IMG/VR virus record: IMGVR_UViG_3300005613_000001
Location: 186,001-250,000 of that record
DNA: 64,000 nucleotides
Strand: one strand, 5' to 3'
Shown: positions 1 to 64,000 of the stretch, piece by piece
How the letters are laid out: every line of letters starts with the position of its first letter
Position numbering within the stretch: the first letter of the stretch is position 1
Program-made: the position numbers and the translations under genes
The notes under the pieces: generated by a model
What the model was told of the DNA's origin: nothing
Database searches by the model: none
What the model saw: the letters and a program-made list of their open reading frames with translations, nothing else

Positions 1-828
1 AAAATTACTCGAATTTGACAAGCCTAAAATATTTAATGTAGTTTCAACATCAACACACTTTAAGTTTCTAGGCATCGTTAATGTTTCATAATTATCAACA
101 AAAGATACAAAAAGTTGCACCCAATTTTTAATACACTCTCCATCTAAAGTGCCTTCAGGAAATCTGAATTCTATTGTACTTCGATCAAAAGTCTTACGCC
201 GACGACTGCGGGCGTAATTCACTAAGTTTAACGCTACCTGTTTTTGATTATTTTCATGAATTGATATGTCAGTAGGGCAGATGATTTTCCAAAACTCTAA
301 TGGATCATACCGCCTCAATAAACTTAACTTCTTCATCTTAGAACCAACGAGCGGACTGCAATAACTTGTGATTCTCCGATCAGGGGCGATACATTGCATC
401 ATTACATTTTCAATTTTAAACCAATTGGCTAAAAGGACACCAATCTGTTCCGGTTCAAAATCTCCCACACCCACATGAACGTGCAAGCCACAGTTATCGT
501 TGATCGTCAATCCACGCCGCCTCAAATGATTTGCAATTTTCCCAATGTGCTGCAAATCTTGGTAGCCGGAGGCTTTGTATGATGCGACTTCCCATCCATG
601 ATCAAAATACTTTCCAAGGGGACCACAGGTGGCATCATATTTAACATGCCAAAAATCGTTATTTAAAGATTGTGCCCAACCATTGCCGCTGCTGGGTACA
701 CGAACTGATTTAAAAGAAACCTCTTTTATAAAAGAGGCGATGTCCTTGCGGGGGACTTCGGGGCCAACTTCTAGTTCCACCCCAAAACTACGGTTGCTAG
801 AAAACCGCTTATACTGAATAGCATGCAT
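1..828 (-). CDS. Putative amidoligase (Amidoligase_2 / COOH-NH2 ligase type 2 family), 3' end runs off the window
   Basis: Not in the ORF track. Hand translation from ATG at 828 (GGAGG RBS upstream) stays open to base 1 and shows RSFGVELE, WHVKYDAT, GWEVAS, CGLHVHVG and TIEFRFPEGTLD motifs. Confidence 0.75.
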   Translation of the reverse strand, partial: MHAIQYKRFSSNRSFGVELEVGPEVPRKDIASFIKEVSFKSVRVPSSGNGWAQSLNNDFWHVKYDATCGPLGKYFDHGWEVASYKASGYQDLQHIGKIANHLRRRGLTINDNCGLHVHVGVGDFEPEQIGVLLANWFKIENVMMQCIAPDRRITSYCSPLVGSKMKKLSLLRRYDPLEFWKIICPTDISIHENNQKQVALNLVNYARSRRRKTFDRSTIEFRFPEGTLDGECIKNWVQLFVSFVDNYETLTMPRNLKCVDVETTLNILGLSNSSNF

Positions 829-877
829 TTTAAGGCTCCCTCCTCAAAAATAACTAATATACGGAAAAAAATCAAGA

Positions 878-1096
878 TTAAGTTTCTTGAACAAATTCCG
901 TGTTTCCCACATCCACCAGACCATCATCTGGTCCAAACCTTCGTCCCTTCGGGGGTTCCGGTGGGGGCATTGATGTAAGAATGCTGTATAGGTCTCCTAT
1001 GCCCTCAGTATTCCTAACAACAAGCGCTCCAATCATAATGATTGAAAGCAAATTTAAAACACACAATATCAAAATAATTACAATTAAAGTTATCAT
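878..1096 (-). CDS. Small membrane protein
   Basis: N-terminal hydrophobic helix, then a Pro-rich linker. Confidence 0.5.
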   Translation of the reverse strand: MITLIVIILILCVLNLLSIIMIGALVVRNTEGIGDLYSILTSMPPPEPPKGRRFGPDDGLVDVGNTEFVQET

Positions 1097-1111
1097 AAAA
1101 TTAAAATAGTA

Positions 1112-2545
1112 TCAAGTAAGTAAAACATCCTTGGGTATAATTTGGCTAATATCCAACCTCGGCGTGGCAGACCCAACACCCTGCTGGGAAATTTCTATCT
1201 TTAAATACGGATCAAGTAGCCACTCAGGAGATTTAAATAAACCGATATTATCGAAACACACATTAAGTTGTCCATTAATATTTGAGGCGGTGGTTGTCTC
1301 TATAATTGCATGAGTTTCAGTATTCAACATAAAACTGAAGACCAAATTCAATCCTGGGGGGCATACCTCTTCTGGAATAAATGCCATCAAAATCCTTGTG
1401 TCGAAATCCTCACCTGTTGTAATATTTTTCCTCTTGATGTATACACTGAACTTCCACACTTCAACGCCTAATTCCGTAGTGCCACTTCGCCTCACTTCTC
1501 CGACATCTACACCACCAACATCAGTTACACAGGCCCATTCAATCAAAATGGTCCAAGTTTCGGTGGAATTCCCATCCTCTCCCACTCCGCTATAATGTTG
1601 ATTAACTTGCCATGACTCATTCCCAGCGTTGTAAATTAAATTCATCACACTAGAAATTTGAAGTCCATTTCTTGTTAAAAATTGCGATAGTTTATTTGTA
1701 TCCTCTAAGTTGTGCCTTGCTTGAACAACCACAGGAACCAATTCGCATTCACAAGCTTCCCGAACTACTGCTGTTGATTCCTCTAGATCTTCACCATCAT
1801 CATCTTGGAACACAGCCTGCAAATCGCTATATTGAGTATAAAATGCCACATTGCTTACAAACTCACCAAGATATACAGTGGCATCCGATTCCCCTTCTGC
1901 ATCAATTTCTATATCAATAATTTCATCTTGAGTGTAACCACTAGAAGAAAATTCGCCCGGTGATGAAATTTCAATATCGCCAAATTCATCCATTCCAAAA
2001 GACCACTCAACAGTAGTCACTATTCCCCATTCGGTGACTACATCACCTGTGAGAACGAACGGGAGACATTCAGGCACTTGTTGCAATACGTGCGGGTCGT
2101 TGCCTGGGAACACTTCAATATAAGTTCCACATCCGTCAAACTCATCTTGATCTTTTGTGAGCGCGGGTTGGGTATATCGGACAATTCTACCGACATTAAA
2201 TACTTCTCTATTCTCACGATAAAACTCAGTAAATCCTCTATCTACAAGCTTCTCACAAAGCTCTTTAAGAGAACACGCCATGACTACTACAATTTGCTTT
2301 CTGTAACAATCTAATGCAGCATTCTCATGATCGTAGTAAAGAGGATACCAACCATTCTCGCCCCAAATTATACAACGAAACTTTTGGCATATACTTTCAA
2401 CCTGCCAGTAGTACGGAATGCATTCACCCACATTATAAACAAATTCCTTCTCAATGGTGAATTCATGTGAATTTAACGAGCCGGATGAGGAATGAGCCCC
2501 ACCAGTTTCAGCACCGCCCGTTGGATATTCTGTATATGTAGCCAT
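1112..2545 (-). CDS. Hypothetical acidic protein, possibly a virion protein
   Basis: 477-aa ORF with a TATATA box at 2551-2556 just upstream; no family recognised. Confidence 0.55.
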   Translation of the reverse strand: MATYTEYPTGGAETGGAHSSSGSLNSHEFTIEKEFVYNVGECIPYYWQVESICQKFRCIIWGENGWYPLYYDHENAALDCYRKQIVVVMACSLKELCEKLVDRGFTEFYRENREVFNVGRIVRYTQPALTKDQDEFDGCGTYIEVFPGNDPHVLQQVPECLPFVLTGDVVTEWGIVTTVEWSFGMDEFGDIEISSPGEFSSSGYTQDEIIDIEIDAEGESDATVYLGEFVSNVAFYTQYSDLQAVFQDDDGEDLEESTAVVREACECELVPVVVQARHNLEDTNKLSQFLTRNGLQISSVMNLIYNAGNESWQVNQHYSGVGEDGNSTETWTILIEWACVTDVGGVDVGEVRRSGTTELGVEVWKFSVYIKRKNITTGEDFDTRILMAFIPEEVCPPGLNLVFSFMLNTETHAIIETTTASNINGQLNVCFDNIGLFKSPEWLLDPYLKIEISQQGVGSATPRLDISQIIPKDVLLT

Positions 2546-2592
2546 CCCTTTATATATGGGAAATATATGTGGAAAACGTTATTTGAATATTT

Positions 2593-3246
2593 TTACGCTT
2601 CCAATCTTTTTAAAATGTCAGATACCAATGGATGTCTTACAATGGAATCTTCTCCAAAACGAATAACACCCACACCAGGCAAGGTCTCAATCCTATGGAC
2701 TACATCAACAAGAGCTACATTTCCATTAGTGTGAATGTCGCTTTGTTTTGGATCGCCCGTAATAATGATTTTGCTATTCTGCCCAAATCGGGTAAGAAAC
2801 AATTTTAATTGTGAGGGAGTGGCATTCTGAGCCTCATCAAAAATGCAGACTGAGTTATCAAAAGTACGCCCTCGCATATAAGCAATGGGGGCCACTTCCA
2901 CATACGTATTCACAAAATTGTCAAAACTCTCCTGCCCAGAGCCAACAAGCTTCTGTACGCAGTCAAATACAGGGAGAATATATGGATTTATCTTTTCTTC
3001 AAATGTCCCTGGAAGATAGCCAAGACTTTCGCCAGATTCTACGATTGGTCGGGTTAAAACCATCTTTCTTTTGGTCTTATCCAGAATCTCAGCAATGGCA
3101 AATGCCGCAGCTAAATGTGTTTTTCCAGTCCCGGCAGGGCCTAGCATTGCTATAATATCATGTTCTTTATAAACAGAATAAGCAAGTTTTTGAGCAGAAT
3201 TAAGAAAGTTTATGTGAAATTGTCCGTTAGTTTTTTTCCGCGCCAT
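2593..3246 (-). CDS. phoH: PhoH-family ATPase
   Basis: GPAGTGKT Walker A, LTRPIVESGESLGYLPG, YMRGRTF, DEAQN, ITGDPKQSD, VRHPLV. Confidence 0.93.
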   Translation of the reverse strand: MARKKTNGQFHINFLNSAQKLAYSVYKEHDIIAMLGPAGTGKTHLAAAFAIAEILDKTKRKMVLTRPIVESGESLGYLPGTFEEKINPYILPVFDCVQKLVGSGQESFDNFVNTYVEVAPIAYMRGRTFDNSVCIFDEAQNATPSQLKLFLTRFGQNSKIIITGDPKQSDIHTNGNVALVDVVHRIETLPGVGVIRFGEDSIVRHPLVSDILKRLEA

Positions 3247-3310
3247 ATGAAATCAATCCTTCTACCCTGTATATAGACATGGCGTATTTCAATATTTCAG
3301 ATTCTAAGGC

Positions 3311-3316
3311 TAAATA
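3311..3316 (+). promoter_or_regulatory. Putative late promoter box TAAATA
   Basis: Motif 7 nt before ATG 3324; recurs before many genes. Confidence 0.5.
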
Positions 3317-3323
3317 AATTATA

Positions 3324-3767
3324 ATGCAATTTAGAACCTTTTTAATAGAGTCAGAGAGTGACTATAAGGAAGAGTTGAAAAAAACGATATCTAAAATTCC
3401 TAAAGCTCATGCTGCGCTTATTAAGGGTTTTAAATACATTTTCCAAGGAACAAATACTTTAAAAAATGACGGGGAACATGTAGGTCTCATAGATCAAAAA
3501 AACAAAAAAATCGTTATTGCATCTCCTTGGAATTACGGCAGAGAATACACACTTTTACACGAAATAGGTCATTTAGTATATGAAAACTTCATGACAGATG
3601 AATTGAAAAAGCAATGGAAACGGATTGTAGAAAGGACTAAAGATAAGCAAAACCAAGGAGCGGAAGAGCTATTTTGTATGGCATATGCTAACACATACGC
3701 CAAAAATAAAATTGAAATTCACTCCCACGGCGAATGGGAGCAATTTATTAAAAAATTGCCTAAATGA
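3324..3767 (+). CDS. Zincin-like metallopeptidase with a capsid-targeting-like N-terminus
   Basis: LLHEIGH (HExxH) plus downstream AEELFC; N-terminus MQFRTFLIE. Confidence 0.6.
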   Translation: MQFRTFLIESESDYKEELKKTISKIPKAHAALIKGFKYIFQGTNTLKNDGEHVGLIDQKNKKIVIASPWNYGREYTLLHEIGHLVYENFMTDELKKQWKRIVERTKDKQNQGAEELFCMAYANTYAKNKIEIHSHGEWEQFIKKLPK

Positions 3768-3793
3768 CATAGATACTGAAAAAGAGGATAAGA

Positions 3794-4198
3794 ATGGGCA
3801 TTCGATATAAACTTAAAAGCGAAGCTGATAGAATTGATTACCTCCCCCCCCACGGACCAGGATCACAAGGAAGACAAGAGGCGGCTAATGTCGCTGATTA
3901 TACCGTGGACTTCTTACTCCAAAAAAGACTGCGCACGGTCGTAAAACGAAAATCAGGAGAATTAATCCAAGAAGACGATTCCCGAGAAGGAGAATACGTT
4001 AAAGATACCTATTTCGTAGCCGCCTCCATACCCGATGGAACTGCTGACAATAAGCCTGAGCATGTCACATTGAGACGACCTGTTGGTGCTTTTGATGTGA
4101 ATGTTATTCTTTTCGTAGAAGACGGCGAGGGTCCAGTCGTGAGCATGATGATGATGGCACCTACAAATGCTACATTGATTCCATTCTGGTCGTTTTAA
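3794..4198 (+). CDS. Hypothetical protein
   Basis: GAGG RBS, TAGATA box at 3770-3775, 134-aa ORF. Confidence 0.55.
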   Translation: MGIRYKLKSEADRIDYLPPHGPGSQGRQEAANVADYTVDFLLQKRLRTVVKRKSGELIQEDDSREGEYVKDTYFVAASIPDGTADNKPEHVTLRRPVGAFDVNVILFVEDGEGPVVSMMMMAPTNATLIPFWSF

Positions 4199-4941
4199 AC
4201 ACCTGCTGTTAATTGCTGGGCATCTCGAAGCAATCCCGGTATTGTAACCATAGCTTGTTCGCTTAATCTCTCATATTCATTAATATCAAGAGAAAATATC
4301 TTATAATGATGACAAACAGGATTTCGCATAATCTGGGGCTTCCACCCACGATTTTGTGCCCTGACCGTCATAATAAAATTACCTCCAATTTGAGGTAGCT
4401 CTTTGGGATAAGGACCAATATCATCCCAAGTCTTGCGAGTGACCAATAAGCAATATTCCTGAATGAAATCTACTTTCTGGTTTTGCATATAATAAGACTG
4501 CAACTCAACACCCACCATTCCTGAATCCTGAGCCTCTGAAACATTAATTAATAAATCAATCCAGGCAGGATTAGTAATTACCACATCGCAATGTAAGAAA
4601 AGAAAATAATTAGAACCTTTATCTGCTTGCTCAATCCCCTTGTTGATGGCCGGACCCCAGTATAAATTTTCTTCATTCCTAACAATCTTAATTCCATCAT
4701 CTTCAATTTCATCCAAGAAATCCTGTGTTTCTTGACCAGATCCATTGTCAACTACTATAATCTCATAATTATTATTACTGCTAGTGACTGCTATGGATTG
4801 CAAACATATATTTAAATATTCAGGTCTATCCTTGTGTACTACAATAACTGAAATTTGCTCTTCACTTCCATCTGCTGTCATATTAAAAGACAACTCCGGC
4901 CTCTCGCCCTCTAGGGGATTGTGTGGTGTAATATTTGCCAT
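4195..4941 (-). CDS. Glycosyltransferase family 2
   Basis: ISVIVVHKDR, EIIVVDNGS, AINKG, FLFLHCD GT-A signatures. Confidence 0.8.
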   Translation of the reverse strand: MANITPHNPLEGERPELSFNMTADGSEEQISVIVVHKDRPEYLNICLQSIAVTSSNNNYEIIVVDNGSGQETQDFLDEIEDDGIKIVRNEENLYWGPAINKGIEQADKGSNYFLFLHCDVVITNPAWIDLLINVSEAQDSGMVGVELQSYYMQNQKVDFIQEYCLLVTRKTWDDIGPYPKELPQIGGNFIMTVRAQNRGWKPQIMRNPVCHHYKIFSLDINEYERLSEQAMVTIPGLLRDAQQLTAGV

Positions 4942-4943
4942 AT

Positions 4944-5177
4944 TTAATTCTCAATATCTATTTCATGTACTCCAACTTGACATACGCACTTAATCGTCTT
5001 GCCCTCAGAAGTAATAATATTTTCTTCAAATTGCTCTCTGGATAATTTATTCACAAACTTCTCAGCCCGTGCTTTGTCCATAAAAACTCTCTCAAATCTA
5101 ATTCCAACGTGATCTAGAAGCGCAGAAGGCCCATCTATTTCCCTAGAAACCGTAACCACTGCCCATGCCTTTTTCAT
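4944..5177 (-). CDS. Hypothetical protein
   Basis: Part of a tightly packed minus-strand run. Confidence 0.55.
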   Translation of the reverse strand: MKKAWAVVTVSREIDGPSALLDHVGIRFERVFMDKARAEKFVNKLSREQFEENIITSEGKTIKCVCQVGVHEIDIEN

Positions 5178-5479
5178 CTATTTTCCTCCCGCCTCTGTTT
5201 AGCAATGCGACTCAATTGAGCTTTCACTAACTGCTTATAACGTGGCAATACGCCGTGCGGATATTTAGAAATCGTTTTTATTAATTCTTGTGTCGTGTAC
5301 TCATCATACTCTTGTTCTTCAATCCATCCGATTACAGATTTCAAAGTAACCTCAACACCACGGCTCCTACTTTTAGATTTGGTATCTTGAGAGGCGGCTT
5401 TACTCTCTTGAATCATTTGTCGCATATTACTGGCCCTGTCCTGCGACACTTGTGTATCAAAATTTAGCTTTTCTGGCAT
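5174..5479 (-). CDS. Hypothetical protein
   Basis: 4-nt overlap with the next gene, helical composition. Confidence 0.55.
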   Translation of the reverse strand: MPEKLNFDTQVSQDRASNMRQMIQESKAASQDTKSKSRSRGVEVTLKSVIGWIEEQEYDEYTTQELIKTISKYPHGVLPRYKQLVKAQLSRIAKQRREENR

Positions 5480-5805
5480 TGTGCCCTTTCTTCTTTAAAT
5501 TGCTCTACAACTTCCGGTGGAACCTCAGGAATCGCTACATCATGTCCGAAACTTCGCCATCGAAGAAACTCAAGCGTTTTACTCTTCAGCTTTTCTAAAT
5601 GAGGAAAATCACCCTGGAAATCAATCTGCTGTGTCTCGTAATCTATGTATCCCGTGACTAACGTTGAGACTCCATCTATTTCACAAGTCACCCTAATAGG
5701 GATCACATTAGCTACATGAACAATTTTAACTTCAGAGTCATCATCGTCAGGAACAGGAACCGCCTCCATTTCTTCTACATACTTAAAGCGAGTATCCTCT
5801 GACAT
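5464..5805 (-). CDS. Hypothetical protein
   Basis: ORF in operon-like arrangement. Confidence 0.55.
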   Translation of the reverse strand: MSEDTRFKYVEEMEAVPVPDDDDSEVKIVHVANVIPIRVTCEIDGVSTLVTGYIDYETQQIDFQGDFPHLEKLKSKTLEFLRWRSFGHDVAIPEVPPEVVEQFKEERAQCQKS

Positions 5806-5857
5806 TATTGAACTCCAATAGACTAAATAGGTTGTGAAATTAGTATAGTAACTGCAT

Positions 5858-6286
5858 ATGTTAAAATTTAAAGAATACCTTCGGCAAGTGGAAATGAACG
5901 TACCAGGAAAACACCTGGATTACGCACAAGGAGCCATAGGTCCAAGCCACAACACGGGAAGTGAAACCGGAGCTAGCGATACATATGGCAACAGAACACT
6001 ATCAAGCCAAGATTTAATAGTCAAAGGCGTGCCACATGAAACGATTGTGGGTCGCGTTTCAATGATTGACCCATCTAAAACCCCAATCTATATACAGGTA
6101 GCCAATGACCGGGGTGTAGTTTTAGCTCATATTAAAATACCCGAACGAGATTTAAATATGAGACTTACAGGGGTGCCGTCAAGATTAGAAGATATAAAAG
6201 GTAAGCGAATAAGAATCGTCCTTCAGCGAAGTCAGGAAGATACGTCCAAAACCTTTACGAAAATAGCTTGGGGACAAATTTATTGA
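5858..6286 (+). CDS. Hypothetical protein with a capsid-targeting-like N-terminus
   Basis: MLKFKEYLRQVE start; TAAATA at 5824-5829. Confidence 0.55.
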   Translation: MLKFKEYLRQVEMNVPGKHLDYAQGAIGPSHNTGSETGASDTYGNRTLSSQDLIVKGVPHETIVGRVSMIDPSKTPIYIQVANDRGVVLAHIKIPERDLNMRLTGVPSRLEDIKGKRIRIVLQRSQEDTSKTFTKIAWGQIY

Positions 6287-6492
6287 GGCCGATTGTGAAA
6301 CGTGGTCACCGGAACCTTGTCAGGATCAAGACCAGGACCATACGGTGAGGGGCAATAATCTTTAGATAGCTTATCGATCACACGATCAGCAACCTTATCT
6401 ACTACAAAATCACCCACGATCATCAATCCCATAATGACAGCGAATGCACCCACAACTATTAATAACACCTGCTTACTCTTTAAGTTTTTCAT
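6280..6492 (-). CDS. Small membrane protein
   Basis: Single N-terminal TM helix; AGGAG RBS. Confidence 0.55.
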   Translation of the reverse strand: MKNLKSKQVLLIVVGAFAVIMGLMIVGDFVVDKVADRVIDKLSKDYCPSPYGPGLDPDKVPVTTFHNRPQ

Positions 6493-6548
6493 TCCAATTC
6501 TCCTAACTGGTTTATAGTAGTATTTATTTTATCATAATAAGTTTTAAC

Positions 6549-7505
6549 TTACAATAGGGCTAATTTTTTCAATAGAGACTCATGCTCTTCAGTAAGTTTA
6601 TCAGGTATCAATAGATTTAAAGACACAAATAAATCGCCACGCCCCTTTTTCCCTTTCAATCCCAATCCATTTAATTTAAATTTATTCATAATGCCAGTGC
6701 GGGGCGGTATCCAAAATTTCGTTTTTTGTCCATTTATTGTTGTCACTTCCATATGAGTGCCAAAAATTAAGTCCGTGTATTTCACTTCTTTTTCACAATG
6801 TAGATTTAATCCACTTCTGGTAAATTCATTGTGTGGTTTCACCCTCACATGAATGAATAGGTCGCCATTTTGAGACGGTCCTGGCTGTCCTTCTCCCGAA
6901 AGTGCCATTAATTGATTGTTTTCAATGCCCGGAGGAATCTTCACATCTAATGAAGTGACTTCTGATCCACACCGACCTGAGCCGTTACACTCCACACATT
7001 TATTTTTAGGGATCTTCCCCATTCCATTACAAAATGAACATCTAGCAAAAAATTTAAAAGGGGCGTTATGATATTCTTGTTGTCCCGACCCTTTACAAAC
7101 CTCACAGGGCACTAAATCAGCAAACCCTTTTCCGCCACACTCAACACAAGCCTGCATCTTTCTAAAAGACACAGACTTAGTACACCCGTGGAATACATCT
7201 TCCAGAGTTACCGTAACATCGGTATGAACATCATTCCCACGGTTCTTTCTAAAGAAATCACCACCAAAAACACTGAAGGGATCAAAAAAACCGCGAGATG
7301 CATGACCCCGATGGTCATACACCGCACGTTTTTCTTCATTACCCAAAACCTCATAGGCTTGAGCTACTTGTTTGAATTTATCTGCTGCCTTGGGATCATC
7401 ATGATTGGTGTCAGGATGAAACTCTCTGGCTTTATTCCGATAGGCAGCATTAATTTCTTCAGGCGTGGCACCTTTAGGAACGTCTAATATCTCATAGAAA
7501 TCCAT
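6549..7505 (-). CDS. dnaJ: DnaJ chaperone
   Basis: J-domain with HPD, four CxxCxGxG zinc repeats, C-terminal GDLFIHV/GDLFV domain. Confidence 0.93.
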   Translation of the reverse strand: MDFYEILDVPKGATPEEINAAYRNKAREFHPDTNHDDPKAADKFKQVAQAYEVLGNEEKRAVYDHRGHASRGFFDPFSVFGGDFFRKNRGNDVHTDVTVTLEDVFHGCTKSVSFRKMQACVECGGKGFADLVPCEVCKGSGQQEYHNAPFKFFARCSFCNGMGKIPKNKCVECNGSGRCGSEVTSLDVKIPPGIENNQLMALSGEGQPGPSQNGDLFIHVRVKPHNEFTRSGLNLHCEKEVKYTDLIFGTHMEVTTINGQKTKFWIPPRTGIMNKFKLNGLGLKGKKGRGDLFVSLNLLIPDKLTEEHESLLKKLALL

Positions 7506-7807
7506 TATTCCTCAAGAACAGCCTTTACCGAATTGGGCTCAATTGTACCGATTTGTCGCTCTGAATCGTTAAACTTTGGGGCCTCTACAAAACCACCAGA
7601 AAGCATAATGCGATTCCCCACATCAAATCCCCACTCCTCGGGCTTAACTCTCGGACCCATCGCCAAAATGTAGGCTTGTGGGGTGTCCATTACATCCTGG
7701 TTATCTACCAAATGCAACTTAGTACCAAGAACCTCATCCTTATTCAAAATCTCAACTAAAACCTGACTGCCTACAGGGGCTACACCAGTTATCTTAGGTA
7801 CACTCAT
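7505..7807 (-). CDS. groES: GroES-like co-chaperonin
   Basis: PVGSQVLVE, ILAMGP, FDVGNRIML pattern; 100 aa; adjacent to dnaJ. Confidence 0.7.
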   Translation of the reverse strand: MSVPKITGVAPVGSQVLVEILNKDEVLGTKLHLVDNQDVMDTPQAYILAMGPRVKPEEWGFDVGNRIMLSGGFVEAPKFNDSERQIGTIEPNSVKAVLEE

Positions 7808-7821
7808 CTTTCTCTCCTTTG

Positions 7822-8085
7822 TTAAGAATCACTCCAAAAATTATTTGCATGGTCATAAACTACGTTGTTATTAGCCACAACATAGTCATTGTTAAGCGTA
7901 ACATCATTCGCTCCAACAGTAGTAGTAATATAACTGCTAATTTGCTTATCTACTTTGTCTGCCAACTGGTCTTCAATTACAGACTCCACAATGGACTCTG
8001 CCAAATCAAACGGACTAGACGCTCCCAAATGATACACTTCTAACAATAAAGACTTCAATTCTTCTCTGCTTAATCTATAATTCAT
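7822..8085 (-). CDS. Hypothetical protein
   Basis: 87-aa ORF in operon. Confidence 0.5.
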   Translation of the reverse strand: MNYRLSREELKSLLLEVYHLGASSPFDLAESIVESVIEDQLADKVDKQISSYITTTVGANDVTLNNDYVVANNNVVYDHANNFWSDS

Positions 8086-8783
8086 AAAATAACACCTAAA
8101 AATTCCAAATCTGACCTGCGTAAAATTTCCAAATTTATATCAGGATTCGATTTGTATATGCACTCAAACTTTTCTTTTTGTAAATTAAAATGGTACTCAT
8201 TTTTTATATCAACATAAGCATCCCACTCGTATATGTAAAAATCGGGATAATACAACCTACTACTTTCATGTATATCCAGATATGTTATCCTTCCTTTGTG
8301 TGTTTCAAACAACAAACCACTCTCATCAGCCCACTTGGCAAAAGCAAGTTCCCATGTGCCTTGACATTTAATAGTTTCTCCATTTACCTTCTTATATTCA
8401 TACCACTTACACTGACCAACTCTAACTCCTTCAAATTTGCCATCAGCCCATGCTTTTTTAGTTTTCTCTGAGTAATGTTTGCGAACTTTAATATCAGCAA
8501 ACATTTCTTTTCTCGCAACAGATACTTTAGTGCGAGCCTCTAATTTCTTCATCCCATTACAATCACCTAAATTAATTTTACCTTTAGTGCTTTGCTTAAT
8601 TTTAAAAGCCCATTCTGGATTATTCTCTTTGGTACAATAAGTCTTACCATAAGCAGGATTATTCTTACCTGTTTGATATTGATTTACACACTTTCTAGAA
8701 CAAAACTTCTGCTTATTTCTATTTTTAAATAAGGCTTCATAATTTTGATTACAAAACAAACACTTTTTAATTACTTTTGACAT
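8082..8783 (-). CDS. Free-standing PD-(D/E)xK-type putative homing endonuclease
   Basis: N-terminal CxxC...FCSRKC zinc motif and basic helices; C-terminal GTWELAF, YYPDF, YVDIK. Confidence 0.65.
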   Translation of the reverse strand: MSKVIKKCLFCNQNYEALFKNRNKQKFCSRKCVNQYQTGKNNPAYGKTYCTKENNPEWAFKIKQSTKGKINLGDCNGMKKLEARTKVSVARKEMFADIKVRKHYSEKTKKAWADGKFEGVRVGQCKWYEYKKVNGETIKCQGTWELAFAKWADESGLLFETHKGRITYLDIHESSRLYYPDFYIYEWDAYVDIKNEYHFNLQKEKFECIYKSNPDINLEILRRSDLEFLGVIL

Positions 8784-9733
8784 GGATTTAGCGGCTCTTG
8801 CTTTTCTATTTTAGTTACCGCTCGACCAACTAATTTTTCCCAATCTTTTTCAGGTCTGACCTCTAAATTTTTCTCCCAAGCACCACTCATAACTTTTGGA
8901 TCAACACCAATTTGTTTTGCCATAAACATTAGAGCATTTATATCTTTAACAAAACACGATCCTGAAAACCCCGGCAGTAGTTTTCCGCTACCATCGCTCG
9001 AAGGTGAAGGCCCCGGAACCATCCAGTGAGATACGCCAAGTCGTTTATCTTTAGTTGCATATTCGATTATTTTGTCATAATCAACATCATATAATTTATC
9101 ACAAATTTGTTTCATCTCATTCGCAAAACTAACTTTAACAGCAAGAAAACAATTTGTTACGTACTTAACCATCTCTGCGATGGTGGAGCTAGTTTTAGTT
9201 ACAGGCACCTCTGGATATGCCGTAGAATACATCTGCTTCAAAACAGACGTACCTTCACGCGGACCACCAATAATAATGCGATCCTGATTCTTGAAATCAT
9301 TTACAGCATCTCGCTCTGTTAAGAACTCAGGATTAAAACACACCACATTCATACTTGCATTATCATTAAGCTGAGCTACTGTGCCTGGCGGAACGGTAGA
9401 CTTCACTACCACTACTCGCTGAGTGTCGGAAAGCGAATCTAATTGCGTTACTACTGTCATCACAATAGAAGTGTCCGCCTCACCATTCTTTTTCATCGGT
9501 GTCGGAAGACAAACAAAAATAGGGCCATCTGTTCTCTCAAGTAAATATTCCAACCCATTTTTATCAGGAGGAATCCTATACCCCTCTACCCTAACTTCCG
9601 CTTCGTCATTTCTCCAAACATAAATTAAATCAGGGTCTTTCTTGTCATAAGTAACAACCTCAAAGGCATGTCGCATACCTTCTCTTACAGCACTACCAAC
9701 AAAACCCTGCCCCACGACACCAATAGTATTCAT
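8771..9733 (-). CDS. UDP-glucose/GDP-mannose dehydrogenase family protein (short form)
   Basis: GVVGQGFVG Rossmann motif, FVCLPTP, VKSTVPPG, FNPEFL, EMVKY, GFSGSCFVKD catalytic Cys. Confidence 0.85.
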   Translation of the reverse strand: MNTIGVVGQGFVGSAVREGMRHAFEVVTYDKKDPDLIYVWRNDEAEVRVEGYRIPPDKNGLEYLLERTDGPIFVCLPTPMKKNGEADTSIVMTVVTQLDSLSDTQRVVVVKSTVPPGTVAQLNDNASMNVVCFNPEFLTERDAVNDFKNQDRIIIGGPREGTSVLKQMYSTAYPEVPVTKTSSTIAEMVKYVTNCFLAVKVSFANEMKQICDKLYDVDYDKIIEYATKDKRLGVSHWMVPGPSPSSDGSGKLLPGFSGSCFVKDINALMFMAKQIGVDPKVMSGAWEKNLEVRPEKDWEKLVGRAVTKIEKQEPLNPCQK

Positions 9734-9762
9734 AATTTACTCCATTTCTACTAATAAAATAG

Positions 9763-10953
9763 TTAATTCAACCAATATGTTACAAAATAACATTTCCCGT
9801 CTCTCTCACCAAGCAGGATAGGGTTGATATAATTCTTTTTTATCATAAACAAATCTAAAGCCATCTTAGCTTCCGCCTCATTAGAAAATTTGACACATTT
9901 CCCATCTTCATGAAAATACCAGCGACCTTGGGATTTTTCCGGCTGGTCCAACCCAGGAACTAAAAACCACAAAGCATCAAAAATAGGCTTCTTTCCCGCA
10001 TCAGGGAACGCCTCAATTAAATTAACCACCCGGCGCATATCTTCGGGCACATGTTGCGACAACACATGAAATGGATATGCTCTCGGCTGATATTCAAAAA
10101 ACGCATTGCCGCTCTTGGTTAGTTCAGGGAACAAATCATAGGGGGCGACAATTTTATAGACGGGCTTACCTGTATTTCGCACAAACAACTCAAAACCAAT
10201 CGCCTTGGCTAAAATCACAGCCGCATTTGTCATTGTAATACGATTAAAACCAAAATATTTCTCCTGTTTTATTTTAAAATCATGAAGATCAGACATGATT
10301 AGACTATAAAGATCTTTGCAACCCAATTCCAAATATCTCGCAGCTTTTCTTTCAGCGTATTCTATTTCATTTACATGAAGGGTATTAAAACGGATATATT
10401 GTTCAAGCGAATTGGGCAGAGCATGCCACAGTTCGTTCCCCCGCCTCCAAATTATTCTTAAATCTATAGATGTTGTTTTCTTTTGTTTGCGAAGATTATT
10501 ACGAGCGTGCTGTCCCAACAATCTTGCGTGCATTTGACAAGAGGCGGGAAGGGACAACTTCTTAAAGACATCCTTAGCCACTTTATTTCTGGCTGCGGAT
10601 TTTAGGATAGAGGGAACAACTTTGGTAAGATTCTTCTCTTTGGCAAATTTAGCAACTTCAAGAATTTCCAATACACACTCTGAGAAGTCGCTATCACTCT
10701 TGAACGCCCCACCGAAGACATTAGTAACTTCAGGGTGGTCTATATCTACAGCAAGAGCAAAAGAAACGATCTGTTTGCCAAGATCGCCAAGCGCAAATTC
10801 AATTAAATCAGAATCATAAGATTTAGGAAGGCTTTGTTTGTGTCCCCTTGGAAGGAAGCTTCTCAAAAGATTAGATTGTTTTGGAGGCAGTGTGGAACTA
10901 GACTCCAACCGTTGAGAAACTAATTTTATAATTTCCTGAGCTTCGTAGATCAT
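9763..10953 (-). CDS. Hypothetical protein
   Basis: 396-aa ORF; no family recognised. Confidence 0.6.
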   Translation of the reverse strand: MIYEAQEIIKLVSQRLESSSTLPPKQSNLLRSFLPRGHKQSLPKSYDSDLIEFALGDLGKQIVSFALAVDIDHPEVTNVFGGAFKSDSDFSECVLEILEVAKFAKEKNLTKVVPSILKSAARNKVAKDVFKKLSLPASCQMHARLLGQHARNNLRKQKKTTSIDLRIIWRRGNELWHALPNSLEQYIRFNTLHVNEIEYAERKAARYLELGCKDLYSLIMSDLHDFKIKQEKYFGFNRITMTNAAVILAKAIGFELFVRNTGKPVYKIVAPYDLFPELTKSGNAFFEYQPRAYPFHVLSQHVPEDMRRVVNLIEAFPDAGKKPIFDALWFLVPGLDQPEKSQGRWYFHEDGKCVKFSNEAEAKMALDLFMIKKNYINPILLGERDGKCYFVTYWLN

Positions 10954-10963
10954 CGGGGGCTCA

Positions 10964-11479
10964 TTATTTAATGGGCTCTAATTTGCAAATAATGCGATTG
11001 CCTTCAAACTTAGGTTTTAACACAACCTTGCCCACGTTGTCAACATATTCTATTACTTTTTCTACGACCTTAAAACCTTGATCTTTGTGCGCAAACTCTC
11101 TGCTTTTAAACATCACGTTCAATTGCAGGTGCTTGCCTTGCTCTAAGAATTTTAAAGCAGCCTTAGACTTGGTTTCAATGTCATGCTCAGCAATTTTGGG
11201 GCGGAGTCTAATTTGTTTTAGCTCCACGCCTTTTTGCTTCTTTTTATCTTTGTTCTTTGTAGATTGTTGGTACTTATATTTCCCATAATCCATTATAGAG
11301 CAAACAGGGGGGCGGGCATGAGGAGCAACCTCAACCAAATCTAATCCCTCTTCTTGCGCCATTTTTCTGGCTTTATAGGTAGGATAAACACCAATATTTA
11401 AGCCATCCTTAACAACCCGAACTGGAGAAATCCGTATTTTCTCGTTTACACGAACGAACTGATTCTTTTCTTTTTTCAT
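10964..11479 (-). CDS. infC: Translation initiation factor IF-3
   Basis: VNEKIR, GLDLVEVAP, PPVCSIMDYGKYKYQ, LKQIRLRPKIAEHDIETK, MFKSRE. Confidence 0.93.
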   Translation of the reverse strand: MKKEKNQFVRVNEKIRISPVRVVKDGLNIGVYPTYKARKMAQEEGLDLVEVAPHARPPVCSIMDYGKYKYQQSTKNKDKKKQKGVELKQIRLRPKIAEHDIETKSKAALKFLEQGKHLQLNVMFKSREFAHKDQGFKVVEKVIEYVDNVGKVVLKPKFEGNRIICKLEPIK

Positions 11480-12432
11480 TAGAATTCTGTTGTGTAACTC
11501 TTTTCGATTTTAATTAAAAATCCTTCCCCTTGAACTGGAAATCTTCTGACCCACTTTATCCCTTCGCCCACAGTACAGCCAAAGTCAATTTCACTAATAT
11601 TGCTTGGTGTCCAGCTAGGAATTACACTTGTCGCCAATGATCCATAAACTACAGAATCAACTGGTATATTACTTGGAAGAATCACTCGTTCGGCTTCTCT
11701 AAGTAGTTTAAATTCCATCCAATAACATCCAGGGAGACACGTATCTCTGGCTTCCCACTCATGAACCAAATATGTATCTGTTAATTCATCCCGAGTGGTA
11801 GAGCCATCAACATTCACCGTATCTTGCTTCACCAACTCAAAAGCGGCTGGTGAATTCAAAATCCTAAATACCCTCATAGTGGAGCCTCGGGGCCAAGCTA
11901 CAGCCCTAGTGCCATTATAAGCCCTCTGCACCTTGATTAACTTATTATTTTCATCAAACCCCGTGACAAGCATATGCTCTGGGAGACGGACACGATCCAT
12001 AATGATAATGTCATTTATCATTATTTGATTAAACCCAATATCATCAGCCAATCTAAAATAAGTCTCTTGATTGGTGATCGCAGTCTTGAGTTTAGCAATT
12101 GCCCACATATTTGTTTCCACAAGCATGCGGGGAACTGTAACAATCGCATCACATCCCTCTTCGGGACAATGCCAATAATCTGCGGTAAATCCATCTGGGA
12201 CTGTAAATTCATACCCACAAGTTGGGCAGGTATATACCTCAATTTCTAATTCTAGAGGGCCATTACAGTCTTCTACTGAAACTTTGAAGTCGGGTTGTGT
12301 ATCATGTCGCCTAATGGTGAAATCGGGGCATACATCATCTGAACAGCCGAAGCCATCGGGACAACTGCCCCTTGTCACGGGCGTATCTAAAGTTGAGCCA
12401 CATCCTGAGCCGAGTCTATTACAAATTGCCAT
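11479..12432 (-). CDS. Putative virion/baseplate protein (BppU-N-like start) with a zinc-ribbon insertion
   Basis: FTIRRHDTQPDFKVSVED resembles a BppU N-terminal start; CPTCG...CPEEGC insert; TATATA at 12440-12445. Confidence 0.4.
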   Translation of the reverse strand: MAICNRLGSGCGSTLDTPVTRGSCPDGFGCSDDVCPDFTIRRHDTQPDFKVSVEDCNGPLELEIEVYTCPTCGYEFTVPDGFTADYWHCPEEGCDAIVTVPRMLVETNMWAIAKLKTAITNQETYFRLADDIGFNQIMINDIIIMDRVRLPEHMLVTGFDENNKLIKVQRAYNGTRAVAWPRGSTMRVFRILNSPAAFELVKQDTVNVDGSTTRDELTDTYLVHEWEARDTCLPGCYWMEFKLLREAERVILPSNIPVDSVVYGSLATSVIPSWTPSNISEIDFGCTVGEGIKWVRRFPVQGEGFLIKIEKSYTTEF

Positions 12433-12438
12433 GATACT

Positions 12439-13017
12439 TTATATACGCTCAATAGGATCAAATATGCTCAAATCATCCCTAAGATGTGTATTCCAATTAT
12501 CCATCCAGCTTAAATCACCCTGAAATTCTACAAGCGATACGGAACCCTTTTTGGCTATCTCATCAGTCTCAGACATATTCTGGTCTACACACATAGAGCC
12601 GGAATCATGATGCTTGGAATCACTATAATAAATTACCCTTTTAATCCCACTTGTGACAATTTCAAGCATACAAGGAGGACACGGCTTTCCTGTGACATAT
12701 ATGGTGGCTCCATCCAGAAGCTCTTCTTTTGAGTGGTTAATAGCATTCCGCTCTGCATGATTTGTGTAAGGATACTTCCTCATATACACAACACCATCAA
12801 TCACCAAATCCTCTCTACCCCAATGAATTGCATTGTCGTCAATTTGATGAGGCGGGCCATTATACCCCATGCCCAGAGGCTTATTATCATGAGTCACAAT
12901 AATAGCACCATGTTGTGTCTTGGGGTCTTTAGAAAAGGCAGACATTAGAAATGCCAGCCCCATATACTTTTCGTGACGAGAGGGAACTGCCCGAGGGGGG
13001 ACTAAATCACTCATCAT
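12439..13017 (-). CDS. dCMP deaminase (ComEB-like)
   Basis: SKDPKTQHGA, GYNG, HAERNAI, PCPPC zinc motifs. Confidence 0.88.
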   Translation of the reverse strand: MMSDLVPPRAVPSRHEKYMGLAFLMSAFSKDPKTQHGAIIVTHDNKPLGMGYNGPPHQIDDNAIHWGREDLVIDGVVYMRKYPYTNHAERNAINHSKEELLDGATIYVTGKPCPPCMLEIVTSGIKRVIYYSDSKHHDSGSMCVDQNMSETDEIAKKGSVSLVEFQGDLSWMDNWNTHLRDDLSIFDPIERI

Positions 13018-13288
13018 CCACCATTTGCTCTGCGTTGTACTTGCCGGTTAATGGGTTAAAAATACCCAAACGTACCATCTCTGCCTCGTCATCAGTGATA
13101 ACCTTAATGTATCCCCTGTTCAGCAAATCGATTACTTCTTCCAAACACTTTTCTAATCCCTGTGATGGGTCACGATCATACACATTCTTCGCGGCCCGCC
13201 TCAAAATTAACATCAAAATCTCATGACTTAGTTCATCCTGCTCAGCAAGCTCATCCACAGTCATACTAGGTTTGGTAGGATAATACAT
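13007..13288 (-). CDS. Hypothetical protein
   Basis: ORF in operon. Confidence 0.55.
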   Translation of the reverse strand: MYYPTKPSMTVDELAEQDELSHEILMLILRRAAKNVYDRDPSQGLEKCLEEVIDLLNRGYIKVITDDEAEMVRLGIFNPLTGKYNAEQMVDDE

Positions 13289-13291
13289 TTT

Positions 13292-13810
13292 TTACCTTAT
13301 TAGAATTTCTGAAAGTTTAAATTTATCCACGCTTTTTACCGCAGTAATTACCACTTTACTCTCAACGATTACCCTCGCTGGCCCTTTTGTTAGGTGAGAT
13401 AAATGAAAAGGAACTTTATCATCTCCATACTTAGAACCAGGAAGTTTCAATAACTGGGAACCTCTAAACCAAACACCAAATCTCCTCAAACACCTACGAA
13501 TCGCTATGTCTTGGTAATGATCCGCGTCTTGAGTTTGCTTTCTATAATCCGTGCCTGATTCCATGTCCTGTTTATTAAATTCACACACGTCACCATAGTT
13601 TTTAACAAGTTCTTTAAATAAAGTCAAGTTGTTTCTAAAGAACGACCAGTAAGAGTCCTCATATAGTTGCATCCCTAAATCCCAAGAGTATAGACTCTTC
13701 CCAATCTTAAAGGCCCAATACCAATTGCCTTCGCCAACTTTCTTATTCAGATATCTTTTAAATCTGTCTCTATTTTTCCCCAATGGAGGAACAGGCACCG
13801 TTTCTAACAT
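13292..13810 (-). CDS. Hypothetical protein
   Basis: 172-aa ORF with an ESGxDYxKQ...HxQDIAIRR block; function unknown. Confidence 0.6.
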   Translation of the reverse strand: MLETVPVPPLGKNRDRFKRYLNKKVGEGNWYWAFKIGKSLYSWDLGMQLYEDSYWSFFRNNLTLFKELVKNYGDVCEFNKQDMESGTDYRKQTQDADHYQDIAIRRCLRRFGVWFRGSQLLKLPGSKYGDDKVPFHLSHLTKGPARVIVESKVVITAVKSVDKFKLSEILIR

Positions 13811-14190
13811 TATGCAACATGAGCTTGAATATAATCTAACTCATATTTATTAACATCAGCATACGTTTCTTTGAAATTTGTTAATAATTCTGCCTGGGTT
13901 TCTGTCAGATATGTCTCTAAAATTGGGGCGGGCATGGGAACAGCAGTCTTCCAAAATCTGCCTAAACTTAGCTCATAAGAGATAGGTATGAAGCCCAAAG
14001 CTAAGTAATCTACACATCTCACACATAAACAATCATTAGAAACATCATAAGCATATCCGCCCAATGGAATACACTTTTTACACGGAATTCTTGTTAATGT
14101 GTTCTGCTTGTCTTGCTTGTGAATAGCAACGGCCAATACATAGGTTGCATCCAAAGCACGTACTTCAAGATGTTCTAGAATGTCTCGCAT
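13810..14190 (-). CDS. Hypothetical protein
   Basis: 1-nt overlap coupling to the downstream gene. Confidence 0.5.
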   Translation of the reverse strand: MRDILEHLEVRALDATYVLAVAIHKQDKQNTLTRIPCKKCIPLGGYAYDVSNDCLCVRCVDYLALGFIPISYELSLGRFWKTAVPMPAPILETYLTETQAELLTNFKETYADVNKYELDYIQAHVA

Positions 14191-14227
14191 TGACCTAATA
14201 TAACAAAATTAAAAGGAGGCGGCAAGT

Positions 14228-15166
14228 TTATATCAGGCTCCTCACAGCCAAATCTAACTCCATAGCACGATTTTTTAATTTATCGTTATTTTGAACAAAT
14301 TGCAGGACTTTCGGCCAATATTTTTTAACGGTAGGTCCAAACTTAAAAGAGAATTGAGCAAAATGCCTGTTGCTTTTAGCAAGGTATTTAACACCCTTCC
14401 CTATAGCGTCTCCAATTTCGGGAATCATTGAAATAATAGACATGGCAGCCAAGAAGTATTTCCACTGCTTTTCTCTTCCCTTAGATTTCTCTGCCTCTGC
14501 CATATACCAAGCTGCATTGGCAAAATCAGCGCCTTCGCCCAAACCAGGAATCAATCCAACAGCATCTAATCCCATATGCCCTAATTCAGCAGCACCCTCC
14601 CGCCTCAATTTCCATTCTTTGAATTTGGGTGGTATATTGGGCGGCTGTACTTTCGGAGGCTCAAAAGGAGGCGGGGGCGGCAATTCATTGATTTCATCTT
14701 CTTCGCCGGGCTCTTCTTCAGGGGGAGTTAGCTCTTGTTCCTCGTCGCCCACTTCAAGATCTCTGAAATCGTCTTCTTCCTCGCCCTCATCTTCTTCCGG
14801 GTTGAATTCTAAATCTTCGGGCTTGGGCTTATCTTCATCGTCTTCTTCATCATCCCAAAAGCCATCCAAATCCCGTTTTAGCTTATCTACAGCCTCTAGC
14901 CATTTATCTACTTCTTTATTAACCGGGGGCTGGGTTTTGCCCTCTTCCAACGCCTCTTTTATTTTCTTTTTCTTCTTTTTAGACTTCTTCTTCTTCTTCT
15001 TTTTCTTCTTTTTGTATTCAACTTCACGCGGATCGGCAGTTGATCTTGAGAAGATAGCTTGAGGAGCCATATCGGGACCAAGACCCAGAAGCCACATATG
15101 GCGGGATCTTGTAAAGGCGCTTGATTCTTGACTATCTAAGAATTCTTTGAATCGCAATGGTTCCAT
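14228..15166 (-). CDS. Low-complexity protein with a C-terminal pre-toxin TG (PT-TG)-like domain
   Basis: GLDAVGLIPGLGEGADFANAAWY...LAAMSIISMIPEIGD matches the PT-TG pattern; poly-K, acidic and Pro tracts; TAAATA box at 15173-15178. Confidence 0.6.
   Translation of the reverse strand: MEPLRFKEFLDSQESSAFTRSRHMWLLGLGPDMAPQAIFSRSTADPREVEYKKKKKKKKKKSKKKKKKIKEALEEGKTQPPVNKEVDKWLEAVDKLKRDLDGFWDDEEDDEDKPKPEDLEFNPEEDEGEEEDDFRDLEVGDEEQELTPPEEEPGEEDEINELPPPPPFEPPKVQPPNIPPKFKEWKLRREGAAELGHMGLDAVGLIPGLGEGADFANAAWYMAEAEKSKGREKQWKYFLAAMSIISMIPEIGDAIGKGVKYLAKSNRHFAQFSFKFGPTVKKYWPKVLQFVQNNDKLKNRAMELDLAVRSLI
14963..15013 (-). repeat. AAG/AAA codon run encoding K10-S-K6
   Basis: Read directly from the sequence. 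Confidence 0.9.
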
Positions 15167-15182
15167 GAAAGTTATTTAGGAT

Positions 15183-15488
15183 TCAAACTTTAAATTTACC
15201 CATTTGTATTAACTCTAGGGTAGTTAAATCCATTGTCTTCCTAGCTAGGAACTCTGCGGTTATCAATTTATCGTACCGACTCCGCAAGCCTCGCAACCAT
15301 CTTTTGCTACAAACACAGCCTGTATGTTCTACAAAACGGTCAGTCGTACCGAACTCTAGATAATACCGCAGGAACAACTCCTGAACCTCAGTATCAAAGT
15401 ATTTGAGGAGATATTGCTTATCCTTCGGGAGAACACAATCGAAGAATTTCCCTGATACTAATTTCAAATCACTCAATTCTATCCTCAC
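15183..15488 (-). CDS. Hypothetical protein
   Basis: 101-aa ORF. Confidence 0.55.
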   Translation of the reverse strand: MRIELSDLKLVSGKFFDCVLPKDKQYLLKYFDTEVQELFLRYYLEFGTTDRFVEHTGCVCSKRWLRGLRSRYDKLITAEFLARKTMDLTTLELIQMGKFKV

Positions 15489-15831
15489 AATACTGAAAAT
15501 GTAGCATCATGATGCCAGGCGCAAATGGTTTTGGAATGTATAGTTGGGCACACCTATTCATAATGCTGATTATTGTCTCCGTAGATTTGGGCAATCTATC
15601 ACGTTTAGAAGAGCGTCTTTTATCCACAAAACCATCAGGAATCAGAGAATGCACAGATTCAACCGCCTCAATTAACGGTGTATCAAGCACTGTATTTAAA
15701 TTTTCATCGGTTAGAAGCTGCTCTTGTGGAATGCGGCCTTCAAAAAAAAGCTCCATTGATTCGGAGGCAAATTTCTTTTTTTCTTCTCGGGTTAAACCTT
15801 CAACGGCTTCATCAAATTCTTCTTCCCACAT
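15469..15831 (-). CDS. Hypothetical protein
   Basis: 120-aa ORF overlapping the next gene. Confidence 0.55.
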   Translation of the reverse strand: MWEEEFDEAVEGLTREEKKKFASESMELFFEGRIPQEQLLTDENLNTVLDTPLIEAVESVHSLIPDGFVDKRRSSKRDRLPKSTETIISIMNRCAQLYIPKPFAPGIMMLHFQYCEDRIE

Positions 15832-15931
15832 AGTTAAATCCTTTATTTAATAGGTTGGATATAAATTAATATAGCCAAATAAAATGGATGAGTCAACCGA
15901 TATATAGGAATAGACATCCAAGGAGGAGAAT

Positions 15932-16435
15932 ATGAAGTATTTAATCCCACTTATTTTAGCAGGAATCTTCATTCTTCCAGGTTGCGGCAATTTATCTCCG
16001 CGTGGTGAGATTGATAATCGCCTTGATAACACCGAAGGAGAGATTGGCAGTTTGCAACAAGAGTTGAAAAACTTGCAGAATTCAATCAACGCAGAGATAG
16101 GCAATATACGCACCAACGCAGAAAAAATAGATAACATGCAGACGGGAATCCTGAATTTAAACAGAGAGAACTCTGGAATTCAGATTCTCCAAGGCGACGG
16201 ACCTCTAGTGGTGGTCTTTGCTCTGGGTGTGATATTCCTGATGCTCGCTTTCTATTACCGAGAAAAAAGCAAGAAAAGCGAGAAGGTTGCGGATATTTTG
16301 GCCGAAGAGGTTGTTAGAGAAAACAACGCAGACCTAGAAGATGAGGTATTCAGAGCAGCAATTCACGGGGGCGTGGAAAAAGAAGTCTTGAAAATGATTG
16401 TTAGAAAACAGAAGAAATACGGAATTACCAAATAA
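15932..16435 (+). CDS. Lipoprotein with a coiled coil and a second TM helix
   Basis: AGGAGG RBS; lipobox ILPG-C; heptad region; hydrophobic PLVVVFALGVIFLMLAFYY. Confidence 0.6.
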   Translation: MKYLIPLILAGIFILPGCGNLSPRGEIDNRLDNTEGEIGSLQQELKNLQNSINAEIGNIRTNAEKIDNMQTGILNLNRENSGIQILQGDGPLVVVFALGVIFLMLAFYYREKSKKSEKVADILAEEVVRENNADLEDEVFRAAIHGGVEKEVLKMIVRKQKKYGITK

Positions 16436-16625
16436 ACTCACTATTTCTGATGAAACCTAACCAGTAGAGCTTCTCGTCTTCGCGCACGACACAAACTCTC
16501 TCCCCTACTTGGGGTGAGAGTTTGCTATTTTCTACAGGATACGCCCACTCACCAATATCTAATTTAACGGCTCTCATACCCAATGGGTCATCTTGTACTA
16601 CTTCATGGACTTCAACACCGTTCAC
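16425..16625 (-). CDS. Hypothetical protein
   Basis: 4-nt overlap with the upstream gene. Confidence 0.5.
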   Translation of the reverse strand: MNGVEVHEVVQDDPLGMRAVKLDIGEWAYPVENSKLSPQVGERVCVVREDEKLYWLGFIRNSEFIW

Positions 16626-16897
16626 ACATCATATCCCTGTAAAACGTTTTTTAAAGTCAAGTAGCCAGTGCAGTTGTTGCCAATAGGAATGCCCTGTTTC
16701 TCAGGGTCTTTGCCTTTATCTCTCAATTTAAGCACTGCGTCTACTTCCACATCAATATCAGCCTTTTTATGAGATTTCTTCAGGCAGTAAAACTTAGAAT
16801 AATCGTGATCGTCTTCTGCCAAATAGCGACATCTAAGATGACCTCCATACGGAAGGCAATGTCGTTCTAGGTGTTTTTTAGATAGCATTCTTACCAA
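16622..16897 (-). CDS. Hypothetical Cys-containing protein
   Basis: ORF in operon after def. Confidence 0.55.
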   Translation of the reverse strand: MVRMLSKKHLERHCLPYGGHLRCRYLAEDDHDYSKFYCLKKSHKKADIDVEVDAVLKLRDKGKDPEKQGIPIGNNCTGYLTLKNVLQGYDV

Positions 16898-17451
16898 ACC
16901 TCAATTTCTGTACCTATATCCGAGACTAAAATACCCGACGAACTGTGGTCAATTTCATGCTGAAACACAATAGTTGCAGGGTTTCCAACCACGAAATTCA
17001 CATCTTCAATATTTAGCTCATCATCAGCTATTAATTTTTGCCCTGTCACTCTTACTTCAACGAATCTTTCCACTAAAAACTGGCGAAATTCACCGGCTTC
17101 GTTCAATAAAGACAAACAGCCCTCTACAGAGTCCTGTTTCTTGTCCTCTGTGGGGCCGTACACACAATTTAAATAATAATCAAACTTAGGGGCGGCTACG
17201 AGTGCGGCTGCGTTAGGAGGCGGCTCAAAGACATTTCTTTTTATTATAAAGAGGTTCCACGGAATACCCACCTGAACCGCTGATACGCCCGCCCCTTTAT
17301 TTTTCTTACAAACCTCTTCCATTTGGAGACATACTTTGTATATCTCCATGAGATTATCAGGAATTGCCGCCTCGGCTAGCGGGATTTGGTCTATTGGGAC
17401 AACTTCCATTAAAACTTGCTGGCAATGGCATTTACTCTTACTTCCAGCCAT
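16891..17451 (-). CDS. def: Peptide deformylase
   Basis: GAGVSAVQVG, EGCLS and QHEIDH motifs. Confidence 0.88.
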   Translation of the reverse strand: MAGSKSKCHCQQVLMEVVPIDQIPLAEAAIPDNLMEIYKVCLQMEEVCKKNKGAGVSAVQVGIPWNLFIIKRNVFEPPPNAAALVAAPKFDYYLNCVYGPTEDKKQDSVEGCLSLLNEAGEFRQFLVERFVEVRVTGQKLIADDELNIEDVNFVVGNPATIVFQHEIDHSSSGILVSDIGTEIEVW

Positions 17452-17684
17452 CTCCTTAATTCGGCAGGATCAGCTTGCACGCTCTTAGGAATTTGCAAAA
17501 CGATATTTGAATATTCATTGCTTTTCTCTACGACCGTCAACTGGTCCTTGTCTACAAGATATTTTTGAATTGTATCCCTAACCAATTTAGAAACGGAAAT
17601 CCCGTCTTCCTTGGCAATCCTCTTTAATTTCTCCTGCAATTCAGGTTCAATTGACAAACTCATAATGGTATGTTTCTTGGACAT
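17409..17684 (-). CDS. CopG/ribbon-helix-helix DNA-binding protein
   Basis: TIMSLSIEPELQEKLKRIAKEDGISVSKLVRDTI. Confidence 0.65.
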   Translation of the reverse strand: MSKKHTIMSLSIEPELQEKLKRIAKEDGISVSKLVRDTIQKYLVDKDQLTVVEKSNEYSNIVLQIPKSVQADPAELRRWLEVRVNAIASKF

Positions 17685-17689
17685 ATCGT

Positions 17690-17932
17690 TTACCTTAAAT
17701 CTTTCATCTTGGCTTTTTGTTTAGCTTTTTCTCTTTCACTCTCTTTGCGTTTCCTTCTTCGCTTTTCACCCTTACTTTCGAAGAACTCACGCCTCTTATA
17801 TTCTGCAAGAATCCCTGTTTCATTCACTTGCCTTTTAAATAAGTTAAACAAATATTTAAATGACTTTTCTTGTTCATCCTTCCCTCTAGGGTTCTCCCTT
17901 AATTGAACCCTAACTCGGGCATGTTGTGACAT
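17690..17932 (-). CDS. rpsU: 30S ribosomal protein bS21
   Basis: FKRQVNETGILAEYKRREFFESKGEKRRRKRKES. Confidence 0.85.
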   Translation of the reverse strand: MSQHARVRVQLRENPRGKDEQEKSFKYLFNLFKRQVNETGILAEYKRREFFESKGEKRRRKRKESEREKAKQKAKMKDLR

Positions 17933-17975
17933 ATCAAGCTCCTTTAAGCGTTTTCACACCTTATAAACGCTTTGT

Positions 17976-19112
17976 TTAATCTTGTTCAACTTTTATAAAC
18001 TTCAATCCTAATCGTTTCGCTTCGCGTTTCCTTACCTTCTTATAGGGGACTCTCTCAGTTATTTCTGAACCCGTTGGTAAGGCATCTCTGTCTATTGTGG
18101 GCAAAAAAGTATTTAACCTCGCAATCACAGAATCAAAAATATTAACGTTCCACAGGGCTGGATTACCCGCCTCTAATATAGTAGTAAAAGAGAAAATATA
18201 TTGCCGTGGCAAGTCATCGTCACAGCAAAGGTCATCCAACTCATATTCTTTGGTTTTAATATACTTATTTCTCTCATTTAATGCAAGAAAAGGAGCCCTT
18301 GCAGCAATAGCAATTCTTGAAAATCCAGAGAAGAAATCCAGAACACAATCCACAGATCGCATCGTACAGGCGATTTTTGACAAATCATGATCAGCCACAT
18401 ATAAACATTGCTGGGCAAAGCGAGATGACAGATCATATGTAGAGTAGTTTTGAACTATAACAGGCACATAGCCTTCTTTGATAAGCCTCTCAATTAAAGC
18501 TACCCAAAAATCTTCTTTGATTGGTGAGGATGTAGGATGCTCTCGCCAAGAATTAGCCACAGTTGTTGGACACACCAATATTTTATATCCAACCCTATTG
18601 GTCATCTTTTTATTGAATTCCGTACCTAAAGAACTAGATGATTGGACCATAGGCAAGAATCGCTCAACATGTCCAAAATTATTTTTAAATTCGTCTGTCA
18701 AACCGCACTCATAATATTCCTTAAATTGCCCAACATCTATTACATCATCAAAAAACTGATTAAGCTTCCTAACATAGACGACCGCCATATCAGCGTTATT
18801 GTCAAACCCTACAGCCGAAGAGTAAAAATGATTTACATTAGGATCAGAAATAGACCAATACTCATCCACATAAGGAAATAAAAATCGATGTCCAGGCCAA
18901 GAACATAAAACAAAGTAACGAGAACCCTTCTTTTCTTCACGGTATCGTTTTAACAACAAAGAAGATAATACAAAAGATGTTTTCAAATCCCCAAAGAACG
19001 GTAGAACCGTAATATTAGAGGGTATTGTGGGGATGTTGTCCTCTTGGAAGGTTTCTCTAACAAAACCACATTTATCAGCCGCTCTCTTTAAAAATTCAGG
19101 TACTTCAATCAT
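17976..19112 (-). CDS. GT9 (heptosyltransferase)-like GT-B glycosyltransferase
   Basis: FWVALIERLIKEGYVPVIV and DCVLDFFSGFSRIAIAARAPFL resemble the GT9 C-terminal lobe. Confidence 0.5.
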   Translation of the reverse strand: MIEVPEFLKRAADKCGFVRETFQEDNIPTIPSNITVLPFFGDLKTSFVLSSLLLKRYREEKKGSRYFVLCSWPGHRFLFPYVDEYWSISDPNVNHFYSSAVGFDNNADMAVVYVRKLNQFFDDVIDVGQFKEYYECGLTDEFKNNFGHVERFLPMVQSSSSLGTEFNKKMTNRVGYKILVCPTTVANSWREHPTSSPIKEDFWVALIERLIKEGYVPVIVQNYSTYDLSSRFAQQCLYVADHDLSKIACTMRSVDCVLDFFSGFSRIAIAARAPFLALNERNKYIKTKEYELDDLCCDDDLPRQYIFSFTTILEAGNPALWNVNIFDSVIARLNTFLPTIDRDALPTGSEITERVPYKKVRKREAKRLGLKFIKVEQD

Positions 19113-20248
19113 CCACCTATCCTCTTTTTGTTCATTTGCCTCAGATATTCTATATGTGACTTGTTCTCCACCATTCCAATTATATCTTCATAATTACCCT
19201 TTTCCATTTCCTTAATACACCGCTCTATCAAAGTTAAAGCACCCTCATGATCATTTAAAACCCTCAGATAATGACAAATCGCCATTTTCATAGGAGCCAA
19301 CCCCTTCAATAAATTGAGGCGATACCCCTCTTGTCCCTCGCCCCAAATTTGCATGGGGCTTTCAAAAAGCAAATAAGGCGTACCCATCAAAGCAGACAGT
19401 CTTGTAGATGCTGTCCAAAACTGAATGGTGAATTCAAGTTTGGCAATAATAGCACAAGTTAGCTCTAAATCACGCGACTCAGGCAGACGAGAGAAGTCCG
19501 TAACATGATCCACAGGGCATGGAAGGGTAGATTGCTTCTCGCCTAGCCAAACAGGGTTGTAGCCCCTAGACTCTAGCAATTCAATTAATTTGACATAAAA
19601 CTCCGGTTGTAAATTACGACCATAAGTTTTACGACCCCTTGCGAATATGCCAACCGACCTGGGCTTTACGTACTTGTCCGCCTCCTCTTGTTTCTCTTTC
19701 GTGGGTTTCGGAATGGGGGTATATTTGTTGCGGTAGTATTTAACATCACCAAACAGTGAGCGAGTTACATTCGTACTATGACAACTTGGGCAATCTTCCA
19801 CATATTTAAGATCAGCCCAAAAATTATTGCATCTCTTGCACTTGTTGCCCACTGCTACCTTGCCCAAATATTGGGAAGGTATAACCTTTCCTTGGGCTTG
19901 CAAAACTTCCTCCAGCTTTTTTAGATTCTTAGAATCGTGATGGAATGCTTTGCAATAATCCCGCAACCATTGGAACTCTTCTTTAATCTCCCAAAACTCA
20001 TCCACTAAATGCCGATAGAAATACTCCCGACCATACCACCCTACGGCTATTTTATAGTCCCCCGCGCGCTCCTGGGCTATCCTGGGAATACAGAACAAAC
20101 ATCCTATGCTTTCACACCCAAATTCAGACAAGCAAGAAATAATGCTAATCTTTCTCTTGTCATCAGGCTTTTCACGATCATTGAACTTAAATACATTAAA
20201 TTTAATATCAACAATCTTTTCCCGAGCCTTAGACCTAATTAATTTCAT
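19109..20248 (-). CDS. GT9-like GT-B glycosyltransferase with a zinc-finger insert
   Basis: RNLQPEFYVKLIELLESRGYNPVWLG; LELTCAIIAKLEFTIQFWTASTRLSALMGTP; CKRC...CPSC insert. Confidence 0.55.
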   Translation of the reverse strand: MKLIRSKAREKIVDIKFNVFKFNDREKPDDKRKISIISCLSEFGCESIGCLFCIPRIAQERAGDYKIAVGWYGREYFYRHLVDEFWEIKEEFQWLRDYCKAFHHDSKNLKKLEEVLQAQGKVIPSQYLGKVAVGNKCKRCNNFWADLKYVEDCPSCHSTNVTRSLFGDVKYYRNKYTPIPKPTKEKQEEADKYVKPRSVGIFARGRKTYGRNLQPEFYVKLIELLESRGYNPVWLGEKQSTLPCPVDHVTDFSRLPESRDLELTCAIIAKLEFTIQFWTASTRLSALMGTPYLLFESPMQIWGEGQEGYRLNLLKGLAPMKMAICHYLRVLNDHEGALTLIERCIKEMEKGNYEDIIGMVENKSHIEYLRQMNKKRIGG

Positions 20249-20439
20249 TTCTTAACCCTGAACATCTTACTGGGAGCCCCACACTTTAAACACCGGAACT
20301 TACGAAGACCACCACAAGTCTTGCAGCTTCTCTTGATTTCTCGGTCAAGAAGCCCCTGCTCCTTCAGATCGCCTTTTATCCCAGTAGTCAAAACTTGATG
20401 TCTACACTTGGGGCATCGAATAATAAAGTTCTTGTCCAT
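20245..20439 (-). CDS. Small zinc-ribbon protein
   Basis: CPKC, CKTC and CLKC motifs. Confidence 0.6.
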   Translation of the reverse strand: MDKNFIIRCPKCRHQVLTTGIKGDLKEQGLLDREIKRSCKTCGGLRKFRCLKCGAPSKMFRVKK

Positions 20440-20466
20440 ACAGAATAGTATAGTAAGATGCGAAGG

Positions 20467-21546
20467 CTAAACTTTAATCATGCGAATAATTCGCTTGATT
20501 TCCTTCTTGTTGATCGTTTGCCACATCTCGCTCTTGATATCCTCATCCTCATCTTCCTCAATAGCAAGGCCCTCAATACTATAGCGATAGGAGCCCTTTC
20601 CCTCTCTACCGCCTCCGCCTCCAATTTTTCTCTCTTTAAATCCGAGGCGGGCACAAATCTCATTCATATCTAAAGAGGCATTAATAGACCGTATAGAGCC
20701 AACAATTTGCCTTCCATCAACTACAGCAAAACAAACTGCTGTTTCTACCCCCACCCAAGAAATCATTTCATCTGCTACATCGGCAATTAAATTAAAATGC
20801 TTCTCCGGCAAAAGTCCGACACCCACTACGGCGATTCCATCCTCATCAATTACTGCCTCTTTAGAAGCTTCAGCTTTACGGTCAATCCAAAATTTGGGGC
20901 GCTTGAACTTTATAATTTCCTTAAGGGCTTTATCATTTCTAAACTCAAACAGCCGCCAATAACCCTCAAATTCATGCTCAGTGCAAGAATCCGCTAAAAG
21001 CCCATCTGTGTCGGTGGCAATACCCACCATTAACCCTGTGGCGACTTTACTATCCGCATCGTTATCATCCTGAAATTCATATCCATACGCCCTAATTAAA
21101 CTACACACAGTACCACAACAACTACCATTTTTAAGGTTCACTGACAAACCTTTGAACCCGCCATTAGGCAGAATCTTGTGGTGGTCAATCACAACATCAA
21201 ACTTAGGCTTATGACTACCCAAACCTGCATGGTCTGCTTCAGGGATACAATCCACCATAATACAATGTTGATAGTCGGTGGGGTTATACTCTTCCACTGG
21301 CTTCATATTAGGGTCTAGCAAATTGCACATTGCCCTATTTTGAGGGTGGCTAATTGTTCCCTCGTAGAATCCATCAACTTCAACCTTTAGCTTCCCAAAT
21401 AGCCACTCTAATCCCATCATTGTGCCAATGGCATCAGGATCAGGCATATGGTGTGTGAATACCGCTATCTTATCGCCACCCTTAACGGTGCCTTGCCATG
21501 TCTTAAACTTTTCCACAAATTGTGGTGATGTTGCAATCTCAGCCAT
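20467..21546 (-). CDS. DHH/DHHA1 phosphoesterase (NrnA-like)
   Basis: THHMPDPDAIG, MVDC, IDHH, GIATDT, GSIRS, GGGGG motifs. Confidence 0.85.
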   Translation of the reverse strand: MAEIATSPQFVEKFKTWQGTVKGGDKIAVFTHHMPDPDAIGTMMGLEWLFGKLKVEVDGFYEGTISHPQNRAMCNLLDPNMKPVEEYNPTDYQHCIMVDCIPEADHAGLGSHKPKFDVVIDHHKILPNGGFKGLSVNLKNGSCCGTVCSLIRAYGYEFQDDNDADSKVATGLMVGIATDTDGLLADSCTEHEFEGYWRLFEFRNDKALKEIIKFKRPKFWIDRKAEASKEAVIDEDGIAVVGVGLLPEKHFNLIADVADEMISWVGVETAVCFAVVDGRQIVGSIRSINASLDMNEICARLGFKERKIGGGGGREGKGSYRYSIEGLAIEEDEDEDIKSEMWQTINKKEIKRIIRMIKV

Positions 21547-21573
21547 GATTCCTTTACTTTCAATTGATGAAAA

Positions 21574-22893
21574 TTAAATTGTCCGTTCTATTTGTCCAGA
21601 TTTAAAACACTTTCTTTCGTCGCTACAAACAAATTCCGGCTCATTCTCTAAATCACTATATCTCAATTCCCACCAATCATATCCCATCCTTTTAATCTCT
21701 TTCCTTTGCCTCTTCCAATGTGAATATTTTACTTCGCTTATAATACCATCCGTTAATCTATATTTTTTTAATTCGGCTTTTTCACACGGCCAATCAATTC
21801 TAAGCTGCGATTGTATGATATCGTTAATTGACCTTTGCATAAAGATTATCAAAACATCTTTGCCTGCTAATTCTTCAACCCTATGGGCAAGTGCAGGACA
21901 TTGTAAAACTGTATTTTCTTTTAATAGTCTTTTGGCCCTTTTAAAGTTGTGAATCTTAAAGTCCCTTTCATCTACTGCCTTATAGCCCAATCTCTTAGCT
22001 ATGAGATTGGTAGTAAATCTTGTACCAGATCTTTGAGGTCCACTAACTACTATTTTTGAAAATTTCCTAAAAAAAGAAAGATCAAATGTATTATTTGTAA
22101 TTTCATCACATGATGATTGATTGTTTTTTTCTTTATAATGTTTCCTAGCCCAAGCCATAATCTTGTTAGATTTTAAAACACATGACACAAACCATTCATC
22201 ATGTTCTCGCAAGGGCGCAAGCTTTGCACGATCTGATTCTATAATGCTTATGGGCTGGAAGTTCTGCACGCTGAGGGGGACTTTGTATAGATTTGACAAT
22301 GATCCGGCATGTTTTAAATGTGCAGAAAGTATTTTAGGATAATATGCACAAACAAATCTTCTCTTTCTTATAAAATTATGATTAAAAACAAAACCAGCTT
22401 GATTTAAATTGCCAAGATCAGAAATATCAGAACGAATGGCGTAATTATTGCTTGAACCAAAAACATTGTGAAATGCCCCTTCACCCTTATCAAATCTAAA
22501 CATCAAATGTTGCCAAAACACAACTTCCGCATTGCCAATGGCATTAGCATAATCAATCGCCTCTTTCAATGAAGGACCAAACCAATCATCATCATCAATT
22601 GGTATAATCCATTTATACTTCTTCGCCTCATCAATAGAATAACATACAGGAATTCCCGTTTTAGAAAGACATTCTTGAGATAACTCTTTTAATTTTTGTC
22701 TAAATTCTAAAAAATGAGGAAATTTTAATAAATTTGACCTGATTCTTTTATATGAATGCTCACGCCTGTTACGGGTATGAAAAGTTGGATATTGAGGAAG
22801 ATACCTCGGTAGATCTTCATACCACAAGGGATGAAGTTCACGCCAATCAACGGTTTTCCGCACAAGAATAGTGCAATCCATAATTAATCCCAA
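21574..22893 (-). CDS. Fusion of a GT-A-like domain and a sulfotransferase-fold domain
   Basis: WIIPIDDDDWF in the N-half; SGPQRSGT 5'-PSB loop and IFMQRSINDIIQS in the C-half. Confidence 0.6.
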   Translation of the reverse strand: MGLIMDCTILVRKTVDWRELHPLWYEDLPRYLPQYPTFHTRNRREHSYKRIRSNLLKFPHFLEFRQKLKELSQECLSKTGIPVCYSIDEAKKYKWIIPIDDDDWFGPSLKEAIDYANAIGNAEVVFWQHLMFRFDKGEGAFHNVFGSSNNYAIRSDISDLGNLNQAGFVFNHNFIRKRRFVCAYYPKILSAHLKHAGSLSNLYKVPLSVQNFQPISIIESDRAKLAPLREHDEWFVSCVLKSNKIMAWARKHYKEKNNQSSCDEITNNTFDLSFFRKFSKIVVSGPQRSGTRFTTNLIAKRLGYKAVDERDFKIHNFKRAKRLLKENTVLQCPALAHRVEELAGKDVLIIFMQRSINDIIQSQLRIDWPCEKAELKKYRLTDGIISEVKYSHWKRQRKEIKRMGYDWWELRYSDLENEPEFVCSDERKCFKSGQIERTI

Positions 22894-23258
22894 ACTAATT
22901 GATTACTTCGCAACCAGTCAGTCAAAGCAAAACGTTTTTTATCTTTGACAAGATATACCTCAACATCCCATGTGTGGTCACGCTTCTTAATCAAAACAAC
23001 TTCGGGCTTAGAAGATGAATTTATTAATTGTATAACTTTTTTTGTTGCCTTAGATGGGGTCTTGATCTTTAACTGCCCTTTAATTCTTTGCTGATTATCA
23101 AGCACAATATCAAACTCATGCCCTTGAAGAACCTGAATCTTTGATATTTTATAGCGTTGATTTAAAAAATCACTGTACTTGGCATAATCCATAAAAATCA
23201 CAGTACCAAGAGCTATCATCATGAAAAGAAGCAACATCGTTATTCTTTTACTCTGCAT
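22884..23258 (-). CDS. Membrane-anchored protein, possibly a degenerate SNase-like OB fold
   Basis: N-terminal TM helix; weak thermonuclease-like layout without catalytic residues. Confidence 0.4.
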   Translation of the reverse strand: MQSKRITMLLLFMMIALGTVIFMDYAKYSDFLNQRYKISKIQVLQGHEFDIVLDNQQRIKGQLKIKTPSKATKKVIQLINSSSKPEVVLIKKRDHTWDVEVYLVKDKKRFALTDWLRSNQLVWD

Positions 23259-23775
23259 CTTTTACCACCTGCAATGCGTCTAGTCCATCAATGACTTCCT
23301 TCATCCACAAATTGTATTTACGCGCATTCTCTGCAAAAACTACTAAATCTAATGGATGAACCTTCCACTTTGGATCACCATTATCATCATATTTCACCTG
23401 ATCGGAATACTGTACTCTGCCCCAGTCGTCCTTCACAACCTTTGCTTTCCCGTTGATTTCCTGGGTAAGAGGCTCATATTCAACATCACACCTTGTCAAA
23501 TGAAGATCCAAAAGAGCCTCCCTTTGAGCATCATTTAAAATCTGATACCATACATCCACACAAAGCGTTATGCAAAAATCGTACTTAGTGCCTTGCCAAA
23601 TTTTATTAAAATCAGAAAACTTGAGCACTTTTCCTAAATTTAACTTGCCCTGGGTGAAAGGCTTAGAATCAGCCATGCAAACGGCTATGTTGGCAGTCTC
23701 TAATTGGGGGTGATTAACCTTGATCTCATTCAACAAATCAATAACTGGGGGCGGGGCCTTGGTAATAATAGGCAT
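23248..23775 (-). CDS. Phage metallopeptidase-like protein with a degenerate active site
   Basis: DFCITLCVDVW...QREALLDLHLTRC aligns by eye to the ...QREALIDHELxH pattern, but HExxH is lost. Confidence 0.5.
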   Translation of the reverse strand: MPIITKAPPPVIDLLNEIKVNHPQLETANIAVCMADSKPFTQGKLNLGKVLKFSDFNKIWQGTKYDFCITLCVDVWYQILNDAQREALLDLHLTRCDVEYEPLTQEINGKAKVVKDDWGRVQYSDQVKYDDNGDPKWKVHPLDLVVFAENARKYNLWMKEVIDGLDALQVVKDAE

Positions 23776-23794
23776 AGTAATCTCCTTTTCCCCG

Positions 23795-23823
23795 ATTTTA
23801 TATTAAAGTTAATCAGGTGTCAA
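23795..23823 (-). promoter_or_regulatory. Sigma-70-type promoter
   Basis: TTGACA-17 nt-TAAAAT on the minus strand, upstream of AGGAG RBS and ATG 23775. Confidence 0.7.
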
Positions 23824-23829
23824 CAGAGA

Positions 23830-24420
23830 TTAGGTCAAATAAGACTTCAAGAAATCAGGCGAAATTGAATCACTTAATGCATCTATCTGCGCCTTCATAT
23901 TTTCTATTTGAGTTTGAATTTTCTTGCCCTGGTCACTCTTAGCCAAAGCATCCTTGTTGTTCAGCTTGCTTTCTAATTCATGAAGATTCACTTTCATGTC
24001 GTGAAGCTGCTCCAACTGGTTAACATCAGCCAAATTGGGCTTATAATTTTGATCTTTTCCGACAGAAGCGGGTTGAATGGGGTTAGCAGCATTGGCAACA
24101 GTAGAAGCAACATCTCCTATTTCCTTTTTGCCAAGATCAGGCTCTATAGGTTGAGGAGCAGGCGTAATCCGATCATCTTCATTCAAATTCTCCTCGCATG
24201 CCGGGTCCACTCCAACTTGGTACTTGCACCCACTTAACTTATTCCAATATTCAACATCGCCCTCCTGAAGCAATTTGGGGGCGGGGGTATTGCTTTGCCC
24301 AAAGAAATCTTCTTTTTCTACGCCAGCCTCAGGCTTAGTGGTAGGAGACTCAATGGTGCCATCCTTTTGAGCCTTATCCCACATATCCACCCATTTATCG
24401 AATTTATTGTTGTCTGTCAT
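23830..24420 (-). CDS. Hypothetical protein with a C-terminal coiled coil
   Basis: 196-aa ORF; TATATA upstream. Confidence 0.6.
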   Translation of the reverse strand: MTDNNKFDKWVDMWDKAQKDGTIESPTTKPEAGVEKEDFFGQSNTPAPKLLQEGDVEYWNKLSGCKYQVGVDPACEENLNEDDRITPAPQPIEPDLGKKEIGDVASTVANAANPIQPASVGKDQNYKPNLADVNQLEQLHDMKVNLHELESKLNNKDALAKSDQGKKIQTQIENMKAQIDALSDSISPDFLKSYLT

Positions 24421-24469
24421 AATAATTTATATATTAGTCAATTTGTCATTTTATAAACTAAATAGGATT

Positions 24470-25684
24470 ATGTTTAGTTGCATTAACGAATGTGGACAAT
24501 GGGGGCAAAGCTCTGCGATGATCGGCCCGAGCTTTAGCAGTACAAATTTAGCACATCTCCCTGCTATCACGCTCTGCGGACATAACGTTGTAGCATCAGC
24601 AGGACAATTTACTTACAGCGTAAGAAGTTGCGCCGACTCAGCAACCATAACCGTTAATAATACAACTTATAAAGAAGAAAGACAAAGAGGCATTTACCTA
24701 TTTAATCCCCCTTTTGCTACCTTGGCAGACGACGACTCGCCGCCTGTCGATCAAGTCAATGTGACTGATGCATGCCCCCAAGGAGCAATCGACTGGAAAT
24801 GGGATACTTTACCAGATGGGCAATCGGCAGATTGGCAACGTGTGGATGATAGACCATGTGCTGCTGGTGCGGTGGCGGAAAAACCCGATAGAGACCCCCC
24901 AACAAACTTTCAAGGAGACCCGATACATGGAGGCACGGGTCAAACGTGTTGCGAATGCCAAAGTGGAACTGTTACTTATAGATCAGAAGGGGATGCTTTC
25001 GGTAATAATTTTACATGGGGCGATCCCATAGAAAATTGCGAAAATAACGCAATCGCGCCATCAGGAAGCGAACCCGAAACACCACCAACTAGACTTTTTG
25101 AAAGTGTAGAGAAGTGTTGTGTGTGTGAGTGTGGCGAAACAACATTTACCTTCCATGCCCCTACCGTGCCTACTAGTTTTGGCACTTGTAGCTGGGAATG
25201 GTCGGCCCAATTTAGACGCTGGTTGAAAACCTCAGACGACTGCACTAATCATGGAACTTGCGTTGCGCCATCTGGGACAGGTCCGGGCACCAGAACCACA
25301 TATTGTGATTCTCCTTATGGACATTGTATTTATAAATGGGTCACAAACCCATCAGAAGGATGGGTTCTTCTATATAATGGCTGTAAGGATGGCCCCACAG
25401 GGCAGGGCACACCCACTGAGCCGCCTGAGAATAATCCTCAGGGTTTTAGAACGTACAAGACACCATGTACGCCTCCTAATGTTGGTGGAGGATCGTGGCG
25501 ATTTAGAGACAAAGACGGAAACGACGGGCGGGATTGTGATGATGGAGCCGATGTGCCCAGCACCCCCAGTAGAGAAGACGAAGACGAAGACGGAGACATA
25601 CAAGTAATATGCTGCGAGGATTGCCCAAGTGTGAGCTTGTTGTCCCCAACACCAGCAGAATTAACTCCCTTCTGGGACTTCTGA
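24470..25684 (+). CDS. Cys/Trp/Pro-rich repeat protein, possibly a virion fibre or decoration protein
   Basis: Start moved to ATG 24470 (AGGA RBS; TAAATA at 24459-24464); several ~50-aa Cys/Trp-containing units. Confidence 0.55.
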   Translation: MFSCINECGQWGQSSAMIGPSFSSTNLAHLPAITLCGHNVVASAGQFTYSVRSCADSATITVNNTTYKEERQRGIYLFNPPFATLADDDSPPVDQVNVTDACPQGAIDWKWDTLPDGQSADWQRVDDRPCAAGAVAEKPDRDPPTNFQGDPIHGGTGQTCCECQSGTVTYRSEGDAFGNNFTWGDPIENCENNAIAPSGSEPETPPTRLFESVEKCCVCECGETTFTFHAPTVPTSFGTCSWEWSAQFRRWLKTSDDCTNHGTCVAPSGTGPGTRTTYCDSPYGHCIYKWVTNPSEGWVLLYNGCKDGPTGQGTPTEPPENNPQGFRTYKTPCTPPNVGGGSWRFRDKDGNDGRDCDDGADVPSTPSREDEDEDGDIQVICCEDCPSVSLLSPTPAELTPFWDF

Positions 25685-26152
25685 TTCAGGTTCTATAACT
25701 TTCGTTTCAATCACTGTTCCATTTCCTAAATCATCTACACTATCAACAAACTGGTCAAGGTTTTTCATTTCAATGAGACTCCAATGAGGATCATCTTCAG
25801 GGACATTCTCTGGTTTCGTCCAATAAAACTGCTCGAATTTATATTTATAGATTTTTTCAGCTACATCTTCCACCGACATGCCGGAATGTAAATCTTCCGC
25901 CATTTCTCCACACACCCTCAATGAATCACCTTCAACAGCGCCTCCTAATTTTCTCAGCAAGATAGCACATTCTTGAGCTTTATACGTATTCACCAGCAAA
26001 TTAAGAATATCGCGTTTTAAGTTGCCATCTACGAATTCAACAATAGCCGTATACTTAGCCATTGTTTGCCCTCGCTCGGGCTTATGATTTCTATTCACTT
26101 CAAAAAAGTGTTCATGAAAATTAGATTCATCAATTATCAGTTCTTCTGTCAT
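25661..26152 (-). CDS. Hypothetical protein
   Basis: Probable ATG at 26152 (MTEELIIDE), with GGAG upstream inside the dnaE 3' end. Confidence 0.55.
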   Translation of the reverse strand: MTEELIIDESNFHEHFFEVNRNHKPERGQTMAKYTAIVEFVDGNLKRDILNLLVNTYKAQECAILLRKLGGAVEGDSLRVCGEMAEDLHSGMSVEDVAEKIYKYKFEQFYWTKPENVPEDDPHWSLIEMKNLDQFVDSVDDLGNGTVIETKVIEPESEVPEGS

Positions 26153-28991
26153 TATTTTCTCCCCATTCCATAACGAACACACGGCTATCTCTCTCTTTGG
26201 GAGGTAGCATATGTCGCTTATGTCTTTGTGGGCTATCTAGTGTATATCCAAATTTAGTAGGCGGTTGAACCCTAATACGTAAAAGGTTAGCGCCTGTGAA
26301 TTCTTCTTCAAATCGTTCCCAATCATTGGCCCAGACAGTTACATATTGTCTTTCTCCATTACCATCTTCAACCCATATATTATAATTAAACCCCTTACCA
26401 TTTTTCCAATCTCTTTTTTTATGAGATACAACAACCACTTCTACAGGGCCAACAGTAGCACCATCCCGCATTTCTAACCGTAATTGAGAAAATGTGCAAC
26501 CTGTATAATCTGGGCTTTTCTCTAAAGGGTGGTTCCAAATGAATCCCAGATACTTAGTCTCCGCCGATTCAGGGGAAGTATAGATTTCTTCTAATTCTTT
26601 TGGAATATAAGTATCATCACTTGTAGGATCAAATTTATCAAATGTGAATGGATTTTCGTCTGCTTCCGCCTCTTTTTTAAGATATCCTTTGATGGATCTT
26701 TCTCGTTTGCCCCATAAAGTCTTTAATCTTTTCCATTTATTCAGATTCTTCTTTTGAACTTTCCCATATTTAGGACCAGGAGTGCGACATACTTCCTCAA
26801 CAATGTCATCTTCATCAAACAATTGTTGCCACAATTCTAAATTAGACTCATCAAACGTTGCCAATTCATCATGGTCAGCAAGTATTTCTTTCAACTCACT
26901 ATCATACCTATCCAAAGTTTTCTGGTATCTCTTCCCACGATCTATCCTATTTTTCTCCGCAGCCTTAAAGTTTTCGTAATATTTATACAATGTAACGGGA
27001 TCGCCCTCATCAAAAAGATTAAGACCCAAAAGCGGCTTGATAACTGTGGCATCTGTACCAAAGAATCTTAAGAACTGTTCAAGAGATGCATAGGGCTGTC
27101 CTTGAACAATTTTCTCAGCATTTGACTCACCCACCCCTTTGATATTTGAAAGTCCAAAATAAATCTTATCATCAGGCGAAGGCTCTTCATTCTCTTGGAT
27201 GATTGCAAATCTCACATTTGATTTACTAATATTGACTGGCTCTACGGGGATATCATGAATTACCGCCTCAGTTTTATACTCTCTAATTTTGTCCTCTTTT
27301 GTTTCACAGCTTAGAATACCAGCGTAGAATTCAAGTGGGTAATGGGCTTTTAGCCAAAGAAGTCTTGAGCTTACATAAGTGTAGGCTACCGCGTGGCTTT
27401 TGTTAAATCCATAAGCCGCGAATGCTTCAATTTGATCCCATAGGAATCTAGTATTTGCTGCTGCGGCTGTTTGGTGGATATTTTCTTTTGTGAGTTTGGA
27501 CGGATATTGAAGTTTATACAAATAAGCAACGTATCCCAGAGATTTAGCGTAAGCATTCTCCATACCTTCATAAAATGCATAATTCGCCACTTCTCGTTCT
27601 AATTCTTCAAATGAATCTTTATGGAGTCCAATCAGAGGCGTAACAACTTCTTTTGCATCTTTCGGGATTTCGGGCTCACAATCACGTACTAATATTTTAG
27701 CCCCATTTTCAAGAAACATCTCTTTATACTTACCAAAAATCTCAACCTTCTTCTTACTAATAGCCTTTCTCACTTTTTCAGTGTGACTATCAGGAACCCC
27801 ACCAATATATTGGAGAACCTTCATAACCTGTTCTTGATAAGCCATTACCCCGTAGGTATTCCCTAGAATACTTTCCATAGCTGGGTGTATCGTATATGGT
27901 TCTTCTCCCTTCTTTCTTTTTACATACTTCTCCGCCATGCCCATTCCCAACGGACCAGGGCGATATAAGGCTGTGTACGCTACCAAATCATCGAAACTTG
28001 TAACGCCTCCTTGTTTTACCAATGATCTTATTCCAGGGGAATCAAATTGGAACACGCATTTTAAATCCCCCTTGTTTGCCATTGCAATCGCTTTGGCATC
28101 ATCTAGATAAGCCGTATCTGACCAATCCCGTTGTCCAGGTAATGCGCAGATTGAATCCAAACCATGACGAGCTTTCACTAATTGACAAATTCTACCAATT
28201 TGTTCCAAGTTCGTAATTACAAGAAGATCAAATTTTACCAGACCCAATGGCCCAAGCTCCTGTGCATTCAATCCCTCAACAAAGGCAGAGGTAATTTGTT
28301 CAGCCCTATCAACCACAAGGGGAACAAAATTACCAAGAGGTTTATTAGAAATAATCAAACCCGCAGCATGCTTGCCCATGCTCTTATTGCGATTTGTGAG
28401 CTTTCTAGCCGCATTGTAAATATCAGGATTCGCTTCACAAAACTCTGCAAGGGCAGGATTTAATCGCAGTGCGTCTTCCCAAGTAACCGCATCACCCTCT
28501 TCATCTTTATCTACTAAATATTTGGTAATTGCCACCATTTCATCCCGACTCTTACCATAAACCTTAGCAATATCAATAAGAGAGCTACGCATACCAAACG
28601 TATTATAACTGCCGATATTGCAAACCCGTTCTGGACCGAAGGCATTAGGTGCCCATTCCTCCTTCAAATAATCTCGTATTGTCTTGTGGAAGTCTACATC
28701 TACATCAGGCATATCCCCATCAAATTCAAAAACAGGCTTCTCATTAATATCAAAATCAGGAACCAAATTTAAAAGATAAGCTACCAAGAGATTGTTTTGA
28801 TTAACAGGATAACGGATTTTCTTTTCTTGAAACTCATCGTATAAATCAACAAAATATTGAGCTTCATTCTTGGTTTTTATAGCCTTAATCTCCTCAGACA
28901 ATCGCCCCTTGTGTAGATCATCCTCTAAACCCCGCCTCTTTAAAGCGCTAGCACACAAATAAATCAGTCTATCTTGGTAGTTCATAAGCAT
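26130..28991 (-). CDS. dnaE: DNA polymerase III alpha (DnaE), C-terminal catalytic polypeptide of a split enzyme
   Basis: MPDVDVDF catalytic motif, GKHAAGLII, KFDLL, VFQFDS, ALYRPGP, YQEQVM, YGFNKSHA, GLSNIKGVG, C-terminal OB fold; no PHP domain; start probably 28991 or 28985. Confidence 0.92.
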   Translation of the reverse strand: MLMNYQDRLIYLCASALKRRGLEDDLHKGRLSEEIKAIKTKNEAQYFVDLYDEFQEKKIRYPVNQNNLLVAYLLNLVPDFDINEKPVFEFDGDMPDVDVDFHKTIRDYLKEEWAPNAFGPERVCNIGSYNTFGMRSSLIDIAKVYGKSRDEMVAITKYLVDKDEEGDAVTWEDALRLNPALAEFCEANPDIYNAARKLTNRNKSMGKHAAGLIISNKPLGNFVPLVVDRAEQITSAFVEGLNAQELGPLGLVKFDLLVITNLEQIGRICQLVKARHGLDSICALPGQRDWSDTAYLDDAKAIAMANKGDLKCVFQFDSPGIRSLVKQGGVTSFDDLVAYTALYRPGPLGMGMAEKYVKRKKGEEPYTIHPAMESILGNTYGVMAYQEQVMKVLQYIGGVPDSHTEKVRKAISKKKVEIFGKYKEMFLENGAKILVRDCEPEIPKDAKEVVTPLIGLHKDSFEELEREVANYAFYEGMENAYAKSLGYVAYLYKLQYPSKLTKENIHQTAAAANTRFLWDQIEAFAAYGFNKSHAVAYTYVSSRLLWLKAHYPLEFYAGILSCETKEDKIREYKTEAVIHDIPVEPVNISKSNVRFAIIQENEEPSPDDKIYFGLSNIKGVGESNAEKIVQGQPYASLEQFLRFFGTDATVIKPLLGLNLFDEGDPVTLYKYYENFKAAEKNRIDRGKRYQKTLDRYDSELKEILADHDELATFDESNLELWQQLFDEDDIVEEVCRTPGPKYGKVQKKNLNKWKRLKTLWGKRERSIKGYLKKEAEADENPFTFDKFDPTSDDTYIPKELEEIYTSPESAETKYLGFIWNHPLEKSPDYTGCTFSQLRLEMRDGATVGPVEVVVVSHKKRDWKNGKGFNYNIWVEDGNGERQYVTVWANDWERFEEEFTGANLLRIRVQPPTKFGYTLDSPQRHKRHMLPPKERDSRVFVMEWGENNDRRTDN

Positions 28992-29031
28992 AAATATAAT
29001 TGATTCTCTATAAATCGTCAAGGGAGACAAT

Positions 29032-29793
29032 ATGAAACGAGCATTATTAGTTGGTATAAATAATTACCAGGAACCAGGAAGTGATTTGTCAGGCTGTTTA
29101 AACGATGTGGCATTCATGCAAGCCCATATTCGCAAATATGGATTTGAAGAAATGCAAACGCTTAAAAACAGCCAAGCAACTAAGAACAATATATTGACCG
29201 CACTCACCAATTTAGTTGATAGTTCCGAGGCGGGAGATAAAATTCTATATTACCACAGCGGTCACGGAACTCGCGTGGTAGATGGCTTTGATGGAGATGA
29301 AACAGACAGCATGGATGAATGCCTTGTCTCCTACGATCACGATTGGATGGAACCGCTTCGTGACGACCTTATTGCCAAAGCAATCAGTGGCATCCACCCA
29401 AAAGCACGCCTCTATTTAATTATAGACACCTGCCACAGCGGGACTATCACTGATATTATATCAAATGGGAAAATAAAATCTATCCCAATGCCACCAGAAA
29501 TGGAAGAATATGCTTTACGAAAGGAATTAAAAGTCAAAAGAGATGTTCGCCCTAAAACATTAAACCATATTCTTTTATCAGGATGCAAACCCCATGAATA
29601 CAGCTATGAAGCAGTAGTAGATGGGAAAATCAGAGGATTAATGACATGGGGTTTTATTAAAACCACACAGCGAAGAAAGCCCTGGAATAGAGTGATTTCA
29701 GCCGTTAGAAAACAAGTTACCAGACAACAACCAGGACAGCATCCTGTGTTGGCGGGGAAACCTAGACTTAGAAAAGAATTAATATTTAAGTAA
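29032..29793 (+). CDS. Caspase-family (C14, metacaspase-like) cysteine protease
   Basis: KRALLVGINNY, LSGCLND, YHSGHG and DTCHSG His-Cys dyad. Confidence 0.88.
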   Translation: MKRALLVGINNYQEPGSDLSGCLNDVAFMQAHIRKYGFEEMQTLKNSQATKNNILTALTNLVDSSEAGDKILYYHSGHGTRVVDGFDGDETDSMDECLVSYDHDWMEPLRDDLIAKAISGIHPKARLYLIIDTCHSGTITDIISNGKIKSIPMPPEMEEYALRKELKVKRDVRPKTLNHILLSGCKPHEYSYEAVVDGKIRGLMTWGFIKTTQRRKPWNRVISAVRKQVTRQQPGQHPVLAGKPRLRKELIFK

Positions 29794-29807
29794 CCCTAAA
29801 TTAAGTT

Positions 29808-30461
29808 ATGATTGTAGCTACGTATTTAACAGATTCTCACAAACAACTCTACGAGGAGTTTTTTGAACCGTCTGCTACTAAAAATGGGTGGGAAATCTAC
29901 AAAGTGGAAGGGCCGCAGGTTGGGTGCGGGCACTTTGGCGAGCCAGATTGGCCGGAAATGATGAGGCGGAAAGCTCGGGCAATGTATGATGCTATATGTA
30001 CTTACCCAAATGAAATCATACTATATGCCGATTGCGACATATATTTTGCCCGAGACTTCAACTGTAAGAAGCTTCTGGGAGATAACCTCTTGGCAGCCCA
30101 GGTAAGCGACAGAAGAGAAATGTGTGCAGGCTTAATGATAATTAATTGCACGCAAGAAATTAAAAGGATGTATAGAAAAATATATCGCTCTAAGAGATTC
30201 TATCAGCCAGGGAATCTAATGAGCGATCAAGATGCATTAAATCACTTTGTAAAAAAAGATAAAATCCCTCGCAAACTCATACCTAGACATCTATTTTGGT
30301 GTCCAGCTATTGTGAAGCGATGGGAGAGATGGCAAGAAGTGGATTCAATTGAACAAATTCAACCTATACCTAAAACTATACTAGCTGCCCATGCTAATTG
30401 GTGTAGGGGTCTTGAATTAAAAAAGGAAATTTTAAACTACGTGAAACAATGCATAAATTAA
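29808..30461 (+). CDS. Nucleotide-diphospho-sugar transferase (GT77-like)
   Basis: LYADCDIYF DxD, CAGLM, SDQDALN, AHANW. Confidence 0.7.
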   Translation: MIVATYLTDSHKQLYEEFFEPSATKNGWEIYKVEGPQVGCGHFGEPDWPEMMRRKARAMYDAICTYPNEIILYADCDIYFARDFNCKKLLGDNLLAAQVSDRREMCAGLMIINCTQEIKRMYRKIYRSKRFYQPGNLMSDQDALNHFVKKDKIPRKLIPRHLFWCPAIVKRWERWQEVDSIEQIQPIPKTILAAHANWCRGLELKKEILNYVKQCIN

Positions 30462-31042
30462 AACACACTCACATGAGAACTAAAAGGAATTCGCCAGGAC
30501 TCCATAAGCTCTGTAATTCGATCCCAGAAAAACACAGAAATCTTCTTGTAGAAATTGGAAGTTTCTACGGAGAATCCACAGCAATCTTTGCAGGGCACTT
30601 TAAACAAGTAATCGCAATTGATCCTTGGGATTTCAAAGGCTGCAACGAATTAAATAAGGGTTCAAAGAATAGCAGCGAGAAGCTAATCACAGGAAAAATG
30701 GCTGAGGAGCGATTTGACGAAAATGTAGGCAAAATAGAAAATATTAAAAAAATCAAAGCATACGACCATGATGTAGTTGACTCTTTTGAAGACAACTCCA
30801 TCGATTGCATCTATATTGACAGCATACACACTTTTGAAGCGTGTGGGCTCACGATATTAAGATGGTGGCCCAAAGTTAAAAACTATGGATACATAGCGGG
30901 ACACGATTTTACGCCAATGTGGCCGGGTATCCAAAAAGTGGTAAAAATAATAGCACAAATGACAAAACAAAGAATGCGCCGATTTAAAGGGGATTGTAGT
31001 TGGCTACTACAAAAAAGAGTTTTCACCCCGCATCAAGTATAA
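30449..31042 (+). CDS. Class I SAM-dependent methyltransferase (Methyltransf_24-like)
   Basis: VEIGSFYGES, AIDPW, IYIDSIH, IAGHDF. Confidence 0.8.
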   Translation: MHKLKHTHMRTKRNSPGLHKLCNSIPEKHRNLLVEIGSFYGESTAIFAGHFKQVIAIDPWDFKGCNELNKGSKNSSEKLITGKMAEERFDENVGKIENIKKIKAYDHDVVDSFEDNSIDCIYIDSIHTFEACGLTILRWWPKVKNYGYIAGHDFTPMWPGIQKVVKIIAQMTKQRMRRFKGDCSWLLQKRVFTPHQV

Positions 31043-31424
31043 CTTCTAACAAATTCTTATCTCCCACCTTCTCATAAACCAAACTTGTAATTGCCATTCT
31101 CTGAACCTCATATCCCACCTTTGCTAAATCTTCAGTCATGTATTGTGCAGCGACACTATTGCAAGAATGTACCACCACCTTTTTAACATCGGGCTTATTT
31201 ACCGCCATCCATCTAACAACTTCGCTACCTGTATTCGGATGAGCAGGATCAACATAGACCTCCCCACCTAAATCATGGTCCAAAAAAACAATGTCCCACG
31301 GTTCCTCAGCCGCCTCTAATACTTCAATACATTCAGAGGCGGTTGAGGTAACCGTGGCGTATGGCGCAAAGCTGCGGAATAACCTTGTTCTCTCAGGCGA
31401 ATCATCAAGCCATAACACATTCAT
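31023..31424 (-). CDS. Cyclic-phosphate-processing receiver-domain protein
   Basis: LWLDD, IVFLDHDLG, TGSEVVRWM, VHSCN. Confidence 0.7.
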   Translation of the reverse strand: MNVLWLDDSPERTRLFRSFAPYATVTSTASECIEVLEAAEEPWDIVFLDHDLGGEVYVDPAHPNTGSEVVRWMAVNKPDVKKVVVHSCNSVAAQYMTEDLAKVGYEVQRMAITSLVYEKVGDKNLLEVILDAG

Positions 31425-32233
31425 TCTTTTCTATTCCTTCTCTTAAACAACATCATACCAAAAAATGCCGTCAAAAGCAAAGCGATCTGGGATGGTTCCG
31501 GCACTCTACCCATCAAGTTATCATTTCCACATTCCATTGTGAAGTGCGTATAAAACTCATCGCCCGCTGACGCCAAGTATGGCCCATCATCCATGAATCC
31601 CAAATCAATACCTCTAATTCGATAGTGCCAAGTATGGTGACCATCTGCGCCTGTGAAGCCTGTCTCGGCATCAGTTAAATTACTCTCGTACAAGAAAGCC
31701 CCTTCATCTATTGCCTGTCCACCGGAAACATAGCGGACAGGATTCGCTATATCCATCTCCGGTCGTGTTGCTAAACTTAGAATTGAATCGGAACCAATTT
31801 CATAAACTGTGTATTGGTTGCTATCAAAATTCAATCTAATGGCATAATTATAACCAAAGATGTTTGGCATTGTGCCACTACCTGTTCCCGCCGCTGCATC
31901 ACCATAAATTGGTTTCTGACGAGCGATAAAAATGTCGCCCGAATCGTACCCCTCATAGCCCGTCGCAAAGTTAAAACCCCCAACCATACCAAGTTGTCGC
32001 CCTTCTAGGAAGACTGACTCTAAATCATACTTTTGTGTGCCGTGACTATCAGGTTCTACTTCCTGATCTTCGTGAATCCCCTCTCTGGCATCATCGCCAG
32101 CCCACCAGGGATCGTGGGGGCGGGCACCATAGGCAATTGAGTCATCAAAGATAGTAATGTCAGTGGCTTCGCCAAGTGCGTAGCCCGAGGCCATTGCCCA
32201 ACACACCACAAAAATTGTAAAGAACCTCATCAC
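31421..32233 (-). CDS. PEP-CTERM sorting-domain surface protein
   Basis: N-terminal signal peptide; C-terminal VPEPSQIALLLTAFFGMMLFKRRNRKE (VPEP, TM helix, basic tail). Confidence 0.9.
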   Translation of the reverse strand: MMRFFTIFVVCWAMASGYALGEATDITIFDDSIAYGARPHDPWWAGDDAREGIHEDQEVEPDSHGTQKYDLESVFLEGRQLGMVGGFNFATGYEGYDSGDIFIARQKPIYGDAAAGTGSGTMPNIFGYNYAIRLNFDSNQYTVYEIGSDSILSLATRPEMDIANPVRYVSGGQAIDEGAFLYESNLTDAETGFTGADGHHTWHYRIRGIDLGFMDDGPYLASAGDEFYTHFTMECGNDNLMGRVPEPSQIALLLTAFFGMMLFKRRNRKE

Positions 32234-32301
32234 ACACCTCCATTCGAGTAGTGGAAGAAAAAACGATCCATTTTTACATCATACCACAAATAGGCTGACT
32301 G

Positions 32302-33156
32302 TTAAGCAAATTTCTTGCGAAGCCACCATCTTTTGAGTTGCTGCAATGGATGGCGATTACCCCCCCATAGAAAGCCCCTCTTTAACATGTGGCGGTAGGC
32401 GTCAAACTGAAAATAATAGGGGGCTTGCGACACTTCACCCCGCCCCAAAAGAATTTTAAGAGCCTCAGCCGAAGCGACTCCGCTACACAACTGACAAGCT
32501 AGAGAAGCTGAGGGGCCTTTGCCGGTATCAGGTTCTACCTTATCAAAATCTAAATAGGTAATATGAGTATGCGAAGGTGCAAGTCCTACAGCAAATGCCA
32601 CAAGTTTATCCATATGATCCATTGAATCATTTAAATCAAAGTAATCATCAAATGACATACCTGTTGGGTGGAATGAAAGCCAGGCTGTACTAAAGCCCAC
32701 GGGGCCTGCTGTGACTGCCCAGATGCCCCTTTCACGCGCGGTGGCGAACAACAAGCGTCTAGCGTCAATAGAAAAGAAATCAATACCATCAACAAATAAA
32801 TCGGCATCATCAAGGAATCTAGAAACGTTGTCTTGCGAGATGGGTTCATGAAAAATGCGAAAATCAATATTAGGATTGATAGCCAGGGCCATATCAACCA
32901 TTGATTCAACTTTACTATGACCTATCGTAGCTGTTGTTGCTCCACACTGACGATTGAAATTAGCAACTTCAAATGTATCAGGATCAGCAATTGTAAATTT
33001 GCCAACCCCCAGGCGAGTCAAGGTAAGCAAATGAATACCCCCGACACCACCCATGCCAGCAATTGCTACCCGACTATTGCGAACAACACTCTGTTCATCT
33101 GAGGCGATCAAGCCCTGATTGCGGGCAAAAGCCTCTTCGTAAGACCAAGAATCCAT
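32302..33156 (-). CDS. ThiF/MoeB/E1-family adenylyltransferase
   Basis: VAIAGMGGVGG, ADPDTFEVANFNRQ, LFVDGID, ACQLCSG; start ATG 33156 (alternative TTG 33171). Confidence 0.85.
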   Translation of the reverse strand: MDSWSYEEAFARNQGLIASDEQSVVRNSRVAIAGMGGVGGIHLLTLTRLGVGKFTIADPDTFEVANFNRQCGATTATIGHSKVESMVDMALAINPNIDFRIFHEPISQDNVSRFLDDADLFVDGIDFFSIDARRLLFATARERGIWAVTAGPVGFSTAWLSFHPTGMSFDDYFDLNDSMDHMDKLVAFAVGLAPSHTHITYLDFDKVEPDTGKGPSASLACQLCSGVASAEALKILLGRGEVSQAPYYFQFDAYRHMLKRGFLWGGNRHPLQQLKRWWLRKKFA

Positions 33157-33479
33157 TTTAAGATTATCCAAATACTAAGCCCGGTAATGTATACTAAGAA
33201 CACCGGCCACCAAAAGAAAACAGCTTTTAGTAAAACGGGCAAATCGTACCTTATAAAATCACATGGGATATCTCGGGTGTCATAGAGAAACACGCCGGTA
33301 AAAAACAAAATGAATACCGGCCACCAGAAAACGTAAGTCGTAAATGTTTGCCACGCTATGCTTGGCATTTCTCTGACGGTCTGCCAAAATCCTTTTCTAT
33401 AGACAGACACTTGCCGATAGGCAAATGGGAACAGGAGTTGGTCGCCGTCTTTCTTGCGTTCCACGGTAATCCAGGGCAT
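33108..33479 (-). CDS. Membrane protein with a duplicated FWWPVF helix
   Basis: Two similar TM segments, VFWWPVFILFFTG and FFWWPVFLVYITG. Confidence 0.5.
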   Translation of the reverse strand: MPWITVERKKDGDQLLFPFAYRQVSVYRKGFWQTVREMPSIAWQTFTTYVFWWPVFILFFTGVFLYDTRDIPCDFIRYDLPVLLKAVFFWWPVFLVYITGLSIWIILKWILGLTKRLLPAIRA

Positions 33480-33898
33480 TCCTTAAACCACCATTTTAGA
33501 TTCCAATAGATAGGAAACAAAAACCAACCAACCGTCCAGGGTATGAAAAGCACAAGCCAAATCAGATGCCAAATAATAATGGCAATCCACACCTTGTCTG
33601 TATCAAAGCAAATTCTTTTGTTGTTTTCCTTTAATGCTTGATCTTGCTTACCCTTAGATATCCCTTCCCACCTTCCTAAAAACCACCACGGCGCAGTTTT
33701 ATTTTCTTCATGAGGCAAAACATGATTAAAATGTAAAGCATGACCTTTTTCATTTCTTACAATAAAGTGATAAGGCCATATTGGAGAATCTGAATTTACT
33801 CCAACAAGACTTTTTACTTTGCCCTTCATGAAAAGATAAAAAGTAGCAAAGAAACAATTACCATAAAATTCCTTTGGTATCTGCACGGCTCCCTCCAA
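33356..33898 (-). CDS. Hypothetical membrane protein
   Basis: 180-aa ORF with a Trp-rich TM segment; overlaps the next gene by 124 nt. Confidence 0.5.
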   Translation of the reverse strand: MEGAVQIPKEFYGNCFFATFYLFMKGKVKSLVGVNSDSPIWPYHFIVRNEKGHALHFNHVLPHEENKTAPWWFLGRWEGISKGKQDQALKENNKRICFDTDKVWIAIIIWHLIWLVLFIPWTVGWFLFPIYWNLKWWFKECPGLPWNARKTATNSCSHLPIGKCLSIEKDFGRPSEKCQA

Positions 33899-33931
33899 TG
33901 TGTACAGATATCTACCGTTATTAACGGCATT

Positions 33932-35005
33932 TTATACAACATTGGAGTTTGCATTCTTTTCAGCTTTTAACCTGAGATGACGCTGCCTCTTTCTTTCTAA
34001 ATCATGCTTACGACGGCACGATTCTCCACACAACTTGGCATATCTTCTTTTGGGTGTAAACTTCTTGCCACACCACACACAAATCTTCACTGCTGGTTCT
34101 GATTTCTGCTTCTGCCAATTATATTTTTCACGACACTTAACCGAACAATATTTTTGGTGACCTATGTGATTCTGGGCTGGTAAAAACTTGCTGCCGCAAT
34201 ACAAACACTCGTAGTATGGATCGTAGTCGGGATCATAATAATTTTTGAGATCCTGAATTGCTAATAGCAAAGCATAGCTTATGCTTCCCTCCGAGGTCTG
34301 CATTTCCTTGGCAAGCTTTCTTGTTCCTGTTTTCTCTTCTCCACACAATCCATAATGCATACAAAATATTTCCCGACGAGCTTCATCAGGAATAGAATGT
34401 TTTATATTCCTCTCTACCTCAGCTAAACAAGGGAAAATATCATTACCAAGAGGAAATTGGTTTGTAGACTCCACTTGTTGTTTTACCGCATGTAACGCAG
34501 GGAACCCTAATTCAATCTCACCAACCTGTTTAGCAGCCAACAAAAAGAGTATTCGTTTCTTGCTAAGAAACAACATCTCTGCCAGTTCATCAACAGTGAA
34601 GTGGTACTCGCCAAGATTTTCAGTATCAATTAACTTTCTAAGATTCCTCCAAACATTTCGTGGAATGACAATAAGATTGGAAGCGCGGATGGTCTCAATA
34701 ACCGCACGACGGGCAAGGGAATAAGCATATCCCTGAAGAGATCGCGCCTTATCTTCAGACCATGTATCTACAGCCTGAATGACGGCGCATTGAGCAGTTT
34801 GAACTAGATCTTCAAAATCTGCTTTACAATGCTTTGAGCGATATTTATACGCAACTCTATAAGCGAGTCGCATAAGAGACTTAATGAGCCGCTGTCTTGC
34901 TTGCTCGTCGCCGGATTTCGCTTGGAAGAAATATTCTAGTGTCTGCCCGTTAAGAGACTCACAATCAGGGTCATTTAAGTATCCGAATACATTCGGATAA
35001 GCCAT
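33932..35005 (-). CDS. Sigma-70-family RNA polymerase sigma factor with two C-terminal zinc-finger repeats
   Basis: GDEQARQRLIKSLMRLAYRVAYKY, FEDLVQ (region 2); region-4-like HTH; CLYCG...YCSVKC and CVWCG...LCGESC. Confidence 0.8.
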   Translation of the reverse strand: MAYPNVFGYLNDPDCESLNGQTLEYFFQAKSGDEQARQRLIKSLMRLAYRVAYKYRSKHCKADFEDLVQTAQCAVIQAVDTWSEDKARSLQGYAYSLARRAVIETIRASNLIVIPRNVWRNLRKLIDTENLGEYHFTVDELAEMLFLSKKRILFLLAAKQVGEIELGFPALHAVKQQVESTNQFPLGNDIFPCLAEVERNIKHSIPDEARREIFCMHYGLCGEEKTGTRKLAKEMQTSEGSISYALLLAIQDLKNYYDPDYDPYYECLYCGSKFLPAQNHIGHQKYCSVKCREKYNWQKQKSEPAVKICVWCGKKFTPKRRYAKLCGESCRRKHDLERKRQRHLRLKAEKNANSNVV

Positions 35006-35076
35006 TGTACCACGCTCTCCTTACGGTACATTTTTGACCTCCCACAATAAGTTGCCAATCCATTGATGTTAATTCC

Positions 35077-35105
35077 ATTGTAAGAGATGTAGTGGGTTAT
35101 GTCAA
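35077..35105 (-). promoter_or_regulatory. Sigma-70-type promoter for the phage sigma gene
   Basis: TTGACA-17 nt-TACAAT on the minus strand. Confidence 0.7.
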
Positions 35106-35344
35106 GTAGGCCCATCATACGGATAATCAGGGCCATATAAATAAACTGGGTAATAAATCACAAATCCAACAATCAGGAAGCCAACGCCCAAGCCCACCAA
35201 CACCCAGTCATACCATATAAATGCCCAATCATGTGCCTTCCAAATCTCTACAAGAGTGGGGGATATTTGAAGAAAAAAACGGAAAACAAATCCAAGCAAA
35301 CAAACTAAACCAATGTACCGTAGATAGCGGCCAAATCTCTGCAT
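35102..35344 (-). CDS. Small membrane protein
   Basis: Two hydrophobic helices. Confidence 0.5.
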   Translation of the reverse strand: MQRFGRYLRYIGLVCLLGFVFRFFLQISPTLVEIWKAHDWAFIWYDWVLVGLGVGFLIVGFVIYYPVYLYGPDYPYDGPT

Positions 35345-35348
35345 TGAT

Positions 35349-35984
35349 TTACCTAAGTTTATTTGGAACCACCGGCTGGTTCATCCACAATTGATCGGTT
35401 TGAACATGGTGAGGACGAACCCACTTGCCAACGTGATTTTGGAAATCGTTATAGCCAAAACCTTCAACAGTCCTAATCACATAGCCTTCCTTCGTATCAC
35501 CAAAAGCCGAAGCTTCTGTCAACGGGTTTAATCTACTAAATTTTTCTTTCGACCACAACCCCACAAATTCTACAGGCACAACTTCTAACCCTAAGTCGCT
35601 AGCCATTTGTACAGTATCCGGCCAAGAAAGGCAAAAGTTGTGTTCATTATAAACTGCAAAAACGTAAAAGTACGCAGTTAGCCGATCATAAAAAATACTG
35701 TGCTTGGCGAACATGTTTTCTCCACAAATTCGCCAACCTTGAGGAATTAAATGCGCAATACCACCCCATAATCCCTTCACTAAATTCCTTGATGGGTGAT
35801 TTCTAGAATCTAGGCTGCGGGCATGGAAATGGTCACGATACATAGACGTATTTTCACCGTCCAGTTTTTCAGTTAAGACAACCTCTTTACCTTGAAACTG
35901 CTGGGTGCTTTCCAATATCCGATCTGCCGAGCTTGTCCCCGGTGACCACGGAAAGTGAAACGTCTTAGGGTATTTGAATAACAT
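35349..35984 (-). CDS. ATP-dependent RNA ligase family protein
   Basis: TEKLDGEN motif I, CGENMF, FYVFAV, EGYVIR, KWVR. Confidence 0.85.
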   Translation of the reverse strand: MLFKYPKTFHFPWSPGTSSADRILESTQQFQGKEVVLTEKLDGENTSMYRDHFHARSLDSRNHPSRNLVKGLWGGIAHLIPQGWRICGENMFAKHSIFYDRLTAYFYVFAVYNEHNFCLSWPDTVQMASDLGLEVVPVEFVGLWSKEKFSRLNPLTEASAFGDTKEGYVIRTVEGFGYNDFQNHVGKWVRPHHVQTDQLWMNQPVVPNKLR

Positions 35985-36041
35985 GACAAACCTAAACTAA
36001 TAAGAATAAATATTTTTAAAGGATTTTATGCAAGGAGTGCC

Positions 36042-36725
36042 GTGATAGTAAGTAGGACACATAAATTTATCTTTCTTAAAAGCGTTAAAACAGCAGGGAC
36101 TAGTATTCAAGTGGCTTTGTCTCCCTTTTTAGTCCCAGGAGTAGATTGTGGATGTGGGGCTAGATGGTGTTCAACAAAATGCCCCTTTGTGGGAGGGAAC
36201 TGCTATCAACTTCTCAATCCAAAGAAGACCCCGCCGACACGCGAACAACTGCCGGGACACTATCGCAGAACACAATTCTTTTCTCCCCACGAAAGTTTAA
36301 AAAGCCTAGTAGCGACTCTACCTCAAGATGAAATTAAACAATACTTTAAATTTGTGTTTGTAAGAAACCCTTTTGATAGATTAGTCTCTCGTTATTGGCA
36401 TCTTGGAGGGCCTAAAAAATATGATAGCTTTAACCAATTTGTTTTAAAATACCCATGTCTGCCTGGGAATTTCATATATCGTACATGGTGTAGATACAAT
36501 GAAATAAAAGTTGATTTCATTGGGAGATATGAAAACTTAAAGACAGATTTTAATTATATTTGTGATACTATCGGCTTGCCGAGAACTGAACTTCCCAGAT
36601 GTAGAGGCCAGCACCGGAAGGATAAAAAACATTACACAGAATATTATACAAAAGAATTGCGGGAATTAGTAGAAAGTTACTGTGCTGAGGATTTAAAACA
36701 ATTTAATTATAAATTTGGGGACTAA
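36042..36725 (+). CDS. Sulfotransferase family 2 protein
   Basis: FIFLKSVKTAGTSI, FVFVRNPFDRLVSRY, DFIGRYENL; AGGAG RBS, TAAATA at 36007-36012. Confidence 0.85.
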   Translation: MIVSRTHKFIFLKSVKTAGTSIQVALSPFLVPGVDCGCGARWCSTKCPFVGGNCYQLLNPKKTPPTREQLPGHYRRTQFFSPHESLKSLVATLPQDEIKQYFKFVFVRNPFDRLVSRYWHLGGPKKYDSFNQFVLKYPCLPGNFIYRTWCRYNEIKVDFIGRYENLKTDFNYICDTIGLPRTELPRCRGQHRKDKKHYTEYYTKELRELVESYCAEDLKQFNYKFGD

Positions 36726-37507
36726 ATATCAAGACCCGGCTCTTGCGGAAGTTCTAATCCAAGCACTTCCTTGAAAGATTCCTTCCATCTAACCTTGGGC
36801 TCATTCTTTAATTGCTCATATATTTCTTTAATTCGTTCGTCTGTCTGTCCAACTTCAATTCTGGCAATCGCTTCTTCACTTGTATCTGGCTGAACACGGT
36901 TGCGAACATCATTCATCTTTCCAATCCAAATACTGTCCGTTACAATAGGCTCAAGCCTATAAAATAAAGCAGCCACATTATCAGAATCTAACATCGGCTC
37001 TGCACTAACACTGGTCCTGAAACCGTTGCCAAATGCTAACGCCAAAGAAGCCAATCGTTCCTCAAACTTTGGGGCTACCGGCTCCCAATAAGATAAAATC
37101 TCATCATCCATTGCCCCAATGGTGAACCTAAAGAGGATTTGATCCTTGTATTCTTTAAACTTTGTACATATCTCCGCGATGCATTCCAGGTGAGGTTTGC
37201 TCACTATTAAAACATCATTGCCCGCCTCAAAAAGATTTTCTAGAACAGCCATACACGCATCAAAACCTTTAGGCGTAATATCATGCGTGGTGGGGAACAT
37301 TACAGTTCCATCAAATTTCTTTCTTTTCTTACGTACTTCTTTTGCACGAACCCTATGGTACGTAGTTCCCCATTCTTCTAAATTATTGATAAGTTTGAAC
37401 TTTTTCGCTTTAGCTCTTGCATAACAATACCTACAGCGATGGGGACACCCCAACACGCAATTAATGCTTGCAACAGCCCACTCACGGGTTCCGCTAATCA
37501 TTGCCAT
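36722..37507 (-). CDS. Radical SAM protein (SplB-like / phage radical SAM)
   Basis: CPHRCRYC (CxxxCxxC), SVSAEPM, WIGKMN. Confidence 0.75.
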   Translation of the reverse strand: MAMISGTREWAVASINCVLGCPHRCRYCYARAKAKKFKLINNLEEWGTTYHRVRAKEVRKKRKKFDGTVMFPTTHDITPKGFDACMAVLENLFEAGNDVLIVSKPHLECIAEICTKFKEYKDQILFRFTIGAMDDEILSYWEPVAPKFEERLASLALAFGNGFRTSVSAEPMLDSDNVAALFYRLEPIVTDSIWIGKMNDVRNRVQPDTSEEAIARIEVGQTDERIKEIYEQLKNEPKVRWKESFKEVLGLELPQEPGLDI

Positions 37508-37519
37508 TTTAGAATCCCT

Positions 37520-37672
37520 TTAGGCGGCTTCTTCTTGTTGATCTTGAGCCGAAATGACTTTAGAAATGTCACACGATTCTATAGCTTGGTGACATTGAAC
37601 ACAATGAACTTTAGTTCTTTGAACGATGAAAAGCAGACCGCCACAATTTGGACATCTCATGTCAGAATCCAT
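37520..37672 (-). CDS. 50-aa zinc-ribbon protein (below the ORF-track size cutoff)
   Basis: Hand translation MDSDMRCPNCGGLL...HCVQC...QDQQEEAA*; AGGA RBS. Confidence 0.65.
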   Translation of the reverse strand: MDSDMRCPNCGGLLFIVQRTKVHCVQCHQAIESCDISKVISAQDQQEEAA

Positions 37673-37776
37673 AATTTATCCTTTCTTGCTTTCGGTACAA
37701 TTCCTCTAATATAGATAGTAACAAAAGAGGCGAATTTTGACAACATTTGTTGTTATATATTACAATGCTTATGGCA

Positions 37777-38340
37777 TTAGTAGGGATTATTATGTTCTAC
37801 CACCGCTTCACAAAATTCTATAAGTTCATTGCCATCCCAAGTATTTTTAGCATATTGAGCCATTAAAGATACAAATTGAATATTATCTTTAGTGTAAGGT
37901 TTAGACGAATCAATTCGATCTAAACTTGCTCGCTTTGGATGATACATTTTAATCTTTTCAGCTTTTGCAGAACGAGATTGTGCCCTAATATCTAAATCCC
38001 AGCCAGTGTAAGGGCATTTTCCTCCTTGTTCGTCCCATTGATTCACTAAATCCTCAACCGACAAATCAAAACCATCATTTCTACCTTTATCAGAAAATTG
38101 ACGACGTTTGGCAGAGCGAAAAAAATTACGAAATGGAGTTAGTGAATTTTTTCGGGTGTGAGAGACAAGATTGGGATGCACAACACCCTTGGGCGGCTTC
38201 TCTAACTGATTAAAATTATCTTTTCCAACACACTTTCTACTACAATACGATCTCATTCCTCTTTTTTTTCGAAATTCAACTACCGATTTTTCTCTTTCAA
38301 AATAATTTCCACAATGAGAACATTTAACTTTAACATTCAT
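37777..38340 (-). CDS. Free-standing HNH-like putative homing endonuclease
   Basis: CSHC...YCSRKC N-terminal motif; CPYTG, SLDRIDSSKPYTKDNIQFV. Confidence 0.7.
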   Translation of the reverse strand: MNVKVKCSHCGNYFEREKSVVEFRKKRGMRSYCSRKCVGKDNFNQLEKPPKGVVHPNLVSHTRKNSLTPFRNFFRSAKRRQFSDKGRNDGFDLSVEDLVNQWDEQGGKCPYTGWDLDIRAQSRSAKAEKIKMYHPKRASLDRIDSSKPYTKDNIQFVSLMAQYAKNTWDGNELIEFCEAVVEHNNPY

Positions 38341-38389
38341 ATATTTACCCAGCCATTACATTTTAATTTTATATATGGCTGGATAATAA

Positions 38390-38418
38390 AAAATCCACCA
38401 ATAATTTTGGTGGATTTT
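38390..38418. terminator. Intrinsic terminator hairpin downstream of tmRNA
   Basis: AAAATCCACCA / TGGTGGATTTT inverted repeat flanked by A/T tracts. Confidence 0.75.
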
Positions 38419-38420
38419 AG

Positions 38421-38772
38421 TGGAGAGGATGGGACTCGAACCCATGTCCACGACGAACTCACACAGGGGCATCTACGTGTGTAGTTTATTGTTCATTTTC
38501 TCGCATCATTACACTACAACAAACAAAAGTGTAAATCAACCAGCAACAAATCTTACTTGAGATCGTCGTTGCATGAACTCAAGAGTAGCCAACTTTTATG
38601 GCGAGACTTCAGACTCCGTTAGCTAAGGATTCTTTGTCTCGGGCTGCTTACGCAGCCATTTGAAGCGGAGCTTCGACAAATAAAGTTTTAATCGACTTTT
38701 AAAGTGGCCTGTCGATCAACCACTACACGCCACCCAAGCGCTTGTTTGTGTGTCGAAACCAAATTCCTCCCC
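38421..38772 (-). ncRNA. ssrA: tmRNA (transfer-messenger RNA)
   Basis: 5' GGGGAGG...TTTCGAC; 3' T-arm GGTTCGAGTCCC and CCTCTCCA. The acceptor stem has the G3-U alanine wobble; length 352 nt; internal tag ORF; CCA not encoded. Confidence 0.93.
38648..38677 (-). other. tmRNA tag reading frame, (A)VEAPLQMAA*
   Basis: UA at -5/-4 before GUC resume codon; ends GCT GCG TAA. Confidence 0.75.
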
Positions 38773-38976
38773 TTTTTTAAGGTTCTTTATGTATGCTTCT
38801 GTTTCCTCCTTTGCTGTGCCCATTTTAGCCAGCCAAACCTTCAACCGATCCAGCACTGTAGGATCACGGTCATATTCAGCCGCTATAAACATACGCAAGA
38901 TAACAAATATTTGATTTGAAGTATAGTCTGAACTGTCTTCAAAATCAAATATTTCTTTGGAAGTAGGATGTATCAC
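38716..38976 (-). CDS. Hypothetical protein whose last 19 codons overlap the tmRNA 5' end
   Basis: 4-nt overlap start with the upstream gene; frame continues into ssrA. Confidence 0.5.
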   Translation of the reverse strand: MIHPTSKEIFDFEDSSDYTSNQIFVILRMFIAAEYDRDPTVLDRLKVWLAKMGTAKEETEAYIKNLKKGEEFGFDTQTSAWVACSG

Positions 38977-39215
38977 AGCAACTTTCTTGCTCTCGCAGAC
39001 CTTGCTTTCAAATCTTTTACTGCATCTCCCGGTACAATTTGAGGTTTTGGGGCGGCTCCACCTTCCTGTAATACCAACCCACCATTTGCATCCTTACCTA
39101 CATGGAATGCATGCCCGCCAGGGCCTATTTGTCTGACATTTTCTACGCCCATTTCTTTGAGCCAATCTACAACTTGTTGGTCTGTTTTACCAGCAATATC
39201 ATCCATCTTTTCCAT
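38973..39215 (-). CDS. Hypothetical protein
   Basis: ORF in operon. Confidence 0.5.
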   Translation of the reverse strand: MEKMDDIAGKTDQQVVDWLKEMGVENVRQIGPGGHAFHVGKDANGGLVLQEGGAAPKPQIVPGDAVKDLKARSARARKLL

Positions 39216-39516
39216 CTTTTTTCTCCTCTGATTCGACCAATTTTCTTAATTCATCAAAAGCCTCAGAATCAGGAAATTTTCCCAATCTCATTGTCGGGTG
39301 ACTTCCTACACCATTAAACATATCAGCAAACAACTGCCAATTACCGTCTTCTACTTCTCGTCCCCCCGAGCTATTCCCCCCTTTATCACACCACTCCCAA
39401 TAAAGGCGGTGACCAAATCCACCATCAACTCTTTTTTCTTCAACAAGAATACGCCAACGGGGCAGCAAACAATGCTTCAATAATTGTTCATCGGTCATTT
39501 TATTACTCCCATACAA
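39199..39516 (-). CDS. Hypothetical protein
   Basis: ORF in operon. Confidence 0.55.
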   Translation of the reverse strand: MYGSNKMTDEQLLKHCLLPRWRILVEEKRVDGGFGHRLYWEWCDKGGNSSGGREVEDGNWQLFADMFNGVGSHPTMRLGKFPDSEAFDELRKLVESEEKKDGKDG

Positions 39517-39727
39517 AATCTACTTCAGTGGAAAACTCATCACAGTGAGAACAATAACCACCACACACACCACCTTGACCGCGATGTAGAGTTTTAATCC
39601 CAGAACAATCTCTTCCACACTTCTCACAAACCACCATGAATTTAACATACTCAAGAGATGAATTTTGCACTTCATCTATAATTCTGGCTTTGCCTTTTAC
39701 TAATCTAGCAGCCATTTTAATCACCAT
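39503..39727 (-). CDS. Small zinc-finger protein
   Basis: CEKC...CGGYCSHC. Confidence 0.5.
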   Translation of the reverse strand: MVIKMAARLVKGKARIIDEVQNSSLEYVKFMVVCEKCGRDCSGIKTLHRGQGGVCGGYCSHCDEFSTEVDFVWE

Positions 39728-39946
39728 TGGGCTAGGAAGAAATGAGCCACTTCACCGGCTGAGTGGTGGTCATCCGGGTTATCATCATCATTTGTCACTT
39801 GCCAAATAGTTGCCGTTCGTTGCCGTTACAATAGGGTCAATATCTGTTTTTCTCTCCCATGCTTCAATAGGCGCAAGGACATTGAAAACATTAAAGAGTT
39901 TCAGTTGTTTTACTTCTTGAAACTGTCATGACGACCTACAGCTTGT

Positions 39947-40130
39947 AAAAATTGCGGGCTCTTTTTCAGAACCGTTATTTGAACCCGCTGATAGGAGGGC
40001 AGGCGGCGCGATTGAGTTTGCTTTGCCTACCGCCAGCAGTGCCGCTAAGGACGGTTCTAGCCTACGGAATACTGGCTCCAGTTATGGCGTGCTTCCGCAC
40101 AGACCACACCCACGACAACGACAAGCGTTG
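39947..40130 (-). other. GC-rich multi-stem intergenic segment, candidate structured RNA/attenuator
   Basis: Several inverted repeats and a terminator-like hairpin with a U tract; family not recognised. Confidence 0.35.
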
Positions 40131-40133
40131 CTC

Positions 40134-40601
40134 CTACTTTTCCCTAAGTTTTCTGTAATGTTTCCAGCGATGATCGAACTTATCCCGTAATCGCAAATAT
40201 TCACGGTATTCGGGATCATCTGTCAATTTTTTGAGGCGTTTCTTTACTTCAGCAGGAGTACGACTATTTCCTTTACTGAAGTCTGCTTTTTCTATTACCC
40301 GCCTCAATTTGACTTCAACTTCAACTAAGCCACACCCTTTATGTCCTGGTACGGCTTCGGGATCGGGATAAACGATGGTGCCTAATCTATCGCCACCAAT
40401 TTCGTAATCCCACTCTACTTGCTCCATAAACCCTACTACAATGCCATCCTTGTCCCCCCATAGTGGGGTGTCAAATGTGCCGTCTTCGTGCCTCATGATT
40501 GAGCGGGTCGTCCCCGCGATTGCTAGTGGTCCTATCCTAATCATACCATAGAAAAAAGGAACGTCAACTGGCTTGGGAAATTGTTCATAACAATAATACA
40601 T
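40134..40601 (-). CDS. Hypothetical protein
   Basis: Probable start ATG 40601; the ORF-track extension overlaps pspC antisense. Confidence 0.55.
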   Translation of the reverse strand: MYYCYEQFPKPVDVPFFYGMIRIGPLAIAGTTRSIMRHEDGTFDTPLWGDKDGIVVGFMEQVEWDYEIGGDRLGTIVYPDPEAVPGHKGCGLVEVEVKLRRVIEKADFSKGNSRTPAEVKKRLKKLTDDPEYREYLRLRDKFDHRWKHYRKLREK

Positions 40602-40626
40602 AACAGTATCACAGGAGGATACTATT

Positions 40627-41025
40627 ATGTATAGAGACAAAGAAAATGCCATTATCGGCGGTGTTTGTGCTGGATTAGCGAATGCAGTTGGAATGCCAAT
40701 CTTAGTTATGAGATTGATCTTCCTTATTGCGATTTTGTGGGTGGGCGTTTCCATTTGGATTTACCCAATTTTATGGTTACTAATGCCCGTAGCAAAAGAC
40801 AAAAAGGAATTCCTTGATGGTTTAAAGCAATTGAAACTTGACAAGGAAAACAGAGTGCTTGCCGGTGTGTGCGCCGGAATTGCCAACATGATGGGGCTAC
40901 CGCATATTGTAGTCCGGTTGGCGTGGATAATCTTCAGCTTGTGGTTCGGTTTCGGTATTATTGCTTATTTAATCATGTGGATGCTAATGGCTTGTAATAC
41001 AAAAGACGAAAAAGCAGAAGAATAA
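40627..41025 (+). CDS. pspC: Tandem PspC-domain membrane protein
   Basis: Two repeats of R/KDKENxxxxGVCAGxA...RL + TM helix; GGAGG RBS. Confidence 0.85.
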   Translation: MYRDKENAIIGGVCAGLANAVGMPILVMRLIFLIAILWVGVSIWIYPILWLLMPVAKDKKEFLDGLKQLKLDKENRVLAGVCAGIANMMGLPHIVVRLAWIIFSLWFGFGIIAYLIMWMLMACNTKDEKAEE

Positions 41026-41076
41026 TTAAATATAAAGGCTAGATAAAGTAATAAAACAAGCTAGAGGTATCAGATT

Positions 41077-42096
41077 ATGGCTTATGCATCATTTCAAGAT
41101 TATTTAGAAGTTAAGAAAAATTGCAAATGCAAAATGGCTGTTGAGAAACCGCCCGTTGAAGAAGTGCCCGATTATCACGGTGACACTAATAAAGCAGGTG
41201 AAGAGGGTAAAGAAAAACGAAAAGGCATCAAAAATCACCAAGTTCAAGAACGTGCCCGCACGTTTCAAGAATACCTAAATGCTAAAGGTAGCATGCAGGA
41301 TAAGCCTGGAAGTGGCATGGGTGATGACCATTTCACCGATGAAAAAGCACCCCCAAAGGGTTCAATTCCTCCAGCCAATGTAAGTGGCGGAAAGCCTCAC
41401 CCTTATAAAGCCGCATCTATGTCCACTGGGGACAAAGCCTTTGGCGATATGGGTGTTGATCCACCGTATGAGCCAAAAACTGATACCTCTAAGCTTGAAA
41501 CTAAGCCTACTATGCCCAAAAGTGAAAAGGGTGTTCCACAAGCCGAATCATTGATTTCCAACAAAAGTCTAATTTCTGTTACCCAACTAATGTCGGAACT
41601 AAATGATAAAGTTGTGGATTATGATATCCCCTCCATTACCGTTGGTAGGGACAAATTTCATCCGAACCCCTTGGAAGCCGTAGAATATGTCGCATATCTC
41701 GTAGGTGAAAATAGAAACCTACTCGATGTATTCCTCAGAATTCTTAAAAAAAGAGGCGTTAAATTAATGGAAGCCATCGCCCCGCCTATCGGATTTGAAG
41801 GCGATGAAACCGAAGCTGAAGTTCTTAAAAAAAAGAAACCCGACTTAGGGGACTTTGAGGACGAAGAAGAAGAAACGCCAGCAGAAGATGAATTTGGGGC
41901 GGAAGATGAGGAAGATCCTGACGATGGGTTTGGAGCAGGTGACGAAGAAGATGAATTTGGTGGCGAAGAAGAAGCCCCCGAAGATGAAATGGGACCGCCC
42001 GAGATGGAACGCCCAAGGCGACATAAAAATCGCAAAAGAGGGTTCGGACCAGAAATAGAAGGCCCCGGAATGGGTGCTGGACCAGAAATGGCGTAA
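41077..42096 (+). CDS. Low-complexity acidic protein with a capsid-targeting-like N-terminus
   Basis: MAYASFQDYLE start, internal RTFQEYL, D/E-rich tail; TAAATA 41027-41032 and TAGATA 41040-41045. Confidence 0.6.
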   Translation: MAYASFQDYLEVKKNCKCKMAVEKPPVEEVPDYHGDTNKAGEEGKEKRKGIKNHQVQERARTFQEYLNAKGSMQDKPGSGMGDDHFTDEKAPPKGSIPPANVSGGKPHPYKAASMSTGDKAFGDMGVDPPYEPKTDTSKLETKPTMPKSEKGVPQAESLISNKSLISVTQLMSELNDKVVDYDIPSITVGRDKFHPNPLEAVEYVAYLVGENRNLLDVFLRILKKRGVKLMEAIAPPIGFEGDETEAEVLKKKKPDLGDFEDEEEETPAEDEFGAEDEEDPDDGFGAGDEEDEFGGEEEAPEDEMGPPEMERPRRHKNRKRGFGPEIEGPGMGAGPEMA

Positions 42097-42113
42097 CATT
42101 GCTTAATTAGGAT

Positions 42114-43244
42114 ATGAAGGTACTAGTATCAGGCTGCTTCGATCTAATCCACAGCGGCCATATCCAATTTCTTAAAGAAGCCGCTGAATACGGCGATCTA
42201 TATGTCTCCATTGGATCAGATCAAACAATCCAAGAACTAAAAAATAGAACTCCCATCTATAACGAGCAAGAACGCCTCTTTATTATGGAGTCTATCAAAT
42301 ATATTAAAAAAGCTTTTATCGCTCAGGGGTCTGGGACACTAGATTTCTTAAACGAATTAAAACAATTAAAGCCAGGGGCGTTTGTGGTCAATTCTGATGG
42401 TCATTCCCAAGAAAAGGAAGACCTGTGCAAAGAGCTAAAAATTAAATATATTGTCCTCAATCGGTCCCCCTACAAAACTCTTCCCGCTCGCAGTACATCA
42501 AAATTGCTTGGCGAAATAGAAATGCCCTATCGTATTGATTTGGCAGGAGGCTGGCTGGATCAACCGTGGGTTTCCAATATGGGGCACGGGCCTGTTATCA
42601 CCATCTCATTAGAAGCCTCACATATTTTCTTTAGAAGAAGCGGAATGGCTACCTCCACCAGAGAAAAAGCCATTAAATTATGGGGCTCTGGGATTCCTTA
42701 TGGTGACTACGAAGAAAATGCAAAACTCCTATTTTCTTATGATAATTTCCCCGATAAAGAGTTTGTTTCTGGTTCTCAAGATACATTGGGAATTGTCATG
42801 CCAGGAGTTAATAAATTAGACTATTCCGGTAAGTATTGGCCGGAAGCTATAGAGTCTATTGTAGATGATGACACTGCGCGTTGGTTAGAAGACCACATTC
42901 GCTTAGTCCCCTTATATCCAAGACCAAAAGACTATTCTGTGCTGTCCAATACCAATATTAAAGAAGAATATGTTAGAGGTTTAGCCTTCAATGCCCACAA
43001 AGTTTGGAAAGCAATTGAATTAAAACATGCCAGCATGTTAGGGCTACACGTAGAAAAGTGTTTCGGTGCCCAAGTGGCTATGTTCCCCAATATGATAACT
43101 CATAGAATAGCCAAAATAATCAAAAAATACAGAAATAAAATATTGGGAGTTAAAATATCAGGGGCGGGTGGGGGCGGATATCTAATCTTCATCACCGATC
43201 AAGATATAGAAAATTCAATTAAAATTAAAGTGAGAACTCAATAA
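42114..43244 (+). CDS. Cytidylyltransferase-like nucleotidyltransferase fused to a GHMP sugar kinase (HddA-like)
   Basis: SGCFDLIHSGH (HIGH motif); RIDLAGGWLD, RSGMATS, SGSQD, KISGAGGGG. Confidence 0.85.
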   Translation: MKVLVSGCFDLIHSGHIQFLKEAAEYGDLYVSIGSDQTIQELKNRTPIYNEQERLFIMESIKYIKKAFIAQGSGTLDFLNELKQLKPGAFVVNSDGHSQEKEDLCKELKIKYIVLNRSPYKTLPARSTSKLLGEIEMPYRIDLAGGWLDQPWVSNMGHGPVITISLEASHIFFRRSGMATSTREKAIKLWGSGIPYGDYEENAKLLFSYDNFPDKEFVSGSQDTLGIVMPGVNKLDYSGKYWPEAIESIVDDDTARWLEDHIRLVPLYPRPKDYSVLSNTNIKEEYVRGLAFNAHKVWKAIELKHASMLGLHVEKCFGAQVAMFPNMITHRIAKIIKKYRNKILGVKISGAGGGGYLIFITDQDIENSIKIKVRTQ

Positions 43245-43708
43245 ATCACTGCCGTAGCGTAAGAAAGCTCTACTTTACACCCATAATCCATCAACTTAAG
43301 CTGCCACAGTCTAGCCACATCTAAACTATCAAAATCCCTAATCCGATCTCTTCCTTGTACGGTCCAATACTGAACATGGAAATCAAACCCTACAGATGAC
43401 ATTTGCGTTTCAAACCCCATCTCCTTCATTATATGATTGAAAGACCTTGCATTAGCCTCAAAATCAGTATGTGGGTCACGCTCAAACCGCCTCGTTATTT
43501 TATATCCATTAGTATTGTATTTTAATGTATATGTTGGTGCGGGAGGTTCTGGTTTAGCTTCAGGTAGAGATGCTTTTGGACATGGAACGGGAACAACGGG
43601 ACGTGTAGGTTTTTCGCGGCGGGAACATGAAATTAATATTATGGGAACACCTATAACAATTGACAGTATTAAAATATTAATGAATCGCATTTTCAACCTC
43701 ACAACCAT
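43238..43708 (-). CDS. Membrane-anchored protein, paralog of the next gene, SPOR-like repeats
   Basis: N-terminal TM helix; two F-x(4-6)-A-x-x-(F/W)-x(6)-G units. Confidence 0.5.
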   Translation of the reverse strand: MVVRLKMRFINILILSIVIGVPIILISCSRREKPTRPVVPVPCPKASLPEAKPEPPAPTYTLKYNTNGYKITRRFERDPHTDFEANARSFNHIMKEMGFETQMSSVGFDFHVQYWTVQGRDRIRDFDSLDVARLWQLKLMDYGCKVELSYATAVIY

Positions 43709-44150
43709 ATTCTGTTAATTTAAGCATCCACAAATCTGCTGTTTCTTTGTCGGTGAATTCCCGCCTCTGTTTATTTGCCCAATATACTACAGCCCACATA
43801 TGTATTGTGGTTCCATCATGAAAAAGATTAGCCATATCATTAGGGTTATAGGGCAATTCGTAAGTCAAAGGATATGGCGGCTTGTTTTTGTGAATTTCTG
43901 TTTTAAAACCAAAATCATGCAACACTTTACAGAAATTATCAGCACTGCCTTGGGTATCAAATCTCTTAATCTTCTTCTCACAACTGTATTCTAAAACAAC
44001 CTTAGGTTTAACAGTAGGAGAAATAGAATTAAAAGGAGGCGTCGGTTGTAAATCCATTACGCGGGCGGTACGCGGGAATAGCCAAACCCCTAGAATAACA
44101 CCTAAAAGGGTTCCAACAATCGCACAAAGAACTAAACGTTTATCCACCAT
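43677..44150 (-). CDS. Membrane-anchored protein, paralog of the previous gene
   Basis: Shared pattern REFTDKETADLWMLKLTEYGCEVE vs RDFDSLDVARLWQLKLMDYGCKVE. Confidence 0.5.
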   Translation of the reverse strand: MVDKRLVLCAIVGTLLGVILGVWLFPRTARVMDLQPTPPFNSISPTVKPKVVLEYSCEKKIKRFDTQGSADNFCKVLHDFGFKTEIHKNKPPYPLTYELPYNPNDMANLFHDGTTIHMWAVVYWANKQRREFTDKETADLWMLKLTEYGCEVENAIH

Positions 44151-44153
44151 ACT

Positions 44154-45539
44154 TTATATATCCTCAATGGGCACAGGATCAATATTATTAAACCTTAACT
44201 TCATTGAGCGACCGCCCCTTGATTCACTAAGGAAACGCGAGAAAAGAAGATCGTGCTTAATGGGATCAACGTCGGTAATACCCAAACAATAACAGGTCAA
44301 TGCCCCTACGGCTGATCCTCTTCCGGGGCCAACTGCCTCTGATCCATCTCCCCAGCCTAGTAATCTAGGGAAGGCAATTCTAGCCTCATCTGTCATCTGT
44401 TTTTGCATTAAGAAGTAAGTAGAGAATCCTTTTCGGCATATCAATTCATATTCTTCCTTAATCCGATTTAAATACCTATTTTCCGTGGGCAACCTTCTAG
44501 CTTTAACTCCCTCTATGATTACCTCTTTGAACATTTCATCAGCATCAGGAAACTGGGGAAGTTTAATACTACGGTCTAATTGTACGCCTTTTGCTTTCTC
44601 GCATATTACAACCGTATTTTGTTTAGCTTGTCTAAAGAGATCGTCAGGGATTACTTGGCTATACTTCTTGAGCCACATTTGGTTGAGTTCATCTTCTGAC
44701 TTCATCCAAAGGTTAGTATCCTGTAGTTCAAAGAAATCCGCATCAGGATTGGCTCTCATTTTCTCTTCAATTTCAGCCATTGTTGTGTTGGTTTGAAGCA
44801 TCAACATCAATCGCTGCATCAAAGCATCTTCTTCACGGCAATAGTGACAATCATTTGTGACAACGAGAGGAATGCCATACCTGTCGTGTGCTTTAATAAT
44901 AAATTTATCAAAAGGTGTTTGTTTGTCAAAATCCAAAAGCATCATTTCCAAGTAAAAATTATCTGGAAACATCTGCTGATATTTTTCAACCATTGCAAAT
45001 CCAGCTTCATCCCCACCCTCGCAATGAAAGCCATCAAATGCTTGTCCTATCTCGCCATTATAACAGCCTGACGAGAATACGATTCCCTCTTTGTATTTCA
45101 GTAATTGCTCATGATTCACACGGGGTCGCTTTGGACGACCGCCCTGACCATTAATCCAAGCCCAAGAACTTAAATTAACCAGATTTGCGTATCCAATCTC
45201 ATTATAAGCTATAGCTAATAAATGGAAGCTTTTACGAAGATAAAGCTTTTCATTCTCAGTGAGGTTAGATTGGAAATCAGCATACTCATCCTTATTCCTT
45301 ACACCGGGTTGCATTGGGTTGAGATATAATTCACATGCGAAAACAGGATGAATGTCGTGTTTTTCACAAGTCTTAATCTGACGGGGGATAACCCCCATTT
45401 GCCCGTGGTCCGATATACAAAGAAACTTCTGATTTACCTGCTGAGAGTATTCTGCGTACTCTTCAGGGTGAGCGTAGCCATCAAGAAGTGAGAAGTGGCT
45501 ATGGCGGTGAAGGTGCTCAAAACCCACAATATCAATCAC
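44154..45539 (-). CDS. dnaE: DNA polymerase III alpha (DnaE), N-terminal PHP-domain polypeptide of a split enzyme
   Basis: HLHRHSHFSLLDG, SDHG, ACELY, NDCHY, GPGRGSAVG, LGITDVDP, LFSRFL; ends before the PDxDxDF motif. Confidence 0.92.
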   Translation of the reverse strand: MIDIVGFEHLHRHSHFSLLDGYAHPEEYAEYSQQVNQKFLCISDHGQMGVIPRQIKTCEKHDIHPVFACELYLNPMQPGVRNKDEYADFQSNLTENEKLYLRKSFHLLAIAYNEIGYANLVNLSSWAWINGQGGRPKRPRVNHEQLLKYKEGIVFSSGCYNGEIGQAFDGFHCEGGDEAGFAMVEKYQQMFPDNFYLEMMLLDFDKQTPFDKFIIKAHDRYGIPLVVTNDCHYCREEDALMQRLMLMLQTNTTMAEIEEKMRANPDADFFELQDTNLWMKSEDELNQMWLKKYSQVIPDDLFRQAKQNTVVICEKAKGVQLDRSIKLPQFPDADEMFKEVIIEGVKARRLPTENRYLNRIKEEYELICRKGFSTYFLMQKQMTDEARIAFPRLLGWGDGSEAVGPGRGSAVGALTCYCLGITDVDPIKHDLLFSRFLSESRGGRSMKLRFNNIDPVPIEDI

Positions 45540-45605
45540 AAATACTATCCTTTATTTAACATAACACTAACCTAATGTCCAGCATGTCAAAATCTACATA
45601 CCACT

Positions 45606-45899
45606 ATGAAAGAAAAATGGTGGCATTCAATTTGGAAATGGTGGGTACTCATTCACTCAGCGGACATCATGACTACGGAAGGTATGTTGGATGTAATCAA
45701 CCACATGGAAGAACAACCTCATGCGGAAGAAGAACAACCTCATTTAGTTTCAGATTTAGCAGCCGTTTCTGCTGACTTCTTCCACTCTTCAAAGGCCGCG
45801 ACTATCTTTCTAGCCTCATCATCCATAGTTTTTAGTTCTTTATTAAATGCTTCAAACTTAGCCTTGAATTCATCCTTCATGGCTTTCTTTTTAGTGTGA
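45606..45899 (+). CDS. Possible small Trp-rich protein overlapping the opposite-strand gene
   Basis: TACATA box 5 nt before the ATG; last 160 nt antisense to 45740-45964. Confidence 0.3.
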   Translation: MKEKWWHSIWKWWVLIHSADIMTTEGMLDVINHMEEQPHAEEEQPHLVSDLAAVSADFFHSSKAATIFLASSSIVFSSLLNASNLALNSSFMAFFLV

Positions 45900-45964
45900 A
45901 TTTCAGCTATCTTCTGCGAAAATTCTACGTACTTGTCTGATAGGAAAATATCAATGTCTGACAT
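45740..45964 (-). CDS. Small coiled-coil protein
   Basis: Abuts the clpP stop; K/E-rich helix. Confidence 0.6.
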   Translation of the reverse strand: MSDIDIFLSDKYVEFSQKIAEIHTKKKAMKDEFKAKFEAFNKELKTMDDEARKIVAAFEEWKKSAETAAKSETK

Positions 45965-46690
45965 TTATCTCTCCAATCTTACTTTCTTGTTAATTCTAAT
46001 CTTGTCTAACGTCTCATAACCGGGCCAGCCCAAAACACAATCTGCGAAGCCGTAATAAACAGCTTTCTCGGCATCCAACCACCAATCGCCACGCTCTTGC
46101 ATCTTCCTTGCCAAAAATGCCATCACTTTATCTTCAGTAAGTGTTTTATAGCGATTCTGAAAGTGTTCCCCATTTATACACCTTTTCGCATAAATACGCA
46201 ACATTCTTTCTGCTGCTTTTTTAGAAGCTTCTGCTGCGGACATATATGCTAAATAATGATCTTCATTTCCCTCAGAACCATAATGAATCATAAAATCCGA
46301 GTCAGGCATCATCACTCTTTTGCTAGCCGCCTGTAAAATTAAACTACTCATTGAACGAGCATGAGCATATGCTAGGATAGTCACAGGTGATTTAGCGAAT
46401 TCAATCGCATTATACATCCCCATCCCATCATTCCAGTTGCCGCCGAAGGTATGCATGTGGACGAGAATATTGGCTTGCCCCTCTTGATCCAGAATACGCA
46501 TGTTCTTTTCAAAAGTCGTCGCCATTCTGTATTCAACGCCAGGCTCTTCACTATCACCTGATCCGTAGTACCCGTGGAGAAAAATCTCCCTGGTAAATAC
46601 GTTGACATTATGATGGTGAGCATCTGTTAAAATCTGCTCGATCTTAGACCCAGAGTGTTTCGGAGTTAATTTAGGGGGAGCCATAATCAC
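45965..46690 (-). CDS. clpP: ClpP-family serine protease
   Basis: HTFGG, ARSMSSLILQA (Ser), FMIH (His), DWWLDAEKAVYYGFAD. Confidence 0.8.
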   Translation of the reverse strand: MIMAPPKLTPKHSGSKIEQILTDAHHHNVNVFTREIFLHGYYGSGDSEEPGVEYRMATTFEKNMRILDQEGQANILVHMHTFGGNWNDGMGMYNAIEFAKSPVTILAYAHARSMSSLILQAASKRVMMPDSDFMIHYGSEGNEDHYLAYMSAAEASKKAAERMLRIYAKRCINGEHFQNRYKTLTEDKVMAFLARKMQERGDWWLDAEKAVYYGFADCVLGWPGYETLDKIRINKKVRLER

Positions 46691-46748
46691 CTTTAAATAG
46701 AACCTATTTAATGTAGTAGAGCCGCCCCAAAAGATTGCCTGACTTTAC

Positions 46749-48383
46749 CTATGTATTGGCTATGAAACGACTTACATTCGGCTCAGCCCATTTATTTTCG
46801 TACTCATCACGCGACATTACACGCACATTGTCTTCAGACTTGGGATCGTCACATATATAAACAATCTCCTGATTGTCACCGTCTCTTGTGGATAATAAAA
46901 CAGAGTTCTTCCAAATATTACAAATTGAAACCATAACGGCTCTTGCATAAGGCTCATGTAGTGGTCTGCCGTCCCATGTGTGTTCTAACAAAAATGTTCC
47001 ACGACCACGATGGTTTGGATCAACCAAACGAATATGAGGCTGTCCACCATTCAAATAACTCTTAAGAAGCTTCTTTTTAATTTGTTGATAATCCTTACTG
47101 ACTATGACATACTCGCCCTTTGGGGTTTTTTCCCACTCAAAGAATTCATTCTCATTACAAAAATCTTCTGTAAAGAATTCGGAAATAGCCATAAAGTCAT
47201 CATAGCACTTTCTGACTTCAAAAATCTTCTCTTTCCCTAAACCCAACTCTTTATCCCAATCTTCTCTTTCTTTTAAATTGTCACATGATTCGTACTCTTC
47301 TCCAAACCTTCCTTTATTCCACCTATCTTCTATATCTTGGAATATTTGGAATCCTAATTTGTATGGATTCAAAGAATACTTGCCACCCATAACCATCATT
47401 CTAGCCTTGGCATATTCTACTATACCGCAGTCTTCACCTTCCTGCCCCAAAGCTGCCATTCCGTTGCAAGCCAAAACTTCATAATCAACCTTAGAAGCCC
47501 AGCCCTCATTCATCATCTTGGTTCTAATTTGGGGAGAAAAATACTCCGCCTCCTCATGAAGCATGGCAATAATATCCGCCTGCCATTGTTTAAGGGGCGC
47601 ATTGTCTCTGAGATAGCCTAAAATATCTCGGGAAGGAGAAGTAAACAATTCTAATTGTTCGGCAATTTCAGCCTTCTTTATTCTCTCTTGCTCCTTCTTC
47701 TTCCACGCCTCCGTATTAATCCAATCTTCCATATAATCCCGTTCCTCATCAACTTTGAGGCGGCGGGCGTTATGGTATCTCCTTTTGTCTTTAAATTCTG
47801 TCTTCTTTTTATGCGTTTGCTTAGTTTTAGCAGGATCAATTAGATTCTCTAGCCTTAGAACATGATCAATAAACTCCATCACTCGTTCTTTGCCCCACCG
47901 AGCCATATACTTTCTAATTCTCATACCATTATTTGCCATTTTGTTCATCATATTAGTATCGGTATGAGAAAAATAAACATTGTTCTTGAAGAAGTCATTA
48001 TGTCCTAGAGCATGTGCAACCACCATCACATTATCAACAAAAGTATTACTGCTAAGACAATAGATGTAGCAAGGGTTGGTATTAATAACCAACTCCGCGA
48101 TACGGCGACTTCCAATGTCATATCCTCTTTGGAGTTCTTCGTATTCCATTCCAAATTTCCAGTGAGGATACCTAACAGGGAACCCATAATATGCTGCAAT
48201 TTCACTAATTTCGTCATCTCGCAACACTTCAACTACGGCAGGATAAAAGTCACAACCGTAATCCCTAACCCCTTGAAAAATCTTAGGGAGTTGTTTTTTA
48301 AGCTCTTCCGGCAAGCTTGCACCAGGAACAGTATTGTCCCCGATAAGCAATGACGATCCCATCAATGATCTTAAACTTGGCAT
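46749..48383 (-). CDS. spoVR: SpoVR (YcgB) family protein
   Basis: GFPVRYPHWKFG, AELVIN, VVAHALGHNDFF, MNEGWAS, NPYKLG. Confidence 0.92.
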   Translation of the reverse strand: MPSLRSLMGSSLLIGDNTVPGASLPEELKKQLPKIFQGVRDYGCDFYPAVVEVLRDDEISEIAAYYGFPVRYPHWKFGMEYEELQRGYDIGSRRIAELVINTNPCYIYCLSSNTFVDNVMVVAHALGHNDFFKNNVYFSHTDTNMMNKMANNGMRIRKYMARWGKERVMEFIDHVLRLENLIDPAKTKQTHKKKTEFKDKRRYHNARRLKVDEERDYMEDWINTEAWKKKEQERIKKAEIAEQLELFTSPSRDILGYLRDNAPLKQWQADIIAMLHEEAEYFSPQIRTKMMNEGWASKVDYEVLACNGMAALGQEGEDCGIVEYAKARMMVMGGKYSLNPYKLGFQIFQDIEDRWNKGRFGEEYESCDNLKEREDWDKELGLGKEKIFEVRKCYDDFMAISEFFTEDFCNENEFFEWEKTPKGEYVIVSKDYQQIKKKLLKSYLNGGQPHIRLVDPNHRGRGTFLLEHTWDGRPLHEPYARAVMVSICNIWKNSVLLSTRDGDNQEIVYICDDPKSEDNVRVMSRDEYENKWAEPNVSRFIANT

Positions 48384-49612
48384 TATAATCCCTGAACTTG
48401 AACTTTAATTTTTTGTCTCCCCAGAAGGTCTTTGATTGCCTTCTGGATTCCTTCATTTCTCTCATCTTCACTCATAGATGGAGAACCATACCCGAGCGTA
48501 AAGCCCTTCTGTTTTTCTTCAGGGCCGACTCCTGTAAGCCTCACTTGCTCCCCGTCTAAATAACCTTCTTCAACCTTCTTGTGTACAAACTGTTTTAAGC
48601 TGCCCTCGTAATTCCAAGGTAGAACTTGGGTTATTCCTACAAAATTGGCTATATTGGGAGGAAACTTCTCTTTGATAACTTGACAAAACCTATCATTATC
48701 ATTATCCCAATTTTCACCATCAGAAAAGTAAAATAGGTAAATGTTCCACTTCTCGGGAGGAAAACGATATTTTAATTGTTTAGCAATCAAACTTAATGCT
48801 GATGAGCATTTAGTCCCGCCTCCATAACGATACTTATAGAATTTCTCCTCATCTACCTCTTGAGCTTCTGTATCATGTACGAAGTAACACCGTTCTGTTT
48901 TCTTATAGAAACTACGAATCCAAACATCAATCCACCAAGACATATCAGATACAATATCACATTTAAAATCATTCATTGAGTATGAACAATCTCTTGCAAA
49001 AAAGATAACCGCATTGCTAGATGGCTTCTTCAACACTTTGTATTGCCTATACCTAAAATCGCTGTTTATAGGCGTAATCATCCTTACCTTTTCGACCATT
49101 CCAGGTATTGCGTGCAGCTTATCCGCCTCCCCTACTTGCACCAGCCTTTGATAAGCCTTCATGAGTGTGCGTTTCATATGTCGTAGAGAATGGGGGCCTG
49201 TTAATGAAATGTCATTATACTTATACTCAGTTTCCTCAAAGGTCTGATTTTCCTTTGGTTTAAGATTAGGAAGCTGAAGCTCATCTTGCATGAATTTTAA
49301 GATGTGTTCCAAATCAATTTGGAGTTCAATTCCTTCATTGTGTTGATCTCCTGGCTTGTTGCCTTTCCCTGGCTGTGGGTCACGACCAATCACATCTCCT
49401 GGTTTGCCGGGGCCTCTCCCAACCCCTATTTTATTATCCCCGTATTTAAACCGAGGAATAGCAATCCTATCGATTGGGATGCCAATTTTACCACCCTTAG
49501 CCCTTTGGCGAAATATTGTGCCTTTTGACATGTATTTGCGTATAGCTTTGCGGGCGCGACCTTCCACAACATCCCTAAAGTGTTTGTGGTCTTCTTCTAC
49601 TCTTCTTGGCAT
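48383..49612 (-). CDS. yeaH: YeaH/YhbH (DUF444) vWA-domain protein
   Basis: ELQLPNLKPK, RDCSYSM, GGGTKCSSA, WNIYLFYFSDGENW. Confidence 0.92.
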   Translation of the reverse strand: MPRRVEEDHKHFRDVVEGRARKAIRKYMSKGTIFRQRAKGGKIGIPIDRIAIPRFKYGDNKIGVGRGPGKPGDVIGRDPQPGKGNKPGDQHNEGIELQIDLEHILKFMQDELQLPNLKPKENQTFEETEYKYNDISLTGPHSLRHMKRTLMKAYQRLVQVGEADKLHAIPGMVEKVRMITPINSDFRYRQYKVLKKPSSNAVIFFARDCSYSMNDFKCDIVSDMSWWIDVWIRSFYKKTERCYFVHDTEAQEVDEEKFYKYRYGGGTKCSSALSLIAKQLKYRFPPEKWNIYLFYFSDGENWDNDNDRFCQVIKEKFPPNIANFVGITQVLPWNYEGSLKQFVHKKVEEGYLDGEQVRLTGVGPEEKQKGFTLGYGSPSMSEDERNEGIQKAIKDLLGRQKIKVQVQGL

Positions 49613-49626
49613 TTCCTTGTCCTTTT

Positions 49627-49690
49627 AAAAAAAGGGCGTGATCTCTCTGTATAATCAAGGATGAAATATAAAAATCGAGAGACCACGCCC
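49627..49690 (-). terminator. Large-loop hairpin with a U7 tract between prkA and yeaH
   Basis: GGGCGTG.TCTCTC / GAGAGA.CACGCCC stem followed by TTTTTTT on the minus strand. Confidence 0.55.
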
Positions 49691-49699
49691 AAACCCTAT

Positions 49700-51787
49700 C
49701 TATTCATCTTCTTCCGCTAAATTTCCCCTCGCAAAAATACTCCCAACATGATCCAATACATCGGAGGCAGACTTTTCATTGTAACCAAAATCTTTAATGA
49801 GCCTCGTCTTAATAGCATCGATCTTCTCTTGTAGGTCAGGATCAACAACAGCAGCACCGCTAACATTTAATGCACTCAACTTAATGTGATCCTTTGTATC
49901 CTCAAACAATTTAGCTTGAAGTGCTTTCTTGAGTTCGGGGTTGGAGTCCCAAGTGAATTTCTTCCCTTTATTCGCCAAATCACCCATGAACGCTGCTAAT
50001 GTAACTCTGAAGTCCTCAGCACCCGTACCTGGAATATTGATCTTCTCTTCAATGCTTCTCATCAACTGCTCATTGGGCTCTTCCTCCCTACCAGTATAAG
50101 GATTTAACACCTTTGATTCATTAATGGAAGCCATCATATTATCAATATAATTGCTGCACAATCTGACAATTGCAGTCTTATCCGACACAAGGGCTTTCTG
50201 AACTTCATTCTTCAATATATCATCCAATTCTTTAATAGCTAAATCAGCACATTCTACATATCGCTTCAACCTCTCTTTATCACTATACAAAGAATTGTGC
50301 TTCAAGCCTGATTTGAGTTCATTCATCACCATAAAGGGATTTACATAATCGTAATTATCACTCAGGCAATTGGAAATCTTATCCTGAACGTATCGGGCAC
50401 TAATCCCACCAACCATACCCTCTTCGTCCTGCTTCTCCTTAATTTCCTTAACCTTATCCTCAGTCCATCCAGGCATAGCCCGACCGTCGTATAATTTGAC
50501 CTTCTTGACCAAATCGCCAATCTCCTCATTATCTTTGAGGCGGCTTAAAATGGCGAATAAGCCCGCAATTTCCAAGGTATGTGGAGCCACATGCTGCTTT
50601 ACTTTGCCTTCGCCATAATCCTGTTCATAGACCTTCATCTCCTGTGACCATTCAAGCAGATAAGGCACATCAATCTTAAAGGTTCGGTCACGCAACGCCT
50701 CCATAAATTGATCTTCCTGCAATTTAACAAATTCAGGATTATTGGTGTGCCCAAGAAGAACTGTATCAATACCAATCTGGGGGAATTTCTTAGGCTTGAT
50801 TTGCTGCTCTTGGGTAGCACCTAACAAGTCATAAAGGAATTCTTTTTGAAGCTTTAAGATTTCAATGAACTCCACCATTCCCCTAGAACCAACACAAAAT
50901 TCCCCATCAAAATTAAATGCTCGGGGATCGGAGTCACTACCAAAGTGGGCAATCTTGCTCCAATTGATATCTCCGGTTAGTTCCGTGGAGTCTTGATTTT
51001 TTTCATCCTTGGGCTGGAAGGTTGCAATGCCCACACGATCAGCTTCCGAGTGTACCTTTCTAATCACCCTAATGTGACCGTCTAACACTTTTTGAAGATC
51101 GCCATTGTAACGGTTCAATAATTCCTTCATGTACTTCTTACACCGGGGATTTAACGAACCCATAATCCTCAAACCATAAAGCCCAATCCTGTCTTCCTCA
51201 GGGGTTAATTCATGCAAGCGATTATTCAATCCACCCAAAACCTCTTGTTGTAATTCCGCAGGGAGCAACTTCAAAGGTTCATCGTTCATTGGGCATTCAT
51301 CTACATCATTTGTAGCAATGCCCTTCTGTCCCGTAGGAAGATCAACCCACTTAAATGTATACCAAGCCCCATCATCCGTGCGGGAGTATCTTTCTAACCC
51401 TCTTTTTAAGAGGCGGCAGATAGTGGATTTTGAAGACCCAACAGGTCCGTGGAAAAGTAAAATTCTTTTCTCAGGACCATACCCCCCAGCAGCACCACGA
51501 ATGAATCTAACAAAATTATTTAAAGTTTCCTCAAGTCCAAAAATGGGGATCTCTGGATCGTCAAAGAAGTGATAATTGGTATATGTGTGACGATACTTCT
51601 GAAACTTAGAAGTCCCCCCTGCCATTATCATGTCGTATATTCTTTGGTAGGCTGTGCGGATAAGGCGGGGTCGGTCATTCACCCGATTAAGGTACTCAGA
51701 GAATGACATCTCCTCATTCAACGCACAAAACTGTTCTCGATTAAATTTGCCAAGTAGTTGCGAATAGCTGTTATTTTCAGGTTCCAT
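49700..51787 (-). CDS. prkA: PrkA/YeaG AAA+ serine kinase-like ATPase
   Basis: LFHGPVGSSKST, DPRAFNFDGE, EFIEILK, LLGHTNNPEF, EALRDR, GISARY. Confidence 0.93.
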   Translation of the reverse strand: MEPENNSYSQLLGKFNREQFCALNEEMSFSEYLNRVNDRPRLIRTAYQRIYDMIMAGGTSKFQKYRHTYTNYHFFDDPEIPIFGLEETLNNFVRFIRGAAGGYGPEKRILLFHGPVGSSKSTICRLLKRGLERYSRTDDGAWYTFKWVDLPTGQKGIATNDVDECPMNDEPLKLLPAELQQEVLGGLNNRLHELTPEEDRIGLYGLRIMGSLNPRCKKYMKELLNRYNGDLQKVLDGHIRVIRKVHSEADRVGIATFQPKDEKNQDSTELTGDINWSKIAHFGSDSDPRAFNFDGEFCVGSRGMVEFIEILKLQKEFLYDLLGATQEQQIKPKKFPQIGIDTVLLGHTNNPEFVKLQEDQFMEALRDRTFKIDVPYLLEWSQEMKVYEQDYGEGKVKQHVAPHTLEIAGLFAILSRLKDNEEIGDLVKKVKLYDGRAMPGWTEDKVKEIKEKQDEEGMVGGISARYVQDKISNCLSDNYDYVNPFMVMNELKSGLKHNSLYSDKERLKRYVECADLAIKELDDILKNEVQKALVSDKTAIVRLCSNYIDNMMASINESKVLNPYTGREEEPNEQLMRSIEEKINIPGTGAEDFRVTLAAFMGDLANKGKKFTWDSNPELKKALQAKLFEDTKDHIKLSALNVSGAAVVDPDLQEKIDAIKTRLIKDFGYNEKSASDVLDHVGSIFARGNLAEEDE

Positions 51788-51822
51788 ATTTATATCCTTG
51801 TTAGTGGGGCTTCAACAACCGG

Positions 51823-51851
51823 ATTATATTAAAATAATAGGGTTAGGTCAA
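51823..51851 (-). promoter_or_regulatory. Sigma-70-type promoter for the prkA-yeaH-spoVR operon
   Basis: TTGACC-17 nt-TATAAT on the minus strand. Confidence 0.75.
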
Positions 51852-51856
51852 GAATA

Positions 51857-52195
51857 TTATTTAACTTCTCCAAAATGTTTGCCGCTGGAGATGTCATCTA
51901 TGTTGTTATATGGGGTTGGACCTACGTGTGACAACTCTTCGGCCATTTTTCGTTGATCTCTTACACCACCATCTTTTTCCATTTGGTGATGGTAACGAAG
52001 ATCATGAGAAGCTGCGTATTTTTTAGTGCCTTCGGGGTTGGTGAAGGTCATCGTACACGCAGAAACCTTAAGAATTTTTGCTTTAGAATTACATTCAGGA
52101 CAACAAACTTTAGAATACTTGCCAGTTTCATCATAAGCAGCCAACTCTTCATAGTCATTGTCGCATTTCTTGCATTTAAACTCATACATCGGCAT
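51857..52195 (-). CDS. FmdB-family zinc-ribbon protein
   Basis: MPMYEFKCKKC...CPECNS. Confidence 0.8.
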   Translation of the reverse strand: MPMYEFKCKKCDNDYEELAAYDETGKYSKVCCPECNSKAKILKVSACTMTFTNPEGTKKYAASHDLRYHHQMEKDGGVRDQRKMAEELSHVGPTPYNNIDDISSGKHFGEVK

Positions 52196-52493
52196 TTTTC
52201 TTGTCCTTTTCCTTCACTTCTATAAGCAATTTATCAAACACCATATACGCCTTGCCAATCATTCTTAACTTGGTTTTAAAAGAGTAGAATCTCCACCAAA
52301 TAGACTTCTCTAACATTTTAATTGATGTTTGAAGTAGCTTTAAATTCAAATTATTTTCCTCTATCTCTAGCTGCATCGCGTGGAGAAGTTCTTCTTTATA
52401 CCCTTCTTCATCTAAAAATTCCCCCTCATCATCAAAAAACCTATCAACCTCATGCCTAAATTCATCATTATCTTCATAATCAAAATTTCTCAT
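52182..52493 (-). CDS. Hypothetical protein
   Basis: Probable start ATG 52493. Confidence 0.5.
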   Translation of the reverse strand: MRNFDYEDNDEFRHEVDRFFDDEGEFLDEEGYKEELLHAMQLEIEENNLNLKLLQTSIKMLEKSIWWRFYSFKTKLRMIGKAYMVFDKLLIEVKEKDKKNADV

Positions 52494-52495
52494 GT

Positions 52496-52993
52496 TTATC
52501 CTATCATTGAATAGATGGGGTACAACTTTCTCCACAATTCTAATATCTTCCATTCATTCACTGCCATGCTTTCCTTCCGAAAGTTCGCCACCCGGATAAA
52601 GGGAGCCTCAATGCTATTTATCCATTCGGCTAATATAAAATTACCGCATCTCTCATTATAACGCGCAAAGGTAGCAACCTCATCAGATGTGGCTTCACAA
52701 ACCTCAAACCCCCTCCACTCCCTCACGGCCATCGTATCACAATTTATTTCATAGTCATATTCATGAGTGGCAGTAGGATTAACATAATAAAATTCTAACT
52801 CAAGCTTGACACACCATTTAAACAATTCTATTGGAGAAGATTTTGATTTATCACACAAAATCATAAACTTGGCATCAGGAAGGTTTTTTAATAAAGAATA
52901 CCACGACGCCATAACCATCCAGTTATGATGGGGTAAATAGTTACACTTAATCGCAATGGTAACACCATCCCCTGTCGGGCTAATTTGCTTCAT
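52496..52993 (-). CDS. Hypothetical protein
   Basis: ORF in operon. Confidence 0.55.
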   Translation of the reverse strand: MKQISPTGDGVTIAIKCNYLPHHNWMVMASWYSLLKNLPDAKFMILCDKSKSSPIELFKWCVKLELEFYYVNPTATHEYDYEINCDTMAVREWRGFEVCEATSDEVATFARYNERCGNFILAEWINSIEAPFIRVANFRKESMAVNEWKILELWRKLYPIYSMIG

Positions 52994-52994
52994 A

Positions 52995-53204
52995 CTACAG
53001 CATTACTTCCTCGCCGGTTTCAGAATCAACAATGATAAAATTATCTTTGAAATCATACCAGCCTTTTAATTTCAAATATTCATGGAAATCTTCCATTGAT
53101 GCTTTTAAGTCCTTTATATTGTTACCAACAACATACGGAACGCCAGTTTGAGGGTGGCTTAAAGTCTGTCCCGTTTCCCTATTAAATAAAATATAAGTGG
53201 TCAT
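52995..53204 (-). CDS. Hypothetical protein
   Basis: 4-nt overlap coupling. Confidence 0.55.
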   Translation of the reverse strand: MTTYILFNRETGQTLSHPQTGVPYVVGNNIKDLKASMEDFHEYLKLKGWYDFKDNFIIVDSETGEEVML

Positions 53205-53416
53205 TTGCTTATATCTAAAGTAGTGTTGGGCGGGCGTTTTACCTTATAGAGAACGCCTGGTTTGCCAGAAATGGGATTAGGATTAGGCATAGCAGCCTTG
53301 GGGCTAACCGGCCCAGAGGGGTTGGCAGGCTTGAGAGTGACAGGGCTAGTAAGAGATATGTTCCTCTTACCGCCTCTATTATCTTTTTCTAAGAGAAATT
53401 GCCGAAATGTCTTCAT
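53201..53416 (-). CDS. Small basic Pro-rich protein with a capsid-targeting-like N-terminus
   Basis: MKTFRQFLLE start. Confidence 0.6.
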   Translation of the reverse strand: MKTFRQFLLEKDNRGGKRNISLTSPVTLKPANPSGPVSPKAAMPNPNPISGKPGVLYKVKRPPNTTLDISK

Positions 53417-53727
53417 TTTACCTTCATCTTCTTCATCTTTTTCTTCATCATCATGCGGTCGCCCTCTTCCTCTTCAGCGGTTTTAGCAATAGCAGAAACA
53501 GCCTGTTTGGGAGCCACTGTTCCACCTGTATTATCCACTGCTACTTTAGCGGCTTTTGCTACTACCGTAGGATCTTGCAGCTTATCTGCCACTGTTTGTC
53601 CGGGGTTAAGATTTTTGCCTGTCAGAACCGAGTTCACCGCACCCGCCGCTGCTTTATTGGCTTGACGAGTCACTAATGGAGACATATTCTCTAATTTCTC
53701 TTTATACCACTCTCTAAATGTTTTCAT
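53413..53727 (-). CDS. Ala-rich protein with a capsid-targeting-like N-terminus and K/M tail
   Basis: MKTFREWYKE start at ATG 53727; TAAATA at 53733-53738; MMMKKKMKKMK tail. Confidence 0.6.
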   Translation of the reverse strand: MKTFREWYKEKLENMSPLVTRQANKAAAGAVNSVLTGKNLNPGQTVADKLQDPTVVAKAAKVAVDNTGGTVAPKQAVSAIAKTAEEEEGDRMMMKKKMKKMKVK

Positions 53728-53735
53728 ATTTCTAT

Positions 53736-53999
53736 TTAGCACTCTATAAGCTGTTCTTCTCCATCAATCTCACACAAAAGGACATGACACCCGGCAGTCG
53801 TGAAATGCTTGCCAAATATCTTAATTCTCCCAGAATGGCACTTTCTATGGCATGTGGCGCAAGCGGTCACCGTATTCCCTTTCGTATATTTACCGCCTTC
53901 TTCGCCAGGAATAATTCTATGCGTGTCAAGCAGATTATAGTCATCCTCGCCACAAAAGCAGCACTCTTTATCCACTCTCTTTTTGCTTTTCTTATCCAC
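53736..53999 (-). CDS. Small HNH endonuclease
   Basis: CCFCG, DTHRII, GGKYTKGNTVTACATCHRKCH. Confidence 0.8.
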   Translation of the reverse strand: MDKKSKKRVDKECCFCGEDDYNLLDTHRIIPGEEGGKYTKGNTVTACATCHRKCHSGRIKIFGKHFTTAGCHVLLCEIDGEEQLIEC

Positions 54000-54037
54000 A
54001 TCTCTAATATAGTTACTTTTATAATATGGAGGTAAAA

Positions 54038-54463
54038 ATGACTGTTACATTTAAGAAAAAATTCGTATGGAAAGTAAATGCAAAAAAAGAGGGCAAAGTC
54101 CTTTTTAAAGAATTTTGTAAAGTGCTAGCACGGCCAAATATCAAAATTGAAGAAGTAGAAATTAATGATGAATGGATTCCAGGCAAAGCAGAATGGGAAC
54201 ATATCAGCATCAAAATTCAAGATATCCCTCCCGACCATGATTCACACTTAACTAGCGAATTAAAAAATGCAGATGAAGTAGAATTGGAAATGTATGGCGG
54301 AGATGGCTCCCTGTTTGAAAAATGGAGTCTTAAAAATGATCTAGAAATAATTGATTGTCAATACACTCCCTATCTTGATGATATTGATGATCGAGGCGAG
54401 ATAACATATACTATTAAATACAACGACTGTTCTTACATACATAAAAATGGGTTTAAGACATGA
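54038..54463 (+). CDS. T4 gp19-like tail-tube paralog
   Basis: ARPNIKIEEVEIN, WIPGKAEWEHISI, LEMYGGDG...EKWSL, ITYTIKY; GGAGG RBS supports ATG 54038. Confidence 0.55.
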   Translation: MTVTFKKKFVWKVNAKKEGKVLFKEFCKVLARPNIKIEEVEINDEWIPGKAEWEHISIKIQDIPPDHDSHLTSELKNADEVELEMYGGDGSLFEKWSLKNDLEIIDCQYTPYLDDIDDRGEITYTIKYNDCSYIHKNGFKT

Positions 54464-54984
54464 AATTGCATTTAGGATGTGGAAGAAAGCATTTAGAGGG
54501 ATGGGCAAATGTTGATGTGAACCCTAAAGCCAATCCCGACATTTGTTTAGATTTAAATGATGAATGGCCGTGGGATGATAATAGCGTAGATGAAGTCTAT
54601 TGCAATCATGTTTTAGAACACTTCACTCCCAGAGAATATCTTAAAATACTAGGCAAGATGTATAGAGTGTGCAAACATGCAGCCATTTTAAGAATCAATG
54701 TCCCATATGTGTCTAATTCTAGATATAATCAAGTCAATCCCTATCACCTAACACATTTCAATGAATTCTCTTTTCATTTCTTCGATAGTAAAAAAATGAA
54801 AAAGGGACCATATCACTCTCAAACAGAAATAGAACTTAAAGAAAAGTCAATAGAACTTGTTTATTTCCCAGAGTGGAGAAACAAACCAGAAGATAAGAAA
54901 ACCCACGCACGCAAACACTACTGGAATGTGGTTAAAGAAATAAAATTTGTCTTAGAAGTGGTAAAGAATTTTGGTGATAAATAA
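54460..54984 (+). CDS. SAM-dependent methyltransferase (Methyltransf_11-like)
   Basis: KLHLGCG, NVDV, DEVYCNHVLEHF, INVP. Confidence 0.8.
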   Translation: MKLHLGCGRKHLEGWANVDVNPKANPDICLDLNDEWPWDDNSVDEVYCNHVLEHFTPREYLKILGKMYRVCKHAAILRINVPYVSNSRYNQVNPYHLTHFNEFSFHFFDSKKMKKGPYHSQTEIELKEKSIELVYFPEWRNKPEDKKTHARKHYWNVVKEIKFVLEVVKNFGDK

Positions 54985-55020
54985 CCATATATAAAGTAGA
55001 ACTTTAGGAAAGGAGTTTCC

Positions 55021-55218
55021 ATGTATAAAAGTTTAATTGCTTGTATAGGCGCAATGGCTCTAGTTGTAGCCATCGGTTGTTGCCCCGCCACTCAAACCTC
55101 CGTGTTTGAAGAAGAGGGTGTCAATGAAGGGCAAACCAGTGAAATTGAAAAACAATTTAAACCGGAATTCTGCCCGGATGATAGAGAAGATTGTGAAAGA
55201 GATTGCTGCCCTAAGTAG
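55021..55218 (+). CDS. Small secreted or lipoprotein-like Cys-rich protein
   Basis: Signal peptide ending AIGC; AAGGAG RBS; TATATA 54988-54993. Confidence 0.5.
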   Translation: MYKSLIACIGAMALVVAIGCCPATQTSVFEEEGVNEGQTSEIEKQFKPEFCPDDREDCERDCCPK

Positions 55219-55249
55219 TCTTAAAAACGTTTTCTAATAAATGCTGGTG

Positions 55250-55498
55250 TTAGGGAGTTCCCTCATCAGCATTTTCCGTTTCTAGCCACTCTCTAAAGGC
55301 TAATTGTGCAAACATATTGAGCGATCTATTGGGATTATCAAGAAGCTTCTTCATTTCCTTTTGTCCTGCCGTCCCTGAAAGCTTTTTCCATGCTTTCTTC
55401 CGTGCAGCGCGACTATACCTCTTAAATGAAGGCTTTAAGGCATGTGCCATATCTAAGATAGCACTGCGGATATTGGTGTCTACGCTTTTACGTTTCAT
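55250..55498 (-). CDS. Hypothetical basic protein
   Basis: 82-aa ORF divergent from 55517. Confidence 0.5.
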   Translation of the reverse strand: MKRKSVDTNIRSAILDMAHALKPSFKRYSRAARKKAWKKLSGTAGQKEMKKLLDNPNRSLNMFAQLAFREWLETENADEGTP

Positions 55499-55505
55499 AA
55501 TACCC

Positions 55506-55511
55506 TATATA
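55506..55511. promoter_or_regulatory. Palindromic TATATA box between divergent genes, putative bidirectional late promoter
   Basis: The 18-nt gap between two ATGs contains essentially only this motif. Confidence 0.5.
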
Positions 55512-55516
55512 CTAAA

Positions 55517-56197
55517 ATGGAATTAAATTTAAATAAATCTGACTTCCAAGTTATTGGAATGCGAAGGAGCGGTCACCACGCTATTATTCATTGGCTAATT
55601 CCCAACCTGGGTTGTGAGGTTTATTTCTCTAATAACTGTCATATAACAAAAAATAAACAAATCACAACAAACCACAAAGCCAACATAAACATCCCAGAAA
55701 ACGCTCATAGGCTTGTAAATTTTGAGGACAAACTATTAACTCTAATTGAAACAATCATTCGAGGAAAACGCATACTTGTTTTAAGAGACCCTTTCAACTG
55801 TATAGCAAGTAGAATCTGTAAGCGTCTTGATAACAAACGACCATTAACTCCACGTTGCTTAAAATTTGACATGAATCTTTGGTATCAATACGCAATGGAA
55901 TTCACGGGGAAAACAAATTATCTTGGGGGATGTGTTAAAATTAATTACAACAAGTGGTTTGTAGATAAAGAATATAGAAACCAAATTGCAGATAAATTCG
56001 GAGGCTTGAAAAAAGACCTAAAAAGTAAAGTATGTACTTTTAGTAGCTTTGATGGGAAAAAATATCAAGACAGAGCAGAAGAAATGCAAGTTTTACATAG
56101 ATGGAAACAAATAAAACACCCACTCTTTCAAAAGGTTCTAGCCAATAAAAAATTACGCGAACTATCCAACTCAATATTTGGAGATGTGTTGAAATAA
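55517..56197 (+). CDS. Sulfotransferase-fold protein
   Basis: GMRRSGHHAI, LVLRDPFNCIASR, INYNKW. Confidence 0.65.
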   Translation: MELNLNKSDFQVIGMRRSGHHAIIHWLIPNLGCEVYFSNNCHITKNKQITTNHKANINIPENAHRLVNFEDKLLTLIETIIRGKRILVLRDPFNCIASRICKRLDNKRPLTPRCLKFDMNLWYQYAMEFTGKTNYLGGCVKINYNKWFVDKEYRNQIADKFGGLKKDLKSKVCTFSSFDGKKYQDRAEEMQVLHRWKQIKHPLFQKVLANKKLRELSNSIFGDVLK

Positions 56198-56198
56198 A

Positions 56199-56225
56199 AA
56201 AACCCCGCCAAAATGGCGGGGTTTT
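56199..56225. terminator. Bidirectional intrinsic terminator
   Basis: AAAACCCCGCCA-AAA-TGGCGGGGTTTT between convergent genes. Confidence 0.9.
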
Positions 56226-56240
56226 AGCACAATTTTTAAT

Positions 56241-56465
56241 TCACATATAGGCTGGACGACCAGTTGCCTTGGCAACCACCCGTTCATGGGGCCAATTGGG
56301 ATTTCGGCGGGCATAACTTTTCACCAGCCTACCGATTACACGCCCGCTACGAGCGGGATTCCTGCCTAAGCACAGCGCCATCTGCTGGTAGGTGCCCGAC
56401 CAGCCGCCATCCAAAATAGCCTTACAACGATGGTAGGTTTCCGACAATTGAGATTCAGGTTTCAT
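56241..56465 (-). CDS. Alkyltransferase-like (MGMT DNA-binding domain) protein lacking the catalytic Cys
   Basis: TYQQMALCLG..ARSGRVIG and WPHERVV in place of PCHRVV. Confidence 0.5.
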   Translation of the reverse strand: MKPESQLSETYHRCKAILDGGWSGTYQQMALCLGRNPARSGRVIGRLVKSYARRNPNWPHERVVAKATGRPAYM

Positions 56466-56471
56466 CCCAAA

Positions 56472-56601
56472 ACTCCCTGTATGAGAGAACCGCAGGGGGA
56501 CGGCACTCCCTGTATGAGAGCTAAAACCGGCCTGCTTTTCCCATTATAGCACAGGTTTGCTCCCTGTATAGTGGGAAAATTCGAGAAAAATCACCCTGTA
56601 T
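56472..56601. repeat. Four direct copies of CCCTGTAT (two as ACTCCCTGTATGAGAG)
   Basis: Cores at 56475, 56508, 56562, 56594. Confidence 0.85.
56543..56551 (-). promoter_or_regulatory. Extended -10 promoter TG-C-TATAAT
   Basis: Minus strand, between the repeat pairs, upstream of ORF 56465. Confidence 0.6.
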
Positions 56602-56831
56602 CAAATTTCCCGCTGTGGGACGTAGGGCGCGTAGAAATAGCCCATATCAAGATAAGATGGACCCCTATAACTCCCAAATAGCCCAGGATAGCTATGTACG
56701 CCACATTCACGACTGCTCTCGCCCCACGTCGGCCAAACGCCACATTGGGGCACGCGGGTAAGATTAGGAAGATCCTCAGGATTAAATTGCATCATAGATG
56801 CAACATATAATTTAGCTGGCTTCTTCGACAT
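56601..56831 (-). CDS. Hypothetical protein
   Basis: 76-aa ORF overlapping the HD gene end. Confidence 0.35.
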   Translation of the reverse strand: MSKKPAKLYVASMMQFNPEDLPNLTRVPQCGVWPTWGESSRECGVHSYPGLFGSYRGPSYLDMGYFYAPYVPQREI

Positions 56832-57801
56832 AATGTTTCATCCCAATACTAGCGAAATACCAATCCTTATAGATATCAAAAGAATCTCTAAGCGGCTGGC
56901 CTAATTTCACATTTTCTTTGAGGCGAGCTTCTATTTTACCATTCCTGCTACTTATCAAATCTACGGCGCTCAAAATAGTCGCCTCTTGTGATTGTGTCGG
57001 CTTATAGCTTCCCCATTCAATTTTACCATGATGAGATGCTATCAAATGAATAACTTCATTAATGAAATCTTGTTCTAAACCCTCACTCTCACCTACACTC
57101 TTAACCAATTCCATTCCATAGAAAATGTGACCAATGGACTGCTCAGTAGCCAATTGATCTGCTAATCCCGCCTCTGTAATAAAATAGGTTTCAACTTTAC
57201 CTATATCGTGCAATATAGCTCCTGCGTATAGGACATCCCTATTGATGAAGCCATATGGTTCCTTACAACTTTCGTAAATCACCCTACATAAATCTAAAAC
57301 CTCAGCGGTGTGGACCAACAAACCGCCTGAATAATTATGATGAATTGTAGAGGCGGCGGGGCAGGACATCAACTTCTTTCTGTCCAGTTTAGAAAGGCAT
57401 TTATTCACAAAGTTATAGTGTTTCTCATCATCCCACAGGCTCTTATCAGAAATCAACTTCAAAGCCCATTTAAGCCGTTCAGGGTCAGCTTTTGGGAATT
57501 CGCAAAGTTCTTTCTCATCTTCAGGCAAGTCTTCTTTTGATATCCTATCAAAGCCAAGCGGAGAAATTACAATACTCTTATGGGTGGCTAGTTGATCTTT
57601 GAATTTGTTAATTCTGATTACATCATTCACATGGGGATAGTCGGGGTCTTTAGCCGCCTCTTTGTGTGCATCCCACATGTTTGCTTTAATTTGACCAGAA
57701 TTAGTCTTTATAAGCAAAGCATAGTAAAATCTATCCCCAGCTTTAGTAGGGCGAATACCTGTCTCTAACACCAGGGCATATAAGGGAGTTGGTAGAGCCA
57801 T
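56812..57801 (-). CDS. YhaM/Cbf1-like OB-fold + HD-domain nuclease
   Basis: IKANMWD OB region, HHNYSGGLLVHT, LHDIGKV, GHIFYG, SHHG. Confidence 0.8.
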   Translation of the reverse strand: MALPTPLYALVLETGIRPTKAGDRFYYALLIKTNSGQIKANMWDAHKEAAKDPDYPHVNDVIRINKFKDQLATHKSIVISPLGFDRISKEDLPEDEKELCEFPKADPERLKWALKLISDKSLWDDEKHYNFVNKCLSKLDRKKLMSCPAASTIHHNYSGGLLVHTAEVLDLCRVIYESCKEPYGFINRDVLYAGAILHDIGKVETYFITEAGLADQLATEQSIGHIFYGMELVKSVGESEGLEQDFINEVIHLIASHHGKIEWGSYKPTQSQEATILSAVDLISSRNGKIEARLKENVKLGQPLRDSFDIYKDWYFASIGMKHYVEEAS

Positions 57802-57868
57802 TATTTCTTTTCCATGAATACCTTGTTAAAATCAATCCACGTTTCTTGTAACGCTTTTTGCCCGTTCC

Positions 57869-59062
57869 TCAAAACCTACCAAAATCTAACAGTGCTAAAT
57901 TTTGCGTTTGATTCTCACTTCTCCGACGACCACCTGTTGTCAAAACAACATGAACCTTATCATCTCCATGAGCGTTGATTTCCGTCGAACTGACGGTATT
58001 TTTTAGATTACATGCAGCATTTAAGTCTCGATCCATCTCAAGACCACAGCTACACTTGTATGTTCTCTCGGATAGTTTCAAGTCTTTCTTGACCTTGCCA
58101 CAACCCGAACACATCTTACTTGAAGGAAAGAACCGATCCACAAACCTAACCTCAATACCAGACCAACCAGCCTTGTATTCCACCTGCCTACGAAACTCTC
58201 GCATGTTGGCATCGTGAATAGCTTTTGCTAAATTATGGTTTTTGGTCATGCCGCTTACATTCAGATTTTCCATCACAATGATCTGAGGTTGCTTGGTTTT
58301 TACAATCTCTGAACTTGCTTTGTGAGTGGCATCTTTCCTAATGTTCACGACCCGTCGCCACAACCTTGCGATCTTCGTTCGTAGTTTCTTTCTTCGCTTG
58401 CTTTTCTTGTCTATCTTCTTTGCCAGCCTTCGCTGAAAGTATTTGATCTTGCTTTCCAGCTTGGATAATGCTTTGGGATTATCATATTGGCTTCCATCAG
58501 AAGTGGTTGCCAACGTCTTGATGCCCAAGTCGATCCCCAATACATCACCTGTATTTTTATGTTCTTCAACTTCCTCACGAACCAGAACCGAGACATACCA
58601 GCGACCCGCTTGCTCGCTCACCGTTACTGACAAAATGTGTTGGTCAGTTGGGATATATCCCACTTCTTTCAATCTAAGCCAACCGAGTCTCGGTAACTTG
58701 ATTCGTTTGTTTTCAACTTTGATTGATCCAGTCAAACGGAAAGAGCCGATGCCTTTGTTTCTGGACTTGAACTTAGGGAATCCTGCTCGCTTCTCAAAGA
58801 AGTTCTTGAACGCCGTCTGTAAGTCTCTGAGGCTTTCCTGCATCGCACACTTGGAAACCTCATACATGAAGGCAAATTGTCCCTTTTTCTCCACATTGAG
58901 TTCTCGGTGCAGTTGCATGGCGTTTGGCTTAGACTCTTTCTCTTGGATGCGTCCTAACGCCCAATTCCAAGCCTTTCTCGCACAACCAGCGTTCTTCATC
59001 AGCAAAGTGCGTTGCTTATTATTTGGATCAAGTTCTGTTTTGTAAGCCTTCTGGATCAACAT
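57869..59062 (-). CDS. tnpB: TnpB RNA-guided endonuclease
   Basis: KAYKTEL, FPKFKS, GIDLG, VMENL, DRDLNAA RuvC residues; CSGC...CSC zinc finger. Confidence 0.95.
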   Translation of the reverse strand: MLIQKAYKTELDPNNKQRTLLMKNAGCARKAWNWALGRIQEKESKPNAMQLHRELNVEKKGQFAFMYEVSKCAMQESLRDLQTAFKNFFEKRAGFPKFKSRNKGIGSFRLTGSIKVENKRIKLPRLGWLRLKEVGYIPTDQHILSVTVSEQAGRWYVSVLVREEVEEHKNTGDVLGIDLGIKTLATTSDGSQYDNPKALSKLESKIKYFQRRLAKKIDKKSKRRKKLRTKIARLWRRVVNIRKDATHKASSEIVKTKQPQIIVMENLNVSGMTKNHNLAKAIHDANMREFRRQVEYKAGWSGIEVRFVDRFFPSSKMCSGCGKVKKDLKLSERTYKCSCGLEMDRDLNAACNLKNTVSSTEINAHGDDKVHVVLTTGGRRRSENQTQNLALLDFGRF

Positions 59063-59703
59063 GCAGCCTCCTGCTGTTGTTGTTCCAGCAACTTCTTTTG
59101 CTTTCTTATCTCGGCTGAACGTCTCCCGTATATGCGATTACTGAATGAAGACATGAGCGAAAGCATATCTTCAACAAGTTCTGCCTCATAACTCTTGCCT
59201 AAGACTTCGCCAATCCATTCGATCTCAACATCATGGCTGGAAAAGAACTGATTGAGAAAGTCAAAGTTGAAACGAGTCAAACGGTCTTTATGCTCAACTA
59301 CAACCTTGTCAATTTCTCTTTTGGAAACCAGCTTGAATAGTTGCTTGAGTTTAGATCGGGTATCACACATGCCCGATCCCACTTCCTCAAACGATTTTAC
59401 AACATGGTATCCTTGTTTCGCACAATAGGTCAGGACTCGCCCGTTCTGTCGTTCTAGGTCGCCCTTCTGCTTTTGTTCGTGAGAACTGACTCTGCAATAG
59501 CTGGCTACTCGAATTATATCTTTCTTTTTCTGTTTTTGGTATTCACCACAGAGTTTTTGAATGTCGGTCAAGCGATACCTGCGGTGATTTCCACAGGTCT
59601 TGACTGCTTCCAGTTTACCTTCTTCATCCCAAGTTCTCAGAGTATTGATATGGACTCCGAGTAAGTCTGCGGCTTTACCGATGCTCAATAGTTTCTGGTT
59701 CAT
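59056..59703 (-). CDS. tnpA: IS607 TnpA serine recombinase
   Basis: MerR-type HTH (SIGKAADLLGVHINTLRTWD), YCRVSS, VVEHKDRLTRF, ELVEDM; start ATG 59703. Confidence 0.93.
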   Translation of the reverse strand: MNQKLLSIGKAADLLGVHINTLRTWDEEGKLEAVKTCGNHRRYRLTDIQKLCGEYQKQKKKDIIRVASYCRVSSHEQKQKGDLERQNGRVLTYCAKQGYHVVKSFEEVGSGMCDTRSKLKQLFKLVSKREIDKVVVEHKDRLTRFNFDFLNQFFSSHDVEIEWIGEVLGKSYEAELVEDMLSLMSSFSNRIYGRRSAEIRKQKKLLEQQQQEAAC

Positions 59704-59869
59704 TCTCCAATAGTTCCTTTTCACGGAACACATGGAGCCATTCATCGTATTGTTTCTGAAACTCCTCAACTGTGGGAACTTCATCAAGTTCAAACATCAT
59801 AGGATGGACAGTGCCATCTGCTGTTTCAAACTCAGTTTTGGTTACTTTGACGATTTTTCGGCTCAACAT
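59675..59869 (-). CDS. Small acidic ORF upstream of tnpA inside the IS
   Basis: GAGAGG RBS; TACATA box at 59889-59894; overlaps the tnpA start. Confidence 0.55.
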   Translation of the reverse strand: MLSRKIVKVTKTEFETADGTVHPMMFELDEVPTVEEFQKQYDEWLHVFREKELLENEPETIEHR

Positions 59870-59956
59870 AATGTGTTTCCTCTCTTTATATGTAGTATCA
59901 TACCTACAATTTTCATTTAGAAAAAGTCAGATTTTGTGAGATTTTCTGGCAACTGT

Positions 59957-60610
59957 TCACAACCCTTCCAATGGCGGCTTTTTTGCCATTGTAATTTTTC
60001 GCTTGCTTATTGATTCGGGTGAGGGCTTTTTGCCTAAATGAGACAATCTAATTTTATTTTTAGTTTCTTCAGAAAACACCTTCCCTAAATGCCTTAATCT
60101 AATTCTTTCTTTAGTCTCTTTTGAATGTTTTCGCCCGAGTTGGCATTGTCTCCTTCGCTCTCTTACACTGCATGGGGTTCCAAACTCTTTAAATCTCTTT
60201 TTTTGAGAATTGCTTTGTTTTAATTTAGATTCAGTTGTCCAAACTCGTTTTTTATTCGCATTGCCTATTTTAATCTTTGTTTCATCACTTCGCTTCATGC
60301 CAAGACAACTACCGCCTGCGGTTGGTTGCATATTATAACAATTCCCCCAAACTTCATTAATCCAATATTGTTCTCGATCATCTAGCTCCCCAATATCACA
60401 AACTTCTTCTAATATAAAAAACTCAAAATTATCACCACCATATTTATTCCAAGCTCTTTGTAGGTGTTTGTTGTAATGAGAGCCCTTAATCAATAATCTT
60501 TTATGTTCCAAAAAACGACCCTCCACTCCCTTTTTGCCATTCACCTGCCCAACGTACATCTTATTATTTACTTTGTTTTTTATCCCGTATATTCCCTGTG
60601 TCTTTTTCAT
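59957..60610 (-). CDS. GIY-YIG homing endonuclease with NUMOD3 repeats
   Basis: GIYGIKN...MYVGQ, HYNKHLQRAWNKYG, E...N catalytic residues, four G.K.S.E(T/S) repeats. Confidence 0.9.
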   Translation of the reverse strand: MKKTQGIYGIKNKVNNKMYVGQVNGKKGVEGRFLEHKRLLIKGSHYNKHLQRAWNKYGGDNFEFFILEEVCDIGELDDREQYWINEVWGNCYNMQPTAGGSCLGMKRSDETKIKIGNANKKRVWTTESKLKQSNSQKKRFKEFGTPCSVRERRRQCQLGRKHSKETKERIRLRHLGKVFSEETKNKIRLSHLGKKPSPESISKRKITMAKKPPLEGL

Positions 60611-60761
60611 AAATCATCTCCAGATCAGAAACCCTATATCTTCTGTGCCCTCCGATTGTGCGAAGTGGGGCGAGTTTGCCATTCTTATCCCAATTTCTCA
60701 AAGTGGTCGTAGTGACTCCTAACATTGAAGCCGCTTTTTTTATAGACACAATTTCTTCCAT
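60564..60761 (-). CDS. Stand-alone MerR-type HTH similar to the IS607 TnpA N-domain
   Basis: SIKKAASMLGVTTTTLRNWDKNGKL...GGHRRY; start ATG 60761. Confidence 0.75.
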   Translation of the reverse strand: MEEIVSIKKAASMLGVTTTTLRNWDKNGKLAPLRTIGGHRRYRVSDLEMIYEKDTGNIRDKKQSK

Positions 60762-60780
60762 AATATTATATAGTAACACT

Positions 60781-62163
60781 TTATAGGTTTTTATAAGATT
60801 TTACAACTTTTTCAATAATTTGGGTTGTAGAAACACCTTCCACTAATGGGGCATAATAGAACTCCTTAGCCAATTCAGCAGAGCGGGGTCGTTTTATACC
60901 TTCACCCTTTACGAGCACATCAGGCTGAATTTCCTTATACAAGTTATAAGGACTTTCAGTTTTAAAAGGAAGTACAAAATCTACACACTCTAAGGAAGCA
61001 ATTAAATTTAATCTCTGTTCTAAAGGTACAACAGGTCGATTTTCGCCCTTTAGCTTTTTAACACTTTCATCAGAATTTATTAAAACAGCCAACTTATCCC
61101 CTTTTGATTTAGCAAATTGAAAAGAAGCAACATGCCCATAATGCATAAGATCAAATACGCCATTCGAACACACTAATTTAAAATCTCTATTCATCAGATC
61201 GTGGGGGTCCACAAATTTTGTTTCAACAAGCTCATAAGGATATATGGGCTTATTGTATTCCATCTGGACATAAACAGCACCAGCCCTATAGGCAATTTCA
61301 ACAGCTTCAACTAAAGAGAAATTATGAGCTATTGCTAGAGCTAAATGGGACACAAATGAGTCTCCCGCCCCAATTACACTGGTTACTTCTGTGGAGAGAT
61401 TGGGGCGGTATGAAAATGTCTTTCCATCTATTGACATCCCCATCACACCACACCCGCCATAAGTTGTTACAATATTACTTCCACCTAACTTTTCAGCCAA
61501 TCTCTGACATTGGAAATCAGGGTCTTTTACATCTGTAAATCGTTCTGCTTCGACAGAATTAGGCTTAAAAACCGAACACCCTATCCATTTCTCAATAGGT
61601 TCATCTTTGGGATCAACTATAGTTTTAACGCCATGCGTATGACAAATTGTAATGATCTCTTGTGTAAACTTAAAATCATTAAAAAGCCCCTTGCCATAAT
61701 CACTTAAAATTGCTAATTCAAACGCATTTTTCCTAATCCCCTCTTCAAAAACCTCAAGCAACCGCCTGCGGTCATCATGATCTATCACAAATTGACTTGT
61801 TTCAATATCCCATCTAATTAAATTTTGACCATCTTGAAATCGTTTTTTGATTGGAATTCTATTAGATGTGATAACAGGATCAATATTTAGATGATGTAAA
61901 ACATTTAAATCCTTCTGGGAGAGCAACCCAAATAATGTGTATTCCACATTCCAGTTCTTAAACTGGTGTGCTACATTTGCCGCACCACCAGGAACTACTT
62001 GAATGGGTTCGTCATCATTTGACCGCATAACGGGGATTGGGGCCTCGGGTGAAATCCTTTTTACATCCACCTTGTAATACTCATCAATCATTAGGTCGCC
62101 CAAAATGGCTATACGAGGCGATCTTAAACGGTTATCTGTAAGGTATTGTGCTATTATGCTCAT
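60781..62163 (-). CDS. hldE: Bifunctional heptose-7-phosphate kinase / heptose-1-phosphate adenylyltransferase
   Basis: GDLMIDEY, RISPEAPIPV, PGGAANVA, SDYGKG, GAGDSF; NGVFDLMHYGH, NSDESVKKLKG.NRP, STTQII. Confidence 0.92.
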   Translation of the reverse strand: MSIIAQYLTDNRLRSPRIAILGDLMIDEYYKVDVKRISPEAPIPVMRSNDDEPIQVVPGGAANVAHQFKNWNVEYTLFGLLSQKDLNVLHHLNIDPVITSNRIPIKKRFQDGQNLIRWDIETSQFVIDHDDRRRLLEVFEEGIRKNAFELAILSDYGKGLFNDFKFTQEIITICHTHGVKTIVDPKDEPIEKWIGCSVFKPNSVEAERFTDVKDPDFQCQRLAEKLGGSNIVTTYGGCGVMGMSIDGKTFSYRPNLSTEVTSVIGAGDSFVSHLALAIAHNFSLVEAVEIAYRAGAVYVQMEYNKPIYPYELVETKFVDPHDLMNRDFKLVCSNGVFDLMHYGHVASFQFAKSKGDKLAVLINSDESVKKLKGENRPVVPLEQRLNLIASLECVDFVLPFKTESPYNLYKEIQPDVLVKGEGIKRPRSAELAKEFYYAPLVEGVSTTQIIEKVVKSYKNL

Positions 62164-62196
62164 AACATAATGAGAGTAAAATCATACAATATTAAA

Positions 62197-62204
62197 TATA
62201 AATA
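62197..62204 (+). promoter_or_regulatory. Canonical T4-type late promoter TATAAATA
   Basis: Exact match upstream of ATG 62240. Confidence 0.6.
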
Positions 62205-62239
62205 AGGCAAAGGACATTCCGTAAATACAAGGTGGTATT

Positions 62240-62935
62240 ATGATACACAATCAGAGAATTTATCAAATAATAATTCGAGGAGAAAGAAACACAGGAACAC
62301 ACTGGTTGCATTCCCTATGCCGAGAGAATATTAAGAACGTGAAAATAGGCAATAAGGCATACTTATGGAAGCACGGATTTTTTCTAGGAAAAGAACCTAA
62401 AAAAACAACACATTTAATTTTAGTGATTACAAAAGATGTATATGCATGGGTTTATTCATTGTATAAGCGCCCATATCATGTGAAAAGAACTTCAAATTTA
62501 AATCACTTCATAAGAAGGCCATACCAATCATTCTGCACTACTAAATGGTTCGTCAAACACATGAAGCAAACTATGTATAAGGAGTTAACCTTTGAGAAAA
62601 AACCAAATGGTAAATTATACGAAAACATCATACAACTAAGAAATGCAAAACATCGCCAATGGCTATCATTAAGAGGAGAGAGAAAAGTTGAATTTATAAA
62701 ATACGAAGACCTATTTGCAACTCCTGAGAAAGTTATTGATACAATATGTCAAAAATACAAGTTACAGACCAAAAGATTCACAAACAAAATGGGTTGGCGA
62801 AGTCAGTGGTCATCTCCTAAAACATATAAAGAAAATGATCCCAAAGCTCGCTTTAATAAAAAACAAATCCAATTTATAGCCGCTGAAAATGATTGGGAAA
62901 CAGAGGCTCTCATAGATCAAATCGCCATTAAATAA
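62240..62935 (+). CDS. Sulfotransferase-fold protein
   Basis: GERNTGTHWL, WKHG, ITKDVYAWVYSLY, IKYEDL. Confidence 0.65.
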   Translation: MIHNQRIYQIIIRGERNTGTHWLHSLCRENIKNVKIGNKAYLWKHGFFLGKEPKKTTHLILVITKDVYAWVYSLYKRPYHVKRTSNLNHFIRRPYQSFCTTKWFVKHMKQTMYKELTFEKKPNGKLYENIIQLRNAKHRQWLSLRGERKVEFIKYEDLFATPEKVIDTICQKYKLQTKRFTNKMGWRSQWSSPKTYKENDPKARFNKKQIQFIAAENDWETEALIDQIAIK

Positions 62936-62936
62936 C

Positions 62937-63722
62937 CTACATAGTTATCTTGGGTAAATCTTCCATTCCTAACGCATATCGGAAAGCGCTAGATATCATA
63001 AAATTACTATTAAGCCAATCATTTGGAGTGAATTGGAAACAATGTCTTGGAGCATCTTTCTTAAAATGCGATCCAAAACAAATAGCCCAGATAACAGGCG
63101 CGGGGAATTTCTTTCTGATGAACTTAGACCAATGTTTATTAGAAAGAAATGCAGCAGCAGCCTCACTTATGGGACATGGACGCTGATAGTGTAACCCATA
63201 AACATCACCAGATACCCTGCTTTTATTTAACATTACGGCCCCAATAGCGTGCCAACTAGGAACCTTAAATTTAGTTTTTTTTAATAGCTTATATTGCTTA
63301 CGTAAGTATCTTTTTAATGTTGGACTATTAGGCTTTGCAATCATTAAATTTACAGATAGCCACTTTGTTGTCCCTGGCGAAAGCTCATCAGCCATAAATG
63401 TGGCCTTAGATTTCTCAAGACGATCAGTTAAAAGAGATAAATTATTCAAACAAATTACATCTACATCTACAAAAACCCCGCCATATTTAGTCAGAATTCT
63501 TGGCTTAACATAATCTGTCTTGTGTGCCCATTTCCTAATTTTCTCCCAATTTTCCGTCAAATCCGGCAAATACTCTCTGATGTTTTTGCTGTTTAATAAA
63601 TGAAAATCAAAGTCTTGAGAATTATGAAGCAGTGTTTTGAGTCCCAACTCACAAAGCGGGGGCATAGGGGGTCCATCCCAAAAACACCAAAGATTTTTTA
63701 GTTTGGGTTCAACTTCTTGCAT
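62937..63722 (-). CDS. Capsular-polysaccharide-synthesis / GT32-like glycosyltransferase
   Basis: LWCFWDG, HKTDYVK..IL.KYGGVFVDVD DxD; TATATA at 63727-63732. Confidence 0.8.
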   Translation of the reverse strand: MQEVEPKLKNLWCFWDGPPMPPLCELGLKTLLHNSQDFDFHLLNSKNIREYLPDLTENWEKIRKWAHKTDYVKPRILTKYGGVFVDVDVICLNNLSLLTDRLEKSKATFMADELSPGTTKWLSVNLMIAKPNSPTLKRYLRKQYKLLKKTKFKVPSWHAIGAVMLNKSRVSGDVYGLHYQRPCPISEAAAAFLSNKHWSKFIRKKFPAPVIWAICFGSHFKKDAPRHCFQFTPNDWLNSNFMISSAFRYALGMEDLPKITM

Positions 63723-63734
63723 AATCTATATATA

Positions 63735-64000
63735 TCAACCATAAACCGTATTATGCGTCCGGTTAACCCTTACAAACGTGGTACATTTAGATAGATCTCT
63801 TAATTTATCAGTACCTACATAGGCGCAAGCTGATCTCAAGCCTCCTGTAATTTCCTGTATGATATTCCTAACTGTCCCTTTATATGGCACAGTGACGCAT
63901 TTCCCTTCTGCTGCACGGTACTTCTTTAGCCCGCCTGAATATTTCTCATTTGCCCTCTTGGAAGACATGCCATAGAAAACTAATTCTCTACGACTATGTT
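63735..64000 (-). CDS. guaC: GMP reductase (GuaC), C-terminal fragment; 5' part outside the window
   Basis: FYGMSS, YRAAEGK, PYKG, GGLRSACAYVG, CTTFVRV; frame open to the window edge. Confidence 0.8.
   Translation of the reverse strand, partial: HSRRELVFYGMSSKRANEKYSGGLKKYRAAEGKCVTVPYKGTVRNIIQEITGGLRSACAYVGTDKLRDLSKCTTFVRVNRTHNTVYG

Follow-up and report, generated by a model that had tools for sequence, protein, structure and literature searches.

A full-size DnaE-type polymerase encoded in a marine huge phage by two intein-free genes, with a degenerate duplicate of part of the palm at the cut

How a phage could build a family-C polymerase from a dnaE gene that is cut in two is the question raised by a 527-kb marine huge-phage genome, part of which, a window of 64 kb (64,000 nucleotides), is analysed here. 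In this phage, as in 12 other contigs, the catalytic core is found on two ORFs and not on one polypeptide. Both genes lie on the minus strand, as do all their features described below: a 461-aa N-half (44154–45539) is located upstream, and a C-half of about 951 aa (26130–28985) lies some 15 kb downstream. The halves are 15.3 kb apart, and the spacer (29031–44153, genes on both strands) holds approximately 22 ORFs and one tmRNA gene, which agrees with the 15 kb and more than 20 genes reported by the first-pass annotation of this DNA. These accessory genes encode a caspase-like peptidase, glycosyl- and methyltransferases, cREC-REC, ThiF, a sigma-70-like factor, an RNA ligase, a sulfotransferase, a radical SAM protein, a cytidylyltransferase and an HNH/EndoVII-like endonuclease, the gene for the latter (37777–38340) being 6–9 kb from either split-dnaE junction. 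Only one DNA run, a marine metagenome, contained 7% of the words sampled from the sequence.

The split polymerase is very likely the replicase of the phage. The family-B polymerase profile PF00136 has no match anywhere in the 527-kb genome, and the sole other polymerase-like match is a short PolA-like ORF. The profile of the beta-clamp N-domain (PF00712) has no match in the genome either, although a divergent clamp could escape this profile.

The N-half gene, which starts with GTG, encodes a PHP domain, the first part of the palm (hereafter the B module) and a short tail. The alignment of its product with E. coli alpha and M. tuberculosis DnaE1 extends as far as the residue immediately preceding the catalytic SMPDxDxDF strand; ORF and alignments thus agree with the earlier description of a protein ending just before the catalytic motif and followed by a short tail. 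The AF2 model of the N-half (pLDDT 90.8) matches residues 1–399 of E. coli alpha with a Z score of 34.6 (VIA-align), and its PHP fold matches solved DnaE structures with Z scores of 30–36. The PHP core (aa 9–200, 44940–45515; Pfam PF02811, E 6.6e-32) carries the complete set of nine metal ligands, as had been thought: H11, H13, D20, H45, E70, H106, C159, D230 and H232, mapped on M. tuberculosis DnaE1, are invariant or nearly so in 115 relatives. Judging from these residues, the PHP domain is apparently an active proofreading nuclease; it need not be the sole proofreader since the genome also encodes a DnaQ-like exonuclease.

The B module (aa 337–441, 44217–44531) consists of palm helices with the GPGRGS and LLFSRFL motifs and corresponds to positions 3–98 of the Pfam DNA_pol3_alpha profile. 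It is the best-conserved part of the N-half (majority fraction 0.78), ahead of the PHP core. R407-G408-S409 (44313–44321), the GS motif of the Pol-beta-like nucleotidyltransferase fold, is invariant in the N-half relatives (alignment A4), as is R435; R441 is invariant or nearly so. We take GRGS and the FxRFL arginine, positioned by alignment to Taq alpha, to correspond to the dNTP-triphosphate contacts of the Taq ternary complex.

The C-half carries the remainder of the polymerase, from the catalytic carboxylates to the OB fold. Its open frame (26130–29030) extends to a TTG at 29030. The first-pass annotation had placed the gene at 26130–28991; the location and the PDVDVDF motif were correct, and the start is likely the second ATG, at 28985, because the relatives all begin approximately 86–92 aa before PDxDxD. 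The catalytic strand PDVDVDF (P93, D94, D96 and D98; 28689–28709) aligns to residues 460–468 of Taq alpha, and K251-F-D253 (28227–28235), the strand of the third catalytic carboxylate, to LLKMDFLGL of the same protein. Both are invariant in alignment A3, including D94, D96, D98 and D253. Then come the finger domain (27702–28199; PF17657, E 4.4e-42), a helix-hairpin-helix DNA-binding domain (HHH_6, 27009–27251; PF14579, E 2.8e-11) and a C-terminal OB fold (model residues 826–951, 26133–26510), which matches the OB folds of SSB, PriB and RPA with VIA-align Z scores of 8–9. The two large insertions noticed at first sight differ in distribution: one of about 80 aa in the fingers (aa 431–512, 27450–27695), unmatched in the alignment to Taq alpha, is lineage-specific, with a column occupancy of only 0.18 in 105 relatives, whereas a helical, coiled-coil-like insertion (approximately aa 661–825, 26511–27005) is clade-wide (occupancy 0.92) and forms long helices at 663–701 and 750–777 in the AF2 model. 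The pLDDT of this model is 90.6 and is reduced around the catalytic strand, the C-half being modelled alone.

Alignment of both halves to DnaE references puts the break at about E. coli residue 399/400, and yet the C-half does not begin there. Its first 92 residues (28710–28985), which precede the catalytic strand and which we call B', are a degenerate second copy of B, as proposed from the initial inspection. A 38-sequence profile of the C-half N-terminus matched a 29-sequence profile of the N-half C-terminus over 76 collinear columns (hhalign, probability 93.6%, E 2e-7), and the AlphaFold models of the two halves overlap on E. coli alpha residues 286–399 or so, the N-half covering 1–399 and the C-half the region from about 286 onward. 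The homology is visible only by profile–profile comparison and fold mapping: when the N-terminus of the C-half was compared to the N-half by pairwise BLASTP, the similarity stayed below detection (E 0.98), Pfam gave no DnaE match for the isolated B' segment, just a chance DsrE match, and phmmer or profile searches with B' against PDB sequences returned nothing or chance translin matches. The first 90 or so residues of the C-half are nonetheless a real, degenerate copy of the last 100 or so of the N-half. B' is devoid of the FxRFL arginine and of the GS loop, which is replaced by N62...N65. E32 and N65 do not vary among 105 relatives; N62 is nearly invariant among these and fully so in the 38-sequence set. 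The majority fraction of B' is 0.55, compared to 0.49 for the OB fold and 0.66 for the tail of the N-half. An exhaustive profile search found B' in 231 representatives of clusters at 50% identity, nearly always as residues 1–86; it replaced a word-index homologue search restricted to B', whose index was too coarse and which gave three proteins.

The tail of the N-half (aa 442–461, GGRSMKLRFNNIDP..., 44157–44216) is probably a decayed copy of the catalytic strand, a likeness too short for statistics. G442, G443 and F450 are nearly invariant, the majority fraction given above being that of segment 442–452, and the tail is predicted to be disordered (pLDDT <50) when the N-half is modelled alone. 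Intact relatives do not have it. Indeed, both the tail and B' are restricted to dnaE forms that are split or duplicated, and the junction is canonical in the intact relatives LR756511 and G005.

Where, then, is the polymerase active site? The idea that proofreading and polymerase functions reside on separate polypeptides was too simple and, in that form, not supported, as the cut falls inside the Pol-beta-like palm: the PHP half holds GRGS and the FSRFL arginine, the other half the three carboxylates, so that it is apparently the polymerase site itself that is divided. We propose that the two genes encode two subunits of one family-C (DnaE-type) polymerase, which would assemble non-covalently, with nothing spliced. 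From the N-half would come the PHP proofreading nuclease together with the palm elements that bind the nucleotide (the helix, GRGS loop, helix and FSRFL of B), and from the C-half the three catalytic carboxylates, the thumb, the fingers, the HhH and the OB fold. Since the nucleotide-binding part and the carboxylates lie on different halves, the active site would be complete only in the heterodimer. In this scheme the overlap would go back to the internal duplication of a single palm "helix-GS-helix-strand" unit, followed by complementary decay, in which the upstream copy would have retained the GS loop and lost the aspartates, leaving the tail, and the downstream copy, B', would have lost the GS loop and retained the aspartates. 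The two dead pieces, B' and the tail, may still pair with each other as B pairs with the catalytic strand, in which case two reciprocal inter-subunit contacts would join the halves. The domain-swapped interface suggested in the first-pass annotation is thus plausible; because the tail looks like the reciprocal degenerate piece, a two-way swap is possible, and we put this refinement forward tentatively. Completion of the active site in trans, to which the distribution of the conserved residues points, is the part of the scheme towards which we lean.

The AlphaFold model of the C-half alone speaks against assembly in trans. In this model B', whose helices have a pLDDT of about 95, lies roughly at the place of B in a solved DnaE (3e0d, aligned from model residue 39, rmsd 3.9 Å), so that B' could be the cis partner of the catalytic strand. 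The C-half might then be self-sufficient, with B' in the canonical palm site and N62 and N65 in lieu of the GS loop, and the N-half would be an epsilon-like PHP proofreader whose B module just docks. The conservation of N65 and N62 suggests that this loop has a function, and the nine intact PHP ligands are in keeping with a PHP accessory subunit. However, a homologous module placed in the canonical site is the default expectation for the prediction of a monomer, and B' is without both triphosphate-binding elements. Docking also leaves unexplained why GPGRGS, R435 and R441 are invariant and why B is better conserved than the PHP core; the invariance of R407, G408, S409, R435 and R441 would be unexpected if B were merely a tether. 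Moreover, it is the GS site of the N-half that is targeted by inteins in relatives, full inteins being inserted exactly between the G and the S of GRG/S. We regard a self-sufficient C-half as rather unlikely. The best overall explanation, and one that we consider reasonably probable, is a family-C replicase made of two obligate subunits, which would form the active site in trans and without splicing.

The split is clade-wide and not private to this phage, as emerged from a survey of related phages of the kind that had been suggested at the outset. Thirteen long contigs, the source included, contain both halves, with gaps of 0.34–15.3 kb and with the tail and B' kept; three of the 13 are 100% complete according to CheckV, and two of these have terminal repeats. 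The N-half is upstream and on the same strand in 12, and the halves are on opposite strands in one complete genome. The same architecture is found in hundreds of metagenomic proteins, and purifying selection on both halves across a large phage clade is supported. The combination of a free-standing PHP half that has GGKSMKLRF at its end with a polymerase half starting with B' provides a simple marker of this clade.

Other arrangements are found in more distant sequences. P0385, from a distant phage, is a single ORF of 1114 aa holding B, a segment alignable to the tail, a linker, B' and the catalytic strand, with PHP ligands, GS motif and aspartates intact; since it carries B and B' in one chain, both copies coexist in one enzyme. 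In L103, a distant relative, the N- and C-halves are separated by one TAG codon and the junction is overlapped by an HNH remnant (PF01844, E 9e-6); its sister sequences L105 and L113 have the canonical intact gene. P0385 is a candidate intermediate of the fission, and L103 and G015 are candidates for an adjacent-gene stage that is still extant. As regards phylogeny, the intact relatives are basal with weak support in the tree of the N-part and nested inside the split clade in that of the C-part, and monophyly of the split forms is not rejected by the AU test (p 0.22); the intact genes may therefore be either ancestral or re-fused. In a tree of the modules, all B' cluster together and are separated from all B (support 99/95).

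This clustering and the L103 junction, set beside its intact sisters, could indicate that B' and the junction form a mobile cassette that was spread by a homing endonuclease and fractured dnaE across lineages, an origin compatible with either functional model. Yet just two of the 13 huge-phage contigs have an HNH gene in the interval between the halves, and these genomes hold many HNH genes; a general role of homing endonucleases in causing the split is not supported for this clade. The grouping of B' may reflect long-branch attraction, and the collinear order in 12 of the 13 contigs fits an origin in situ followed by vertical descent. A mobile cassette thus seems to us an improbable origin. 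A wider scenario, which we offer as speculative, is that of a replicase duplicated and then complementarily decayed, with a reciprocal swap, of which all the stages (single chain, one stop codon, adjacent genes, dispersed genes) would be extant, B' having perhaps been spread by homing endonucleases.

Could a single alpha chain be restored by protein trans-splicing, through an atypical split intein, or by RNA trans-splicing? Inteins are common in this protein family, and the 20-aa tail and the N-terminal extension of about 90 aa superficially resemble the atypical split inteins that have a short N-part and a long C-part. In agreement with the earlier remark that no intein signature is visible, Pfam detected no intein domain in either half, the tail or the extension. 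By homology, the extension belongs to the DnaE palm and not to a HINT domain; the C-terminal splice signature, His-Asn followed by Cys, Ser or Thr before PDxDxD, is not conserved among the listed relatives; and in P0385 both the tail and B' stay internal to the protein. The intein sites of relatives, at GRG/S or GFNK/S, are away from the split junction. An atypical split intein was rejected on these grounds. RNA splicing was likewise rejected: a search of the region with Rfam at a relaxed threshold found no group I or group II intron, the sole match being the tmRNA, and the opposite orientation of the halves in one complete genome also stands against trans-splicing, which we judge exceedingly improbable. 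No less improbable, and effectively refuted by conservation, is the reading of the halves as decaying fragments of a broken dnaE or as an assembly artefact in a phage replicated by another polymerase, for which the PolA-like ORF and the intact dnaE gene in the closest record of the cultured/GenBank phage collection might be invoked: both ORFs are full length, their catalytic residues are invariant in more than 100 relatives each, B' is present in 231 clusters, and misassembly, which had been named as a possible refutation, is excluded because the split recurs in many independent contigs (13 long ones, three of them estimated complete).

To our knowledge, family-C replicases have been studied as single alpha chains, save for the intein-ligated DnaE of cyanobacteria and a minimal split version briefly reported from jumbo phages. 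Compared to the intact alpha subunits of bacteria and phages (E. coli, T. aquaticus, M. tuberculosis DnaE1; phages GBK1, Riggi and Nanodon), the polymerase described here has the same domain order (PHP, palm, thumb, fingers, HhH, OB), identical catalytic residues and the full set of PHP metal ligands of M. tuberculosis DnaE1, but it consists of two polypeptides cut before the catalytic strand, with an additional B' and tail and with genes 15 kb apart. Cyanobacterial DnaE is also encoded by two distant genes (DnaE-n and DnaE-c). There, however, the cut is located far downstream, after about 774 aa, and a split intein ligates the products, whereas the halves described here are intein-free, with a duplicated junction and a cut near E. 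coli residue 399/400. Essential replication enzymes in intein-free pieces are found elsewhere: the family-B polymerase gp43 in some T4-like Aeromonas phages, Aeh1 NrdA, which is split by the mobE endonuclease, and Methanothermobacter PolB each consist of two polypeptides that reassemble non-covalently, as we propose here. These belong to other enzyme families; a link to homing endonucleases is seen here only in L103, and in those cases the cut is not known to be accompanied by an overlapping duplicate with complementary degeneration. A precedent for the position of the cut is that of the group 2.2 jumbo phages, in which the nucleotidyltransferase domain of Pol III alpha is split between distant genes at the boundary of the NTP-binding and Mg/DNA-binding subdomains (Iyer et al. 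2021, Viruses 13:63, PMC7824862), a boundary that here has the GS-bearing helices on one side and the DxD strand on the other. That version is described as minimal, without PHP or other Pol III domains, and occurs alongside a family-B polymerase (PMC7824862). By contrast, the present enzyme is of full size and possesses the PHP, fingers, HhH and OB domains, no family-B polymerase accompanies it, and it has an overlapping duplicate of a kind not described for the minimal form (PMC7824862).

A full-size DnaE is thus cut through its active site without splicing and has been retained in this state by a large clade of the biggest known phages. Our scheme builds on the architecture of the halves, their homology, their conservation and their co-occurrence, which are directly observed. 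The complementary decay of a duplicated half-domain would clearly illustrate how a gene can undergo fission through duplication and degeneration, the degenerate junction copies probably letting two proteins lock together without splicing. If the active site is indeed assembled in trans, these phages possess a natural fragment-complementation system for a replicase, which would reveal the palm elements that a second chain is able to supply and could guide the engineering of split polymerases.

The N-half of the split dnaE (461 aa; 44154-45539, minus strand) comprises a PHP domain (aa 9-200) followed by positions 3-98 of the Pfam DNA_pol3_alpha model (aa 337-441). It can be aligned to M. tuberculosis DnaE1 and to T. 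aquaticus (Taq) and E. coli alpha until the residue preceding the catalytic SMPDxDxDF strand, and runs 20 residues past the end of this alignment. The C-half ORF (26130-29030, minus strand) contains positions 21-259 of the same model, the finger domain and HHH_6, carries both PDVDVDF and KFD, and matches Taq alpha from residue 460 on. Its start is most likely the ATG at 28985, since its relatives all start 86-92 residues ahead of PDxDxD. A promoter-like TTGACG-17-TATATT is found just upstream of this ATG; the 46-bp divergent intergenic region (28986-29031, minus strand) has TTGACG/TATATT directly before two candidate ATGs and no Shine-Dalgarno sequence, and the C-half mRNA may be leaderless or almost so. 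The window spans bases 186,001-250,000 of its source virus record (527,112 bp), which is complete by CheckV; it has a GC content of about 40%, and the sole sequencing run containing part of it is a marine metagenome.

Between the halves, the spacer holds a full-length tmRNA gene (38418-38772, minus strand; Rfam RF00023, 127 bits, E 1e-49) together with about 22 ORFs, which lie on both strands. A sigma-70-like factor (33932-35005) and an RNA ligase (35349-35984) are encoded on the minus strand, as is a ClpP-like protease (45965-46690) immediately upstream of the N-half. Beside the C-half lie genes for a caspase-like peptidase C14 (29032-29793, plus strand), a cREC-REC protein (31023-31424, minus strand; cyclic-phosphate processing receiver domain) and a ThiF/E1-like enzyme (32302-33171, minus strand), which may form a conflict or signalling gene set. 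The finger domain contains a lineage-specific insertion of about 80 aa (27450-27695, minus strand) present in only about 18% of 105 aligned relatives.

The first-pass annotation had proposed that the C-half opens with a degenerate copy (B') of the helical region that ends the N-half (B). No similarity between B' and the N-half was detectable by BLASTP (E 0.98), the first 105 aa of the C-half searched alone against Pfam returned nothing, and neither phmmer nor a profile search of PDB sequences gave a meaningful match for B'. By contrast, profile-profile comparison with hhalign of the N-terminal ~90 aa of 38 C-half relatives against the C-terminal ~114 aa of 29 N-half relatives matched 76 collinear columns (probability 93.6%, E 2e-7); the conserved structural residues that correspond are R..E in the RLxxEL helix and those of the YFL helix. 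In place of the GPGRGS loop of the N-half, the C-half has a shorter loop in which N65 is invariant and N62 nearly so. AlphaFold models (mean pLDDT 90.8 for the N-half with 115 homologues, 90.6 for the C-half with 105) bear out the same relationship: the N-half superposes on residues 1-399 of E. coli alpha (Z 34.6), while the C-half superposition starts at about residue 286 of E. coli alpha in a global alignment, at residue 392 in a core alignment, and at residue 393 of Taq (model residue 39; rmsd 3.9 Å). Taken together, the hhalign homology and the superpositions of both models indicate that the two proteins share about 100 residues of canonical chain. The last residues of the N-half, GGRSMKLRF..IDP, open with SM, the residues found ahead of the catalytic strand in ordinary DnaE, and keep the alternating pattern of that strand without its aspartates; we read this tail, which is too short for a statistical test, as a reciprocal degenerate copy of the catalytic strand.

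Relatives were sought among 5.8 billion proteins. Stand-alone N-halves gave 1559 matches at E <= 1e-10 (candidates limited to 253-806 aa), the best 120 of which are nearly all 440-480 aa long with the same tail at their end. The best 120 C-half matches are nearly all 820-1000 aa long and start with B', and all 120 are devoid of a PHP domain; in both sets the longer exceptions contain inteins or other extra sequence. Contigs carrying such relatives reach 664 kb. An exhaustive B' profile search returned 231 cluster representatives at 50% identity (124 at E <= 1e-10), B' occupying residues 1-86 in almost all of them. Both halves were found on 13 long contigs (ours and 12 further IMG/VR contigs), with the N-half upstream on the same strand in 12; in one complete 511-kb genome the halves are oppositely oriented, 12 kb apart. 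The gap is 0.34 kb in G015, about 3 kb in G008, 4-6 kb in five contigs, 8-12 kb in four and 15.3 kb in ours. The short gap of G015 harbors an antisense ORF of about 93 aa (L084 2300-2580, minus strand) with a good Shine-Dalgarno sequence, which overlaps the 3' end of the N-half; in a truncated C-half relative (P0287, 611 aa), an extra N-terminal domain of about 170 aa with a GAQTGAD motif is fused ahead of B'. The majority-residue fraction is highest, within the N-half, in B (0.78), compared to 0.69 in the PHP core and 0.66 in the tail (aa 442-452); it is 0.55 in B' and 0.49 in the OB fold. The catalytic residues and the nine PHP ligands, which had been described as looking intact and are all present, are invariant or nearly so among aligned relatives. 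This conservation and the architecture shared by 13 contigs rule out a pseudogene or a misassembly. The split with its duplicated junction is thus confirmed by the ORFs, the motif alignments, the profile comparison and the survey of relatives.

Splicing does not account for the two halves either: Pfam detected no intein domain in either of them, in keeping with the proposal of an intein-free split, an Rfam search of the region revealed no intron, and B' derives from the palm and not from a HINT domain. Full inteins do exist in relatives, at three conserved sites and never at the split point: GRG|S in the N-half (P0165, P0228 and L093, the N-half of G007), GFNK|S in the C-half (P0246), and the FQLE motif, the C-half of L103 being among the intein carriers.

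How might such an enzyme work? A single Pol-beta-like active site has its elements spread across the two proteins: the N-half holds the invariant GRGS, R435 (in FSRFL) and R441, and the C-half the invariant D94, D96, D98, K251 and D253. G408/S409 align with Taq G425/S426, and R435 with Taq R452; we take these residues to contact the triphosphate of the incoming dNTP in the Taq ternary complex. Both the GS element and the R435 equivalent are lost from B'. Hence, of the earlier reading of a two-subunit family-C polymerase, the intein-free split holds, whereas the separation of proofreading from polymerization is not supported in the form first given, since palm-site elements sit on both halves. 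In the main rival, B' holds the canonical site, so that the C-half would be a polymerase in its own right, accompanied by the N-half as an epsilon-like PHP proofreader. The C-half monomer model, which puts B' roughly at that site, agrees with this rival; we consider it less likely. We rather favor, with some reserve, a polymerase site completed in trans by docking of B from the N-half onto the catalytic sheet of the C-half. In such a trans-completed enzyme, the dead pieces (tail and B') would pair in the manner of the live pieces, so that the subunits contact each other reciprocally at two places, a sharper version of the domain-swapped interface suggested initially. This tail-B' pairing, which we propose only tentatively, is suggested by the conservation of both pieces, by their occurrence only alongside the duplication or split, and by the disorder of the tail when the N-half is modelled alone. 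We predict an active PHP domain. Outside the window, the genome encodes a weak DnaQ/RNase_T-like ORF (265141-265659, minus strand; 193 aa) and a short PolA-like ORF (286869-287525, minus strand; 423 aa); no PF00712 clamp was detected in its 527 kb.

Several relatives bear on the origin of the split. Two close ones, LR756511.1 (595 kb; open frame of 1183 aa, ATG ORF of 1179 aa) and G005 (1328 aa), have an ordinary intact gene whose junction (FLSKFRKDYPDVDVDF) is canonical and free of tail and B'. The B' profile also recovered P0385, a single 1114-aa ORF carried by a phage-like contig of 43.9 kb that occurs in several runs. Its parts follow in the order PHP, B (containing GPGRGS), the tail-like GRQNKYDFNF, a linker of about 20 aa, B', and PDIDLDF onward. 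The ORF is collinear by BLASTP with residues 7-459 of our N-half, tail included, and 15-652 of our C-half, B' included (27-29% identity). No PHP ligand, GS-motif residue or catalytic aspartate is missing from P0385, and both copies are present; B and B' thus coexist within one functional-looking chain. In the IMG/VR contig L103, from a distant phage, a TAG ends the N-half and the B'-bearing C-half begins two codons on in the same frame; an HNH endonuclease remnant (3647-3826, plus strand; PF01844, E 9e-6, 26 bits) overlaps the junction in another frame, a hint that an endonuclease may have fractured the B' junction or made it mobile. The junction is canonical and uninterrupted in its sisters L105 and L113, and an endonuclease is implicated at the junction in L103 only. 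Of the 13 huge-phage contigs, 2 have an HNH gene between the halves, which does not exceed the chance level for contigs with 2-9 HNH genes each. No link to the split could be shown for ours (37777-38340, minus strand; HNH/endonuclease VII-like, phrog_3322, E 2e-17), which is 6-9 kb away from each junction.

A tree built from the B and B' segments separated every B' from every B (support 99/95, subject to a long-branch caveat). The huge-phage clade received a support of 100. Within it, the two intact genes are basal, with weak support, in the N-part tree; in the C-part tree they are nested among split forms and the adjacent-gene G015 is basal. Monophyly of the split forms was not rejected (AU test, p 0.22). 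With the two trees pointing different ways, the intact genes may be either ancestral or the product of re-fusion. In the simplest history, one helix-GS-helix-strand unit of a phage dnaE would have been tandemly duplicated internally, yielding a P0385-like state; the two copies would then have decayed complementarily, a stop and a new start would have arisen in the linker, as in L103- and G015-like states, and accessory genes would have built up between the halves, with one inversion. The reverse order, with P0385 a fusion later than the split, is also conceivable.

Two split forms were found in the literature searched. Cyanobacterial DnaE is joined via a split intein, whereas ours has none. 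In jumbo phages of group 2.2, a 'minimal' Pol III alpha (Iyer et al. 2021, PMC7824862) consists of NTP-binding and Mg/DNA-binding proteins encoded by distant genes, without PHP and beside a family-B polymerase; by contrast, ours is full-size and PHP-bearing, and no family-B polymerase was found in the 527-kb genome. The only such cases noted in surveys of bacterial C-family polymerases are genes that are intein-split or frameshifted, and the literature searched gave no account of a split DnaE that is full-size, carries PHP, lacks an intein and has degenerate copies that overlap. DnaE is intact in the INPHARED cultured phages inspected (GBK1, Riggi, Nanodon). Such dnaE pieces are already present, unremarked, in phage databases: PHROGs contains families of N-half length (phrog_7513, phrog_13169) and of C-half length (phrog_11165, phrog_12219). 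The split enzyme should be of genuine interest to those who study polymerases or the evolution of phages.

What the first reader, a model, noticed from the sequence alone, without database searches (positions are those of the whole stretch)
31421..33156. Phage-encoded PEP-CTERM surface protein plus ThiF partner: hijacking the host exosortase pathway
Seen: a complete PEP-CTERM protein (signal peptide, ~220-aa domain, VPEP-TM-basic tail) directly downstream of a ThiF enzyme. Both look more GC-rich than their flanks by eye, and no exosortase is present in the window. Established: PEP-CTERM proteins are exosortase substrates of biofilm/EPS-forming diderms, and to my recollection ThiF proteins of this type occur in PEP-CTERM-associated loci. 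Inference: the phage captured part of such a locus and displays its own protein on the infected cell through the host exosortase (receptor masking, aggregation), possibly glycosylated by the phage GTs. It also points to the host group.
Basis: partly seen in the sequence, partly recalled or inferred. Interest (0 to 1): 0.75.

Follow-up and report, generated by a model that had tools for sequence, protein, structure and literature searches.

The report
Megaphage carries exosortase substrate plus ThiF
A 527-kb marine phage carries, side by side, an intact secreted protein that only a host exosortase could process and an E1-like (ThiF) enzyme of the type that sits beside such proteins in bacterial exosortase loci, so the phage probably remodels the surface or matrix of the infected cell.

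Summary
Window 31421-32230(-) encodes a 269-aa protein with a signal peptide, a conserved acidic beta-sandwich core and a VPEP/TM/KRRNRK tail (TIGR02595 25.4 bits, cut-off 16). Window 32302-33156(-) encodes a 284-aa ThiF/E1-like enzyme (PRK08223/NF006077 422 bits, cut-off 266). The 527-kb phage genome has no exosortase. An independent assembly is 100% identical over 20.9 kb, so the region is not chimeric.

In bacteria this ThiF subfamily is paired or fused with a nitroreductase-fold protein. It lies with the exosortase-associated FeeM acyltransferase and a DevBCA-like exporter. A PEP-CTERM gene, often PepA-like, lies within 3 kb in 29 of 79 loci. The subfamily co-occurs with exosortase (Fisher p = 2.6e-6).

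"One captured locus" is not supported. The ThiF groups with Planctomycetota. The cargo family was not found in 401 Planctomycetota and is stand-alone in all six flanked bacterial loci. The nitroreductase partner is missing, and both genes are close to phage composition. A second, unrelated phage acquired the same cargo family independently, without a ThiF.

Host identity, expression, sorting and the benefit to the phage are untested. This is a new variant of a known kind, a phage gene for a host-sorted surface protein. Interest is moderate to high.

The parts
31421..32230 (-). Gene for a 269-aa secreted PEP-CTERM protein. It belongs to an uncharacterised family of stand-alone 250-290-aa exosortase/archaeosortase-tagged beta-sandwich proteins, called A1 here.
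   Evidence: Full-length homologs are 35-56% identical, and all 26 columns invariant in the 26-sequence alignment (phage protein included) carry the family residue in the phage protein. There are 762 cluster representatives at E<=1e-30. No Pfam or NCBIfam model covers the core.
32174..32230 (-). Signal-peptide-like N-terminus (MRFFTIFVVCWAMASGYA|LGE).
   Evidence: Hydropathy window above 1.6 over aa 1-20. Homologs all start with a comparable signal peptide. No dedicated signal-peptide predictor was available.
31424..31504 (-). PEP-CTERM sorting tail: VPEP, a hydrophobic helix (SQIALLLTAFFGMMLF) and a basic cluster (KRRNRKE).
   Evidence: TIGR02595 covers aa 244-268 at 25.4 bits against a cut-off of 16. 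The genome-wide search gives 28.8 bits. Hydropathy.
32231..32305 (-). ThiF/PEP-CTERM intergenic region. It holds a promoter-like site (TTAACA, 16 nt, TGgTATGAT; 32305-32278) and a GGAGG Shine-Dalgarno (32241-32237).
   Evidence: The consensus scan as a whole is not above shuffles (12 found, 10.6 expected), so only the position is suggestive.
32302..33156 (-). Gene for a 284-aa ThiF/E1-like adenylyltransferase of the PRK08223 (NF006077) subfamily.
   Evidence: It is 60-66% identical to bacterial orthologs. The 82 columns invariant across the 22-sequence alignment (phage included) include GxGGxGG, NFNRQ and DGIDFF. The nearest solved structures (TcdA, MoeB, UBA5, PaaA) align only over the ATP-binding half.
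31023..31424 (-). 133-aa receiver-like protein (cREC_REC). Its ATG overlaps the PEP-CTERM stop codon (ATGA).
   Evidence: PF20274 at 58.5 bits against a cut-off of 27. Sequence. The overlap suggests co-transcription and translational coupling; the function is unknown.
33108..33479 (-). 123-aa predicted membrane protein of unknown function. It overlaps the ThiF start and lies in the same gene string downstream of a sigma-70-family gene (33932-35005).

Best explanation
These are two intact, cell-derived auxiliary genes in a genuine 527-kb marine megaphage. They sit together because both belong to the host's PEP-CTERM/exosortase surface-matrix pathway.

Gene 1 encodes an acidic DOMON/CBM9-like beta-sandwich protein. 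It would be exported by Sec, held in the inner membrane by its PEP-CTERM helix, and then cleaved and sorted by the host's exosortase, because the phage has none.

Gene 2 encodes an E1-like adenylating enzyme orthologous to the ThiF of bacterial exosortase/EPS loci. In bacteria that ThiF works with a nitroreductase-fold partner, a FeeM-type N-acyl-amino-acid synthase and a DevBCA-like exporter, next to PepA-like PEP-CTERM proteins.

The phage therefore supplies its own cargo plus one enzyme of the accessory module, and relies on the host for the exosortase and the remaining enzymes. The likely outcome is a change in the surface or extracellular matrix of the infected cell, such as adhesion or aggregation, masking of receptors, or matrix turnover.

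Shown: gene identity and integrity, phage context, absence of an exosortase, and the cellular ThiF/exosortase/PEP-CTERM linkage.
Inferred: dependence on the host exosortase, functional coupling of the two phage genes, and the physiological benefit.
The pair was not traceable to one donor locus.
For: Identity and integrity.

Phage context:
- The record is a virus record with a CheckV completeness of 100%.
- PHROG hits, 59 tRNAs and a terminase large subunit.
- An independent, identical assembly.
- No exosortase in the genome.

Cellular linkage of this ThiF subfamily:
- A nitroreductase-fold partner is adjacent or fused in 58 of 80 loci, 11 of them fusions.
- FeeM/TIGR03694 'PEP-CTERM/exosortase system-associated acyltransferase' and a DevBCA-like exporter lie nearby.
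- An exosortase lies within 10 kb in 12 loci, and 31 of 32 genomes carry one.
- In 301 Desulfobacterota, 15 of 17 ThiF-positive genomes have an exosortase against 86 of 284 ThiF-negative ones, p = 2.6e-6.
- A PEP-CTERM gene lies within 3 kb in 29 of 79 loci and within 500 bp in 16. Of the 32 such proteins, 18 hit floc_PepA. Genomes tested carry as few as 9-11 PEP-CTERM genes.

Adjacency in the phage:
- The phage has about 731 genes, one PEP-CTERM gene and one PRK08223 ThiF. The chance of adjacency is about 0.27%.

Recurrent phage acquisition of the cargo family:
- L103, a 132-kb T4-like phage, has its own member, which branches apart from the window's protein.
Against: - The cargo family and this ThiF are not partners in cells. 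No A1 member lies near any of 80 ThiF loci. Six flanked A1 loci lack a ThiF. Only 2 of 15 A1-bearing Desulfobacterota have the ThiF.
- The ThiF-linked bacterial PEP-CTERM proteins show no detectable homology to the phage cargo (hhalign probability <=1.1%; BLASTP).
- The phage lacks the ThiF's near-obligate partner and the FeeM and DevBC genes.
- The second phage carries the cargo without a ThiF.
- A promoter-like site between the genes allows independent expression.
- There are no expression data; no RNA run was listed.
- The host is unidentified, so the presence of an exosortase in it is assumed.
Confidence: 0.6

Rival explanations
1. The two genes are unrelated passengers that are adjacent by chance. 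The PEP-CTERM protein is an independent gene for a host-sorted surface protein. The lone ThiF has been put to another job, such as activating a phage-encoded small protein, nucleotide or tRNA modification, or counter-defence.
For: - The cargo family and the ThiF do not co-occur or neighbour each other in cells.
- L103 has the cargo without a ThiF.
- The ThiF lacks its partner in the phage.
- The two genes have different phylogenetic affinities.
- A possible separate promoter lies between them.
- A second, distant ThiF-like ORF elsewhere in the genome shows that the phage uses E1-like folds more than once.
Against: - Chance adjacency is about 0.27% for two single-copy genes among about 731.
- The ThiF scores as a full-length PRK08223 member well above its cut-off and keeps every residue invariant in the 22-sequence alignment.
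- That subfamily is specifically linked to exosortase and PEP-CTERM genes in five phyla.
Confidence: 0.2
2. Sabotage rather than display. The phage protein is a decoy substrate that saturates or blocks the host exosortase. A partner-less ThiF diverts or poisons the accessory pathway. Together they shut down matrix or floc assembly so that progeny escape, or so that a matrix-based barrier is removed.
For: - The phage carries only one enzyme of a multi-enzyme module.
- The tail (PEPSQIALLL...) differs from the tails seen next to bacterial ThiFs.
- The cargo is highly expressed by design: a strong SD and its own promoter-like site.
Against: - The whole conserved core of the cargo is preserved (every column invariant in the family alignment). 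A decoy would only need the tail.
- The ThiF keeps all catalytic-region motifs.
- There is no direct evidence.
Confidence: 0.1
3. The tail serves simply as a C-terminal membrane anchor in a host without an exosortase. The protein would be a periplasm-facing inner-membrane protein of the infected cell, for example for superinfection exclusion, and no sorting occurs.
For: - No exosortase in the phage, and the host is unknown.
- Pfam's PEP-CTERM model did not report the tail at E<=0.01.
Against: - The VPEP motif, the helix and the basic cluster are all retained, and TIGR02595 is passed.
- The closest homologs all carry sorting tags that are swapped between PEP-CTERM, VPDSG-CTERM and PEF-CTERM variants, the hallmark of sortase-type cargo.
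- The neighbouring ThiF is of the exosortase-locus type.
Confidence: 0.07
4. Assembly artefact or bacterial contamination inserted into the phage contig.
For: The GC content of the two genes is slightly above the phage mean.
Against: - A second assembly is 100% identical over 20,855 bp across both junctions.
- The genes are about 45% GC, against 56-70% in their nearest cellular homologs.
- Phage genes flank them on both sides, and the stop of the PEP-CTERM gene overlaps the start of the next phage gene.
Confidence: 0.02

Closest known systems
PEP-CTERM/exosortase protein-sorting system (TIGR02595 / PF07589 substrates; EpsH/Xrt exosortases)
   Same: The protein has the full tripartite sorting signal (VPEP, a TM helix, a basic cluster) at the extreme C-terminus, plus an N-terminal signal peptide. 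It passes the TIGR02595 cut-off. Homologs carry interchangeable sorting tags.
   Different: It is encoded by a phage that has no exosortase. Processing is not shown, and the host is unknown.
PepA, the flocculation-associated PEP-CTERM protein (NF033554) of Zoogloea and Aquincola (PMC9850573)
   Same: It is a small stand-alone secreted PEP-CTERM protein. In bacteria, PepA-like genes are the commonest PEP-CTERM neighbours of the PRK08223 ThiF (18 of 32), the same arrangement as in the phage.
   Different: The phage protein matches floc_PepA only in the tail (16.9 bits, cut-off 80). Its core shows no profile-level similarity to the ThiF-linked proteins.
PRK08223 / PRK14851 / PRK14852 / Rv1355c-type ThiF (E1-like) proteins
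   Same: The alignment is full-length at 422 bits, with 60-66% identity to Planctomycetota orthologs and all conserved motifs.
   Different: The phage copy stands alone. The cellular ones are paired or fused with a double nitroreductase-fold protein, and in PRK14852 also with a FeeM domain. The substrate of the family is unknown. The closest solved E1-like enzymes are TcdA, MoeB, UBA5 and PaaA.
Prophage-encoded sortase substrates of Gram-positive bacteria (LPXTG surface proteins such as SasX; from my own knowledge, not checked here)
   Same: The concept is the same: a phage gene encodes a surface protein that the host's sorting enzyme must process.
   Different: The sorting system differs (exosortase in diderms). 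The carrier is a lytic-type megaphage rather than a temperate phage. An accessory-pathway enzyme is carried alongside.

Membership tests
PEP-CTERM sorting domain (TIGR02595 / PF07589) | HMM score above the curated cut-off | tested here: met
   TIGR02595 scores 25.4 bits against a cut-off of 16 and 28.8 bits in the genome scan. Pfam PF07589 was not reported at E<=0.01.
PEP-CTERM sorting domain (TIGR02595 / PF07589) | Pro-Glu-Pro motif, then a hydrophobic helix, then a basic cluster, at the extreme C-terminus | tested here: met
   The tail is VPEP-SQIALLLTAFFGMMLF-KRRNRKE, aa 243-269 of 269.
PEP-CTERM sorting domain (TIGR02595 / PF07589) | N-terminal signal peptide for export | tested here: met
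   A hydrophobic N-terminus, aa 1-20, ends in GYA|LGE. Homologs align with signal peptides. No SignalP-type tool was available.
PEP-CTERM sorting domain (TIGR02595 / PF07589) | An exosortase encoded in the same genome | tested here: not met
   PF09721 was not found in the 527-kb phage record. The host's enzyme would be required, and the host is unknown.
PEP-CTERM sorting domain (TIGR02595 / PF07589) | Cleavage and sorting by an exosortase | not testable with these tools
   This needs expression in an exosortase-proficient and an exosortase-deficient host, followed by mass spectrometry.
A1 family (uncharacterised stand-alone beta-sandwich PEP-CTERM proteins) | Full-length homology with the conserved motifs ITIxD, EDQEVEP, WDLE, SGDIF and HFTMECGNDNLMG | tested here: met
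   Identity is 35-56% over 90-100% of the length. All 26 columns invariant in the alignment carry the family residue in the phage protein; one nearly invariant Trp (QxWDLE) is Tyr.
floc_PepA (NF033554) | Full-length HMM match above 80 bits | tested here: not met
   16.9 bits, tail only. hhalign against the ThiF-linked PepA-like groups gives a probability of <=1.1%.
PRK08223 (NF006077) ThiF/E1-like adenylyltransferase | HMM score above the curated cut-off, full length | tested here: met
   422.4 bits against a cut-off of 266; residues 6-287 align to profile positions 2-284 of 296.
PRK08223 (NF006077) ThiF/E1-like adenylyltransferase | Nucleotide-binding GxGxxG and the conserved Arg and Asp motifs of E1-like enzymes | tested here: met
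   GMGGVGG, NFNRQ and DGIDFF are among the 82 columns invariant across the 22-sequence alignment, phage protein included.
PRK08223 (NF006077) ThiF/E1-like adenylyltransferase | An adjacent or fused double nitroreductase-fold partner (empirical here: 58 of 80 loci) | tested here: not met
   A profile of the partner finds nothing in the phage genome.
PRK08223 (NF006077) ThiF/E1-like adenylyltransferase | Genomic association with exosortase and PEP-CTERM genes | tested here: met
   In the phage the next gene is a PEP-CTERM protein. For the cellular association.
PRK08223 (NF006077) ThiF/E1-like adenylyltransferase | Adenylation activity and substrate | not testable with these tools
   No member is characterised in the open literature searched. 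The predicted complex with a Gemmatales partner gave no answer.

The most novel reading that the evidence does not exclude
The PRK08223 E1-like enzyme is a dedicated component of exosortase-dependent sorting. It would either activate a carboxylate on the cargo or, together with the FeeM, nitroreductase-fold and DevBCA proteins, make the exported acceptor or lipid to which the exosortase transfers PEP-CTERM proteins. The phage would then have assembled a minimal 'enzyme plus cargo' cassette from different donors. That would make it a natural pointer to the still unknown chemistry of the exosortase pathway, and a way for a phage to plant its own protein in the host matrix.
Probability: 0.2. Interest if true: 0.8.

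Novelty: new variant of a known kind. Interest (0 to 1): 0.6.

Why it matters
Exosortase sorting is widespread in biofilm- and floc-forming diderms. Its chemistry is unresolved: it is not known what the cargo is attached to, or which accessory enzymes are needed.

Two results here bear on that question.
1. A specific ThiF/E1-like subfamily, with a nitroreductase-fold partner, is tied to exosortase genomes and to PepA-like cargo genes across five phyla. I found no mention of this link in the open literature searched.
2. Phages have picked up exosortase cargo at least twice independently, once next to that ThiF.

If the phage protein is really sorted, this is the diderm counterpart of phage-encoded sortase substrates. 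It would mean phages can edit the extracellular matrix of environmental bacteria. It also gives a compact two-gene system with which to test what the ThiF does.

Tried and rejected
- Single-protein scans of IMG/VR found no relatives. Profile scans found one cargo homolog (L103) and no PRK08223-type ThiF. GenBank phages hold neither.
- Homology between the phage cargo and the ThiF-linked bacterial PEP-CTERM proteins was looked for and not found: the HMM matches only the tail, hhalign gives <=1.1%, and BLASTP finds nothing.
- The fold could not be assigned. Foldseek against the PDB had no hit at E<=0.001. VIA-align gave Z<=5.4 to DOMON/CBM-like sandwiches. These, with the Atlas CBM9/EB_dh hits, are suggestive only.
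- The predicted complex of the phage ThiF with the Gemmatales nitroreductase-fold partner gave no answer (score 0.00). It is not evidence either way.
- Host identification failed. The ThiF points to Planctomycetota. The cargo's nearest relative (P0002, 56% identical, on a 1.9-kb contig of 62% GC) could not be placed: its neighbouring gene has no match in 401 Planctomycetota, and the Atlas result was uninformative.
- No RNA run was listed.
- The chimera hypothesis was rejected.
- The literature held no paper on phage PEP-CTERM proteins with exosortase, or on a ThiF-exosortase link. One 2026 preprint mentions a PEP-CTERM domain in a Dehalococcoides virus-like element.
Full report
**Context**

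The window is bases 186001-250000 of a single-contig 527,112-bp IMG/VR virus record that CheckV rates as 100% complete.
- It has 40.8% GC, about 731 ORFs of at least 60 aa, and 59 tRNA genes including amber and ochre suppressors.
- Several large ORFs match phage-only PHROG families, and there is a terminase large-subunit N-domain.
- The only listed sequencing run that holds part of the region is a marine metagenome.
- The object is therefore a marine megaphage.

**Observation**

Both ORFs are present on the minus strand.

The downstream ORF (31421-32233 in the ORF list):
- It most likely starts at the ATG at 32230, which is preceded by GGAGG at a 6-nt spacing. This gives 269 aa.
- It has exactly two hydrophobic segments, aa 1-20 (signal-peptide-like, ending GYA|LGE) and aa 247-263.
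- It ends VPEP-SQIALLLTAFFGMMLF-KRRNRKE, and the mature part is strongly acidic.
- TIGR02595 is passed at 25.4 bits against a cut-off of 16. Pfam's PEP-CTERM model did not report it at E<=0.01.
- It is the only PEP-CTERM match in the phage genome.

The upstream ORF (32302-33156 from its ATG; 284 aa):
- It is a ThiF-family protein, with PF00899 at 152 bits.
- It is a full-length member of NF006077/PRK08223, at 422 bits against a cut-off of 266.

Other points:
- No exosortase (PF09721) is encoded anywhere in the phage.
- The two genes are 45.8% and 45.3% GC, the 93.5th and 91.6th percentile of phage genes. Their GC3 is at the 90th and 66th percentile.
- An independently assembled ENA contig of 238,844 bp is 100% identical over 20,855 bp across the whole neighbourhood. 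This removes the chimera objection.

**The PEP-CTERM protein**

- It is homologous over its full length (35-56% identity) to a family of 250-290-aa proteins that consist of a signal peptide, a roughly 220-aa core and a sorting tail.
- The alignment shows strongly conserved motifs: ITIxD, EDQEVEP, QxWDLE, SGDIF, and HFTMECGNDNLMG just before VPEP. The phage protein carries the family residue in all 26 columns that are invariant in that alignment.
- An exhaustive profile search finds 762 cluster representatives at E<=1e-30.
- No Pfam or NCBIfam model covers the core.
- Members carry PEP-CTERM, VPDSG-CTERM, VPLPA-CTERM or archaeal PEF-CTERM tags. That is the pattern expected of sortase-type cargo.
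- An AlphaFold2 model (pLDDT 72, core 80-97) is a beta-sandwich. Foldseek finds no significant solved relative. VIA-align gives only Z<=5.4, to DOMON and CBM-like sandwiches: dopamine beta-hydroxylase DOMON, Sas6, the ethylbenzene dehydrogenase gamma subunit and the cellobiose dehydrogenase cytochrome domain. The Atlas structure search lists CBM9 and EB_dh families. A ligand- or glycan-binding sandwich is therefore plausible but not established.
- In six bacterial loci with flanks the gene stands alone among unrelated housekeeping genes.
- Taxonomically the family is mainly in Thermodesulfobacteriota and Acidobacteriota. Full-length members occur in about 20 of 401 Desulfobacterota sampled and in 0 of 401 Planctomycetota sampled.

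**The ThiF**

- The closest relatives (60-66% identity) are bacterial, and the named ones are Gemmatales, Pirellulales and other Planctomycetota.
- In a maximum-likelihood tree of 68 sequences the phage protein sits inside the Planctomycetota group, next to Gemmataceae and Isosphaeraceae sequences. Support is SH-aLRT 88, which is not decisive.
- The 82 columns invariant across the 22-sequence alignment, which includes the phage protein, contain the nucleotide-binding glycines and the NFNRQ and DGIDFF motifs.
- Solved E1-like enzymes (TcdA, MoeB, UBA5, PaaA, ThiF) align only with the ATP-binding half. The substrate-handling half is specific to the family, and the substrate is unknown.

**Gene neighbourhood of this ThiF in cells**

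I called ORFs in 80 bacterial loci (flanks up to 10 kb) and clustered them.
- The ThiF is followed by, preceded by, or fused to a roughly 360-aa double nitroreductase-fold protein in 58 loci, 11 of them fusions of 670-700 aa. This protein resembles the Acg/Rv3131 family and the C-terminal halves of Rv1355c and PRK14851.
- FeeM-type acyltransferases occur in 42 and 20 loci (two clusters). One cluster is TIGR03694, named 'PEP-CTERM/exosortase system-associated acyltransferase'. A DevB/DevC/ATPase-type exporter is also common. PRK14852 is a FeeM-ThiF-nitroreductase fusion model.
- An exosortase lies within the fetched flank in 12 loci, and 31 of 32 ThiF-bearing genomes encode one.
- In an even sample of 301 Desulfobacterota genomes, 15 of 17 genomes with the ThiF have an exosortase, against 86 of 284 without it. 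The odds ratio is 17 and Fisher's p is 2.6e-6.
- A PEP-CTERM-tailed ORF of 260-390 aa lies within 3 kb of the ThiF/nitroreductase unit in 29 of 79 loci, and within 500 bp in 16, across five phyla. Of these 32 proteins, 18 match the floc_PepA model. Two of the ten scanned individually exceed its cut-off: L044 at 121 bits and L076 at 84.7 bits.
- Some of these genomes have only 9-11 PEP-CTERM genes in 4.5-8 Mb, so this proximity is far beyond chance.
- PepA is the floc-forming PEP-CTERM protein of Zoogloea and Aquincola (PMC9850573).
The open literature I could search does not describe the link.

**What the phage has and lacks**

- Profiles of the nitroreductase-fold partner, FeeM, DevB, DevC, MMPL and DUF1302 neighbours find nothing in the phage genome. 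Only the ThiF is present, plus a distant second ThiF-like ORF 12 kb before the window.
- The phage cargo shows no detectable homology to the PEP-CTERM proteins that neighbour the ThiF in bacteria.
- The nearest cellular homologs have 56% GC (cargo, P0002) and 70% GC (ThiF, Gemmatales), against about 45% in the phage. Both genes are long-resident and close to phage composition.
- The cargo's nearest relative, P0002, groups with it at 99% support and shares its unusual tail (PEP[SA]QI[AS]LLL...RR.RKE). It lies on a 1.9-kb contig of 62% GC that I could not assign to a phylum.
- The two genes therefore cannot be traced to one captured locus. The ThiF points to Planctomycetota and the cargo does not.

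**Is the adjacency meaningful?**

- With about 731 genes, one PEP-CTERM gene and one PRK08223 ThiF, random placement makes them neighbours with a probability of about 0.27%.
- This ThiF subfamily neighbours PEP-CTERM genes in cells, so I take the phage adjacency as functional, by joint selection if not by joint capture.
- The genes share a strand in a string: sigma factor, two small membrane proteins, ThiF, cargo, cREC_REC.
- The cargo stop overlaps the cREC_REC start (ATGA). A promoter-like site (TTAACA, 16 nt, TGgTATGAT) and a strong SD precede the cargo gene. The promoter scan as a whole is not above shuffles.

**A second phage**

- In 2.9 million IMG/VR contigs a profile scan found one other viral contig with a member of the cargo family. 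This is L103, a 132-kb record with gp32 and dNMP-kinase genes and about 35% GC. Its member is 259 aa, has all the family motifs, and passes Pfam PEP-CTERM.
- That record has no exosortase and no ThiF; it is 66% complete.
- In the family tree its protein branches away from the window's, nearest to P0088 and P0111, so phages acquired this cargo at least twice.
- GenBank phages hold neither gene.

**Mechanism proposed**

- Shown: an intact exosortase-type cargo gene and an intact exosortase-locus-type E1-like enzyme gene sit together in a phage without an exosortase.
- Inferred, step 1: the cargo is exported and is cleaved and sorted by the host exosortase.
- Inferred, step 2: the ThiF plugs into the host's FeeM / nitroreductase-fold / exporter module, or replaces a host copy during infection, to support the same pathway.
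- Inferred, step 3: the result is an altered cell surface or matrix.
- By analogy with the E1-like enzymes TcdA and PaaA (ATP-dependent activation of a carboxylate followed by condensation), and with FMN-dependent dehydrogenases of the nitroreductase fold, the cellular module may convert an N-acyl amino acid into an exported lipid-like product. This is speculation.
- A predicted complex between the phage ThiF and the Gemmatales partner gave no answer.
- No RNA run was listed, so expression is untested.

**Verdict**

The pathway assignment and the dependence on a host exosortase hold. The single-locus capture, the host inference and the proposed phenotypes do not follow from the data.
- This is a new variant of a known kind: a phage gene encoding a substrate of a host sorting enzyme.
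- The by-product that may matter more is a previously undescribed ThiF / nitroreductase-fold / PepA link in exosortase systems.

Noticed in passing
bacterial loci L007-L086 (for example L007:9944-13561, L044:10013-12904, L056:9932-12915): There is a conserved cellular module of a PRK08223 ThiF plus a double nitroreductase-fold protein (fused in 11 loci), with FeeM/TIGR03694, a DevBCA-like exporter and a PepA-like PEP-CTERM gene. It tracks exosortase-bearing genomes (p = 2.6e-6). I found no description of this link in the open literature searched.
   Followed up: yes
L103:7350-8129 (IMGVR_UViG_3300031111_000007): A second, unrelated 132-kb T4-like phage (gp32, dNMP kinase, about 35% GC) carries its own member of the same PEP-CTERM cargo family. 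It was acquired independently, and that record has no ThiF and no exosortase.
   Followed up: yes
window 31023-31424 (-): A cREC_REC receiver-like gene has a start codon that overlaps the PEP-CTERM stop (ATGA). An RNA-ligase gene lies at 35349-35984. A possible link to the cargo gene is unexplained.
   Followed up: partly
genome G000:C1:173534-174220 (-), 12 kb before the window: A second, very divergent ThiF/E1-like ORF (about 228 aa; 27 bits against the PRK08223-type profile).
   Followed up: no
genome G000:C1:55058-167979 and 309025-321170: There are 59 tRNA genes in two clusters, including amber (CTA) and ochre (TTA) suppressor tRNAs at 167265-167425 and two 4-base-anticodon calls. There are none in the window itself.
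   Followed up: partly
window 57869-59062 (-): An IS-type transposase (phrog_506, 409 bits) lies inside the phage genome.
   Followed up: no
window 29032-31042 (+): A caspase-like Peptidase_C14 gene, a nucleotide-diphospho-sugar transferase and a Methyltransf_24 gene form a plus-strand trio convergent with the cargo string. A sulfotransferase (36042-36725), a radical SAM gene (36722-37507), a cytidylyltransferase-like gene (42114-43244) and a heptose-kinase-like gene (60781-62163) lie nearby. The region is rich in envelope- and glycan-type genes.
   Followed up: partly
window 26130-29030 (-) and 44154-45539 (-): There is a DNA polymerase III alpha-like gene (966 aa), and a separate 461-aa ORF that matches only the first third of a 1190-position phage DNA polymerase profile.
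   Followed up: no
window 33108-33898 (-): Two ORFs of 123 and 180 aa, both with hydrophobic segments, overlap by 124 nt in different frames between the sigma-factor gene and the ThiF. Only the 123-aa one is called in the independent assembly.
   Followed up: no

What the first reader, a model, noticed from the sequence alone, without database searches (positions are those of the whole stretch)
45965..52195. Complete prkA-yeaH-spoVR operon followed by clpP in a phage
Seen: intact AAA+ / vWA / SpoVR genes under a consensus sigma-70 promoter, followed by a ClpP gene with its own late box, and preceded by an FmdB zinc ribbon. Established: this triad is a conserved bacterial/archaeal dormancy and nitrogen-starvation module with poorly defined biochemistry; YeaG and PrkA have been linked to protein degradation; AAA+/vWA pairs remodel proteins. 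Inference: the phage controls host dormancy, and the clpP linkage suggests the triad is a substrate-selecting unfoldase feeding a protease, a testable clue to the module's function.
Basis: partly seen in the sequence, partly recalled or inferred. Interest (0 to 1): 0.7.

Follow-up and report, generated by a model that had tools for sequence, protein, structure and literature searches.

The report
Phage-borne PrkA–YeaH–SpoVR module plus ClpP
A 527-kb phage carries an intact copy of the bacterial PrkA/YeaH/SpoVR starvation module followed by a divergent ClpP peptidase, but the ClpP is an often-lost add-on found only in this phage group, so it says little about how the module works.

Summary
On the minus strand lie an FmdB-type zinc ribbon, PrkA, YeaH, SpoVR and a divergent ClpP-family peptidase with its Ser-His-Asp triad. 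An 11/12 sigma-70-like site precedes prkA. The window belongs to a 527-kb phage record.

- **ClpP linkage in relatives:** 80 related huge-phage loci all carry prkA, and yeaH and spoVR wherever the locus reaches them. ClpP follows SpoVR in 31, is absent from an intact slot in 30, and 19 are cut. On the PrkA tree this needs at least 10 changes.
- **Complete relative:** a complete 572-kb relative has the triad and ClpX but no ClpP.
- **Linkage elsewhere:** ClpP adjoins PrkA in 1 of 80 bacterial loci and in no independent phage lineage.
- **Other partners and proteases:** the phage encodes a bona fide ClpX with an IGF loop, and a T4-type prohead protease.
- **SpoVR itself:** its model resembles zincin metallopeptidases and it has invariant HxxxH and NEGWA motifs. 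In relatives, inteins sit exactly at invariant sites.

Best reading: this is a phage copy of the YeaG (SpdA)-type starvation-proteolysis module, with ClpP as a dispensable accessory. It is a new member of a known kind, of moderate interest.

The parts
52496..52993 (-). orf165, a conserved upstream ORF of unknown function
   Evidence: No Pfam or PHROG hit. A homologue sits in the same position in most related loci.
52182..52553 (-). orf123, a conserved upstream ORF of unknown function that overlaps the start of fmdB
   Evidence: No significant family hit. It is syntenic in many related loci.
51857..52195 (-). FmdB-type zinc-ribbon protein (112 aa)
   Evidence: PF09723 E 3.6e-8 and phrog_1076. 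The CxxC...CPxC pattern is visible. A homologue was found in nearly all related phage loci, mostly directly upstream of prkA (in six loci elsewhere, on the other strand), and in none of 80 bacterial loci.
51823..51851 (-). Sigma-70-like promoter TTGACC-17-TATAAT upstream of prkA
   Evidence: An 11/12 match in the 69-nt FmdB-PrkA gap. The genome holds 30 such sites against about 13 expected. Many relatives have a TATAAT-type -10 element at the same place, but not all.
49700..51787 (-). PrkA/YeaG-family AAA+ ATPase with a PrkA C-terminal domain (695 aa)
   Evidence: PF08298 E 1.6e-78 and PF06798 E 6.6e-68. Walker A is GPVGSSKS. It is 60-69% identical to 80 huge-phage loci and 50-54% identical to PrkA of Myxococcota, Planctomycetota and Bdellovibrionota MAGs.
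48383..49612 (-). YeaH/YhbH (DUF444) vWA protein (409 aa)
   Evidence: PF04285 E 1.7e-65. NCBIfam PRK05325/YhbH hits fall below their cut-offs. The MIDAS motif DCSYS / GGGT / SDGE is visible in the translation.
46749..48383 (-). SpoVR/YcgB-family protein (544 aa) with a predicted zincin-like fold
   Evidence: PF04293 E 1.1e-107 and PF24755. Invariant residues are H74, E97, N101, H124, H128, E278 and N292-E293-G294-x-A296. The AlphaFold2 model has pLDDT 81.6. By my reading of the entry titles, 46 of the 50 best VIA-align matches are zincin-fold proteins, with Z up to 9.9.
46704..46711 (-). TTAAATAG box 19 nt upstream of the clpP start; possibly a phage promoter element
   Evidence: Read from the sequence. 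(C/T)TAAATA recurs upstream of clpP in L010, L011, L016, L018, L029 and L068. TAAATAG is 2.4-fold enriched in intergenic DNA of the genome.
45965..46684 (-). Divergent ClpP-family serine peptidase (239 aa from the ATG; a GTG at 46690 is an alternative start)
   Evidence: PF00574 E 3.8e-19. It has 609 homologues in metagenomes, and the two long contigs I looked up (633 kb and 242 kb) are huge-phage-like. S111/H134/D200 are conserved. It has a ClpP fold with a target-normalised TM-score of about 0.8. It scores below the NCBIfam ClpP and head-protease cut-offs.
45740..45964 (-). orf74, a small lysine- and glutamate-rich ORF that abuts the clpP stop codon
   Evidence: Only weak OmpH-like hits. A homologue is kept downstream of SpoVR in many loci that have lost clpP, for example L035, L045 and L054.
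44154..45539 (-). N-terminal piece of DNA polymerase III alpha (PHP plus NTPase domain); the conserved downstream neighbour, given for context
   Evidence: PF02811 E 6.6e-32 and PF07733 E 8.2e-23. It is syntenic in most related loci.

Best explanation
**What it is.** The block is a huge-phage copy of the bacterial PrkA(YeaG/SpdA)-YeaH-SpoVR(YcgB) stress module, kept intact under strong selection.

**How the module most likely works (inferred).**
- PrkA is an AAA+ motor.
- YeaH is its vWA/MIDAS adaptor.
- SpoVR is a zincin-like metal-dependent partner.
- Together they switch the infected cell into the YeaG-type 'starvation-induced protein degradation' state. Stable host cytoplasmic proteins are turned over, yielding amino acids and energy for a long, costly infection in nutrient-poor hosts.

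**Where ClpP fits (inferred).**
- The ClpP-family gene downstream is a catalytically competent but dispensable accessory peptidase.
- It may have its own promoter box.
- It more probably works with the phage's own ClpX, or the host's, than with PrkA.
- It shares the neighbourhood because of one ancestral gene order, not because it is the triad's proteolytic chamber.

**Shown here:** gene identities, motifs, folds, synteny, the pattern of losses, and the presence of ClpX and of a separate prohead protease.

**Inferred only:** the proteolytic role of the triad during infection, SpoVR catalysis, and ClpX-ClpP pairing.
For: **The triad is intact and conserved**
- Domains and motifs are intact.
- prkA is present in all 80 related huge-phage loci, and yeaH and spoVR wherever the locus reaches them, at 47-69% identity.
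- The catalytic-looking SpoVR residues are invariant across phage and bacterial sequences.
- Canonical Cys...His-Asn/Ser-Thr inteins sit exactly at N101|T102 and NEGWA296|S297 in relatives. Inteins typically lodge in functionally critical sites.
- Phages acquired the triad several times, to judge from how far apart the copies are: phiYS40 at 31% and RsoM2USA at 25% PrkA identity, plus three 630-640-kb uncultured phages (PMC8504454).

**The module is tied to proteolysis**
- YeaG is required for bulk, non-specific cytoplasmic proteolysis in starved E. coli (PMC13684143).
- B. subtilis PrkA shows ATP-dependent casein hydrolysis (PMC9512850).
- The SpoVR model gives zincin metallopeptidase folds in 46 of the top 50 structural matches, by my reading of the titles.

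**ClpP is an accessory**
- 31 loci have it and 30 lack it in an intact slot, with at least 10 changes on the PrkA tree.
- The complete 572-kb relative has the triad and ClpX but no PF00574 match.
- LR756511.1 has only a 19%-identical paralogue about 240 kb away.
- Only 1 of 80 bacterial loci has a ClpP-family ORF within 10 kb.
- The phage ClpX is an NCBIfam equivalog (575 bits against a cut-off of 359) with a QIGFVH loop.
- A T4-type prohead protease lies elsewhere in the genome.
Against: - There is no expression or biochemical data for any phage copy, and no RNA run holds the locus.
- B. anthracis PrkA had negligible protease activity in vitro (PMC13001217).
- SpoVR lacks the catalytic Glu of HExxH: the window has HALGH and the consensus is HVYGH. 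Foldseek found no significant PDB match, and the VIA-align Z-scores of 8-10 are only moderately above the level that tool calls common. SpoVR may therefore be a non-catalytic or non-peptidase zincin.
- The ClpX-ClpP pairing got no support from the complex prediction. That result is a non-verdict.
- The position aligned with ClpP Tyr62 in the IGF-docking pocket is a nearly invariant His76. The identification of that pocket residue rests on my own knowledge.
- The host is unknown.
- Where this ClpP subfamily occurs, it is almost always beside SpoVR. Some functional tie therefore cannot be excluded.
Confidence: 0.5

Rival explanations
1. A PrkA AAA+ ring, with YeaH selecting substrates, docks on the neighbouring ClpP-like barrel and feeds it unfolded proteins. 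The gene linkage would then reveal the triad's missing protease.
For: - The genes are co-directional and lie 64 nt apart, with no terminator-like site between spoVR and clpP.
- The arrangement looks ancestral in the clade, because the ClpP-carrying rows include the basal branches.
- This ClpP subfamily sits beside SpoVR in nearly every case examined.
- It is divergent from canonical ClpP, with a conserved N-terminal extension and His in place of the pocket Tyr62. A non-canonical partner is therefore conceivable.
- YeaG-dependent proteolysis has no identified protease (PMC13684143).
Against: - At least 10 changes of ClpP state occur on the tree while the triad is retained.
- A complete relative has the triad but no ClpP family member.
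- There is no linkage in 79 of 80 bacterial loci or in three independent phage lineages.
- No PrkA residue or indel co-varies with ClpP presence, and no conserved IGF-like loop was found.
- The phage has its own ClpX with an IGF loop.
- clpP has its own upstream box.
- SpoVR itself has a peptidase-like fold.
Confidence: 0.07
2. The triad is a regulatory device rather than a degradative one. PrkA/YeaH/SpoVR would reprogram host stress, dormancy or stationary-phase signalling. It might keep a starving or dormant host permissive, or override the host's own YeaG pathway. Bulk proteolysis would not be the point, and ClpP would be unrelated.
For: - YeaG was first described as a stress kinase that affects survival and metabolic heterogeneity under nitrogen starvation (PMC4664914).
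- B. anthracis PrkA shows pleiotropic effects on sporulation gene expression without detectable protease activity (PMC13001217).
- The PrkA C-terminal kinase-like domain is conserved.
- Viral spoVR genes are abundant in stressed oxycline viromes (PMC8940887).
Against: - Kinase activity of PrkA was not reproducible (PMC9512850, PMC13001217).
- The 2026 E. coli work ties YeaG directly to degradation flux (PMC13684143).
- The zincin-like SpoVR fold points to hydrolysis.
Confidence: 0.22
3. The module serves the phage's own proteins. It would be an AAA+/vWA chaperone pair, like the MoxR-vWA systems, that helps assemble or process the very large virion. SpoVR and/or ClpP would trim structural proteins.
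For: - MoxR AAA+-vWA pairs, some fused to a metallopeptidase, occur in jumbo phages and in an archaeal virus, where they are linked to virion assembly (PMC7824862).
- The PHROG hits of the ClpP-like protein are mostly 'head maturation protease' families.
Against: - The block sits among replication and nucleotide-sugar genes, not structural genes.
- The genome has a dedicated T4-type prohead protease elsewhere.
- The ClpP-like protein scores 58 bits against the 120-bit cut-off of the ClpP-related head-maturation model, and it is dispensable in complete relatives.
- The triad is a cellular stress module with no known role in assembly.
Confidence: 0.08

Closest known systems
E. coli YeaG(SpdA)-YeaH plus YcgB; B. 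subtilis PrkA-YhbH plus SpoVR
   Same: - The three Pfam families and domain orders are the same: AAA_PrkA plus PrkA_C, DUF444/vWA, and SpoVR plus SpoVR_C.
- Walker A, MIDAS and the SpoVR invariant residues are conserved.
- The prkA-yeaH-spoVR gene order matches that in the closest bacterial loci.
   Different: - This copy is encoded by a phage.
- It is only 50-54% identical to the nearest bacterial PrkA and scores below all NCBIfam equivalog cut-offs.
- It is preceded by an FmdB-type zinc ribbon and followed by a ClpP-like gene and orf74. Neither the zinc ribbon nor ClpP is seen next to bacterial PrkA (0 of 80 and 1 of 80 loci).
Triads in cultured phages: Thermus phages phiYS40 and TMA (YS40_056/057/059) and Ralstonia jumbo phage RsoM2USA (ORF28-30)
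   Same: These are phage-borne PrkA, DUF444 and SpoVR genes clustered together (PMC8504454). They are also represented in PHROGs 22605, 19072 and 35217.
   Different: - They are only 25-31% identical to the window's PrkA, so they are probably separate acquisitions.
- The gene order differs in phiYS40.
- There is no FmdB and no ClpP within 7 kb.
Canonical ClpXP (E. coli ClpP, PDB 1TYF and 6WR2)
   Same: - The ClpP fold, including the long handle helix, with a target-normalised TM-score of about 0.8.
- The Ser-His-Asp triad.
- A ClpX with a zinc finger and an IGF loop encoded in the same genome.
   Different: - About 25% identity, and far below the ClpP equivalog cut-offs (36 against 308 bits).
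- A conserved extra N-terminal segment of about 45 residues replaces the axial loops.
- His stands at the position of pocket Tyr62.
- clpX lies about 170 kb from clpP.
- Pairing is untested, because the complex prediction gave no verdict.
MoxR AAA+ / vWA-metallopeptidase pairs of jumbo phages (Iyer et al. 2021, PMC7824862)
   Same: The logic is the same: an AAA+ ATPase, a vWA adaptor and a zincin-type domain encoded together in large phages.
   Different: - The AAA+ clade differs (PrkA, not MoxR).
- The zincin-like domain is a separate protein (SpoVR) that lacks the HExxH glutamate.
- That system was proposed for virion assembly, whereas this one derives from a cellular starvation module.

Membership tests
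PrkA/YeaG family | N-terminal AAA_PrkA domain with a Walker A P-loop, plus a C-terminal PrkA domain | tested here: met
   PF08298 scores 264.7 bits and PF06798 scores 229.6 bits, each against a cut-off of 25. GPVGSSKS is invariant in the alignment.
PrkA/YeaG family | Equivalog-level similarity to E. coli YeaG (NCBIfam PRK15455) | tested here: not met
   208 bits against a cut-off of 576. It is a distant subfamily, closest to the long PrkA of Myxococcota and Planctomycetota.
PrkA/YeaG family | ATP-dependent proteolysis or support of starvation-induced proteolysis | not testable with these tools
   Only literature on the cellular homologues is available (PMC13684143, PMC9512850, PMC13001217).
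YeaH/YhbH (DUF444) vWA proteins | DUF444 domain with a vWA MIDAS motif, encoded next to prkA | tested here: met
   PF04285 scores 222 bits. DCSYS / GGGT / SDGE are visible. The gene starts 87 nt downstream of prkA.
SpoVR/YcgB family | SpoVR and SpoVR_C domains with the family's invariant residues | tested here: met
   PF04293 scores 360.8 bits and PF24755 scores 29.5 bits. H74, E97, N101, H124, H128 and NEG292-294 are invariant in 39-41 sequences.
Zincin (gluzincin) metallopeptidases, considered for SpoVR | Zincin fold: a beta-sheet, an active-site helix and a ligand helix | tested here: met
   By my reading of the entry titles, 46 of the 50 best VIA-align matches are zincin-fold proteins (M1, M3, M4, M9, M30, M32, M36, M61, YbeY, DUF885), with Z from 5 to 9.9. 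Foldseek found nothing, so support is moderate.
Zincin (gluzincin) metallopeptidases, considered for SpoVR | HExxH motif with a catalytic glutamate | tested here: not met
   The motif is H124-A-L-G-H128 in the window and HVYGH in the consensus, with no Glu after the first His. An NEGWA motif like the third-ligand motif of M1 peptidases is invariant, but its role is untested. That comparison rests on my own knowledge.
ClpP (peptidase S14) | CLP_protease domain, Ser-His-Asp triad and ClpP fold | tested here: met
   PF00574 scores 69.7 bits against a cut-off of 20.2. S111/H134/D200 are conserved. The fold matches solved ClpP with E about 1e-13 and a target-normalised TM-score of about 0.8.
ClpP (peptidase S14) | Equivalog-level ClpP with the canonical hydrophobic docking pocket for IGF loops | tested here: not met
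   TIGR00493 scores 36 bits against a cut-off of 308.6. The residue aligned with ClpP Tyr62 is the nearly invariant His76. The identity of the pocket residue rests on my own knowledge.
ClpXP system | A ClpX unfoldase with an IGF loop available to the peptidase | tested here: met
   A 427-aa ClpX lies at G000:62715-63998. It scores 575 bits on NF003745 against a cut-off of 359, and has a zinc finger and a QIGFVH loop.
ClpXP system | Physical ClpX-ClpP binding | tested here: inconclusive
   The complex prediction scored 0.01 and gave no verdict, which is evidence neither for nor against binding.
ClpP-related phage head-maturation protease | Meets the family model, sits in the head-gene module, and is the phage's prohead protease | tested here: not met
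   - NF045542 scores 58 bits against a cut-off of 120.
- The neighbours are spoVR and dnaE.
- A Peptidase_S77 prohead protease lies at G000:426292-426744.
- The gene is absent from a complete relative.

The most novel reading that the evidence does not exclude
The divergent ClpP is the original, dedicated peptidase chamber of a PrkA-YeaH-SpoVR machine. It has a remodelled docking pocket and a unique conserved N-terminal segment, and it is found almost only beside SpoVR in huge phages. Lineages that lost it would fall back on the host's ClpP or on SpoVR. If so, this phage block would expose the effector of YeaG/SpdA-dependent starvation proteolysis, which is still unidentified. A milder novel reading is that SpoVR/YcgB is itself that effector, as an atypical zincin hydrolase.
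Probability: 0.08. Interest if true: 0.85.

Novelty: new member of a known kind. Interest (0 to 1): 0.5.

Why it matters
- The PrkA/YeaG-YeaH-SpoVR triad is one of the most widespread bacterial modules whose biochemistry is still unclear. It has just been tied to starvation-induced bulk proteolysis in E. coli (PMC13684143).
- A large clade of huge phages keeps an intact copy, well over 100 metagenomic contigs. Inteins lodged at SpoVR's invariant motifs point to strong functional constraint.
- This suggests that these phages manipulate host protein turnover or starvation physiology, much as smaller phages recycle host DNA.
- The phage copies offer compact, divergent proteins for biochemistry.
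- The zincin-like fold of SpoVR gives a concrete, testable candidate for the module's hydrolytic component.
- The ClpP adjacency, which made the finding attractive, carries little mechanistic information.

Tried and rejected
- **Nucleotide search of phage records:** megablast of the region against 50,697 phage records found nothing. Relatives are detectable only at the protein level.
- **ClpP as the head-maturation protease:** rejected. The genome has an S77 prohead protease elsewhere, the gene is dispensable in a complete relative, it scores below the family cut-off, and it sits in a non-structural neighbourhood.
- **Complex prediction:** phage ClpX (residues 60-427) with two copies of ClpP-like scored 0.01 and gave no verdict. 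This is neither support nor evidence against binding. A PrkA hexamer with a ClpP heptamer exceeds the tool's size limit and was not attempted.
- **Foldseek searches with the SpoVR model:** the PDB search gave no significant match. AlphaFold DB clusters returned only SpoVR families, and the ESM Atlas returned only SpoVR clusters.
- **Sequence-profile searches with SpoVR:** a profile search of solved structures gave only one spurious weak hit. A Pfam scan of SpoVR pieces at E up to 10 showed no peptidase family.
- **Sequencing runs:** one marine DNA run holds 7% of the sampled words and no RNA run holds the locus, so expression and operon boundaries could not be examined.
- **PrkA features that track ClpP:** none were found.
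- **First structure job for SpoVR:** It was rerun without them.

Full report
**Observation**

The finding's coordinates hold exactly. The genes below lie on the minus strand.

| Gene | Coordinates | Evidence |
|---|---|---|
| FmdB-type zinc ribbon | 51857-52195 | PF09723, E 3.6e-8 |
| PrkA | 49700-51787 | AAA_PrkA E 1.6e-78; PrkA C-terminal domain E 6.6e-68 |
| YeaH/DUF444 | 48383-49612 | E 1.7e-65 |
| SpoVR | 46749-48383 | E 1.1e-107 |
| ClpP-family protein | 45965-46684 | PF00574, E 3.8e-19 |
| orf74 | 45740-45964 | abuts the clpP stop codon |

- The functional motifs are intact: Walker A GPVGSSKS in PrkA and the vWA MIDAS motif DCSYS/GGGT/SDGE in YeaH.
- The ClpP Ser111/His134/Asp200 triad is conserved in 32 homologues.
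- A TTGACC-17-TATAAT site (11/12) fills the FmdB-PrkA gap. The genome has 30 sites of at least 11/12 against about 13 expected, so sigma-70-type promoters are plausible here. Many relatives keep a TATAAT-type -10 element at the same place, but not all.
Similar (C/T)TAAATA boxes precede clpP in several relatives, and TAAATAG is 2.4-fold enriched in intergenic DNA. Its timing is unknowable from sequence.
- The window is positions 186001-250000 of a 527,112-bp virus record rated complete.

**Is the ClpP a head protease?**

No.
- The genome has a T4 gp21-type prohead protease (Peptidase_S77) 190 kb away.
- The ClpP-like protein scores below the ClpP-related head-maturation model (58 against 120 bits).
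- Its neighbours are spoVR and a dnaE fragment.
- A complete relative lacks any ClpP-family gene.
- Structurally it is a true ClpP fold that includes the handle helix. The model has pLDDT 89.7, and solved ClpPs match with E about 1e-13 and a target-normalised TM-score of about 0.8.
- It is nevertheless divergent. It shares about 25% identity with solved ClpPs and scores far below the ClpP equivalog cut-offs. It has a conserved extra N-terminal segment, and a nearly invariant His where canonical ClpP has pocket residue Tyr62.
- It belongs to a family of 609 metagenomic proteins. The two long contigs I looked up, of 633 kb and 242 kb, carry the same block and are huge-phage-like.

*Related huge phages*
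- Eighty IMG/VR loci have PrkA 60-69% identical to the window's, and each carries yeaH and spoVR wherever the locus reaches them.
- Most share the order orf165-orf123-fmdB-prkA-yeaH-spoVR-[clpP]-orf74-dnaE.
- ClpP occupies the slot after spoVR in 31 loci. It is absent from an intact slot in 30, and 19 loci are cut short.
- On a PrkA maximum-likelihood tree the ClpP-carrying rows include all basal branches. At least 10 changes of state are required, which suggests one ancestral arrangement with repeated loss.
- A complete 572-kb relative with terminal repeats has the triad and ClpX but no PF00574 match.
- LR756511.1 (595 kb) has only a 19%-identical ClpP paralogue about 240 kb from its triad.

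*Independent phage lineages*
- The phiYS40 and RsoM2USA loci have no ClpP within 7 kb of the triad.
- In LR745206.1 the ClpP and PrkA matches lie about 400 kb apart.

*Bacteria*
- In 80 PrkA loci with 10-kb flanks (Myxococcota, Planctomycetota, Bdellovibrionota, Chloroflexota and others, at 50-54% identity), yeaH and spoVR follow prkA in most.
- A ClpP-family ORF appears in only one locus, on the opposite strand and 5 kb away. FmdB appears in none.
- The ClpP profile used for this scan finds canonical ClpPs at E about 1e-18, so its sensitivity is adequate.

*PrkA itself*
- No PrkA column or indel distinguishes lineages with ClpP from those without.

The adjacency is therefore a single historical event in one clade. 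It is dispensable for the triad and carries little independent functional information.

**A canonical partner exists**

- The phage encodes a 427-aa ClpX at G000:62715-63998. It is an NCBIfam equivalog (575 bits against a cut-off of 359), with an N-terminal zinc finger and a QIGFVH (IGF) loop.
- ClpX is also present in both complete relatives examined, whether or not they carry the ClpP-like gene.
- A complex prediction of ClpX with two ClpP-like copies gave no verdict, so the pairing remains an inference.

**What the triad probably does**

- E. coli YeaG, renamed SpdA, is required for RpoS-dependent, largely non-specific degradation of stable cytoplasmic proteins during carbon starvation. This supplies amino acids and energy (PMC13684143).
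- B. subtilis PrkA hydrolyses casein in an ATP-dependent manner (PMC9512850).
- B. anthracis PrkA showed negligible protease or kinase activity in vitro (PMC13001217).
- The executing protease of the YeaG pathway is not identified.

SpoVR is a candidate for that role.
- An AlphaFold2 model of the phage SpoVR (pLDDT 81.6) found nothing with Foldseek.
- An exhaustive structural alignment returned zincin-fold proteins in 46 of the 50 best entries, by my reading of the titles. They include M1, M3, M4, M9, M30, M32, M36 and M61 peptidases, YbeY and DUF885, with Z up to 9.9.
- SpoVR has an invariant H124-x3-H128 on the helix that follows a small beta-sheet, and an invariant N292-E-G-W-A296 on a later helix.
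- From my own knowledge, that second motif recalls the NEGFA third-ligand motif of M1 gluzincins.
- The catalytic Glu of HExxH is missing, so SpoVR may be an atypical hydrolase or a pseudo-peptidase.
- I found no paper that holds both 'SpoVR' and 'zincin'.

Inteins support the importance of these sites.
- Many related phages carry one or two canonical inteins with LAGLIDADG endonucleases in SpoVR.
- They are inserted precisely at EMVIN|T and NEGWA|S. Each has Cys at its first position, ends in His-Asn, and is followed by Thr or Ser.

I therefore favour a phage-borne AAA+/vWA/zincin-like machine that imposes a YeaG-type protein-turnover state on the host. ClpP, with ClpX, would be an optional additional proteolytic tool.

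**Comparison with what is known, and novelty**

- Phage-borne triads are already annotated in Thermus phages and in RsoM2USA (PMC8504454), and they are represented in PHROGs.
- Viral spoVR has been counted as a 'sporulation' auxiliary gene in marine viromes (PMC8940887).
- Phage ClpP and ClpX have been noted in jumbo phages as probable anti-host tools (PMC7824862).
- What appears unreported is that a large huge-phage clade conserves fmdB-prkA-yeaH-spoVR(-clpP)-orf74, that SpoVR looks zincin-like, and that inteins mark its invariant motifs.
- This is a new member of a known kind. It is made more interesting by the 2026 link between YeaG and bulk proteolysis.

**Verdict**

The proteolysis theme is plausible, but the inference that the triad feeds ClpP is not supported.
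- Interest is 0.5.

Noticed in passing
L049:13280-17386 (related phage locus); also L016-L021, L024, L033/34, L044, L047, L050/51, L057-59, L066, L068, L069, L073, L080: SpoVR genes of many related huge phages are interrupted in frame by one or two inteins with LAGLIDADG endonucleases. The inteins are inserted exactly at the invariant motifs EMVIN|T and NEGWA|S. The window's own SpoVR has no intein. Intein-bearing SpoVRs also occur in bacteria.
   Followed up: yes
G000:C1:62715-63998 (L087:1180-2463, minus strand), outside the window: The phage encodes a bona fide ClpX with a zinc finger, an IGF loop and an NCBIfam equivalog score. Directly upstream is a 232-aa membrane protein with an HEYGH motif and a weak match to intramembrane metalloproteases (L087:2485-3183).
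   Followed up: partly
G000:C1:83055-84419 (L088:1003-2367), outside the window: A 454-aa AAA-type ATPase with a sub-threshold match to the MadB family (114.8 bits against a cut-off of 475).
   Followed up: no
window 57869-59793, minus strand: An IS607-like pair sits inside the phage genome: a serine resolvase with a MerR HTH domain (59056-59793) and a TnpB/OrfB_IS605, Cas12f-like protein (57869-59062).
   Followed up: no
window 44154-45539, minus strand: Only the PHP domain and the N-terminal part of DNA polymerase III alpha are encoded here (461 aa). The next ORFs have no family match. This piece is the conserved downstream neighbour of the block in most relatives, which suggests a split dnaE.
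   Followed up: no
L026:12298-13483 and L172:4128-4913 (relatives): The prkA-yeaH gap is a hotspot for variable cargo in relatives. Examples are a DUF6445 protein and a Methyltransf_24 protein. In the window the gap is only 87 nt.
   Followed up: partly
window 60781-62163 (minus strand) and 42114-43244 (plus strand): Two sugar-nucleotide genes flank the region: a PfkB kinase fused to a cytidylyltransferase (HldE-like), and a cytidylyltransferase with a GHMP-kinase C-terminal domain. An HD-domain protein lies at 56812-57801.
   Followed up: no
whole genome G000 (intergenic regions): The 8-mers CATATATA, TATATAAA and AATTGTAC(C) are 10- to 17-fold enriched within 80 nt upstream of genes. They are candidate phage-specific promoter elements distinct from the sigma-70-like sites.
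   Followed up: no
window 45690-45740, minus strand: Just after the orf74 stop codon, the sequence GAGGTTGTTCTTC occurs twice in tandem, 9 nt apart, within the 200-nt gap before dnaE. Its role is unknown.
   Followed up: no
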